Positions 1-38,139 of a stretch of DNA of 38,139 nt are shown here, piece by piece. A model generated the notes under the pieces. It did not search any database, was not told the origin of the DNA, and worked only from the letters and a program-made list of their open reading frames with translations. Position numbers and translations under genes: made by a program. Within the stretch, counting starts at the first letter, position 1, and the number at the start of each line of letters is the position of its first letter. Origin of the DNA: a virus (lineage: Duplodnaviria > Caudoviricetes); the IMG/VR virus record IMGVR_UViG_3300033513_000030, positions 1-38,139 of that record. One strand, 5' to 3'.

Positions 1-11
1 GGCGGGCTTTC

Positions 12-58
12 TGTAAGCGCGCGCGCGTTTTGGCACTAATTTGCGCACGATTTGGCAC
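12..58 (+). repeat. Phage right end (attR) with putative transposase-binding repeats
   Basis: TG at 12-13, then TTTTGGCAC (28-36), TTTGCGCAC (40-48), ATTTGGCAC (50-58), matching inverted copies at the other end. Confidence 0.75.
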
Positions 59-97
59 AGGCAATCCCCTCACAAAAAGCCGAAAAACGGCCGCCCG

Positions 98-857
98 TTA
101 AAATAACCCGCCCATCACCCCCGGCTCGTAGTTCGTAATCACCAGCTCGCGGCTCTCTTGGGGGCTGCCTTGGGCATTGGCCACGCTGTATTTTATGCCC
201 AGGTCGTGCATGGTCAGGCCGTTAAACACGCGGCGGATGTCGGGGTGGTCATTGCGCCATTTCCTCATACTGCTCGATGCCGAACGGCACGCCATAGCCC
301 TCGACCTGCCAGTATGGCGGGTCGCAGTAGAAGAACGTGTGCGCCCGGTCGTAGCGCCTCATGCACTCCCGCCAGGGCAGGTTTTCGATGGTGGTGCCGC
401 CAGCCAGGCGCAGGTGAGCGGCCGAGAGGTTCTCCTCGATGCGCAGCAGGTTGACCGAGGGCGCTGTGGTTGCGGTGCCGAAGGTCTGGCCGTCAACCTT
501 GCCCCCGAAGGCGTGCTGCTGCAGGTAGAAGAAACGGGCCGCGCGCTGGATGTCCGTGAGCGGCTCTGTATTGGTGCCCTGCAGCCACTTGAACACCTGG
601 CGGCTGGAAAGCGCCCACTTGAACTGCCGGACAAACTCCTCCAGGTGGTGCTGGACCACGCGGTACAGGTTCACCAGCTCGCCGTTGATGTCGTTCAGCA
701 CCTCGACCGGGGCCGGGTATGGCCGTAGGAAATATAGGGCCGCGCCGCCGCAGAACACCTCCACATAGCACTCGTGCAGCGGGAAAAGCGGCATCAATTT
801 GTCGGCCAGGCGGCGCTTCCCGCCGAGCCAGGGAATAATCGGTTGTGCGTTTTGCAT
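98..857 (-). pseudogene. Dam/D12-class DNA adenine methyltransferase in the mom slot, frameshifted
   Basis: PIIPWLGGKRRLA, YVEVFCGGAA and DPPY motifs in ORF 249-857. The C-terminus (NDHPDIRRVF...RELVITNY) is in another frame (98-~252). Confidence 0.85.
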
Positions 858-896
858 CTGCAAGCCTTTTAAAAGCGTTAAAAATCGGCTAGGCTT

Positions 897-1010
897 CTGC
901 CGCCGCGTGCACGTGGCAGGGGGCCTTGGCCTTGGCTCACAGGTGCTGCCTGTGGGTTAAGGTGGCCGGGGCCATGTTGATGCATGGCTCCGGCCGCCTC
1001 CTCTCTTTTT
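897..1010 (+). ncRNA. Putative structured RNA antisense to the MTase leader
   Basis: Hairpins at 897-919, 930-962 (14 bp) and 964-995 (13 bp), with G-U wobbles only on the + strand, followed by CTCTCTTTTT. Confidence 0.55.
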
Positions 1011-1599
1011 ATATCCAGCCGAATGTGACCGGCTGCGGCAGGCTGGTGATGAAAGCCTGCGGGCTAACGGGCATCGCCATCGTCCCAGCCTGGATGGCGG
1101 CGAGATCGGTATAGCATGCCCCCCATACGGCGTCGCGCCACGCGATCATGGCCTTTGCCTCGGCCGCGAAGGTGGCGTTGGCACTGGTCTGGTAGGTGGC
1201 GCATGACAGCGCTGTGTCGTAGCCCTTGGCCTTGGCGGTGCCATCCAGCCAGGCTTGGACGGCCGTCTCGTACATGCCTATCAGTTCGGCCTGAGTCGGT
1301 GGAGCTGGAGGTGGGGGGGTCAAGGCGAAGCCAGCCGGTATTGAGCCGATCGACGGAACCCCCTGCTCTGCACCGGAAGTCTGATCGTACATAATGTGAC
1401 CACGGTAATCAGGCTGCAAGGACCAGGCGCCTGCCGAAAATACGGGAATCTCATTGGGCCCTGCTACAGGCGGAGCTACGTCCGTACTGTGGTCAGGGGT
1501 TATGAATACACCTGGCTCCATCGGGCTTTCCTGTGCGTCCCATAGACCGATAAGCGCACCGGTAACTGCATCAAACAGATATGTGGTTTTCGTTTTCAT
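1009..1599 (-). CDS. Tail fibre assembly/chaperone protein
   Basis: ESPMEPGVFITP..ST..APP...W...PDYRG motif typical of Tfa-like proteins; directly follows the fibre gene. Confidence 0.75.
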   Translation of the reverse strand: MKTKTTYLFDAVTGALIGLWDAQESPMEPGVFITPDHSTDVAPPVAGPNEIPVFSAGAWSLQPDYRGHIMYDQTSGAEQGVPSIGSIPAGFALTPPPPAPPTQAELIGMYETAVQAWLDGTAKAKGYDTALSCATYQTSANATFAAEAKAMIAWRDAVWGACYTDLAAIQAGTMAMPVSPQAFITSLPQPVTFGWI

Positions 1600-1610
1600 G
1601 AATCACCTTC

Positions 1611-2873
1611 TTAATATTTAACGCAAAGAAGAACACGGACACCAGCGGCCAAGTTTGCGGCACCGCCCGTGCTAGCCGTGGTTCCACCCAGCGCCGTTGC
1701 GTCCGCGTGATAACCACCGCCAGCTTGGCCAGTATTGGTATCATTTATCATGGTGGTAGACTGCTGAGCGTGCGTATGAGCAATAACCTGGCCAGCCGTC
1801 TGCGTTCCGACGTTCGCACTGGCTTGCACAGCGGCGTAGTCCGCAGGAAAGTACGGAATGCCGAACGTAGTTACACCGTCTCCCGCGCCCCATGTCGTGC
1901 CGATCGCCGCGAACAGGGCGGCATAGGTGGCTCGTGAGACGCTTGTTGCCCCGGTTGGGCAAAGAAGATACCCGGCGGGAGCCGTAATTCCGGCGAACTC
2001 GATGATGGTTCCCGCCGGTACGCCGCTTGCATTCCCTGAGGCCAGGTCGGCATAAAATACCAACGTCCACGCGGGTGCCACGCCAGCCGCCGCAGTTGCG
2101 GCGTAATAGAACAGCTTCTGGCCCGCATCGGTCATCACCTCACTCCAGCACGGCCCAGCCACGTCTCGCCCCGCCCACACCGCTGCGGTAATAGAGGTAT
2201 TGTTGACCACCATATACTCGGCGTTGATGGTCGCGCCGTTGTACTGCATGCCGGTCACACCGACGAGGTCGTAATAACGGCGGTCCCGTGCGCCCGCCGG
2301 GTCGCCGAAAGTTTCCACCAGGCCGAGGGTCGGGTTGTTTTGCAGCAGGTAGCGTGCGTCGCCCTGCGATTGCACAAGCGAGGTGATGTACACCTTATTG
2401 TCCGCAAGCACGTAGCTCCAGCCTACCACGTCGCCTGTCGCCAGGTCCCCGGCTGCCAGCGCGCCGCCGACGTCATTTACCAGGGAAACCGGCCCCGCAC
2501 CCATGTCCAGGGTGCAGGCACCGGTGTTCGCTACCGGAACCTTGAAACGCCCGCTGATGTCCGCCGCATAAGCGGCGATGGCTGGGTTCAGGGCCACCAC
2601 GTAGGCGTTGGCCACGCCAGTGGCGAGCGCGTAGTTGCCGGATCGCGCCTCGATCAGCTTCTCGATGGCAAGCAGTACTTGCGCCCGGTTGTTGGGGTCG
2701 AGGGCCAACCCCGCCGCCTCGGCGATGCCGGCTAGTTCTTCCTGAACTGAGTTGCACCAGGCGGCATCGAACTCGGTAGGGTTAACACCCAGCGCCTGGT
2801 CGCCATTCTTAAATCCATCCTTGCCCGCCCCGAACAGTCCTACGGCACGGTTTGGTGTATCTATTCTCTGCAT
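1611..2873 (-). CDS. Tail fibre protein with tail-collar domain
   Basis: Mu S-like N-terminus (MQRID...WCNSVQEELA); collar motif GTIIEFAG..APAGYLLC...YAALFAAIGTTWGAGDG.TTF. Confidence 0.85.
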   Translation of the reverse strand: MQRIDTPNRAVGLFGAGKDGFKNGDQALGVNPTEFDAAWCNSVQEELAGIAEAAGLALDPNNRAQVLLAIEKLIEARSGNYALATGVANAYVVALNPAIAAYAADISGRFKVPVANTGACTLDMGAGPVSLVNDVGGALAAGDLATGDVVGWSYVLADNKVYITSLVQSQGDARYLLQNNPTLGLVETFGDPAGARDRRYYDLVGVTGMQYNGATINAEYMVVNNTSITAAVWAGRDVAGPCWSEVMTDAGQKLFYYAATAAAGVAPAWTLVFYADLASGNASGVPAGTIIEFAGITAPAGYLLCPTGATSVSRATYAALFAAIGTTWGAGDGVTTFGIPYFPADYAAVQASANVGTQTAGQVIAHTHAQQSTTMINDTNTGQAGGGYHADATALGGTTASTGGAANLAAGVRVLLCVKY

Positions 2874-2887
2874 GAGTCGTTCCTCTT

Positions 2888-3442
2888 TTAAGCGTAGGCA
2901 AATAACACGGTGGTGTGCGCTGGCCGATCCTCGGAGATCGCTCCCTCTACCAGCGAGTGTCCCCAGCTAGCCAGCGGTGCATTGCATGGGCTGTTGCAGC
3001 TTGCCCTGAAGCTGCCGCCAGTCGCAGGCAGTGACAACCTCCACACGAACAGATCGTTCTGCCCTACCAGCGCCGAATTGCAGTTGTCGTTGCAGGTCGC
3101 CCTGCGGTATTCGGTCATTACGGCGTTCGGGAAGCCATAACGGGCGGCGAGCGCGAGGTAGTAGCCGCGAGACTGGCCGCCGCGCTCGTTGACCTTGGCC
3201 AGAAGCTGGGCGCGGCGCTGTTCCAGCGACAACCCGGAGCCGCTGAGGTTGTAGAGGCGTTCGTAGTCTGGCAGCAGCGAGTAGACGGTACGCGGGTCGA
3301 ACTCGTTGAGCAGCTGCTCGGCGTTGGCTTGGGCTGCGTCCAGGGCGTTGCCCTCGGCCGCCAGCTCGACGGCGATCATCTGGCCGTTCGGATCGTAGGC
3401 GTCGGGCGGCAGCGAGAGCTTGAGGAGGTCGGTATTGTTCAT
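2888..3442 (-). CDS. Baseplate protein, Mu gp48/DUF2313 family
   Basis: LLPDYER, GGQSR.YY, RPAHT motifs; lies after baseplate J. Confidence 0.85.
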   Translation of the reverse strand: MNNTDLLKLSLPPDAYDPNGQMIAVELAAEGNALDAAQANAEQLLNEFDPRTVYSLLPDYERLYNLSGSGLSLEQRRAQLLAKVNERGGQSRGYYLALAARYGFPNAVMTEYRRATCNDNCNSALVGQNDLFVWRLSLPATGGSFRASCNSPCNAPLASWGHSLVEGAISEDRPAHTTVLFAYA

Positions 3443-3444
3443 GG

Positions 3445-4518
3445 TCAGCTCAGCGTGACGGTTCCCAGGGTGGCGAGCTGCGCGTGGGTCGAGTCGGCCA
3501 GGATGACGACGTTTGCGGCGGGAGCCACCAAGTTGACGTCAGTGACGCCGTTAACGCTCATCATGAGGGCGATCAGCTTGGCGCGCGGTACCGACACGCC
3601 AACGCTCAGGGTGGCGAACCAGGCGGCCAGCACGGTGTTGATGCGGGTGGTGGCGTCGGCCAGGGTGATGCCGGACAGGGTGATCTGGGCGGTGACCGCC
3701 ACCGGCACCAGGGTTGGGCCGAGCACCAGCAGGTCCACGCAGGGCGGGCGGCGCGACAGGTCGTTGATGTAGGCCGTGACCGCGGCGATCAACGGCGCCG
3801 ACGGGACTCCGCCGTTCGCCTCGATCACCACATCTACGCTGTTTGCCGTGCGGCGCTGGCCAAATATATAGGCGTCTGAAACGCCGGGCACTTCGAGCGC
3901 CCAGCGGTAATAGTCCGCTTCTGACCCGCCGTGCGGCGGCATCTGAATGTCGAAAAGATAGCGCGCCAGCAGCTGCTCCTGCGTCTCGATGTCGGCGCCA
4001 CCTGTCATGCTGAGGATTATTGCGTTCGCCGAGACTCCAGGCGGGGCATTGGTCAGGGCAGCAGGCGTATTAGCTCCCTGGTTTCCGGCGCTCCCGGCCT
4101 GTACGGCCTGCGCAGCGACGGACACGGTGCCACCAGCGCCGATCACCCCCGCCACGGTGGTCACGAACGCCACGCCCGCGTTGTTTTGCACACCCGTTCC
4201 GTTGGGCACGGGGGCGCCGACGGTCCCGGAAAACTGAACAGTTCCTGCCGCAGCTACGGCCTGCTTCTGGGTGATGCCCCGGATCGCGGCGTGGCGGATC
4301 AAGTAGTCAAGGTCGGCCGTGTCCGCCATCAGCTGGCGGGCGATCCATTGCTGGTGCTGGTACAAGCCCTCGATTGCGTTGCCGGTCGCGGCTCCGCGCA
4401 TGGCGAAGTCCGAATCGTCTCCGACATATGGCGGCTGCTGCCAGTTGCGCGTCTGGTTCTGAATGTCCCGAAGGATGTCCGCTTTTACCTGGCGATAGTC
4501 TTTAACGGGGAATGGCAT
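3445..4518 (-). CDS. Baseplate J-like protein (Mu gp47)
   Basis: DTAD..YL.RHA, GGADIET, PPHGG...DY..WALEVPGV motifs. Confidence 0.92.
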   Translation of the reverse strand: MPFPVKDYRQVKADILRDIQNQTRNWQQPPYVGDDSDFAMRGAATGNAIEGLYQHQQWIARQLMADTADLDYLIRHAAIRGITQKQAVAAAGTVQFSGTVGAPVPNGTGVQNNAGVAFVTTVAGVIGAGGTVSVAAQAVQAGSAGNQGANTPAALTNAPPGVSANAIILSMTGGADIETQEQLLARYLFDIQMPPHGGSEADYYRWALEVPGVSDAYIFGQRRTANSVDVVIEANGGVPSAPLIAAVTAYINDLSRRPPCVDLLVLGPTLVPVAVTAQITLSGITLADATTRINTVLAAWFATLSVGVSVPRAKLIALMMSVNGVTDVNLVAPAANVVILADSTHAQLATLGTVTLS

Positions 4519-4519
4519 G

Positions 4520-4888
4520 TCACATCACCGGGATCGGGTGTTTGAACGCGAAGGTCTCGCCGCTCGCCGCGAGAACCGAAATCAGCAGATTGAGGCGCCC
4601 AGGTTGGCGCTCCGTGGCGACCGTGATCGACCGGGCGCGGCCATCCGTGCGGATCGGCGCGAGCGCCTGATCCGCGTATTGTTGGGCGAGCACCGCCATG
4701 CGCGGCAGGTCTTTGACGCGCCGCAACTCGCCGAGGCGGCTGCCGAACGTCTTGTCGCCCCAGTAGCTGCCGTAGGGCACCGTCAGGCGCAGGTAGATCG
4801 AGTTCGCCAGGCCGCCTGCGGGGTCGCGCTGCGCTGCGCCCTGCAATAGGACGTAGTCTTTCGTGGTGGGGTTGATCCATGCGTCCAT
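4520..4888 (-). CDS. Baseplate wedge protein (Mu gp46)
   Basis: GSYWGD..FGSRL..L.R.K, YA.QAL motifs; position. Confidence 0.88.
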   Translation of the reverse strand: MDAWINPTTKDYVLLQGAAQRDPAGGLANSIYLRLTVPYGSYWGDKTFGSRLGELRRVKDLPRMAVLAQQYADQALAPIRTDGRARSITVATERQPGRLNLLISVLAASGETFAFKHPIPVM

Positions 4889-5442
4889 TACATCTGCCCT
4901 GTTGGCGCTTGCGCCGTGGCGCCGGATACGGCTTGGGTGTGAGCGTTAAACACCCCGCGCATCGCCGCCATGCTCTTGTTGCCGTGGTCGCTGATGTCGC
5001 CTTGCGCGACGATGCTGCCCTGCACATTGAGGTCTCCGGAGAGGTTGGTAGCTGGCGCGGTAATGTCCACGGCCGCGCTCGACACCAGGTGCATGTGGCG
5101 GTCGGCGCCCAGCTTCACGTAATCACCCCACTCGTTATAGATCGCGGTCTCGCCGCTGGCCAGGTTCGCCAGGCGGTAGCTGCCGTGCTCGGTGGCGATG
5201 ACGATGCCGTGCGCCGTGCGGCCGCCGATCGGCAGCACCACGCACATCGCCCCAACCGGCACATTGCTGGTGAAGCCGAACTGCTGGAACAGCTCGGCGT
5301 CCTGCAGCTGCTCGCCCGCCACGCCGTTGAGCTGCACGAGCTGCATTTGGCCGGCAGCGTTCACCAGGGTGACCACGCCGCGGAACGCCAGGCGTATGCC
5401 GCCCAGCGCGCGGCGGATGCGGGCATCTATGGTCTTGATCAT
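4888..5442 (-). CDS. Baseplate spike protein (Mu gp45/gpV-like)
   Basis: Start reset to MIKTIDAR (ATGA overlap with upstream stop); QQFGFTS, GETAIY and C-terminal H-T/H metal motif (FNAHTQ). Confidence 0.88.
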   Translation of the reverse strand: MIKTIDARIRRALGGIRLAFRGVVTLVNAAGQMQLVQLNGVAGEQLQDAELFQQFGFTSNVPVGAMCVVLPIGGRTAHGIVIATEHGSYRLANLASGETAIYNEWGDYVKLGADRHMHLVSSAAVDITAPATNLSGDLNVQGSIVAQGDISDHGNKSMAAMRGVFNAHTQAVSGATAQAPTGQM

Positions 5443-6566
5443 GCCTGGCTCCCCGGCACCGGGATGTCGATGATCTGGCCCGGCAGGGCGTTCTTGCCGC
5501 GGCGGTGGCGGTTCTTGTGCGGGTGGGCGTCCAGCACCCATACCCCGTCTTCCTTGAGCGTTAAAACGGTGCGCGTTCCGTCCATGCGGCTGCGGGTGAA
5601 CTTGCGGCCAATAAGGAAGAACGTGCCGTCGATCCCGTGCGGTTCGGATTTGACGTGGATGCGCTGTCCCGGCTTCCACAGCTGGCCGTCGGATGGCTGG
5701 CCGGGGGCGACAATGCGGTGCCCCTTCACCACGGCGGTCAGGGTGATGCCGTTTAGGCGCCCGTCGGCCAGCAGCTTCCCCGCGCGCGCCTGGCACAGGG
5801 CGGTGCTGTCGCACTCGTGGTCGATCACGATCTTGGGCCGGTACCAGCTGATGCCGGTGTCGCCCTTCTTGCCGGAAAGGTCGTTGCGCCCGTGGTTGAC
5901 TCCGGTGCCGTGGGTCTGGCCAAGCACGGTCAGCTCCGAGTAGCGGCCGTGGATGGATTCATGCTTGCTCAGGGAGATCAGGTTATTGCCGCTTCCGTCC
6001 TTGCGCATTGCGAGCGTGGCCACCTCGGGGGCGGAATAGTCCGGGCCGCCAATCACCAGGGTTCCGTCAGGCTCGAACCACGGCCATAGGCCGTTTGCCT
6101 CGGCGGCACGGGCGAGCGCGTCCCAGGCGGTGTCTCCGGGCTCGACGTTGATCTTGTCGCGGATGGTAGTCTCGTCTGCGTCGATTTTCGGAGCGCCAAT
6201 CCCGAACGGCGCCAGAATCTTCGTGGCGATCTGGGAAAGGCTTACCGTCTTCGAAGTGAAGAGCGGAACGGAACAATCTAGCAGGGACGCCGCCTTGTCG
6301 CGGCCAGCGACCGTAATGTTGTGCGAGCCCTTAGATACCGAGTGCTCGATTTCGTCGATGCGCCCCGTGAGCACGGTATCCCCGCCGATCGCAACGATCA
6401 CCGGCGCGCCCGGCACGATCTCCGGCGGCAGCGCGTGGCTCGCGCCCAGGGTGAGGTGGAAACCATCCGCGGGAACGAGCAGGTCCGAGTCGATCTCATA
6501 GCTCGACCAGTCGCTGTGCGTCTTTCCGCCGATCTGCAGCTCGACCTTGTCAGGCAGCGTAGGCAT
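5439..6566 (-). CDS. Baseplate hub protein (Mu gp44/P)
   Basis: W..YEIDSDL..PADGF, GRD....L.DCS, W.PGQR motifs. Confidence 0.9.
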   Translation of the reverse strand: MPTLPDKVELQIGGKTHSDWSSYEIDSDLLVPADGFHLTLGASHALPPEIVPGAPVIVAIGGDTVLTGRIDEIEHSVSKGSHNITVAGRDKAASLLDCSVPLFTSKTVSLSQIATKILAPFGIGAPKIDADETTIRDKINVEPGDTAWDALARAAEANGLWPWFEPDGTLVIGGPDYSAPEVATLAMRKDGSGNNLISLSKHESIHGRYSELTVLGQTHGTGVNHGRNDLSGKKGDTGISWYRPKIVIDHECDSTALCQARAGKLLADGRLNGITLTAVVKGHRIVAPGQPSDGQLWKPGQRIHVKSEPHGIDGTFFLIGRKFTRSRMDGTRTVLTLKEDGVWVLDAHPHKNRHRRGKNALPGQIIDIPVPGSQA

Positions 6567-7800
6567 TGACGATGTCTCCGGGTTGGGTGAACGGGCTGCG
6601 CGCGCCGTTCATCAGGTACAGCTCTGCGGCACGGTCGCTGTCCCCATACCAGGCATGCGCCTGGAGGCGGAAGTTTCCGGGCACCGTGACGGAGCGCTGT
6701 ACCAACGGCGGGCGCGCTGCGATGACGGCGGCGGCAGCCTGCTGCAATGCAAGCGCCTGGTTGCGCAGGGCATCGCAGACCGGCCCACCATCCTCCAGGG
6801 TAAACAGAACGCGCACCTGGTCCATCGCGGCCTGAATCTGCGTGCGCGCGGTGTTGGCCAGCGCCTCAACTTCGACGGGCATCAAGGTGGGAGTGGCAAT
6901 CTCGCTGGCGAGCATGATGCCCGCGGCCTCGCCGATCGTGGCGGTGACCATCACCTGAATGGTTGCGGCCACAGTTGCGATGGCCTGGTCCTCGGTGGGC
7001 GGCGCGTAGGGCGTGAGCTGGGGAACGGCCGCTGCCGGCGGCGTACCCAGGAGGGAAAATGACTTGAAGTCGCTCAGGATGCTCGGCCATTGTGCGCGCA
7101 CGTCGCGCGTCCAGTCGCGCACGTCCAGGATGTTTCCGGCCAGGCCAGCGACGTCGTTCGCCCAGGCACGAGGGTATTGCAGCGGATCGAGGCCGGAGAG
7201 CACCATGCCCACGCCCGCCGTTATGTCGAGCAGCGGCCCCATCACCGCCTGGCGCAGCCGGTCTAGCCCGTTGAGCGGGTTCGCGGCCTGAACTGCGGCG
7301 ATGATCTTGGCCACCTTGTCCGAAACGGAGGAAACGGCATCCGCCTTGTGCTGCGCCGCAGCGTCGGCCTTCTGCGACGCCAGTTGCTGGGAAAAGAACG
7401 GAGCCGACGGGGTGGATACCACGAAGTTGACGTCCACATGGGCCTCGTCCACGTCCTCGGCCTGATGCGTGATCTTGTGGTCTGCCACCTGGCAGAACAG
7501 CATGCCGAACACCGGGTGCTGCAGCCATCCGCCGGTCGCGGCCTGCTCCGGGCTCAGCAGGCTATCTGCGCCTTCCAGGGCGCGGATGAACTGCTGCAGG
7601 CGCGTGTCGTAGTCCAGGCCAAAAAATACAGCATGTACCTGCACGCGCCGCGCCTTGAGGCCCATGTTCTCGACGTCCGCCCCATCCACGTAGGGATATT
7701 CGTGCTCGACCAGCGCCTGCGCGACGTCGTCCGCAGTGCTTACGCAATCGAACACTACGTCACGGAAGCTTGCATCGAGGAGGTTCTCTTCCCAGCTCAC
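6550..7800 (-). CDS. DNA circulation protein (Mu gp43/N)
   Basis: L.DASFR.V.F, HEYPY.DG...E.MG, L.HP.FG, A...YGD..RA.EL motifs; GTG start. Confidence 0.9.
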   Translation of the reverse strand: MSWEENLLDASFRDVVFDCVSTADDVAQALVEHEYPYVDGADVENMGLKARRVQVHAVFFGLDYDTRLQQFIRALEGADSLLSPEQAATGGWLQHPVFGMLFCQVADHKITHQAEDVDEAHVDVNFVVSTPSAPFFSQQLASQKADAAAQHKADAVSSVSDKVAKIIAAVQAANPLNGLDRLRQAVMGPLLDITAGVGMVLSGLDPLQYPRAWANDVAGLAGNILDVRDWTRDVRAQWPSILSDFKSFSLLGTPPAAAVPQLTPYAPPTEDQAIATVAATIQVMVTATIGEAAGIMLASEIATPTLMPVEVEALANTARTQIQAAMDQVRVLFTLEDGGPVCDALRNQALALQQAAAAVIAARPPLVQRSVTVPGNFRLQAHAWYGDSDRAAELYLMNGARSPFTQPGDIVNAYAA

Positions 7801-7826
7801 TTTAACGCCCTGTATGAATAGGGCGC

Positions 7827-7872
7827 ATTTTCCGCGCGCGCGCGGTGGCGGTTAAGGCGGAAGCGCTTCCGC
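7827..7872 (-). promoter_or_regulatory. Late promoter 3 (upstream of N/baseplate genes)
   Basis: GCGGAAGCGCTTCCGC-CTTAAC, 18 nt, then -10-like GAAAAT; same layout as the copies at 16671 and 24961. Confidence 0.75.
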
Positions 7873-9866
7873 TAATGGCGAGATGCAGTACGCTCCCCGC
7901 GCTTGCGTATCATGGTGTAGACCGGCTGGCCGTCCATGTGCAGCTCGATCTTGAGGGCTCGGTCTGCCTCCTCGGAGCCGAACCAGGACATCATGGTGGC
8001 GAGCGTTCCGCCCAGGTCAAACCCGGCATCGGTCGCCTTGATCCCGTGGTCATAGAGCAGCGATCCGCCGCCGTAGCCGACTGCTCCGGCGGCTCCCACG
8101 CCCGCCAGAGCCGTGCCCCCGACGGCTCCTCCGACGGCTTCCGCGCCGCCCAGCAGAAAACCTCCGGCCCGCGCCAGCAGCGCGCCGCCGCTGCCGATAG
8201 CCGCTGTACCCCCACGCGCCAGCAGCGCGCCGCCCGCTGTCAGCAGGCCCTTTCCTTTGGAGAGCACGCCGCTCAGCAGGCCGCCCTTGCCGCCGCCGAC
8301 GGCATTGGTCAGAGCGGAAGCACCCGCAGCGGCTGCGAGCGCGGTCAGGGCGGTGGTGGCAGCCACGGTGGCGGCCGTTAACGCGGGATACTCCTTGGCG
8401 ATAGCCGAGAATCCGTCGGCGACCGACCCCACCAGCGGCGTCAATTTTTCGAAGGCCGCGGTGGTGGCGAACTCCTTCTCGTTCGACGCCTGCTGCACCT
8501 TGAAGCCCGCCTCCTCCTGAATGACCGCGAAGTTCTTGTCGGTGGCCCCGGAACCGGCGAGAGTCTTCTTCTGCACGTCGGCCATATAGTCGCGGTTGCC
8601 CATTATTCCCACTAGGGCCATCAGCGCCTGGCGGTCCTGGATGATGCCGCCGATCGCAGAACCCTGCAAGATGTCTGCCTGGGATTCGAGGACGGCGCGC
8701 TTGTCTTCCCCCTTGGCCGTCTTGAGCCTGCCCTGTAGCGCCTGGTAGTTCTTGTCCTTCCCCACGACGTGGTCCACGATGCCGACGAACGCATCGAGCG
8801 AGTCGATTCCCTTGCCGCGCGCGGCGGACAGCGTGCCGGACAGGTTGATACCGAGCTTCTGCGCATCCTTCGCCGTGTCCTGGCTGTTGATCTTGGCCAA
8901 CAGGTTGACCAGGTTATTTCCCGCCTCGTCCTTGGTGCCCGCCGTGATCGCAGTCGCCTGGTTGGCAGCCAGAAGCTTGGACATGCCCGCGGTGCCTGAC
9001 ATGCCGGATACCTTGGCCGCAGCCATCTGCTGGGGCAGCCACTTGGCCATATCCTTCAGCTCGAAGCCGCCGGCCTGCCCGGCGGTGATAGCCATGTCGA
9101 TGATGTTCCCCATGTCGCCGGCCTTGATGCCGAAGGTCTGCATGCCGCGAATACCGATCTGGGCGAGCTCCTTCGAATCCGCGCCGGACGCGGTTGAAGC
9201 CTTCATCAGCGTGGGCAGCATGGACATGGCGTCCTTAGGGGACATCGCGCCCGACGCGATGATGCTGTCCAGCGTCTCGGCGGCGCTGTCGCGCGTCCCT
9301 CCGCCAACACGGACGGCATTGACGATTGCGGCATTCAGTTCGCGCTTGCCCGCGATCCGGCCAGCAGTGTCTCGGTCCGTGTAGGCGGTGTTAGACATCT
9401 GGGCCAGGCGCATGCCGTAGTCCATCGTCCGCTCGACCGGCTTGGACAGGACATAGCCCCCCGCCATCGCCCCAGCCACCACGCTGGCGCCCGCGCGCAT
9501 GCCGCCCGCCGCGCGCTGCGCCAGGCTGTATTTGCCCATTTCGCTGTTCAATTCGCGGAGCCTGGTTTTTAACGCTTGGGCGGCGCGGGCCTGCTCGCGG
9601 AAGGATGTTTCGCCAGATTTGCCAAGCCGGTTGTACGCGGCCTCCGTGCGCTGGATTTCGCGCTGTATTTCGTGCTCGGACCGGATCCCCAGGGCCGAGA
9701 TTGCCTCCCGTTTCTTACCGTAATTGGTGACCGCCTTGGTCAGGTTATCGGTGGCGGTCGCCGTCTTGCCGATCGCAGACTGCATGTCCCGGCTGGCCAT
9801 GAGCACGCCGCGCGACGCGAGGTCGCGCAGGCGCATGGTGAGGGAGAGGTCGAAGTTTTTGCTCAT
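7872..9866 (-). CDS. Tail tape measure protein
   Basis: 664 aa, Ala/Gly-rich, G.FELKDMA..LP core; follows chaperone genes. Confidence 0.9.
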   Translation of the reverse strand: MSKNFDLSLTMRLRDLASRGVLMASRDMQSAIGKTATATDNLTKAVTNYGKKREAISALGIRSEHEIQREIQRTEAAYNRLGKSGETSFREQARAAQALKTRLRELNSEMGKYSLAQRAAGGMRAGASVVAGAMAGGYVLSKPVERTMDYGMRLAQMSNTAYTDRDTAGRIAGKRELNAAIVNAVRVGGGTRDSAAETLDSIIASGAMSPKDAMSMLPTLMKASTASGADSKELAQIGIRGMQTFGIKAGDMGNIIDMAITAGQAGGFELKDMAKWLPQQMAAAKVSGMSGTAGMSKLLAANQATAITAGTKDEAGNNLVNLLAKINSQDTAKDAQKLGINLSGTLSAARGKGIDSLDAFVGIVDHVVGKDKNYQALQGRLKTAKGEDKRAVLESQADILQGSAIGGIIQDRQALMALVGIMGNRDYMADVQKKTLAGSGATDKNFAVIQEEAGFKVQQASNEKEFATTAAFEKLTPLVGSVADGFSAIAKEYPALTAATVAATTALTALAAAAGASALTNAVGGGKGGLLSGVLSKGKGLLTAGGALLARGGTAAIGSGGALLARAGGFLLGGAEAVGGAVGGTALAGVGAAGAVGYGGGSLLYDHGIKATDAGFDLGGTLATMMSWFGSEEADRALKIELHMDGQPVYTMIRKRGERTASRH

Positions 9867-10069
9867 TTCTTGGTCTTCCTTGCGCCCTTGAAGCGCCGCG
9901 TACTGCCAGCGGTGGGCTGGCCGTTCAGCGCCCGGATGTTCGCCAGGTGGGATGCCACCTCATGCGCGTTCATGCCAGGCACGCGGTGCGGGTCGAAGCC
10001 GGAGCGGGCGAGCAGCGCCTGCACCTGGCGCAATTCGGTCAGCTGCTGCTCAGCTCGTCGAGCTTTTTT
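9863..10069 (-). CDS. -1 frameshift extension of the tail assembly chaperone (GT-type)
   Basis: A AAA AAG at 10069-10063. The -1 frame reads KARRAEQQLTELRQVQALLARSGFD...KTKK and stops overlapping the tape measure ATG. Confidence 0.75.
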   Translation of the reverse strand, partial: KKARRAEQQLTELRQVQALLARSGFDPHRVPGMNAHEVASHLANIRALNGQPTAGSTRRFKGARKTKK

Positions 10070-10467
10070 TCCAGGTCAAGCTCCGCCCGTGTGAGGGTCT
10101 CCGCGTCACGCTCGTACAGGCCCATCAGGAGATCCACCGTGACCTTCTCCTGGGGGAGACCGTCGAACGTGACGCAGCGGGCCAGCCTCGCATAACGCAA
10201 CTCGTTTCCGGTGGCGCCGATTCCTTCCGCCCTGGCGCGCTTGAACATGCCGTTCAGCATTTTCACGATCGCATCACGCTCCAGCCCGTCGAACACCGCG
10301 TTTTCCGCCAAAATGGCGAATTGGGCCTCGGCAGCGTCAGCCGCCATCGTATCGGCTGCTGCGCAGTGGTCGCCCAGCGTTACCGGGCGCATCGTGAAGC
10401 GGCGGTAGCGCTGGCCGTCAACCAGCGCGCCGATCTGAAGGGTATCCGTGACGATCAGCTCGCTCAT
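10039..10467 (-). CDS. Tail assembly chaperone (Mu gp41-like)
   Basis: Between tube and tape measure genes; ends with a slippery site. Confidence 0.8.
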   Translation of the reverse strand: MSELIVTDTLQIGALVDGQRYRRFTMRPVTLGDHCAAADTMAADAAEAQFAILAENAVFDGLERDAIVKMLNGMFKRARAEGIGATGNELRYARLARCVTFDGLPQEKVTVDLLMGLYERDAETLTRAELDLEKKLDELSSS

Positions 10468-10838
10468 TGCGGTTCCACCATGTCAAGGCAGTAGAGGTCG
10501 ATGTCGCGCACCGCCTCGTTGTCCAGCCCGTAGCGCGCGCCCACCTGCGTCGGATTGCAGTCGCGGTAGGAGGTGCGCTTCGTGGGATTGCCGACCGGGT
10601 AGATCACGATCAGCGCGTCTTTCATTCTCGACCAGGGATATTCTCCCTGGGCCGGGGCAGGCGCCGTGACCTTGAGCGTGTAACTCTTCAGGCCCCGCGC
10701 GCTGCCCTTGGCTCGGCCCTTGCTATTCATGGTGCGCACCGGCTTGTTGCCGGTCTGGATGGTTGCGTCGAACGAGACGATGTCGATTTCCTTGCCGTCG
10801 ATCTCGCACACTACTTCGCCATCAAAGTCGATTGCCAT
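10464..10838 (-). CDS. Tail tube protein
   Basis: 124 aa, beta-rich, directly after the sheath gene. Confidence 0.8.
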   Translation of the reverse strand: MAIDFDGEVVCEIDGKEIDIVSFDATIQTGNKPVRTMNSKGRAKGSARGLKSYTLKVTAPAPAQGEYPWSRMKDALIVIYPVGNPTKRTSYRDCNPTQVGARYGLDNEAVRDIDLYCLDMVEPQ

Positions 10839-10865
10839 GTTTCAAACTCCCAGAAAGTTTAACGG

Positions 10866-12284
10866 TTACAGCACCAGGTCCAGGCGCTGCGCGATGACGT
10901 GCAGGCCGTTGACCACGTTGACCATGACGCGGATATCGTAGCGCGTCGCGTCCTGCAGGTCGTCCTGGACAAGGATGTCGGTTTGCTGCACGTTCTCCAC
11001 GATCTCCAGCTCCTGCAGCTTGAGCATCACGTCGTACACGGTGTCCTGCAGGCGCGCCTTGGTGCGCACGGACTTCTTGTCGCGGGGAAAGCGCAGGCCG
11101 ATGGTGGTTTCCAGCGAATTCGCCACGTAGTCCAGGGTGCCGATGGTGGTCCAGTCCAGCATCGAAACGTCCGCAACGTTGTTGGCGTTGGTCAGGTAGG
11201 TGGTGACGGCACGTACGACGTGCACGTCGCCGTCCTGGGTGCATCGCACCGGCGTCACGCCGGCGTGCAGCGCCGCCTCGATCTGCGTATTGCTCAACCA
11301 GTTGGCCATCGGCGGCTGGGTCAGGCCCGTCAGCGGCAGGCCGTTGAGCGGCCGAGCGGGGTCTTCCTCGCTCGCGGCCACGGAAGCCATCGCGGCGGCG
11401 ACTTCGTGCTCAGCCTCGTTGGCGCTCGGCACCAGCACTTCCAGCATACGCCCGCTGTTGACGGCGGTGGCCAGGGTGGTCGCCTGGGCATACGTCCCGG
11501 TGTGCGCGAACACGCCGCGTGCCCGGCGTTTTTCCGTTGGGCCGCTCACGTTGGTCAGGTGCGTGCGCAGGATGGTCAGGTTCGCCTGGTCGTTGAACGC
11601 GGTGATGACGATATGGTGTCCGGCCGTGTAGATGGCGGCGAGCGTATTGGTGATGTCGGGGTCGGTCGCCCCGTTCGCCATCGCCACCACGGCGGCCGCC
11701 ACGCCGCTGTTCGCGGTGATGGTGGCGGCCAGCTTGATGGCGTTGCCCAAGGTCCCCTTGTTCTTGGCGGTGATGGTCACCACCGCGCCCAGCACGGTGG
11801 CCGTCACCGGAAGGTCGGGTTGCGCCGCGATCTGCGCCTGCAAGGCGGCGGCGATGGTGTTGGCTGTGTCCCCGCTGTTGTAGGCAATGGCCGCGGACTG
11901 CGCGTTCACAGCCAGGGACAGCACGCCCGCTCCCGTGGCAGGCCCGGTGATGGTAACGGTGCCGCTCGCGGCGACAGAGGCCCCGGCATCGTCAGCCGCG
12001 ATGGCCTGCAACGACAGGTAGTTGTTGGCCTTGATGGCGGCCTTCACCATCAGGTGCGCGACGGAGCCACGCCCGAAATACGTGGCGGCGTCCTCGGCGC
12101 TGAATACGTCGGTCAGCGTATTGGCCGCGACGGTGCCGCCCGCCAGGCGCTGTCCGACGATCACGCACTTATAGAGATTGGCGGGAAGCGTGTTGACCGC
12201 CATCTTGGTGTTGAACTCGGAATAGACGCCGGGCGTCCGTATCGTCGAAGGGATTCCGTCAAAGCTGATGTTTGCGCTGGGCAT
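10866..12284 (-). CDS. Tail sheath protein (Mu gpL)
   Basis: I.F..IP..IR.PGVY.EF, FGRGS....M, DPARPL motifs. Confidence 0.95.
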   Translation of the reverse strand: MPSANISFDGIPSTIRTPGVYSEFNTKMAVNTLPANLYKCVIVGQRLAGGTVAANTLTDVFSAEDAATYFGRGSVAHLMVKAAIKANNYLSLQAIAADDAGASVAASGTVTITGPATGAGVLSLAVNAQSAAIAYNSGDTANTIAAALQAQIAAQPDLPVTATVLGAVVTITAKNKGTLGNAIKLAATITANSGVAAAVVAMANGATDPDITNTLAAIYTAGHHIVITAFNDQANLTILRTHLTNVSGPTEKRRARGVFAHTGTYAQATTLATAVNSGRMLEVLVPSANEAEHEVAAAMASVAASEEDPARPLNGLPLTGLTQPPMANWLSNTQIEAALHAGVTPVRCTQDGDVHVVRAVTTYLTNANNVADVSMLDWTTIGTLDYVANSLETTIGLRFPRDKKSVRTKARLQDTVYDVMLKLQELEIVENVQQTDILVQDDLQDATRYDIRVMVNVVNGLHVIAQRLDLVL

Positions 12285-12305
12285 GGTTGCTCCTGGTTAG
12301 TCTGA

Positions 12306-12545
12306 TCAGTTGTTACTCGGCCTCTTGGCCTTCTTGTCGGCTGCGATCGCGGCGGTATCGGCTTCGGTGTCAGCCTTCAGCTGCACGTCCCATTCGGCGT
12401 CCGTGGCTTCCACCAGGTCGCCGTCGTTGACCATGCAGCGGTAGTAGTGGCTGTCCTCGACCTCGACGAAGCGATCATCCGGGATGTAACTCTTGGGCCG
12501 GTTGTGATACGGCGCCTTGATGCCTGGTGCGGCTTTGATCTTCAT
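12306..12545 (-). CDS. Mu gp38-like (DUF2635) protein
   Basis: V.DS.YY...V.DGDLV motif; precedes sheath. Confidence 0.8.
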   Translation of the reverse strand: MKIKAAPGIKAPYHNRPKSYIPDDRFVEVEDSHYYRCMVNDGDLVEATDAEWDVQLKADTEADTAAIAADKKAKRPSNN

Positions 12546-12556
12546 TGCTTGCTCCT

Positions 12557-13171
12557 TTATGGAAGCGTTACGACACCCTGACCGTCCACGACGCCGTCGT
12601 CGGGACGCAGGTAATAATCAATTCCGACCTTGAGGAAGTCGGCTCCGGCCGGGTCGAAGTACTGGCGCGGCTGCGTCTCGACGTAGGCGGTGCGGAATTC
12701 CCGCGAAAACACGGCAACGGCCTGCCCGCCGAGCTTGGTGTTGTACAGCGTGCGGATGCGGCCTGGGCGGAACGGATTGATCTTCACGCCGCTCGATGCC
12801 AGGTCGTTGTTGAGCAACATCAGGCTCATGTCTTCCAGCATCTGGTACGCGCCCACCTCTACCAGCTGGCCTGCCACCGTTAAGCCCCGCCGTGTCGCGC
12901 GCTCTCCGCGCACGTTGCGCGCGGCGACGATCACGACGAACGTCGCTGGAGTGAGCCATTTAGCCCCAGAGCTGTTGGCCTGCTTGGGCTCTCCGCCCCC
13001 GGCGTAGGTCACCCACACCGCCGGAAACGCGCGAATCTGCTCAGCCGTTAAATCGTCCATTTCGCCACCGTAGCTCGACACCGGGGCGGCTAGCTTGTAG
13101 CCAAGTCCGGGCGTAGCGTTAACGCCCGCCTGCAACAGCGCGATCATGGCGTCCTCGATCTGGCCGATCAT
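12557..13171 (-). CDS. Mu gp37-like tail terminator (DUF1834)
   Basis: I.QIEDA, V.SYGGE.D, PAVWVTY.G motifs. Confidence 0.85.
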   Translation of the reverse strand: MIGQIEDAMIALLQAGVNATPGLGYKLAAPVSSYGGEMDDLTAEQIRAFPAVWVTYAGGGEPKQANSSGAKWLTPATFVVIVAARNVRGERATRRGLTVAGQLVEVGAYQMLEDMSLMLLNNDLASSGVKINPFRPGRIRTLYNTKLGGQAVAVFSREFRTAYVETQPRQYFDPAGADFLKVGIDYYLRPDDGVVDGQGVVTLP

Positions 13172-13587
13172 CTATTTCCCCTGGAGAACACGGGATTGGA
13201 TTCCTGCACGAACTGCACGGTGTTCGTTGGGGACGCGGCCATCCCGGCAGCATCCAGCCCGAGGGAAATCTCACCCCGCGAGATGCGCACCAGGAATTTA
13301 ACGGCGTCCTGATAGCGATTGCGGATTTCATCCGTCATCAGCGCGCTGCCGCCGCACAGCCGGTACCGCGTGATGTCGCAGGCGATACCGGAAAGCACCT
13401 TCGGCACATTACCAAGCGGCAGCATGTACTTGGGCATCAAATACGGGTCGATCTCCGCATCCGCGTCGGCCAAACCGGCGGCCAGCACCGTAGCGTCTAT
13501 GACGCCCGCGCTTGATCGGTCGGAAATGGCAATCACTTCGGCGCTGCCGAAGCGGTTGACCATGTCGGCTTGGCTGGCGTAGCTCAT
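13168..13587 (-). CDS. Mu gp36-like head-tail adaptor (DUF1320)
   Basis: MSYA...DM..RFG..E, DA.AEID.YL, CDI.RYRL motifs. Confidence 0.9.
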   Translation of the reverse strand: MSYASQADMVNRFGSAEVIAISDRSSAGVIDATVLAAGLADADAEIDPYLMPKYMLPLGNVPKVLSGIACDITRYRLCGGSALMTDEIRNRYQDAVKFLVRISRGEISLGLDAAGMAASPTNTVQFVQESNPVFSRGNR

Positions 13588-13775
13588 TACTCGGCGGCGT
13601 CGATCTCGACTTCACTCACGGCCAGCAAGGGCTCGGCCTTGAGCAGGGCGATCTGTTTTCGATCCAGGTCTTCCAGCGGGATGATGGTCGGCTCCTTGCC
13701 GAACACATAACCGGCGCGGCGGAATCCTTCACGGCTGGTGCTGATGCTGAGGGCCTTTGCTTTTTGTGCTGCCAT
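13587..13775 (-). CDS. Mu gp35/HI1506-like small head protein
   Basis: GFRRAG..F, L..EP.L.V motifs; good RBS. Confidence 0.8.
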   Translation of the reverse strand: MAAQKAKALSISTSREGFRRAGYVFGKEPTIIPLEDLDRKQIALLKAEPLLAVSEVEIDAAE

Positions 13776-13871
13776 GCTGTTCTCCTTGAATTGTTCCTAT
13801 CCCAACCTGCTCCGCGCTAATGGCGGCGCAGGGGCTACGCGCTATGGGCCAATGCCCTTCTCAAGTATCCG

Positions 13872-14798
13872 TTAAGCCACCGTGCCGTCAGAAGCGTAGG
13901 CCAGCTGCCAGAACCCGTACCCCCCGGCGGCGCGCGCCTCGGCGCCGAACTTGAACTTCTTGCGGGTGAACACGTCGTCCGCGTTCATGTCGGTCTGCTG
14001 CACGAACACGGGGGCTTTTCGCTCCTGGTACACGAACGGCTTGACCGCCTTGGTGGTGTCCAGCAGGAACCACGCGGTATCCGACGTCAAGCGCCCATCC
14101 ACCACTACCTCGACGGTTCCCTTGAAGGGATTCGCCTTTCCGTCATCGAGGCGGTCGTTGTTGGCCAGTACTCGCGCCACATCCTCCAGTGCGGGCGGCA
14201 CGAGCAGGATGCTCGGAGTTATATTCAACGGACGGCCTTCGTCATCCTTGAACTTGCGCATCGCGGTGCGCGCAACGCCCAGGCTGGCAATTGCGGCTGC
14301 CTGGCTGGCGGCGGACAGCACCTTGGTGCCCTTGTTCACCACCGAGTCGGTCGCGCCGGTGGTCGCATTTTTAACGGGATGATCCACGTCGAAGAAATAC
14401 TGGCCGTCGTAGCACAAGTTGGTGAAGCCGTTGTTGACCAGGTCGATCACGATCTCGTCCGGCAACTGCTTGGCCGATTCGCCCGCGCTTTGTGCCTGCG
14501 GCATGTAGATGCCCAGGTTGTCGTCGTCGATGTCGTTGCGATCCACCTCGACGGTGGCTTCCCAGTCGTCGTTCTTGATCGTGTACTTGAACGACTCCAG
14601 CGACTTGACCGCCTTGTCCCCGATCCACTTGCGCATGCGCGGAAACTTGGACAGCCAGGCATAATCGTTCTGTCCGGTGGTGCTCGGCACCTTCATGGCG
14701 ATCTTCTGCCAAACGCTGTCGGTTGCGGCGAAAGCGTTGTTGAAGGTGGTCTTCAGGCTGATGAAGAGCGTGGTTAAGTTTTCCTTATTGACCAACAT
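13872..14798 (-). CDS. Major capsid protein (Mu gpT)
   Basis: VPSTT..N.Y.WL..FP.MR.WIG, CYDGQYFFD.DHPV, G.GFWQLAY motifs. Confidence 0.96.
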   Translation of the reverse strand: MLVNKENLTTLFISLKTTFNNAFAATDSVWQKIAMKVPSTTGQNDYAWLSKFPRMRKWIGDKAVKSLESFKYTIKNDDWEATVEVDRNDIDDDNLGIYMPQAQSAGESAKQLPDEIVIDLVNNGFTNLCYDGQYFFDVDHPVKNATTGATDSVVNKGTKVLSAASQAAAIASLGVARTAMRKFKDDEGRPLNITPSILLVPPALEDVARVLANNDRLDDGKANPFKGTVEVVVDGRLTSDTAWFLLDTTKAVKPFVYQERKAPVFVQQTDMNADDVFTRKKFKFGAEARAAGGYGFWQLAYASDGTVA

Positions 14799-14827
14799 GG
14801 TTGGGTCTCCTGTTTAGTTGTTTCGAA

Positions 14828-15493
14828 TTACTTGAACACCGTGGCGCGGAAGGTGGCCGAAACCGCATCCACCGGCGCAACGGTGATGTTCATGGCGCGC
14901 ACCGTCACCGTGTTGGCGGCGGACACGAACCCAAAGAACACCAGCCCTGCGGCCGGGGCGGCAGGCAAGCCGATCGCGACGGAATCGCCCACTGCCGCAC
15001 CCGGAACCGCAATGGTCAGGTCGGCACTGGCAGCCGCGTTTATCGCGGGGAAATCCAGCGCTGCGGTCGCAGACAGGCTTTCGCTTTCTGCGGAACCCAC
15101 CCACACGCCGTCCGCGTCGATCTGCAGCACGAACCCTGCGGGGGAACGGGTGCCATTTGCGCTGGTACCGCCCACGGTGTAGTCGTCCACGATGAAGCAG
15201 GGCTTGCCCAGGGATGCCTGGGTAACGGCGTCCGCCCCGGAGTTGACCCACTTGAACGCCTTCCCGCGGCGCACCAGCACGGTCTTTGCGCCGTCAGCCC
15301 CGCCGGTGTTGTCCACATACTCCTCCGCGCGGCCGAAATAGGTCAGCGCGGCGGATGCGGCGCCCGGCGCTGCATAGCCGGTGGCGTTGATCGCCACCAG
15401 GGCCCCGGAATATATCTTCACGTTGGCGGCGATCGGAACCGGCACCAACTCGCCGTCCTTCATGGGGGTATTGCGGTCTGCAGCTAATGGCAT
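14828..15493 (-). CDS. Putative capsid decoration/cement protein with extra C-terminal domain
   Basis: L.ADRNTP, DNTGGADG, C.IVDD.TV, GVWV core; about 85 additional beta-rich residues. Confidence 0.7.
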   Translation of the reverse strand: MPLAADRNTPMKDGELVPVPIAANVKIYSGALVAINATGYAAPGAASAALTYFGRAEEYVDNTGGADGAKTVLVRRGKAFKWVNSGADAVTQASLGKPCFIVDDYTVGGTSANGTRSPAGFVLQIDADGVWVGSAESESLSATAALDFPAINAAASADLTIAVPGAAVGDSVAIGLPAAPAAGLVFFGFVSAANTVTVRAMNITVAPVDAVSATFRATVFK

Positions 15494-15521
15494 TTCGTTC
15501 TCCTTGATTTAGTGGACCCGA

Positions 15522-16640
15522 TTACGCTTGCGCGAGATCGAGCTTGGTCTTTTTGAAGTCTTCCGGAGACACGCCCATACTGCGGCACATCGCCATCTCG
15601 GCTTCAGACAAATCCCCTGCGGGCCGGGCTTCCGGAGGCTTGCCGCCGTTTTGCATTCCATTCAAGGCCGCAATCGGCTGCGCGGCATCCACGTGCTGCT
15701 TGAGCAATGCCAGATTCGTTTTGCCCAATTCGCGCGCCCATGCCTCTTGGGCGGGGAGCAACTTTCCGGTGGACAGCGCGGCGCTGACCACCCCGTCCAC
15801 GTCGCGCTCGGCTTTCTCATTACGCAAGTCAGCCACTTCCTGCTTGAGTTGGTTCATCACATCCACCGATACGAACCTGGACGGATCGGGCGCGGCGGAT
15901 TTCAGCCCAACAATCTCCACGCCGAGCGAAGACACGAGGTTCGCGATGCTGAAGCCAGCCGCCGCCGTGGCCACGGGCTGCGCCGATTTGATCGCGGCCA
16001 CGGCCTTCTGCAGCTCGGCCAGTACATCGTCCTTGGTGGCCATCGTGGGCAGGTTGAGCAGCCAGCGCAGCTGCTCCAGCAGATCTTCAATGTCCATACT
16101 TAACTTCTCCTTGTTGGTGGTGTCGTCGAACGTAAAACTGGCGGCGGCGCGGGCGATGACTTCGTCCATGCCATCGATTGCTGGGGTATTGGTGAGAGCG
16201 GCGGAATGCAGACCGACGATGCGGCCGGTACCCTTCGTGTAGTAAAGCACCGGCGACACGAACTTGTATTCTCCGGAACCGATGAACTCCCTCGCCCGGT
16301 CGGTCAGCTGCACCTTGGCGAACAGCCCTTCGCCCTCACGGAAGGTCAGGTCGGACCCGGTGAACCATCCGGCTGCAGGTGCGGGCTGGCCGTTTTTCTG
16401 CGCGAGCAGAGTCTGATGCTCGTAGTCGATCACGAACGGCGTCTTTCGCGCACTGCAATACGCGATCACGGCGGCGGCTGACTTCGCGTCCATAACCCAC
16501 CTCGGGGCATCACTCGGGCGACCGTCCGAGCCGCGGAACTCGCCCGCGGGCGTGAGCTGGATTTCACCGGACGCGTTGAGCGCCACGGCGAGCGCGGCGA
16601 TGCCGATGCCGGGTTGCTGGGGTTTGCGGGTTTTGTTCAT
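15522..16640 (-). CDS. Head maturation protease/scaffold (Mu gpI; internal Z start likely at 16097)
   Basis: IDYEHQT, APAAGW, Y..SPV, ALTN.PA motifs; GGAG-preceded internal ATG (MDIEDLL). Confidence 0.93.
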   Translation of the reverse strand: MNKTRKPQQPGIGIAALAVALNASGEIQLTPAGEFRGSDGRPSDAPRWVMDAKSAAAVIAYCSARKTPFVIDYEHQTLLAQKNGQPAPAAGWFTGSDLTFREGEGLFAKVQLTDRAREFIGSGEYKFVSPVLYYTKGTGRIVGLHSAALTNTPAIDGMDEVIARAAASFTFDDTTNKEKLSMDIEDLLEQLRWLLNLPTMATKDDVLAELQKAVAAIKSAQPVATAAAGFSIANLVSSLGVEIVGLKSAAPDPSRFVSVDVMNQLKQEVADLRNEKAERDVDGVVSAALSTGKLLPAQEAWARELGKTNLALLKQHVDAAQPIAALNGMQNGGKPPEARPAGDLSEAEMAMCRSMGVSPEDFKKTKLDLAQA

Positions 16641-16646
16641 GCCGCC

Positions 16647-16693
16647 ATTCTGGCGATGGCGGCGGGGAGAGTTAAGGCGGAAGGGCTTCCGCC
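16647..16693 (-). promoter_or_regulatory. Late promoter 2 (P_I-like)
   Basis: GGCGGAAGCCCTTCCGCC-TTAAC, 18 nt, CAGAAT, 6 nt, ATG of the protease. Confidence 0.8.
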
Positions 16694-16699
16694 CTAACA

Positions 16700-16910
16700 G
16701 GTGATGAGCTTTTTACACCCTATCAGACCCCCGCCAAAAATGCAAAAACGGGGCTACAGTGAATCCTGTAGTCGAGCAACGCAGAAAACAGGCCCGGCAA
16801 GACCGTTAAAGCGGCGTTAAATTCGGCGCGGATAATTTTTCGCTACATCGAGGCGCACCGGTGGGCGAAAAACGCGGAAAACGCGTTTTAAACGATTTCC
16901 GGTTTTCCGG
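16700..16910. promoter_or_regulatory. Candidate strong gyrase site (SGS) region
   Basis: Non-coding G-I interval near the genome centre, where Mu has its SGS; phased A/T tracts. Confidence 0.5.
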
Positions 16911-17375
16911 TCAGGTGCAGAGCGTGCGCAGGTAGTCGTTGACCACCCCCAGCACCCCTTCCTCGGCGGCGGGCTGGAGATCTCCCTGGGCGGTTACAGG
17001 CAGGTATTCGCGGGCGGGAATCTTGACCTTGCGCCCGCGCCCGGCCTGGCCGCCCAGGTGCTGGATGGCGGCATAGACCTTGTTGCTGCCTATGGTGGCG
17101 CTGTCGGCGTCGTGCTCCGAGGTGATGGAGGCAGCAAGGCCGCCCGCGCTGCGCTGCAGTATCTTGCCCGGCCAGGTGCCCTGTTTCTCGCGCTGGCGCT
17201 TGGTTGACGGCGCAAGTCCCATCCAGTGCGGGCGGCCCTCGGCCTCGAAGTTAGCCTCGGTCTGGCTCTCCAGCTCGGCGGCGATTGCGCGCATCAGCGG
17301 CGTGGCATTGGACAGTCCGTCCGCCACCTGCTCCAGTTCGTCCCAGGGGCCTTTTTCGATCTTGATTTCAAACAT
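16911..17375 (-). CDS. Virion morphogenesis protein (Mu gpG)
   Basis: F..EGRP.W..L, GSN..YAAIQH.GG, IPAR.YL motifs; alternative start at 17387. Confidence 0.92.
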   Translation of the reverse strand: MFEIKIEKGPWDELEQVADGLSNATPLMRAIAAELESQTEANFEAEGRPHWMGLAPSTKRQREKQGTWPGKILQRSAGGLAASITSEHDADSATIGSNKVYAAIQHLGGQAGRGRKVKIPAREYLPVTAQGDLQPAAEEGVLGVVNDYLRTLCT

Positions 17376-17390
17376 AGCCTGCCCCATAAT
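17362..17390 (+). promoter_or_regulatory. Sigma70-like promoter for the tRNA-like RNA
   Basis: TTGATT (17362-67), 17 nt, CATAAT (17385-90). Confidence 0.65.
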
Positions 17391-17413
17391 GGCCGCTGGC
17401 TCCCCAAGGGCTG

Positions 17414-17490
17414 GGCCGGCTGTCCGCCGATAGGTAATGGCTAACTGCCACCGCAGCGAAGTATGCAGGTTCGAGTCCTGCCGCCGGCCT
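17414..17490 (+). ncRNA. tRNA-like RNA with degenerate anticodon arm
   Basis: Acceptor GGCCGGC/GCCGGCC, D-arm GCC-GATAGGTAAT-GGC, CTGC-CACC-GCAG arm, canonical T-arm GCAGG-TTCGAGT-CCTGC; 77 nt; no encoded CCA. Confidence 0.72.
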
Positions 17491-17492
17491 CA

Positions 17493-18806
17493 TCACTCCA
17501 TCCTCACAAACCGCTTCCGGTTCTTGAGCCTGCCCGCCCCGTCGTTTCCCGCCGCAATCTTGTAGGCGTTAACGACCACGTCCATCTGCCCGAGCCTCTT
17601 CACCTTCGCGCCAGGCTCGACCGCGACGAAGATCACGCTGCCGTCCGCTTCGCTTTTAACGTAGGCAAGGTTGGCGTGCTCGTTGTCCCAATACACGGCA
17701 TCCGGGCTGGCCACCACCAGCGGCAGGCTCTGGAACTCCTCGGTGGTGAGCGCGATTCCGTCTTCCCGGTGCTTGGGGCTGTCGGCGTGCACCAGGCGTT
17801 TGGCGGGCAAGGTGAGCACACGGGCCGGCTCCTGGGCACCCTGTTTCCTGGCGAATTCGGCCACCTCTTCGGAGACGAAGCCCACGGTCTGGGCGTCGTT
17901 TCCGGGGTGGCGCTTCTCCAGGGTTTCCTTCACCCAGGCCCCGAACACCTGGTGGCGCAGCTCTGAATTGTTTAACGCCTGAACCGCCTGGATGCGGATC
18001 GCGCGGTCCTTCTGCGCGGAGATCTTGCGCATCACCTCGGCGTCATTGCCGAACACAGACTGGCCGGGGTTGTAGCTCCAGCCAGCGTCGGGGAAGAACA
18101 GCTTGTCCTGTCCGTCGACCTTGACGCGCAGCGCCTTGACCTGCACCACACCGCCGTCGTGCATCGGGATTTCGTGGTCGATGATCTTGCCGTCGGAGGA
18201 TTGCGGCGTGTAACCCTCCCGTTCCAGGGCAGCGCCGGTCATGGCGCGTACCCGGCAGCGGCAGTTGAAACCGTTCGGCGGGTAGAAGGTGGACCAGAAC
18301 GGATCGTCGTAGCGGTAGGTGCGTCCATTCATGGCACGGTGCATGGGCCGGGTGCGGCCGTCGAGCACCGCGACATACTGCCAGTACGGGTGCGTGTCCG
18401 CGCTCTCCATCTGCCGCCGGTAGCGCCCGGCCATGTAGGCCGTCTGCAGGTTGGTCTGGTAGATGGTGCGCAGCCGCCGCGGGCTGCCGAGCTGGGCGGT
18501 GGTGGCCTCGCCGGTCTCGGTGTTGATGTGGTCCGTGGTGCCCCACCAGCCCTTGCTCTGCAGGATGGGCGTTAAATTCTTGCGGAAGTCGCGGAGCGTG
18601 GTGCCGTTCGCTATGGCGTCGTCCACCGCCTGGCGCATGTCCTGCAGGATGTCGGAGTTCATCACCTTGGCCACGGTGAACGCCTTGGCCTGCTGCTCCT
18701 GCCACAGCTCGCGCCAGTCCCAGGTGATGGAATAGCCCTTGGCCTGGAAGTATTCGATGGCCTTCTCTGGAGGGAGACCGAAGGCCTTCAGGTCAGGCTT
18801 CTCCAT
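17493..18806 (-). CDS. MuF (gp30) minor head protein with C-terminal putative BECR/PBECR-type RNase domain
   Basis: AFTVAK, RL.TIY.TN, D.RTRP.H, PPNGFNCRC MuF motifs, then about 180 extra residues (H...KH...LP.VV.SPDAVYWD...NLAYV...VVNAYK). Start reset to MEKPDL. Confidence 0.85.
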   Translation of the reverse strand: MEKPDLKAFGLPPEKAIEYFQAKGYSITWDWRELWQEQQAKAFTVAKVMNSDILQDMRQAVDDAIANGTTLRDFRKNLTPILQSKGWWGTTDHINTETGEATTAQLGSPRRLRTIYQTNLQTAYMAGRYRRQMESADTHPYWQYVAVLDGRTRPMHRAMNGRTYRYDDPFWSTFYPPNGFNCRCRVRAMTGAALEREGYTPQSSDGKIIDHEIPMHDGGVVQVKALRVKVDGQDKLFFPDAGWSYNPGQSVFGNDAEVMRKISAQKDRAIRIQAVQALNNSELRHQVFGAWVKETLEKRHPGNDAQTVGFVSEEVAEFARKQGAQEPARVLTLPAKRLVHADSPKHREDGIALTTEEFQSLPLVVASPDAVYWDNEHANLAYVKSEADGSVIFVAVEPGAKVKRLGQMDVVVNAYKIAAGNDGAGRLKNRKRFVRME

Positions 18807-20373
18807 TCGACACGCGCCCCCACACCTCGGACACGAACATTGCGCGCGCCAGAACATCTTCGAGCTGCTGCGTGTTCATAGACGGGAAGATCTCGGAGAG
18901 CCTGGCATGCACCTCGGCGTAGTCGGCCGAGGCGGCGATCATCGCCAGCACGGGCTTGAGCGCTTCCACGGCCTGGCCCTGCAGCACGCCGGGCGCGATG
19001 GATTCCACCATCGCATCGAGCACGGCCTGGTCCGGGTAGTCGTTGCCCGCCTGGGCGGATAGTGCGGCAACTGCCGCTGCCTGGGCGGCCGGTTCCGCTG
19101 GCGGCAGTGTCAGCTGTGGCTGCGCCACGGTCAGGATGCGCTCTCCCTCCTCCGGCGTTGGGACCCCGATCTGGCGCGCGGCCCACTCCTCCGGGATGCG
19201 CATGCCGACTCCGACCAGCTTGGGCAGGGCATCGGCGTAGGCCGTGATGTCCTCGGTTTCCTGCACGGCGAACACGAAGCGCGGGCAGCGGCGCAGGTCG
19301 TCGATTCCCCCCTTGTTGAGCGCGAGCACCGGGAACACCAGGTCGCGGGTGAGCGTGCGGCCGAGCTGGACGGCGTCGGATTCCAGGATGTCGTGCCGCA
19401 CGTCGTCGTGGACGTTACCGAGCGCGTTGGTGCTGCTCTTGCCGTCGGCTTGGCTGGTGAGCGTGCCGCCCAGGATGGCCTTGCTTTCGCTGCGCTCTGC
19501 CCAGGAGATCATGGCCTCGAACGGGGTGTGCGTACCCTTGGCGGCTTCCTGGAACTCGATCATCATGCCGTCTGGGATGATCCCGGCTGCATTGTGCCCG
19601 ATGGACGCCAACGCCTGCAGGAGCGTGTCCTTTTCCTTTGGGCCGGACCCGACCGGGTATTTGCCGACGCGCATCGGCAGGCCGTATATCTCCAGGAACT
19701 CGGCGAGATCTCCGACCGAGTATGCCTTGAACAGGTAGGGCCATGCCAGCACGCGATGCAGCCCGGCGCGCGCGAGGTATCCGCTCTTCGCCTTGTGGAT
19801 GTGGGTGATCCAGCCGAACTGGATCAGCTCAGCGCCATCCAGCGTATTGTCGCGCAGGCGTATCTGGCTGCGCGTCTCGCGGTCGGTCTGGAACCAGGTT
19901 TGGGGGCGCAGATCGATCTTGCCGGGAAACCATTCGCTGCCCAGCCGTTGCCACTCGATCTCCTGGCAAGCAAAGCCGTGGCCGATGGCATCAAGGGCAT
20001 CGAGAATGACATCCTCAAAGTCCGGGACGTCCTGAATCAGCCCCTTGGCGTATCCTGCCAGTTTGCGCTCCGTTGCGCTCGCCCCGCGCGGCGGAACGAT
20101 GTCCCAATCGACGGTGAGCAGAGCCCGCTTGCGCTTCGCCATTTCGGCGTAGATGTGGGCGTCCCTTTCCTCCATGTCCAGGAACAATTCGTGCTGTGCG
20201 CGAAGATCTCCCTGCTCGGCAGATTCCATAATGCGGGCCAGCCTCGCAGGCGTTAATCCTCTGCTGGGGTGGCTGTCGAATTCCCGATGAAGCCACGCCA
20301 CCCTGGATGTCTGCGGCTCCTCCACCGCGTCCAGCTTCAGCGGTTTTCCGTTCACGTCCACGATGTCTACCAT
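18793..20373 (-). CDS. Portal protein (Mu gp29, DUF935)
   Basis: HPSRGLTP.RL, LF.DMEERD.H, FLEIYGLP.RVGKY, SKAILGGTLT motifs. Confidence 0.95.
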   Translation of the reverse strand: MVDIVDVNGKPLKLDAVEEPQTSRVAWLHREFDSHPSRGLTPARLARIMESAEQGDLRAQHELFLDMEERDAHIYAEMAKRKRALLTVDWDIVPPRGASATERKLAGYAKGLIQDVPDFEDVILDALDAIGHGFACQEIEWQRLGSEWFPGKIDLRPQTWFQTDRETRSQIRLRDNTLDGAELIQFGWITHIHKAKSGYLARAGLHRVLAWPYLFKAYSVGDLAEFLEIYGLPMRVGKYPVGSGPKEKDTLLQALASIGHNAAGIIPDGMMIEFQEAAKGTHTPFEAMISWAERSESKAILGGTLTSQADGKSSTNALGNVHDDVRHDILESDAVQLGRTLTRDLVFPVLALNKGGIDDLRRCPRFVFAVQETEDITAYADALPKLVGVGMRIPEEWAARQIGVPTPEEGERILTVAQPQLTLPPAEPAAQAAAVAALSAQAGNDYPDQAVLDAMVESIAPGVLQGQAVEALKPVLAMIAASADYAEVHARLSEIFPSMNTQQLEDVLARAMFVSEVWGRVSNGEA

Positions 20374-21851
20374 GTTCCGCCTCCAGTACTAAATCTCCCA
20401 CCTTTCGGCACGGGCGTGAATTCGATGGGCGCAGGCTCCATGCCAAAAACAGCATAGGTGGCCAGCACCAGAGCCACCGCGCTGTCGCCGTGACGGGCCA
20501 GGCCGTCGCTGCCGCGCACGCTGGCGCTGTCTGGCACCTTCGCCACGCCCTTGTCCATGACGACCGTCCGGAGATCCGCCAGGATGTCTGCGTCCTTCGG
20601 CGCGACCAGCGTCTTGTCCTCGAATGCGGCCTTGAAACGCGGCATGTTCTCGCGGTACCACTCCTGGGACAGCATGACCTGCTCGATGCGGGTGGGACCA
20701 TAGCGCTGCACTGCTACCTCGGCCAGGTACTGGCCGTTGCCGCGCGCGTCCATCGCGCCGCCGCGGAAGCGCGGAAGCCGATCCACGATGTAGAACAGGA
20801 TTTGCTTCTGCTGCTCGAATGGGACGTTCCGCAGCTCGACCACGAAGGGGGTTTCCAGCTTGAGCGTGCGGGTCTGCGCCAGCGGCCAGATCACGGTCAG
20901 GTCGCCGTTGCGGGCGAAGTCCTCGCCGAAGCTGTGGTCGAGGTTTAGGTCAAGCTTCTCAAGCAGCGGGCGCAGGTGCTCCTCGCACCAATCCCGCGTC
21001 TCGGCCTCGCGGATGTGCTGAGGCCGCAGGGTGAAGCTGTCCGGCTGCGGCAGGCGCACCACGGGGATGCCTTCCTGCATGCACGCCTCGATCATGACCC
21101 GCGTTAAATACTTGCCGGTTCCGGCGCTGGGGATGACGTCCAGTTCCTCGGCGGCCGTTTCTCCGTATTGCGCGTAAATCTTGGCGCGCCATTCGGCCTG
21201 GGTCTTTTCCTTGAGGCGATTGCCCTGGATGAGTTTAACGCGGTCGTAAAGTCCATCTGCCAGCGCGTCGTCGAAGGTGGTACGGTGCAGCGAATAAGGC
21301 AGCTTGCCTGCACGTATGTCGTTGACCATCTCGTTGAACGGGTTGGCGTCGCCGTCGTGCGAGGACATCACCCGCACCTTGCCGCCCCAGATCAGCATGG
21401 CCAGCGCGGCCTTGAGCAGGCCGGTAAGGTCGTCATGGAACGCGGCTTCGTCTATGGTGACCTTGCCCTGCTTGCCGCGGATCGAGCGCGGGCGGCTGGA
21501 GAGGGCCAGAATCTTGCGGCCGGACGCGAAGTCGATGCGGAATGCCTTGATCTGCTGGGTGTCGCCGTTTTCGTCGGTGTCGTCGAACAGCGTCTCGCCC
21601 ACGGCGCTGGCCGCGAAGTTGAACGCCTTGGCCCACATGGCGCAGTCGTCGATATACTCGCGCGTCATGTCCTCGCTGTAGCCGATGTACATGGCGTCCA
21701 TTGCGTTTTCCGCCGGGGCGGCCGTCATCACCGAATCGGCAGCATCCGTCCACGATGCTCCGATACGGCGCGACTTTTCCCACACCGCCACATCGGCCTG
21801 ATCGGCGACCCAGGACTTCTGGTATCCCAGGAGAACGGCGGGGGTTGCCAT
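20367..21851 (-). CDS. Terminase large subunit (Mu gp28)
   Basis: EKSRRIG.SW, RGKQG.V.IDEAAFH, G.DFAR.GD, HGD.A.A motifs. Confidence 0.95.
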   Translation of the reverse strand: MATPAVLLGYQKSWVADQADVAVWEKSRRIGASWTDAADSVMTAAPAENAMDAMYIGYSEDMTREYIDDCAMWAKAFNFAASAVGETLFDDTDENGDTQQIKAFRIDFASGRKILALSSRPRSIRGKQGKVTIDEAAFHDDLTGLLKAALAMLIWGGKVRVMSSHDGDANPFNEMVNDIRAGKLPYSLHRTTFDDALADGLYDRVKLIQGNRLKEKTQAEWRAKIYAQYGETAAEELDVIPSAGTGKYLTRVMIEACMQEGIPVVRLPQPDSFTLRPQHIREAETRDWCEEHLRPLLEKLDLNLDHSFGEDFARNGDLTVIWPLAQTRTLKLETPFVVELRNVPFEQQKQILFYIVDRLPRFRGGAMDARGNGQYLAEVAVQRYGPTRIEQVMLSQEWYRENMPRFKAAFEDKTLVAPKDADILADLRTVVMDKGVAKVPDSASVRGSDGLARHGDSAVALVLATYAVFGMEPAPIEFTPVPKGGRFSTGGGTW

Positions 21852-22363
21852 TACCCTGCGATTCCTAAAATTTCGCGGCGAATCTTTTCAGATGTTTCAG
21901 CCGACCATCCGCCCTTCAAGCCGATCGACACCACCGAATCTGCAACCTTCTCAGCTTTATCGCGCACTTCTGCGGCCCACTGCTTCTGCTTGACGGTGGC
22001 ATTCGACAGCCTTGCAACCATCAGGCCGATCTCCTTCATCGGCGCGCCTTCCTCCATCTTGAGCAGCGCCTCGAAAGCCTTTTGTTGAACGAGGCGGATA
22101 AGCGCATCGTTCATGGTTCCCGCATCGTCCGGCGCAGCTGCGGCAATGGCCGCGGCCTGCTCAGTGGCGAGCTTGACGGCATGGAGACGCTGTTCAAACT
22201 GCTGGCCGTAGCGGTGCAGGCTGGACTTGCCGATAGCGCACCCGCGCGCCTCCAGCTCCTTCTCCAGCAGTTCGTAGCCGGAGAAGTTGCCCTCGATCAG
22301 GGATTGGTCAAGCCATGCCTTGACCTCGGGCGGCAGTTGCCCGACCTTGGAGCGCGCAGGCAT
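21851..22363 (-). CDS. Terminase small subunit-like (Mu gp27, DUF3486)
   Basis: SKV..LP.EV, KSSLHRY, IR..ILGI motifs. Confidence 0.88.
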   Translation of the reverse strand: MPARSKVGQLPPEVKAWLDQSLIEGNFSGYELLEKELEARGCAIGKSSLHRYGQQFEQRLHAVKLATEQAAAIAAAAPDDAGTMNDALIRLVQQKAFEALLKMEEGAPMKEIGLMVARLSNATVKQKQWAAEVRDKAEKVADSVVSIGLKGGWSAETSEKIRREILGIAG

Positions 22364-22678
22364 TTATGCCTGCCCCCAGTACTTCACCGGGCGCGCGATG
22401 CCGGGATCGCAGTCCACAGTGTACTCGGCCACATCGGTGCCGTCCCGAGTGAGGTCGCCGAACCAGCGTCCGCCGGGCTCCTTCCTGAGCTGAACGAGGC
22501 CGCGGTCCGAGAGGTAATCAAGCTGCCTGCGCACTTCCAGAGCGGTAGCGTCCTGGTGCACGGCCTGGATGGTGGCCAGCAGCAGCTCCTCATATGCCCC
22601 GATCGGGCTGGCGTTGTAGAGCGTGAGCAGCACCAGCCAGCGCATGTTCTCGCGTCGAATCTTTTCCTGGTCAACCAT
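22364..22678 (-). CDS. Mu gp26-like winged-helix protein
   Basis: LDYL.DRGLV, LT..G.DVA......PGIARP motifs. Confidence 0.8.
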   Translation of the reverse strand: MVDQEKIRRENMRWLVLLTLYNASPIGAYEELLLATIQAVHQDATALEVRRQLDYLSDRGLVQLRKEPGGRWFGDLTRDGTDVAEYTVDCDPGIARPVKYWGQA

Positions 22679-23048
22679 TTTTGGCTCCCTGTATCTGCAG
22701 CAGCTCGATCTTGCTCATCACCGCGTCTATCTTGGTCTCGATGACCGTCTGGCCGCGCACGTAATCCTCCCGCCGGACGTAGTGCAGCGGCAAATCGCCC
22801 TTGAACATGAGGAAATCCTTTTCAAGCTGGCTTGTGGCACCTTCCAGCTTCCTGAATTCCTCGTTCCAGTGCTCGCTCGCTTCCGCGCGCGCCTTTTCCA
22901 GTGCCGCGAACTTCTCGTCCACGTGCTCCTTGAACTGGTGGACCAGCGTCTTGCCAAGCGTGGCCGTGATGCCCAGGAAAAAAACCAGCACGGCGCCACA
23001 GGCCGTGAGCAGGTGCCAAAGCTCGATACGCGTTCCCACTTCCATCAC
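22671..23048 (-). CDS. Membrane-anchored coiled-coil protein (Mu gp25-like)
   Basis: N-terminal TM helix; LP..YVRREDY motif. Confidence 0.7.
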   Translation of the reverse strand: MMEVGTRIELWHLLTACGAVLVFFLGITATLGKTLVHQFKEHVDEKFAALEKARAEASEHWNEEFRKLEGATSQLEKDFLMFKGDLPLHYVRREDYVRGQTVIETKIDAVMSKIELLQIQGAKNG

Positions 23049-23257
23049 TTCCCCCGTCTCTCATTTTTCGCCTGACATTCCAGGCAATACCTTACGCCCG
23101 GCACGGCCACGCGGCGCGCGTCCGGTATGCGTTTGCCACAGCCGGGAACCTCACACCACTTGGCGGACGGCCTCGTTGGCTTGGGCATGATCCCCCGCGC
23201 CTGGTTGCGCTCATATTCCTCCAGCTCCAGCGCCTGGGCGCGGTCGAATTGATCCAT
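23045..23257 (-). CDS. TraR/DksA C4 zinc-finger protein
   Basis: D.FDRAQ..E, C....CG..IP.ARR.A.PG...C..CQ. Confidence 0.88.
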   Translation of the reverse strand: MDQFDRAQALELEEYERNQARGIMPKPTRPSAKWCEVPGCGKRIPDARRVAVPGVRYCLECQAKNERRGK

Positions 23258-23263
23258 CGTCTC

Positions 23264-23851
23264 TTACCAGCGCACCCAGGCTCCGACACCGACGAAGGTT
23301 GACGGCGCGCCTTGGCCGCCCACGGGCTGGTCCAGGCTACCGATCGCACCGAAGCGCACGCCCTTTACCCCAAACAGGGACTGGCGCGCCTCCAGGCGGA
23401 ACGCCCGCACCCCGCCGCGCCAGCCGTAGTAGAGGCCCGCATCGCCTGCGGTATCTAAGGCCAGCAGCGGCATGGCGTCGCGCACCACGTAGGTCTCGGT
23501 TGCGCCGGTCCGCGTGTCGATCACCGTGGCCACGGTCTGGGGGTGGTCGTCCGCCGGCACGCGGCTGGCCTCGATCACGCGCCGGTTGGCGTCGGCCTGC
23601 ACGGCGTCCGGCAGGCGCAGCTTCTGCTTGGCCTCGGGCGCGTAGGTTTTAACGGTTCCGGAAGCGATGGGCGTGTCGGCCTTGGTCTCGCGGGATAGGA
23701 CCGGCTCCGGCCGGGCCGCGACGGCCACCCCCACGGGCGGCCGGTCGGTGCCGCCCGTCGCGCCCTGGTAGATCACCACGGCGAGCACCGCGCTCTCCAC
23801 GGCGATCACGACCTCGCGCCAGCGCGTCTGGAAGAACTCCACGCTATTCAC
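23264..23851 (-). CDS. Lysis-cassette membrane protein in the spanin slot
   Basis: Follows the endolysin; N-terminal hydrophobic segment and C-terminal amphipathic beta-strands ending in W. Confidence 0.6.
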   Translation of the reverse strand: MNSVEFFQTRWREVVIAVESAVLAVVIYQGATGGTDRPPVGVAVAARPEPVLSRETKADTPIASGTVKTYAPEAKQKLRLPDAVQADANRRVIEASRVPADDHPQTVATVIDTRTGATETYVVRDAMPLLALDTAGDAGLYYGWRGGVRAFRLEARQSLFGVKGVRFGAIGSLDQPVGGQGAPSTFVGVGAWVRW

Positions 23852-24473
23852 CGCAATCGATCACGTTTCCCCAGGCGGCATACACCGGCTGCCACCTGAT
23901 CAGGATGTAGCGCGGGTAGCCCCGGTTCTCGGCGTAGCTGGCGGCCACGCGGCCCGCGTTAAACCGCTCCACCTGGCCGAACCAGCGCCCCTCGTCGCCC
24001 CCGCCCTCGCGCGCGACCTTCTGGTCGCGGTAGACCCAGCCGAGGCCGCCGTTGTAGGCGGACAGGGCCATCGCCATGTGTGAGCACTCGTCGTCTGCCT
24101 GGATGCGGTCCCACAGCCACTTGTCGTAAAGCGTTAAAGCGCGCAGCGCCCATACCGGGTTGGTTGGCTGGGCGTCGCCCAGCTTGTACGCCTGGCCGAT
24201 CCAGTTGGCCGTCTTCGGCATGAATTGCGCCATGCCCTTCGCGCCTACCACGCTGACCGCATCCGAGCGCCAGCGACTCTCCTGCTGAATTTGCGCGGCG
24301 AACACCGGTACCGGGGCGTTGATACCCCACGCCAGGCGGGCGTTGCGGGTGAGGTCGCGCTGGTAGCGGACGGCGGCGTGCGGCACCTGGTCTGCAAATG
24401 CCAGCAGCGGAAGGAACATAACCGCCGCCACCAGGAGCAGCGCCATACGGATTTGCCTGCGCGAGAACCGCAC
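23844..24473 (-). CDS. Endolysin, SLT lytic transglycosylase with N-terminal signal/SAR segment
   Basis: AAQI.QES.W, GA.GMAQFMP.T, ALSAYNGG.G, ENRGYP motifs. Confidence 0.92.
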   Translation of the reverse strand: MRFSRRQIRMALLLVAAVMFLPLLAFADQVPHAAVRYQRDLTRNARLAWGINAPVPVFAAQIQQESRWRSDAVSVVGAKGMAQFMPKTANWIGQAYKLGDAQPTNPVWALRALTLYDKWLWDRIQADDECSHMAMALSAYNGGLGWVYRDQKVAREGGGDEGRWFGQVERFNAGRVAASYAENRGYPRYILIRWQPVYAAWGNVIDCGE

Positions 24474-24475
24474 GG

Positions 24476-24760
24476 TCAGGCGCCCAGGGCCGAGGCGATC
24501 ATGCAGGCGCAGACGATCGCAGCCCTGCGCAGCTGCGCGGCGGCAATTATGGGCGCCCCGCCCACCACGTATTCGAGCTTATCCGGCCGGGCGTAGGGGA
24601 ACAGGCTGCGGTCGATCCAATAGCCCACCCAGGCGGCGGTGGTGATGAGCGAGAGCTTGTACATCGACACGCCTAGTTGCTGTGGCGCGGTGAACCAGAT
24701 GGCAACCAGCAGCACAACGGAGATCAGCAACCATTCGGCCATGCGTAGCTTTTCCTTCAT
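24476..24760 (-). CDS. Putative holin (2/3 TM family)
   Basis: PQQLGV..YKLSL, GYW.DRSLFPYARP, LRRA.IV motifs; start reset to MKEKLR. Confidence 0.85.
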   Translation of the reverse strand: MKEKLRMAEWLLISVVLLVAIWFTAPQQLGVSMYKLSLITTAAWVGYWIDRSLFPYARPDKLEYVVGGAPIIAAAQLRRAAIVCACMIASALGA

Positions 24761-24930
24761 TTCTTCTTCCTCCATTTTGACGGGGTGAAATAACAGGGAA
24801 ACTTGCCTGACGTGTAGCTGGGCGAATTGATGAGCGAGCATCGCCCGAAGCCCTTCATGCGTTCGTCATGGTGGGGACTCCAGGTGCTGCAGGTCGCGCA
24901 GCGCTTCGCATTGTCTGGCTTGGCACCCAT
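24757..24930 (-). CDS. Small Cys-rich protein (57 aa), not in the ORF track
   Basis: MGAKPDNAKRCATCSTW...GRC...PCYFTPSKWRKKK; starts right after the late promoter; stop overlaps the holin ATG. Confidence 0.65.
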   Translation of the reverse strand: MGAKPDNAKRCATCSTWSPHHDERMKGFGRCSLINSPSYTSGKFPCYFTPSKWRKKK

Positions 24931-24936
24931 CCGCGC

Positions 24937-24983
24937 AGATTACGCGCGCGCGCGGGACGGGTTAAGGCGGAAGCGGTTCCGCC
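24937..24983 (-). promoter_or_regulatory. Late promoter 1 (P_lys-like)
   Basis: GGCGGAACCGCTTCCGCC-TTAAC, 18 nt, TAATCT, 6 nt, ATG. Confidence 0.8.
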
Positions 24984-25012
24984 AAAGAAAAAGCCCCGCG
25001 CGGGGCGGGGCT
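24984..25012 (-). terminator. Rho-independent terminator closing the early/middle region
   Basis: AGCCCCGC-5 nt-GCGGGGCT followed by TTTTCTTT on the - strand. Confidence 0.8.
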
Positions 25013-25037
25013 GGGGCGCCGGTAGCGGACGGCTTGG

Positions 25038-25664
25038 TCAGTCCGTGCGATCGGTGAATCCGGTCACCACGCCGTTCTGGACATATACCCAATTGTGGGT
25101 GGTACGGTAGGTCTCGATCGTTCCCTTCTGGGTGACGGTTTCGGTCTCGTAGATCGCGCCCAGGCATTGCTCCAGACGTTTTATCTTCATGCCGACGCGC
25201 AGCGCCATGTAGTCCTTACCGCACTGGCGCTTGAGCGCAGCCTCCTCCTTTTCTTCCTCCGTTTCCCACGGCTTCTTAGGTGCATCTGGATCGCACGGCA
25301 GGTACATTAATTGGCCTGCGACCTTTGTCATCACGTCGCAGCTTTTATTGGGATCGGCTTTCATCTTGCTTAGCTTGAAGGAACGGTCCATTAGGTCCTT
25401 CGCGTACTGGACCAGTTCTCCCCACCCTTCCTTCGCCGACTTGCGTTGCCAATCCTGCGCGTCTGGCTTTGCTAACGTTTCCCGAAATTCAGCGATGCGG
25501 TCCGCCACATCGCCGAGCTTGTCCTGCAGGTCTTCGCACTGGCTTTTGGATATTTTTCGGCCGTCTCGCCATCTGCAATGATTGATGTCATCAAGCAATG
25601 CGGATTCGGCAAAGCAGACGGAGGCCGCCAGAGTTAGGACTATTGCTGCAAGTATTCTCGCCAT
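25038..25664 (-). CDS. Secreted hypothetical protein (moron-like)
   Basis: Sec-type signal MARILAAIVLTLAASVCFA; good RBS; AT-richer 5' two-thirds. Confidence 0.7.
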   Translation of the reverse strand: MARILAAIVLTLAASVCFAESALLDDINHCRWRDGRKISKSQCEDLQDKLGDVADRIAEFRETLAKPDAQDWQRKSAKEGWGELVQYAKDLMDRSFKLSKMKADPNKSCDVMTKVAGQLMYLPCDPDAPKKPWETEEEKEEAALKRQCGKDYMALRVGMKIKRLEQCLGAIYETETVTQKGTIETYRTTHNWVYVQNGVVTGFTDRTD

Positions 25665-25694
25665 GCTCTTCTCCCTTCGTTAAAAATGCACACT

Positions 25695-26087
25695 CTAAAA
25701 CAGGCCAGACTGCCTGTCATCCTCCAGCTCGCCGCAGATCGTCCTGATCTGGCGCTCTGTGAGGCGGTGGTCCAGCGCCAGCGTGCGGACCGGGGCGCCG
25801 GTGCCACGGAGGTGGCGTATCCGGGCGTCGCGCACCGCGCGGACGGCGCGCTCGGCCTTGGGGATGTCGAAATGCGGCTCGCCGCCGTACATGGCCTGGA
25901 GCTTTTCGGCGGCCTCGCGGCCGATCTGGCGCACCAGGGGGTGGTCATCTTCCAGCTGGAGTTTCGGCACGTACAAGCGCACGCCGCCGTAGGCTTGCAC
26001 CAGGGCGAGGGTGTGCTGCAGGCCGATCAGCTCCACGAAGTCCTGGAGGATGGGCGGCAGGAGGTCAGCGTCAATGGAGACGGTCAC
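25695..26087 (-). CDS. mor: Mor/C-family transcription activator
   Basis: LV..YGG.RLYVP, RDARI, LA..H.LTERQI..I motifs; GTG start overlaps gemA stop. Confidence 0.88.
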   Translation of the reverse strand: MTVSIDADLLPPILQDFVELIGLQHTLALVQAYGGVRLYVPKLQLEDDHPLVRQIGREAAEKLQAMYGGEPHFDIPKAERAVRAVRDARIRHLRGTGAPVRTLALDHRLTERQIRTICGELEDDRQSGLF

Positions 26088-26500
26088 TTGTTCTCCCGGT
26101 GCTGGCGGGTGCGCTCCAGGGCGGCGGCGACCAGCCACAGCTCGGTGGCGTCCATCATTTCGAGGCGGCGCTCGATTTTGTGCTGGCGCTTGGCCACGCC
26201 TTCGGCGTATGCCTTGCCCACGCCCATGCTGCGGGAGACCGCGCATATCTTGCGCAGGAGGGGCTGGCGATCCTGGGCGGCGCGGTCGATGAAGGACCAT
26301 TCGTTGGGCGCTTTCCAGCCACACGCCTTCAGGTGGTCGAGCACCTTCTTGCGGCCGGCGAAGTCGAGGTCGGCCGCCGAGCGCACGCGGGCTACGGTCC
26401 AGAGCATGTCGCGGTAGGCGTCGTCTTCCATGCCGAGGTCACGCTTGGCGGCGTGGATGGCGGAGAGTTCGCGGTTGCGGGGGTTGGACTGGCGCGGCAT
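26084..26500 (-). CDS. gemA: GemA/Mu gp16 (DUF1018)
   Basis: IH.AK..LGM.DD.YR.ML......S..DL motif. Confidence 0.9.
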   Translation of the reverse strand: MPRQSNPRNRELSAIHAAKRDLGMEDDAYRDMLWTVARVRSAADLDFAGRKKVLDHLKACGWKAPNEWSFIDRAAQDRQPLLRKICAVSRSMGVGKAYAEGVAKRQHKIERRLEMMDATELWLVAAALERTRQHRENK

Positions 26501-26501
26501 G

Positions 26502-26930
26502 TCAGTATCCGATCTTCACGACTTCGATGGATTGGCAGGTCTTGCGGATGTGGCGGCAGAATGCTTTTGGGTTGGGCCACCAGGGCCACCAGTGGGAGTG
26601 CGTTTTATTAGCGTCCGCCGCATACCTGGCGCGCTCCTCCTTTGAAAACAGCCTGGATTTGCTCCACTTGAGATACAGCTTGCGCGTTCCGCCGCCCATA
26701 AGGAAACGTTTCTTCTCCTGCCAGAATTTGCGCGGGATTTCGCTGTTTTCCTTGTCTGGTATGTACTTGTACTCGATCAAACCGTCCACATAGACGGAGA
26801 TGACCAGCTTCATCTTATCCTTCTCGACACGGGCACCGATGGCATGGCCGTCGCATACCAGGTAGACGGTACCGAAGGTTTGGCCGAGCTCCTGTTCTAT
26901 CTGTTCCCATTGTTCCTTGGTAACTGGCAT
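26502..26930 (-). CDS. Hypothetical phage protein
   Basis: MPVTKEQW start with GGAG RBS; VYVDG and Trp-rich C-terminus. Confidence 0.7.
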   Translation of the reverse strand: MPVTKEQWEQIEQELGQTFGTVYLVCDGHAIGARVEKDKMKLVISVYVDGLIEYKYIPDKENSEIPRKFWQEKKRFLMGGGTRKLYLKWSKSRLFSKEERARYAADANKTHSHWWPWWPNPKAFCRHIRKTCQSIEVVKIGY

Positions 26931-26941
26931 TTTCTTCTCCG

Positions 26942-27181
26942 TTAAACTGTTGCCGCGAGCCAATCTACGTACGCATCGCGTGCCGACGCACGAACGCTGT
27001 GCTGAATGTCGCTCGCCATCAATGTGTACTTGTCGCTGGTCATGCTCAATCGACAAGACAAGCAAAGGCGCAGCCATACAATTACCGGAAAGCCGGGGGC
27101 GAACCCGACGGGCATCAGCAACGGTGCGTATTCATCGCAGCATTCGCATGTGCCGTGTTTGATCGGCTCAGGACGTTGCAT
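26942..27181 (-). CDS. Small protein with two CxxC motifs
   Basis: CECC...CLSC; AGGAG RBS; fits the operon. Confidence 0.55.
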   Translation of the reverse strand: MQRPEPIKHGTCECCDEYAPLLMPVGFAPGFPVIVWLRLCLSCRLSMTSDKYTLMASDIQHSVRASARDAYVDWLAATV

Positions 27182-27248
27182 TCACTTCTCCTTGGCGTTA
27201 AAACACTCTCCCCGAAGGCCGCTCTTGCGAACGGCCTTGAGGCGAGGA

Positions 27249-27473
27249 TTAGAAGGTCGTCGGTTGAGCCACCGCGCGGGTGAGCGCCATCATCCCCGTC
27301 TGGAGATCGGTCGCCCCGATGCTCACCCAGCGCGAGTCTATGCCTGGCGTTGCGCGAACCTTGTCAACAAGTGCACCGAGTTCCTCGCTCTTGGCCTTGA
27401 TCTCGTTCATCAGATCGATTTCTGCCTGGGTGAGGTCCCGGTAGCCCTTAATGTGCTTATGCTGGTTTTCCAT
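27249..27473 (-). CDS. acb2: Anti-CBASS cyclic-nucleotide sponge Acb2 homologue
   Basis: MENQHKHIKGYRDLTQAEIDLMNEIK...RW.SIG.TDLQTGMMAL.RAVAQP.TF closely matches the recalled Acb2 sequence, with Y11 and K26. Confidence 0.88.
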   Translation of the reverse strand: MENQHKHIKGYRDLTQAEIDLMNEIKAKSEELGALVDKVRATPGIDSRWVSIGATDLQTGMMALTRAVAQPTTF

Positions 27474-27498
27474 GTCGTTTCCTATGATCGTTTGAGAG

Positions 27499-27783
27499 TT
27501 ACTTCGCCACGGCATCCTTCAGGGCCTTGGCGGCGCTGAAGGCGGGCTTGCGCTTGGCGGGGATGTCCATTTCCGCGCCGGTGGCCGGGTTGCGGCCCTT
27601 GCGCGCGGCGCTGGTTTTAACGCTCAGCTTGCCGATGCCATCCAGAACGACTTCGCCACCCTTGGCCAGTTCGGCTTGGGCGATTTCTGCCTGCTTTTCC
27701 AACACCCACTTGATGGCGGCCTTGGATTGGCCCTTGTTGTCGTGTGCGTTGGCGATTGCGTTGATCAGGTCTTGCTTGTTCAT
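27499..27783 (-). CDS. HU-family DNA-binding protein
   Basis: MNKQDLI, AARKGRNPATG..M.IPAK..P.F.A.K.LKDAV. Confidence 0.93.
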   Translation of the reverse strand: MNKQDLINAIANAHDNKGQSKAAIKWVLEKQAEIAQAELAKGGEVVLDGIGKLSVKTSAARKGRNPATGAEMDIPAKRKPAFSAAKALKDAVAK

Positions 27784-27829
27784 GCTTCTTTTCTCCTTGG
27801 TTGAATGCCCGGTTGGGCGGGTTAAAAAT

Positions 27830-28048
27830 CTATTGCTTCCTGGCTTCCTCAATATCGTCGGCCACCCCGTTCTTGAATTCGATCAGTTCGCGCTGCAGCT
27901 CAAGTAATGATTCCTGCACGCCATCGAACTTGCTGCGAAGATATTCATCTTCGTCAGCCCAGGAGTTACCCATTTCCTGCAGCTTAGCCTTAACCGAATT
28001 CAGGCTGCGAACTTGGTTTGCCGCCCTTTGTTTTGGGGTTTGGCTCAT
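27830..28048 (-). CDS. Hypothetical helical protein
   Basis: 72 aa; ATGA-coupled; AT-richer codons. Confidence 0.6.
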   Translation of the reverse strand: MSQTPKQRAANQVRSLNSVKAKLQEMGNSWADEDEYLRSKFDGVQESLLELQRELIEFKNGVADDIEEARKQ

Positions 28049-28269
28049 GCCGTTGCCTTCTCATGCCAGCGGTTGAATAGGCGGCGCAGCGCGTAGCTTC
28101 TGGCAATGCTGACGACCGTGAACAGCAGCCCGATCTGCAGGTTCTTCTGCAGGGAAATATGGATTCCGAACAGCGGGAAGATCAGGAGTTGCGCAGCCAG
28201 GGCGATGAGGTAACCCAGCGCCACGTTGACCAGCGATTCGAGCAGGGAATGGCTGCGGGACTGGCTCAT
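28045..28269 (-). CDS. Small two-TM phage protein
   Basis: QSR.HSL.ES.VNV..GY...FT.VS.ARSY.LRR.FN, a recurrent phage family; start reset. Confidence 0.75.
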   Translation of the reverse strand: MSQSRSHSLLESLVNVALGYLIALAAQLLIFPLFGIHISLQKNLQIGLLFTVVSIARSYALRRLFNRWHEKATA

Positions 28270-28787
28270 GCCTCTGCCTCCGCCGCCACGTCCGCCAGCA
28301 GCGCGTTGACGATCTTGTCCACGTCGCTGTCGGTCGAGCCGATGAAGGCCACGTCGCTGTCGGCTGTGACGGTGACGCCGATCTTCTTGAGCTGGTCTGT
28401 CTGCAGGTTGTTCATGGCCTCCTTGCTCGGCCGCTCGGTGGTGACGATGAGGGTCTCGGCCAGCTCGGGGAAGTGCTTGCGGATGAGCTTGATCACCTGG
28501 CCGGGGTCGGCGAACTCGATCCGGCCCTTTTCCTTCTTGAACCCGCACTTGATGCCGTGCAGGGTTTGGGATTTGGGGCGCTTGAACAGGTCCGGCGCTT
28601 CGGCCACCAGGGCGAGCAGGGTGTCTCCGGTCTGCGTGGCCTCGGCGACGGCGGCGCGTAGCCTGGCCAGGCGCTTGCGCTTGACGGCTTCCAGCTCATG
28701 ATTGAGCATGAATACCAGGTGCTTGAGCTTCTGCCGGGCGTCGGCGTGGGCCTTGGCGCGGGTTTCGATTTCTTGCATGGTTGCCAT
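28266..28787 (-). CDS. Gam-like host-nuclease inhibitor / DNA end-binding protein
   Basis: Coiled coil, LF.RPKS..LHGIK.GF.K.KG, L.KIGV; early-region position and size. Confidence 0.65.
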   Translation of the reverse strand: MATMQEIETRAKAHADARQKLKHLVFMLNHELEAVKRKRLARLRAAVAEATQTGDTLLALVAEAPDLFKRPKSQTLHGIKCGFKKEKGRIEFADPGQVIKLIRKHFPELAETLIVTTERPSKEAMNNLQTDQLKKIGVTVTADSDVAFIGSTDSDVDKIVNALLADVAAEAEA

Positions 28788-28788
28788 T

Positions 28789-28995
28789 TCAGTGGTTCCT
28801 TTCTGTGCTTTTGTCAATTGGCCGCATCCTGACGTCGAATTCCAGTACGAACCTCCGTTTCTCGACCGTACCAGGAATGTCGAATTCGGCGCGGTTTGTC
28901 CCCGTCGTTTCGAACTCTTTCAACAGGAGCCCGATCAGCTGTTCGACGGTCGTTCCCGGAAAAATTACGTGCTCCTTGTTTACATATTTGCTCAT
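28789..28995 (-). CDS. Hypothetical protein
   Basis: 68 aa with AAGGA RBS; fills the operon gap. Confidence 0.55.
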   Translation of the reverse strand: MSKYVNKEHVIFPGTTVEQLIGLLLKEFETTGTNRAEFDIPGTVEKRRFVLEFDVRMRPIDKSTERNH

Positions 28996-29002
28996 ATCGT
29001 CC

Positions 29003-29320
29003 TTATGTCGGTAGGTGGGTTTGCCCGAACAGTTCGCCCAGCATGCGGCGCAGCCTTCCGGCCTTGCCGAGTTCATGCTTGGCGCGCTGGTCATGGAATT
29101 CGATGGTTTCGATCAGCTCCTGGCCGTTGGCGGCGATGTAGTAGCCGTCCCGCGGGGTGCCGCAGATGGCGACGTTCTCCGTCTCGATGGCCTCAGTGAT
29201 GAGCTGGCGCAGGGCGCGTGGCTTCATGTCGAGGCGCTTGGCCAGATCCTCGGCGGAGATGCCGTTACCCTTGCCGACGTGGCGTGCGAGGGCGGCGATG
29301 AGCTGGTTAGGCGTGGTCAT
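29003..29320 (-). CDS. Winged-helix DNA-binding protein
   Basis: GK.NGIS..DLA..L....R.LR..I...ICG....GYYIA pattern. Confidence 0.75.
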   Translation of the reverse strand: MTTPNQLIAALARHVGKGNGISAEDLAKRLDMKPRALRQLITEAIETENVAICGTPRDGYYIAANGQELIETIEFHDQRAKHELGKAGRLRRMLGELFGQTHLPT

Positions 29321-29579
29321 GGGTGCCTCCGTGGGTGGGGAGCGCCACCGGGCGCACGACTATTCCGCTGATGCGATCCCGCCGCTTGGGCGCGGGGACG
29401 AGCTGGCGCGTCTCGTGCAGCAGCTCGTACACGCGTCCCGACACGGTGCTCTTTTCCAGCGCCAGGGCGTGGGCCAGTTCGCCTATGCTCCAGTCGCCGC
29501 CGCTCTGGCGGATGTGGTCGAGGATTTGTGTGGTCTGCTTGCATTCCACGCGGCGGCGGCCTAGGCCGCTTCTAGCCAT
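29307..29579 (-). CDS. Putative HTH protein
   Basis: WSIGELAHALALEKSTVSGRVYEL helix-turn-helix pattern. Confidence 0.65.
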   Translation of the reverse strand: MARSGLGRRRVECKQTTQILDHIRQSGGDWSIGELAHALALEKSTVSGRVYELLHETRQLVPAPKRRDRISGIVVRPVALPTHGGTHDHA

Positions 29580-30132
29580 TTGCATCGGTTCCTCCCTTCT
29601 TCAGTGCTTGTTTAACGCTTGCGGGCATGGGGCGGCGGGGCTTGGGCGCGCCTTCGCCCCCGTCCCCTCTCCCCGCTGGGGGAGTGGGGAGTTGTGTGGC
29701 GCCGATGGGCGTGTGGCCACCGCGCCTTGCCTCGGTCTGCGATTCCTGCCTGGCCTCGGCCTTATTGGAGTAGCCCGCGATGATCTCCAGCAGATAGCCG
29801 TGGCTTTTTAACGGGAGGGTGAGGCGGTCGCGCTTGGTCACGATCTCCTCCAGGGCCATCTTCCAGTAGTCCTGCGGGGCGCTCCAGGTCCGCCCGTTGC
29901 GCTCGATGCTGGCGGCCTGGATCATCGGCTGCAGCTCGCCGAGTATGGTGGCCACGCGGTCGAACGAGAGCTGGCGCTTCGGCGGCCGGAACAGGGCGAG
30001 GTACTGGACCAGCAGCTTGCCCAGGGGCGCGGGCAGCTGCAGCGCGGCCATGACTGCGTCGCGCGCGCCTTCGCTGCCGATGATGGCGTCCAGGCTGGAC
30101 ACGGCTCCGCAGGCTGGGCAGGTGGTTTTCAT
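29572..30132 (-). CDS. Conserved Mu-like hypothetical protein
   Basis: CPACGA..SLD, YL.LFRP.K..L, PLKSHGYL.EI; start reset to MKTTC. Confidence 0.8.
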   Translation of the reverse strand: MKTTCPACGAVSSLDAIIGSEGARDAVMAALQLPAPLGKLLVQYLALFRPPKRQLSFDRVATILGELQPMIQAASIERNGRTWSAPQDYWKMALEEIVTKRDRLTLPLKSHGYLLEIIAGYSNKAEARQESQTEARRGGHTPIGATQLPTPPAGRGDGGEGAPKPRRPMPASVKQALKKGGTDANG

Positions 30133-30341
30133 TTGGCAGGCTTCCACTCGAAGTCCGGGGCCTCGCAGTAGCCGATGGGAGTGCCAAAGGCCGCGTCTAT
30201 GATGCGCCACTTGCACCTTGCGCCCATGACCTGGGCGATCATGGCGGCGGGGCGCTCGATGTCTTGCATCTGCAGAGAGCAGCCCTTGACTACGTTGCGC
30301 CAGGCTCCGCTGTCGTTGACCTGGAGGATGAAGGTGGTCAT
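30129..30341 (-). CDS. Hypothetical protein
   Basis: MTTFILQVNDSGAWRNV; GGAGG RBS; ATGA coupling. Confidence 0.65.
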   Translation of the reverse strand: MTTFILQVNDSGAWRNVVKGCSLQMQDIERPAAMIAQVMGARCKWRIIDAAFGTPIGYCEAPDFEWKPAK

Positions 30342-30610
30342 TTCGCCTCCTGGAACATGTCGACGGCGTGGGCGCAGCGCGACGGCGGCACCGGCTGGCC
30401 GTTCTCGACGTGGGCGGTGCATACCGGGTCGTCGTTGCAGTTGTATTGCCACTCTTCCGGGTAATCCGGGTCTTCGACCTTGAGCCACATGGTGCGGGCG
30501 GCAATGTCGCAAGGCTCGTGCTGGCCGTTTTGGCAGGTGCCGCACCAGTCGGCGATGAAGGCGGCGCCGACGGTGTGGTTGGTGGGCTGGAATTTGCGTA
30601 CGTTGCTCAT
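30338..30610 (-). CDS. Cys-rich hypothetical protein
   Basis: F.P.N.T.G..F...WC..C...C.I...YP.EW......P.CT; ATGA coupling. Confidence 0.7.
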   Translation of the reverse strand: MSNVRKFQPTNHTVGAAFIADWCGTCQNGQHEPCDIAARTMWLKVEDPDYPEEWQYNCNDDPVCTAHVENGQPVPPSRCAHAVDMFQEAK

Positions 30611-30855
30611 TGCGCCTCCGCCAGCACAATGGGTTTGACCACGATCTGGCGCGGCTTGAACACGGTGTAGACCCGTGCGCCGTTCCTGACCTCGACCACG
30701 GCGGTGCGGCCGTTGAGCAGCTCCAGGGCTTCGCGGGCGTCTGTCTCGGCCTGTGCGGCGCGGGCCAGCGCGGCGTCGCGCTGGTCGCGCAACTCGCCGA
30801 CGTAGTAGACGGCGACCGCGGCGGCTGCGATGGTGAGCAGGGATAGGCCCTTCAT
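30607..30855 (-). CDS. Small membrane-anchored hypothetical protein
   Basis: MKGLSLLTIAAAAVAVYYV TM plus coiled coil. Confidence 0.6.
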   Translation of the reverse strand: MKGLSLLTIAAAAVAVYYVGELRDQRDAALARAAQAETDAREALELLNGRTAVVEVRNGARVYTVFKPRQIVVKPIVLAEAQ

Positions 30856-31193
30856 GGCTGAGCCTCCCCCATGTTGCCGTACGACAGGTGTGTGAGGATG
30901 CCGCAGCCGACAATCACCACGCCGGTGGCGATCTCGTGCCTTGCGCCGTCCGGCATGGTCACGTTTGGGCGCAGGCGCATGCGGGCGGGGATGGTCGCTT
31001 TCCTTTCGCCGATTCCCTTGCGGATCGCGTTGCCCCGCGCGGCCGTGCTTTTGCGGACGCCGAGCTTGCAAGCCTGCACCTGCAGGGCGCAGGTGGTGCA
31101 GCCGATCTCTTTGGCCAGCGCCTCGTTATCCGCGTCCGGGTACCGTTCGCGCACGATGGCGAGCTTTTCCTTGGTCCAGAACAGTTTGGGCAT
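30852..31193 (-). CDS. Hypothetical protein with HTH/Myb-like N-terminus
   Basis: WT.E.L......YP......LA..IG.T..A....A.KLG.RK. Confidence 0.65.
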   Translation of the reverse strand: MPKLFWTKEKLAIVRERYPDADNEALAKEIGCTTCALQVQACKLGVRKSTAARGNAIRKGIGERKATIPARMRLRPNVTMPDGARHEIATGVVIVGCGILTHLSYGNMGEAQP

Positions 31194-31493
31194 TTATGCC
31201 TCCCCCTCGTTCCAGCGGACTTCGCAGTCCGCCAGCATGACCTGCTTGTAGCGGCGCTGGAAGCCGATGCCGCGCTCGAAGTGGCTGGTGGCACCTTCGC
31301 CCAGCAGGGCCTCGCACAGCGGGCCGGCGCCGATGAAGATGCGCGGGAGCGCGTGGTCCTGCTCGATGCGCAGCACCCGGAAGCCTTGCACCTGCAGCCA
31401 GCGGATACACATCGTCGTGATGACTGCTCGGCAAAGGCGTTCCCACGCGGACCGGCGGTGGGCGGGGTTTGACACGGTTACGGCGTTAATCAT
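31194..31493 (-). CDS. Hypothetical phage protein
   Basis: Coupled ORF ending C.V.W, RBS present. Confidence 0.65.
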   Translation of the reverse strand: MINAVTVSNPAHRRSAWERLCRAVITTMCIRWLQVQGFRVLRIEQDHALPRIFIGAGPLCEALLGEGATSHFERGIGFQRRYKQVMLADCEVRWNEGEA

Positions 31494-31851
31494 GCTTCTC
31501 CTCCCTAGTGTTGTGTTTACAGGTGCGGCATACCTGGCGCTGGGCCAGGCGTGCCGGATCGTGGCTGGGCGTGGGGCTGGAATGCACGGCGCGGCAGTCT
31601 TCCGCGACGATCTCGCTCTGCAGGTACGGGCATTCCCAGCGGTCCAGCACTTCCAGGATGCGGGCGGCGATCTTGTCGGTCTTCGCCGCGTAGATGCCGT
31701 TGAGCACCTGGGAGATGGCCGGGCGCCCGTATTGCCTGGCGTAGCCCGCGGAAAGCCGCGTGGCGACCGCAGTGACGCTGCTCTCCGCCACTGCGCGCTG
31801 CAGGAGCTGGTACCAGCGTTCGCCGGCGTAGGGGATGGGGCGCTGGTTCAT
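31486..31851 (-). CDS. HTH plus Cys-rich protein
   Basis: VA..L......ISQVLNG.Y HTH; CPYL...C...C..C. Confidence 0.75.
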   Translation of the reverse strand: MNQRPIPYAGERWYQLLQRAVAESSVTAVATRLSAGYARQYGRPAISQVLNGIYAAKTDKIAARILEVLDRWECPYLQSEIVAEDCRAVHSSPTPSHDPARLAQRQVCRTCKHNTREEKHD

Positions 31852-32468
31852 GCTTCCAATACCTCCAGCACTTCGTCCGCATCCTGAACGACGACGATTT
31901 GGTGGATGTTCGGGTCGTAGACCACCTTGGCGCGGGTGATCATCGGGGGGCGGGGACCGTGGACCTTGCTCTTGAGCAGGCGGTATTCGGCCTGGATGGA
32001 GCCCTTGCGGCCGCCGTGCTTGTCCTCGCGCTCGATCGTTAAATACCCGGCCTTGCGCAGGGCGTAGACGTAGGATTTAACGGTCTTCTCGTTGACGGCG
32101 GCGACCTCGGCCAGCACGCGGGTGGTGAAGCCGCCCAGGGCCTGCATGGCGCCCCAGATGGCCTCGTTCACGCTGCCCTGGGTGACCAGCTGGCCATCCT
32201 TGCGCAGGCGCGGGGCCTCGACACCAGGGTCGTTCACCAGCTGCCAGCGCTGGCGGGTGCGGTCTGAGCGGGCACGGCGGGTGATGGTCAGGATGCCGGC
32301 GCCGGTCAGGCCCTGCAGGTAGTCGCACGCGGAGTCGTTGGTGACGCCGACCGGGGTGACGTCGTTCAGCTCGAAATCCTTTCCGGCGGTGGCACGGACC
32401 ATCTGCCAGATGCGCTGACGCGGGGTCTTTCCGCCCTGCATTTCGAGGTGGATGGGTTTACGCGGCAT
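31848..32468 (-). CDS. Tandem winged-helix protein of Mu-like early region
   Basis: Two repeats of W..M....F...L....Y...L..AG.L; GP.PP....V.DPN. Confidence 0.75.
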   Translation of the reverse strand: MPRKPIHLEMQGGKTPRQRIWQMVRATAGKDFELNDVTPVGVTNDSACDYLQGLTGAGILTITRRARSDRTRQRWQLVNDPGVEAPRLRKDGQLVTQGSVNEAIWGAMQALGGFTTRVLAEVAAVNEKTVKSYVYALRKAGYLTIEREDKHGGRKGSIQAEYRLLKSKVHGPRPPMITRAKVVYDPNIHQIVVVQDADEVLEVLEA

Positions 32469-32895
32469 GGGAGTCCTCCTTGACGGGTTCTGCCAGCTCG
32501 ATCAGGTGGATGAGGTCAGCCAGGTCGGCCGTGTCGCACCAGTAGACCGCGCCGGTGGCGACGTTCCTGAACAGCAGCGCGTTGTCGGGGTGCTTGTATA
32601 CCTTGTACGAACGCGACCCGTCGGCGGAAACGGCCTGGCAGATCTCCTGGGACATCGCGACCACGAGCTCCGGATCGCAAAGCTCGATGGCCTCAAGAAT
32701 CACGCCTCCGGCCTTGCCCTCAACCTTCACCACAACCGCGCCGTGCCCCAGCTCCCATGCTTCCGAGCGAGTCTTGGTCTCGATAAAGTGCTCCTCGCCG
32801 ATGATCGGGCAGTACTTGACCGGCGTTCCGACTGGAACAATCCGGTTGAATTCGGCCGCAGCCAGACCCGCGCACTTTCCACGTATGATGGACAT
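32458..32895 (-). CDS. Hypothetical protein
   Basis: FN...PVGTPV.Y, TRSEAW.L.G..VV.V.G.AG motif seen in phage ORFs. Confidence 0.65.
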   Translation of the reverse strand: MSIIRGKCAGLAAAEFNRIVPVGTPVKYCPIIGEEHFIETKTRSEAWELGHGAVVVKVEGKAGGVILEAIELCDPELVVAMSQEICQAVSADGSRSYKVYKHPDNALLFRNVATGAVYWCDTADLADLIHLIELAEPVKEDSHAA

Positions 32896-32896
32896 T

Positions 32897-33655
32897 TCAG
32901 CCCCTCCTCGGTGGTTCGCCGGTGTGGATCGGGCGGTTTCCCCACTTGGCCAGGTCCACGCTTTCCCAGGCGTTGCCCATTGCCTCTTCCTGGATGGTTT
33001 CCAGGTTGGTGGAGATCCGGCGCACGCTGCCGCGGGCCTTGTCCACCAGGTGGCTCAACAGGTCGTCCGCGACCTTGATGTGCGGGCAGTAGAGGCGCGC
33101 GAGTTCGCGGGCGTCCTCGATTCCGGCCGGCTGGGCCGGGTACCAGTCAAGGATGCGGCCGTGGAAGCGCTCCCACTTCTTGAGCTTCTGCGGGAGGGCC
33201 TCCTCGCCGATCAGCATGATGGCGGCGCGGCTGGACTCGTACAGGCTGCGCACCGATTCGACCAGGTTCTTGTCCGCGACATAGTCGAATTCGTCGATGA
33301 TGAGCGGGCGGGCGCTCTGTTCCAGCTGGGCCGCGGCCATGCGCGCCATGTCGGCCACGGTGTCGGCGGGCTTGAACTGCAGGCCGAGCGCGCGGCAGAT
33401 GTCCTGCATCATGACCTTCTTGGTCCAAAAGTCGCTGGCCTGCACGTAGTACGCGCGGTTGCGCGCTGTGACCCAGGCGGCGGCGATGCTCTTGCCGTAG
33501 CCGCTGGGGCCGTTCATCACCACCAGGCCGGGCTGGTGGAGTTGGCGGCCGAGGGCGCGGCTGATCGCGCGCTCTGCCACGGCGATGTTGACCAGGGGCG
33601 CCACGCCCTTGATGGCTGGGCCGTGGTCTTGTGTTGCTTTGCTTTTCTGCGTCAT
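32897..33655 (-). CDS. Transposition AAA+ ATPase (MuB-like)
   Basis: Walker A GPSGYGKS, Walker B LIIDEFD; follows the transposase. Confidence 0.92.
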   Translation of the reverse strand: MTQKSKATQDHGPAIKGVAPLVNIAVAERAISRALGRQLHQPGLVVMNGPSGYGKSIAAAWVTARNRAYYVQASDFWTKKVMMQDICRALGLQFKPADTVADMARMAAAQLEQSARPLIIDEFDYVADKNLVESVRSLYESSRAAIMLIGEEALPQKLKKWERFHGRILDWYPAQPAGIEDARELARLYCPHIKVADDLLSHLVDKARGSVRRISTNLETIQEEAMGNAWESVDLAKWGNRPIHTGEPPRRG

Positions 33656-33694
33656 AATGTCTCCCTTAGGTTAGGAATTGCTGCATCAGGCCCT

Positions 33695-35962
33695 TCAGAG
33701 TTGCTGCTCTGAGGGGCTTTCTTCTTGGCGCATCGCTCGAATCGAGCGGTACGCCGAAGTCATGGGGAACCTGTGGTGGAAGCGCTGCTGCCAGGGTTCC
33801 GTTAAATTTCCTCCCGCCTGCACGGTGCCCTCCAGCTCCTGCCAGAGGTCGTATTTCTGTTCGTCGGTCATTTGCTCCAGCGGCGAGGCGGAGTACTGCG
33901 CCGGGTGCTGAATGACGATGGGGTTGGGGTTGAGTGCCGCGGCGTGCATCTGGCGGGCTTCTTCCATGAGCTTGGCGTGCTCCGCCGAGAGCGCCGGGGC
34001 CTGGCCGGCCTGGATGACGCGCTCGGCTTCGCGCAGGGCCTTGGTGTCGTGCCCGGCGGCACGCTTGGCCAATACGGCCACTTTGCCTGCCTTTTCGGCG
34101 CGCGAGAGCAGCAGCCCCTTGACCAGGTCTTCCGTGGACATGGGTAGTGCGCGCTTGGCTGCCTTGTATTCGCGGCGTTTCTCGGCGATGAACTCCTTTT
34201 GCAGGGCGCGGCCGTGGGCTGCGACCTCCGCGCGGTCCATGCCTGTGCGTTCCGGGCACTCCGCAATGCAGAGGAACTTGCCGTCGACGTACACGATGAG
34301 GCGGCCCAGATCTTCCGAGTGGCGGATGTCGGCCAGCTTGCCCTGGTGGATAGGCAATTCAGCGTGTATGTACGTGGCACCGTCATACCTAATTCCCTTT
34401 TTGGTAATGGTGGGCATGCGGCCGGCCGGCTTGGCCAGGAGGATGTCCAGCGCACGTTCGTTGGCGATGCGGCTGACCGTTCCGGTGTGGCTGGCGACCT
34501 TCTGCAGGGGAGAGCTTCCCAGGCTGCGGTGCTCGCGCTGCATGTAGATGCCGTCTACCCACTGGTTGGTGAGCTGCTGCAGCTCCTCGACGGCCATGTC
34601 GACCTTGACCACGGCGTTCTTCTTGAACAGGCTCTCGGCGAAGGTTTGCTTGGCCTCGATCTGCTTTCGCTCGGCGACGTTGTGGCCGATAAAGTTGTCC
34701 AGCATCTCCAGGATGCTGTGCAGGAAGGTCTGGATGAAGCGCTCGACGTGGCCCTTTTCCCAGGGGGAGAACGGGGCGGAGAGCCTGTGCTCTATTCCCA
34801 TTTCGTCCAGGAACATGCGCATTTCGCGGCTGACGTAGTCCGATCCGTTGTCGGTTTTAACGGTCTGCGGGACGCCCCAGTCCAGGATGGCGCTGCGCAG
34901 CAGGAGCTTGTTGGTTTCTGTGCGCGGGGTCTTGGAGAACAGGATTTTCGGGCGGCGCGACCAGATGTCCAGCACGACGGAGGCGGTGTAACGGCCGCCG
35001 ACCAGCTCCCAGTCGGCCGGGGTGCCGTCCATTTCCCAGCGCTGGTTGAGCGCGACCACGTCTTCGTCCAGCTTGCCCAGGGCGCTGAGGAAGTTGTTTT
35101 TCCAGGCGTCCGGGTTGGTGACGGCTAGCAGGGCCTGCTTGTTGCGGTCCTCAAAGGCAGCACGCCAGCGGCCGATTGCCCAATAGCTGACCTTGGGCCA
35201 GGCGATCACGCCGGTTTGCTTGTCGACGGCGTGCTCGTTGATGATGTCGCACAGGTGCTTGTTCTGGATATGTGGCTTTTCGGTGATGATGGCGATTAGG
35301 GCCTTTTCCAGCTCGTGGTTCTGCTCGATGATGCTTTGCCTGCCTCCGCTTCCGCCGTTGACGGCGCGCTTGTCGGCGCAGGCGACCAGGCCCTGCTGCT
35401 CGTTCTGCAGCACCCAGCGCTGGATCGACCGGGCGCTGATGGTGGTGTATTTCTCGCGGACGGCGTCCGATACGCGGATGCGCTTGGCGTTGTAGTCCTC
35501 GGCGAAGGCATGGAAGGCCTCGTTGCGGCCGATGTGGTTGCCGTCGGCGTTGTGGATGCGGAAGTAGTCGCGAAATGCCAGGACGATGTCATAGGAGGCT
35601 TCGAACTTCTCGCGGCCCTTGATCGACAGGCTGGCCATGAGGTCTTCGACCTTGACCTGCGTTCTGGCATGCTGCTCGGAACGGGCCTGGGCCTTGACGG
35701 CTGCCATGACGGTGCGCGCGGCCTGGGCGGCCTGGCCTTCGGCCTTGATTTGCTGGCGGGCAGCGATGAGTTTTTGCACCTTGGCGGGCGGGGTGTATTC
35801 GCGTTTAACGCCACCACGGCCACGGCTCTTGATCTCGGTGAATTCCCAGGATTCGCGGTCTACCAGGTCGCGCAGAGCGCGTTCTGTAGTGGGTAATCCA
35901 GGAAGCTGCAGCGCGGCGAGTTCTGAGCAGGAATAGCGTGTTTTAACGGCTTGCACTACCAC
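33695..35962 (-). CDS. DDE transposase (MuA-like)
   Basis: N-terminal Mu DNA-binding domain; WEMDGT, TDNGSDY, KG.VERF catalytic motifs. Confidence 0.95.
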   Translation of the reverse strand: MVVQAVKTRYSCSELAALQLPGLPTTERALRDLVDRESWEFTEIKSRGRGGVKREYTPPAKVQKLIAARQQIKAEGQAAQAARTVMAAVKAQARSEQHARTQVKVEDLMASLSIKGREKFEASYDIVLAFRDYFRIHNADGNHIGRNEAFHAFAEDYNAKRIRVSDAVREKYTTISARSIQRWVLQNEQQGLVACADKRAVNGGSGGRQSIIEQNHELEKALIAIITEKPHIQNKHLCDIINEHAVDKQTGVIAWPKVSYWAIGRWRAAFEDRNKQALLAVTNPDAWKNNFLSALGKLDEDVVALNQRWEMDGTPADWELVGGRYTASVVLDIWSRRPKILFSKTPRTETNKLLLRSAILDWGVPQTVKTDNGSDYVSREMRMFLDEMGIEHRLSAPFSPWEKGHVERFIQTFLHSILEMLDNFIGHNVAERKQIEAKQTFAESLFKKNAVVKVDMAVEELQQLTNQWVDGIYMQREHRSLGSSPLQKVASHTGTVSRIANERALDILLAKPAGRMPTITKKGIRYDGATYIHAELPIHQGKLADIRHSEDLGRLIVYVDGKFLCIAECPERTGMDRAEVAAHGRALQKEFIAEKRREYKAAKRALPMSTEDLVKGLLLSRAEKAGKVAVLAKRAAGHDTKALREAERVIQAGQAPALSAEHAKLMEEARQMHAAALNPNPIVIQHPAQYSASPLEQMTDEQKYDLWQELEGTVQAGGNLTEPWQQRFHHRFPMTSAYRSIRAMRQEESPSEQQL

Positions 35963-36407
35963 TCCCCCTCAGTACGGCCTCCAGCGCCTTGCGGCGCTCG
36001 GCGAGTTCTTTTTCTTGGCGATGCAGACGCGCCCATTCGAGCAGGGCTGTGTCGGTGCTGGTTACAATCTTGCGGTTTCCGCGTTTTTCGGCGAACAGGC
36101 CTAGCAGCGCGTCCTCTTCGACGGCTGCATCAAAGGCCATTGCACGCATGAAGCTGATGTCGCGCACCGGCTGGTCTCTTTCCGCAGCCTGCGTGGTATG
36201 GGAAGGGGCAACGTAGCCGTTCAGGGTGCCGACGCCGATCTTTTCGCCCAGAAAAGTGGACATGCGGGCGGCAACTTCTTCCCGGCTGATGCCACGGGTG
36301 CCAGCGCGCTTGAGGGCGTCCGCCATCGTGGCGGCGATCTCGGCGCGGCAGCCCAGGGAGCCTGGGCGGGTGGTGTTTTCCGAGAAAAGGTCGAGCGATC
36401 TGTTCAT
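35943..36407 (-). CDS. Putative DNA-binding regulatory protein
   Basis: SREEVAARMS..LG..I....LN.Y HTH-like segment; between ner and A. Confidence 0.7.
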   Translation of the reverse strand: MNRSLDLFSENTTRPGSLGCRAEIAATMADALKRAGTRGISREEVAARMSTFLGEKIGVGTLNGYVAPSHTTQAAERDQPVRDISFMRAMAFDAAVEEDALLGLFAEKRGNRKIVTSTDTALLEWARLHRQEKELAERRKALEAVLRGSGSASR

Positions 36408-36541
36408 TTCGCCCTTCCCGTGCGGCCCCGGTGGGTTTCCCAGGTGCTGTATTTCCAGCGCTCCTGCAGGACAAGCGCGACACGGGGTGACTGGACCAGT
36501 TCGCGCATCATGCTGAGGCTGATAATGACCTTGGTCTGCAT
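36404..36541 (-). CDS. Small ORF (45 aa), not in the ORF track
   Basis: MQTKVIISL...GRAK starts 1 nt after the ner stop; its stop overlaps the next ATG. Confidence 0.45.
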   Translation of the reverse strand: MQTKVIISLSMMRELVQSPRVALVLQERWKYSTWETHRGRTGRAK

Positions 36542-36542
36542 G

Positions 36543-36899
36543 TCAATGTGCCGCCGCTAAATTTGCGTTGCGCCGCCTGGCGGAACCGTTAAACTTCGCC
36601 TTGTAACGGCCGCGTCCGCGCTCGCCGCGCCCGCTTTTTGGGGTGCCATCCTCGTGGTATCGGCTGGGCCAGATGGTTTGCGGGGTGGTGCCGAGGTGTT
36701 CGGCGATGATGCGCTCGTACTTTGGGGCGGGATAATTCAGCGCGTTACGCAGCGTTCCGCCTGATGTATAGCCATGCTCGAACGATAGTTGCTGCAGCGT
36801 CGTTCCAGTCTTGCGGACCGCAGCAATGATGTCCGCACGATGCCAGTCCTTTGGGGCTGGTTTTTTTGGCTTGTTTAACGTGTTCAATGTTTTTGACAT
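36543..36899 (-). CDS. ner: Ner-like transcriptional regulator
   Basis: DWHRADIIAA.RK.G.TL..LS, P..E.IIA..LG..P..IWPSRY. Confidence 0.93.
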   Translation of the reverse strand: MSKTLNTLNKPKKPAPKDWHRADIIAAVRKTGTTLQQLSFEHGYTSGGTLRNALNYPAPKYERIIAEHLGTTPQTIWPSRYHEDGTPKSGRGERGRGRYKAKFNGSARRRNANLAAAH

Positions 36900-36905
36900 A
36901 GGCGC

Positions 36906-36934
36906 ACTATAGAAGCACTTCGGAAGTCTGTCAA
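36906..36934 (-). promoter_or_regulatory. Early promoter Pe
   Basis: TTGACA, 17 nt, TATAGT; ner ATG follows after 6 nt. Confidence 0.88.
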
Positions 36935-37033
36935 CACTTCCGAAATGAGGAAGTCGCGTAGCTCTACATAAGTAATTTAAATCAATGGATTGTAAATATG
37001 GAAACGGGCGGGCTTAATTCGGAAGTTACTTCC
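36917..37033. promoter_or_regulatory. Operator/enhancer region with IHF site
   Basis: ACTTCGGAAGT (36917-27), ACTTCCGAAAT (36936-46), AATTCGGAAGT (37016-26); AATCAAtggaTTG (36980-92) fits WATCAANNNNTTR. Confidence 0.72.
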
Positions 37034-37699
37034 ATATTCCTCACGGTTAAGGAACTGGCTGATCTTCATTTGCCGGGTTACCCAAGTACGGAACGCGCTT
37101 GGCTAGACTTGGTAAAACGCGAGAACTGGTCGTTTCAAGAAGTGAGGGGGAAAGGCCGGGGCGGTATGCAAAGGCGCTTCGCACCACCTCAGGCGGTTAT
37201 CGCGCTCATCCAGGATCGCCATGCTGGCAGGCCCTTGGGGCGTTACGAGGCTAGGGAGGCCGCTCCTCCTGCGGCGCCCGATGGGTTCGTGCTGGTACCG
37301 CGCTATAACGTTGCTGGAAGCATGGGCGGAGGCCAGGTGATACACAGCGAGCAGATCGTGGACCACCTGGCTTTTCGGGCAGAATGGGTGCGGACGGAGC
37401 TGGGCACCAGCCCGGCTAACCTGGTGCTCATCTCTGCGGTTGGGGATTCAATGGAGCCGACGCTGCGGGCGCACGATCTCCTGCTGATCGACCGCAGCGT
37501 GATGGCCGTTAAACAGGATGCGATCTATGCCTTCGCGGCGGAGGGAGAGCTGCGGATCAAACGGATTCAGCGGCTTTTCGACGGAAGCCTGGTCATCAAG
37601 AGCGATAACTCGGCCTACGGCTCGGAGATGCTAAGCGCCGAGCAGGCCGGTTCTATCAATATCATCGGCCGCGTAGTGTGGTCCGGGCGTCGCATGTGA
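36998..37699 (+). CDS. Repressor: Mu DNA-binding domain plus S24 (LexA/CI-type) peptidase
   Basis: N-terminus resembles the transposase N-terminus; GDSMEP serine and IKR lysine motifs; divergent from ner. Confidence 0.9.
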   Translation: METGGLNSEVTSIFLTVKELADLHLPGYPSTERAWLDLVKRENWSFQEVRGKGRGGMQRRFAPPQAVIALIQDRHAGRPLGRYEAREAAPPAAPDGFVLVPRYNVAGSMGGGQVIHSEQIVDHLAFRAEWVRTELGTSPANLVLISAVGDSMEPTLRAHDLLLIDRSVMAVKQDAIYAFAAEGELRIKRIQRLFDGSLVIKSDNSAYGSEMLSAEQAGSINIIGRVVWSGRRM

Positions 37700-37701
37700 T
37701 T

Positions 37702-37890
37702 TGTGCATAATTAAATCATGCACTGATTGTGCCAATTCCTGTGCAAAAGCCGCCCGGTTTTTGCGCGTTTCACCTGGTTTTTGTGCCAAACTGGGTTTTG
37801 CAGCAAAATCCCGCCAAGTCCCGTAACCGCGCGGCTCTTCCCGCTTTTTTTGGCCTATTTCCCCTGTGCCATATCAATCACTCCCCCACA
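37702..37890 (-). repeat. Phage left end (attL) with putative transposase-binding repeats
   Basis: TGTGC(C/A)A at 37702, 37728, 37740, 37782, 37865; terminal CA at 37889-90. Confidence 0.75.
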
Positions 37891-37962
37891 CCGGGGCGGG
37901 CTTTCTTTGGTTACTTTCTTTGCCCGAGCAAAGAAAGTGACCGGCGTGCCGGGCCGCCCCGG
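37891..37962. repeat. Host palindromic (REP/MITE-like) element flanking the prophage
   Basis: 15-bp stem GGTTACTTTCTTTGC-CCGA-GCAAAGAAAGTGACC inside the outer IR CCGGGGCGG/CCGCCCCGG. Confidence 0.6.
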
Positions 37963-38139
37963 CGCCAATCTGCGCACCCCGCCGGCCCATTCAGGAAAGT
38001 CACCGCGCGTCCTCTTCCCTATCCCCGTTGGGACAGAGAACCATGCGCCCCTACAGTCCGCGCCATGAGCACCGGCCAAAAAGCCCGGCGCGTGATACGC
38101 GCCCTACCTGCCAGCCCACCCCAAACCCCGCACCCTCCC

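Follow-up and report, generated by a model that had tools for sequence, protein, structure and literature searches.

It remains a question how a transposable phage keeps from inserting into itself, here a genome of 37 kb. Phage Mu has about 38 kb of its own DNA to protect and organise, with MuB bound inside; in the parts of the Mu study covered here, MuB alone leaves most of the genome immunity unexplained and is needed for the Mu chromosomal domain (PMC7350765). The MuB of Mu binds DNA without sequence preference, and no sequence mark or adaptor is described for Mu in the literature covered here. In Tn7, a DNA-binding protein, TnsD/TniQ, acts beside TnsC, an ATPase of the MuB/TnsC family, with attTn7 as the short DNA signal. 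Words such as DUS/USS, HIP1, Chi and the matS-type sites are exact, lie within genes at a codon cost, differ between lineages as dialects and turn over at single sites. Finally, the strong gyrase site (SGS) of Mu is a single central site that is read by its shape.

The window analysed here, a whole stretch of 38,139 nucleotides with a GC content of 63.4%, is a Mu-like myophage. Its top 7-mer is CGTTAAA, which between positions 96 and 37,513 occurs 38 times, against expectations of 1.6 copies under base composition and 1.5 under an order-2 Markov model. The copies are interleaved on the two strands, 19 as CGTTAAA and 19 as TTTAACG, and a Chi-like strand polarity is not seen among them; G or C directly precedes 34 of them (17 and 17). 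These figures agree with the earlier note, which had listed the same 38 positions, counted the same preceding bases, estimated about 64% GC and expected one or two copies. While 10 copies are intergenic or straddle a gene boundary, 28 lie wholly within coding sequence in four frame and strand settings (14, 7, 4 and 3), where they occupy 28 of the 131 positions that the proteins permit. In 1000 synonymous-codon shuffles the genic copies average 1.45 and never exceed 6, which excludes a codon or dinucleotide artefact and supports the earlier claim of selection on the DNA, as does the use of TTA leucine codons: 11 of the 26 in the gene set fall within the word, including all five sites named previously. 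The 21 one-letter variants are rare, with 0–8 occurrences each, and the word is therefore sharp. An RNA-level signal is unlikely, since the word favours neither strand in a genome whose genes nearly all point the same way. The copies are spaced no more evenly than at random (CV 0.84, P 0.19), and the longest gap between them is 2884 bp (P 0.08).

The enrichment appears to belong to the phage. In 11 genomes of hosts of related phages the word is present at 0.01–0.15 per kb and rises only inside prophages; in a 3.0-Mb genome with 110 copies, 28 of the 100 copies listed fall within 41.7 kb. The word thus stops at the prophage borders in these hosts and is therefore not a host-wide word akin to HIP1, DUS or Chi, the alternative that had been set beside the proposal of a phage mark; it is the latter that holds against the chromosomes of the relatives' hosts. 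With DUS/USS, HIP1, Chi and matS-type sites the word shares its shortness and exactness, its place in coding sequence at a codon cost, its lineage dialects and its single-site turnover, but unlike these it is confined to prophages, has no strand polarity and follows a spacing grammar. The word is missing from B3-type prophages of the same host family; the many Rhodocyclaceae-family GemA loci that are such prophages served as negatives. Mu itself is not enriched (12 against 8.8).

The spacing grammar concerns copies that face each other. Across 32 loci, 44 face-to-face pairs span 34–37 bp and 33 span 45–48 bp, against 0.68 expected per offset, whereas the profile of back-to-back pairs is flat. 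A held-out set of 36 loci yields 24 in-phase face-to-face pairs against 1.05 expected, 13 of them in two candidate reader genes that make up 8.2% of the length. Phased pairs are found only in phages in which a short MuB is followed by these two genes, one for a double winged-helix protein and one for a helix-turn-helix protein with four cysteines (HTH/Cys); the module-less Mu, G041 and L162 show no pair excess (8 against 7.5, 7 against 8.3 and 4 against 4.8, respectively). In five genomes comprising 23.9 Mb all six in-phase pairs lie in Mu-like prophages, and two out-of-phase controls lie outside. Pairs common to kin are not independent events; those in or beside the two candidate reader genes occupy seven different positions in different lineages. 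The only phased pair of the window (32,037–32,082, span 46 bp) lies inside the double winged-helix gene, and all 14 of its bases are kept in five of five relatives at 54–60% protein identity. Single sites, by comparison, turn over: 13 of 106 aligned comparisons are kept, and 10 of these 13 are the pair. The other 36 copies in the window have no face-to-face partner, no degenerate partner is found above control, and the pooled one-mismatch profile is flat. A virus-wide blind scan for a CGTTAC pair gives about 510 stretches with in-phase and about 500 with out-of-phase spacing; 3 of 80 of the former and 0 of 80 of the latter bear the module, which is no significant difference.

The four genes described next all lie on the minus strand. 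A MuA-type DDE transposase is encoded at 33,695–35,962, and the MuB-family AAA+ ATPase (32,897–33,655, 252 aa) lacks the N-terminal HTH domain of Mu MuB, its profile matching Mu MuB residues 92–285 (E 4.9e-16). The double winged-helix protein (31,848–32,468, 206 aa, phrog_2030) and the XRE-like HTH protein with four invariant cysteines (31,486–31,851, 121 aa, phrog_2119) are the candidate readers. The phage ends probably lie at 12–59 (right-hand, late side), where position 12 probably holds the terminal TG and short repeats resemble transposase sites, and at 37,728–37,890 (left-hand, repressor side), with TGTGCCA-type repeats, a likely terminal CA at 37,890 and host-like DNA beyond. The ends bear another repeat, and CGTTAAA is spread over the genome instead of being clustered at the ends or between repressor and ner, which does not fit a transposase end site or a repressor operator. 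The window also holds a Gam-like gene with a weak match. Among 63 loci, short MuB is present in all 15 that are strongly marked and in 9 of the 35 that are unmarked, and the other two genes in 14/15 and in 8/35 and 8/35. The winged-helix protein is predicted with high confidence to contact MuB; the best of three control pairings scores close to zero and the pairing with MuB replaced scores nil. The winged-helix/MuB pairing passes the threshold applied to such predictions, which 116 of 157 solved complexes and 2 of 215 mismatched pairs also pass; its runs share at least 36% of their contacts, the partner pLDDT is at least 75, and the predicted face comprises winged-helix residues 102–124. The likely readers, at 31,486–32,468, lie within the stretch of HTH genes (29,003–32,468) in which the earlier note had sought a binding protein, and both stand as candidates.

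The arrangement resembles Tn7 in that a DNA-binding protein adjoins a MuB/TnsC-family ATPase, which it is predicted to contact, and in having a short DNA signal. It differs in the double winged-helix fold, in the lack of a TniQ/TnsD match in Pfam or by fold for either candidate reader, and in that the word occurs many times on the element's own DNA and is absent from the host, as judged in hosts of relatives. Fold searches with both candidate readers give no match at E 0.001 or better, and the best hit of a PDB sequence search with the winged-helix profile has an E of 0.057. Compared with Mu, there is a similar length of own DNA to protect and organise, but Mu has neither the enrichment nor the two genes.

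The observed enrichment, phage limitation, lineage spellings, tandem, phased pairs, module restriction and clustering in the two genes are the ground for a tentatively favoured explanation, held at somewhat less than even confidence, that CGTTAAA is a selected, phage-limited self-mark, a half-site of the two module proteins by which MuB would be placed on the DNA of the phage itself. The word would be bound by the proteins at 31,848–32,468 and 31,486–31,851. With the winged-helix candidate predicted to contact MuB, copies of the word would tag DNA as belonging to the phage and bring the ATPase to it, and the marked prophage domain would likely be organised and kept from use as a target. Single copies may be weak sites and the pairs or the tandem strong ones, which would seat a complex of two-fold symmetry along a single face of the helix. 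The result would be an organised domain or immunity to self-insertion, and insertions would not be attracted. A wider proposal, more doubtful, is that a large branch of transposable phages recognises itself by private words, with a helical spacing grammar, dialects and a winged-helix adaptor that loads or blocks the ATPase. The HTH/zinc partner would then replace the lost N-terminal domain of MuB, and a TnsD-like selector turned inward would confer genome immunity and domain structure. The word, its spacing rule, two small proteins and a predicted ATPase contact form a testable system in which the dialects are natural specificity controls. Were the adaptor to steer MuB, Mu-type transposition would gain a new programmable handle, and two widespread unnamed phage families a function. 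Counting against the self-mark are the 36 unpaired copies of the window, the 9 of 35 unmarked loci that bear the module, a spelling that follows host family as well as a phage gene, and the self-insertion borders of phage Ab30, which miss its sites.

The placement of the pairs equally fits an operator or activator half-site of a module regulator, a possible alternative that is nonetheless judged rather unlikely. Through the pairs the two genes would regulate themselves as well as the middle and late operons, the tandem described below would serve the head-operon promoter, and single copies would be weak or decoy sites. Accordingly placed are the pairs in the two genes and those at two operon starts, in the short spacers before the middle-operon gene and the methyltransferase gene; moreover, 10 of the 38 window copies are no more than 20 bp away from a gene boundary, where 3.8 would be expected, and 94 of 422 pooled sites are not wholly genic, with 9% of the length intergenic. 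In Ab30 the insertion of anti-CRISPR genes after gene G has left the tandem next to the protease gene. Such a network, however, needs no copy per kb and does not explain 28 copies deep in coding sequence, in both orientations and at a rare-codon cost; Mor and GemA do not follow the spelling, and the predicted partner of the winged-helix protein is an ATPase.

The tandem (16,804–16,821, plus strand) consists of two direct copies at an 11-bp interval in the spacer that separates gene G from the head protease gene; it is conserved before the latter gene across Mu-like phages in each phage's own spelling. Perfect tandems are found once in each of 10 host genomes, in nine of them beside a Mu protease gene. 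A tandem scan of viral contigs mostly returned AT-rich non-Mu phages, and the non-Mu phages so picked are not enriched for the word (median ratio 1.19, 59 loci). The intergenic region between genes G and I (16,641–16,910) lies about 2.1 kb from the genome midpoint, an SGS-like position, and in Mu the SGS occupies the same place. A putative gyrase-site-like core and opposite arm follow at 16,841–16,883, with a GCT-purine step at 16,844/16,845 in an approximate by-eye alignment to the Mu cut (about 2 bp offset) and A-tracts of the opposite arm about 60 and 70 bp from the tandem. Neither this tandem, at the place of the Mu gyrase site, nor the phasing of face-to-face pairs had been noticed in the earlier note. 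Tandem, putative core and opposite arm are conserved with or without the short-MuB module, the tandem being found in module-less Mu (imperfect), Xenorhabdus-type and Stenotrophomonas-type phages, and another reader is therefore needed there.

One such reader could be host gyrase with a family preference, the word being an arm repeat of a strong gyrase site that has spread so as to attract gyrase and hold the prophage as one supercoiled domain. In Mu, CGTTAAA lies at +48 from the annotated cut, within the first 40 nt of the right arm that the portion of the SGS study covered here describes as essential (PMC6463007), with an imperfect second copy 11 bp away; the spelling also follows host family. 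Nevertheless, this explanation is unlikely. The gyrase preference, in the part of the report covered, is a degenerate, shape-read motif of 130 bp and not an exact 7-mer (PMC6379681), and the Mu SGS is one central site, whereas the exact word occurs here about once per kb in lineage spellings. The pooled flanks of dispersed copies show weak 10.5–11 bp phasing and not the long phased A/T-G/C flanks of an SGS, and pair spans of 35 and 46 are out of register with the central-site spans of 60 and 70. Mu is not enriched, nothing ties gyrase to the pairs in the two module genes, and in Ab30 about 870 bp separate the tandem from the published candidate gyrase footprint.

Related Mu-like phages spell the word as CGTTAC, CGTTAGA or CGTCAAA, which bears out the expectation of clade-specific words. 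Among clear published tandems, six of seven in one host family are CGTTAAA twice, and 12 of 15 in a second family have CGTTAC; two prophages of one host both use CGTTAAA, though the early module of one is nearest that of CGTTAC phages. If gyrase is not the reader, some other sequence-specific host protein that the phage recruits or titrates, such as a response regulator of the winged-helix type or a nucleoid protein, would account for this pattern, and direct repeats at 11 bp, as in the tandem, are the usual geometry of OmpR/PhoB-family sites. It is nonetheless an improbable reader, given that outside prophages the host chromosomes scanned have no perfect tandem and no in-phase pair, that B3-type prophages of the same host family have no word and that tandem-picked non-Mu phages are not enriched.

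Highly improbable is an adaptor acting as a TnsD-like target selector, with the word drawing insertions to look-alike host repeats and the phage copies as by-products or loading sites. In the host-side flank of the window, 19 bp beyond the likely phage end, a hairpin does contain a look-alike pair whose span is 34, and the hotspots of Ab30, which has the module, lie 55–61 bp from a host repeat with a GTTA core in the part of the study covered (PMC5977238). The flank, however, is a single match in 225 loci scanned, hosts are not rich in the exact pair, and drawing insertions into its own genome would be costly for the phage. Ab30 has module and tandem but few copies of the word and no pairs, and the borders published for its self-insertions do not align with its word sites (P 0.5–0.9). 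A neutral origin through biased mutation, codon usage or repair, which fast single-site turnover might suggest, is largely refuted by the codon shuffles, the rarity of one-letter variants, the orientation-specific spacing and a pair kept at 14/14 bases across saturated divergence.

Returning to the self-mark, co-variation with an HTH gene, proposed in the earlier note, is borne out in part: on the tree of the HTH/Cys gene (31,486–31,851) the spelling changes 3 times, against 5–7 on those of other genes and about 10 in shuffles, but no gene follows the spelling so closely that a host reader would be ruled out. Independent spelling and gene contrasts amount to at most three pairs and are not significant. 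Mor, GemA, Ner, the transposase and structural genes show no clean co-variation (AUC 0.44–0.76; broad families 0.47–0.65), and the spelling does not follow the Mor recognition helix as Mor/C late-activator sites would imply (7 tree changes, shuffle minimum 6). A residue code in the recognition helix of the HTH/Cys protein is suggested, over too few independent pairs for more, by an arginine that is present in 15 of 19 CGTTAC phages and in 4 of 17 CGTTAA phages.

Both the count and the coordinates of the earlier note stand exactly: the window (63.4% GC) carries 19 CGTTAAA and 19 TTTAACG, against 1.6 copies expected from base composition and 1.5 under an order-2 Markov model. Coding sequence of the curated gene set wholly contains 28 copies in four frame settings, filling 28 of 131 permitted places, whereas synonymous-codon shuffling (1000 runs) yields a mean of 1.45 and a maximum of 6; the enrichment is thus real and under DNA-level selection, as had been claimed. 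One-letter variants occur 0-8 times each, and the spacing between copies is random-like. The word is also limited to phage. In genomes carrying related prophages, none being the window phage's own host, CGTTAAA occurs at 0.01-0.15 per kb (five genomes) and GCGTTAC at 0.05-0.11 per kb (five genomes), and in 2-kb bins over 12 loci the counts climb within prophage genes and drop in the flanks, weakly for host genomes G003 and G046. In the host genome G877, at least 28 of 110 copies of the word (28 of 100 among the matches listed) lie in a 41.7-kb stretch surrounding the Mu protease gene. A host-wide motif, the alternative offered earlier, therefore fails in the hosts of relatives, where density is low and the rise is confined to prophages. 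No enrichment is seen in Mu (12 vs 8.8). Eleven CGTTAAA copies also stand in 27 kb of host genome G004 (G004:C13:5909-32337), on a contig other than that of its GCGTTAC prophage and with no Mu portal match there.

The search for clade-specific heptamers in related Mu-like phages, proposed in the earlier note, shows relatives to be enriched for spellings of their own, namely CGTTAAA, GTTAAA, GCGTTAA, GCGTTAC/CGTTACC/CGTTACT, CGTTAGA and CGTCAAA; many relatives have no enriched spelling. Most marked phages double their own spelling 11 bp apart just ahead of the head protease gene (16804/16815 in the window), and ten host genomes hold one perfect tandem each, beside the Mu protease gene in nine. 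Spelling tracks host family. Among clear published tandems, 6 of 7 in the family of host G002 are CGTTAAA twice (15 loci) and 12 of 15 in that of G001 have CGTTAC (30 loci), while two further families show a tandem in 1/10 and 2/10 short stretches. A close relative, L086 (14 kb, 46% GC), has a second enriched word, CCCCTTC (17 vs 0.9), alongside CGTTAAA, and Xenorhabdus prophages have CTCTTCC, weakly. In B3-type prophage regions of hosts G268 (L428-L429), G062 and G197c, GCCCCTAC-like words exceed expectation (about 15 vs 2 in G268) and could represent host repeats or a further mark.

These dialects, and likewise a spacing rule for face-to-face pairs, are absent from the earlier note. Among CGTTA cores pooled from 32 marked loci, such pairs number 8, 14, 13 and 9 at spans 34-37 and 2, 19, 9 and 3 at spans 45-48, with 0.68 expected per offset and none at 28-33. 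At period 11 their Rayleigh Z reaches 45.8, against 1.0 for back-to-back pairs, whose profile is flat; same-strand pairs have a sole peak at 11. With the spans fixed first, 36 new loci found with a winged-helix profile (reduced from 66 under 80% identity) contain 24 face-to-face pairs vs 1.05 expected and one back-to-back pair, although pairs common to kin make these counts overstate independent events; 13 of the 24 fall in the winged-helix and HTH/Cys genes, 8.2% of the length. In five whole genomes, 6/6 in-phase pairs lie inside Mu-like prophages and 2/2 out-of-phase pairs outside; the excess is absent from Mu, genome G041, locus L162 and B3-type prophages. Across lineages, pairs take seven different positions in or beside the same two genes. 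The window's one pair (32037/32076) retains all 14 bases in five relatives at 54-60% protein identity. Single copies turn over, only 13 of 106 aligned comparisons being retained, 10 of them the window pair; the other 36 window copies have no partner above control.

Marking goes with a gene module. Among 63 large loci (15 strongly marked, 13 middling, 35 unmarked), the short MuB family (32897..33655, minus strand) is present in 15/15 strongly marked vs 9/35 unmarked loci, and the two families after it in 14/15 vs 8/35 each. The first, of 206 aa (31848..32468, minus), is modelled with two winged-helix domains (pLDDT 82.5, pTM 0.53) and matches HTH clusters in the Atlas, PDB winged-helix rows being weak; the second, of 121 aa (31486..31851, minus), combines an XRE-like HTH with four invariant cysteines, every fold match being weak. 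The short MuB profile aligns with Mu MuB only from residue 92 on, so that, unlike Mu MuB, the protein lacks the N-terminal HTH domain, whose role is described as unsettled (PMC11292022). In a three-chain prediction the winged-helix protein scores 0.80, the best of three controls 0.01, and 0.00 is obtained with MuB replaced; the mark is passed by 116/157 solved complexes and 2/215 mismatched pairs, counts that apply only approximately to our own alignments. At least 36% of contacts agree between runs, partner pLDDT is at least 75, and the confident contacts are with MuB only, which supports a predicted binding of MuB by the winged-helix protein.

Phage proteins are favoured as readers because strong sites are absent from host chromosomes, and because pairs are restricted to the module and repeatedly placed in the candidate readers' own genes. 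We infer both reader and function: the word may, with somewhat less than even chances, be a self-mark by which a symmetric complex of module proteins places MuB on the phage's own DNA. A two-fold symmetric complex would bind copies on one helix face, strongly at pairs and tandem and weakly at single copies, and its winged-helix protein would position MuB. Within the Mu genome, MuB is reported as bound and required for the prophage domain, most genome immunity being left unexplained (PMC7350765, PMC3820752). Symmetric IstB ATPase assemblies, reported to follow a 10.5-bp repeat (PMC11208146), offer an analogy only. Ab30, the sole experimental data set at hand, gives the self-mark no support: although all four genes of the module and the tandem are present, dispersed copies are few and face-to-face pairs lacking, its immunity is reported as leaky (0.4% of events; PMC5977238), and its published insertion-free stretch and domain borders do not coincide with its word sites.

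An operator network is a distinctly less probable reading; pairs do occur in short spacers before middle-operon and methyltransferase genes, and also inside structural genes. Slightly less probable again is a word belonging to a gyrase arm. The Mu strong gyrase site (SGS) stands where the tandem does, in Mu the word starts or lies 48 nt past the annotated cut (+48), an imperfect copy follows or precedes it at 11 bp, and this +48 word belongs to the right arm's first 40 nt, reported to be essential (PMC6463007); the arm is said to hold repeat motifs bending DNA (PMC10052514), and the TTT-spelt tandem is also present in phages without the module. Gyrase, however, is reported to recognise a long, degenerate motif by its shape (PMC6379681, PMC13284261). 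The full-text literature covered, which reached few subscription papers and not the original SGS dissections, where the tandem may be listed, contains no description of the dispersed word, of how its pairs are spaced or of a role for the winged-helix and HTH/Cys genes. In Ab30 (L845, 18739-19775), the anti-CRISPR locus of D3112-type phages separates gene G from the tandem, and the tandem remains with the protease gene.

Another host protein as reader is improbable. Host family accounts for the spelling roughly as well as gene trees do, and two prophages in one host have CGTTAAA in common even though their early modules differ. No gene follows spelling cleanly: trees of 30 phages, offering too few independent contrasts, require 3 spelling changes for the HTH/Cys gene, 5 each for winged-helix, MuB (4 with FastTree) and GemA, and 7 for Mor, against about 10 in shuffles; GemA is described as uncharacterised at the molecular level (PMC12407980). 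A target selector is more doubtful still, and a neutral origin is scarcely credible beside the codon shuffles.

By PHROGs and Pfam annotation of 67 ORFs, the window is a full Mu-like myophage, most of its genes lying on the minus strand: repressor, ner, transposase, short MuB, early genes, GemA, Mor, lysis, head, contractile tail and adenine methyltransferase. Named relatives of two early proteins belong to Gallionellaceae and Nitrosomonadaceae, which suggests a possible host group. The methyltransferase gene (98-863) is interrupted close to its 3′ end: its reading frame stops at 249 and the tail resumes in a different frame, which could be a true lesion or an assembly slip. An Acb2/Tad1 hairpin-domain gene (27249-27473; PF24729, E 1.9e-20), likely encoding an anti-defence nucleotide sponge, adjoins an HU-like gene (27499-27783), and a Mu Gam-like gene (28266-28787) matches PF07352 under the family cut-off (E 8e-5). 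Repressor and transposase have an N-terminal domain in common, and the ner-repressor interval (36915-37040) holds several ACTTCGGAAGT-like palindromes, likely the operator. The same REP-like sequence flanks both phage ends (1-11 and 37891-37945, 11 bases in common), and a hairpin following the left end contains a look-alike of a face-to-face pair with span 34, the one match among 225 loci scanned. This may reflect preferred insertion beside a host repeat of this kind, which has been reported for Ab30.
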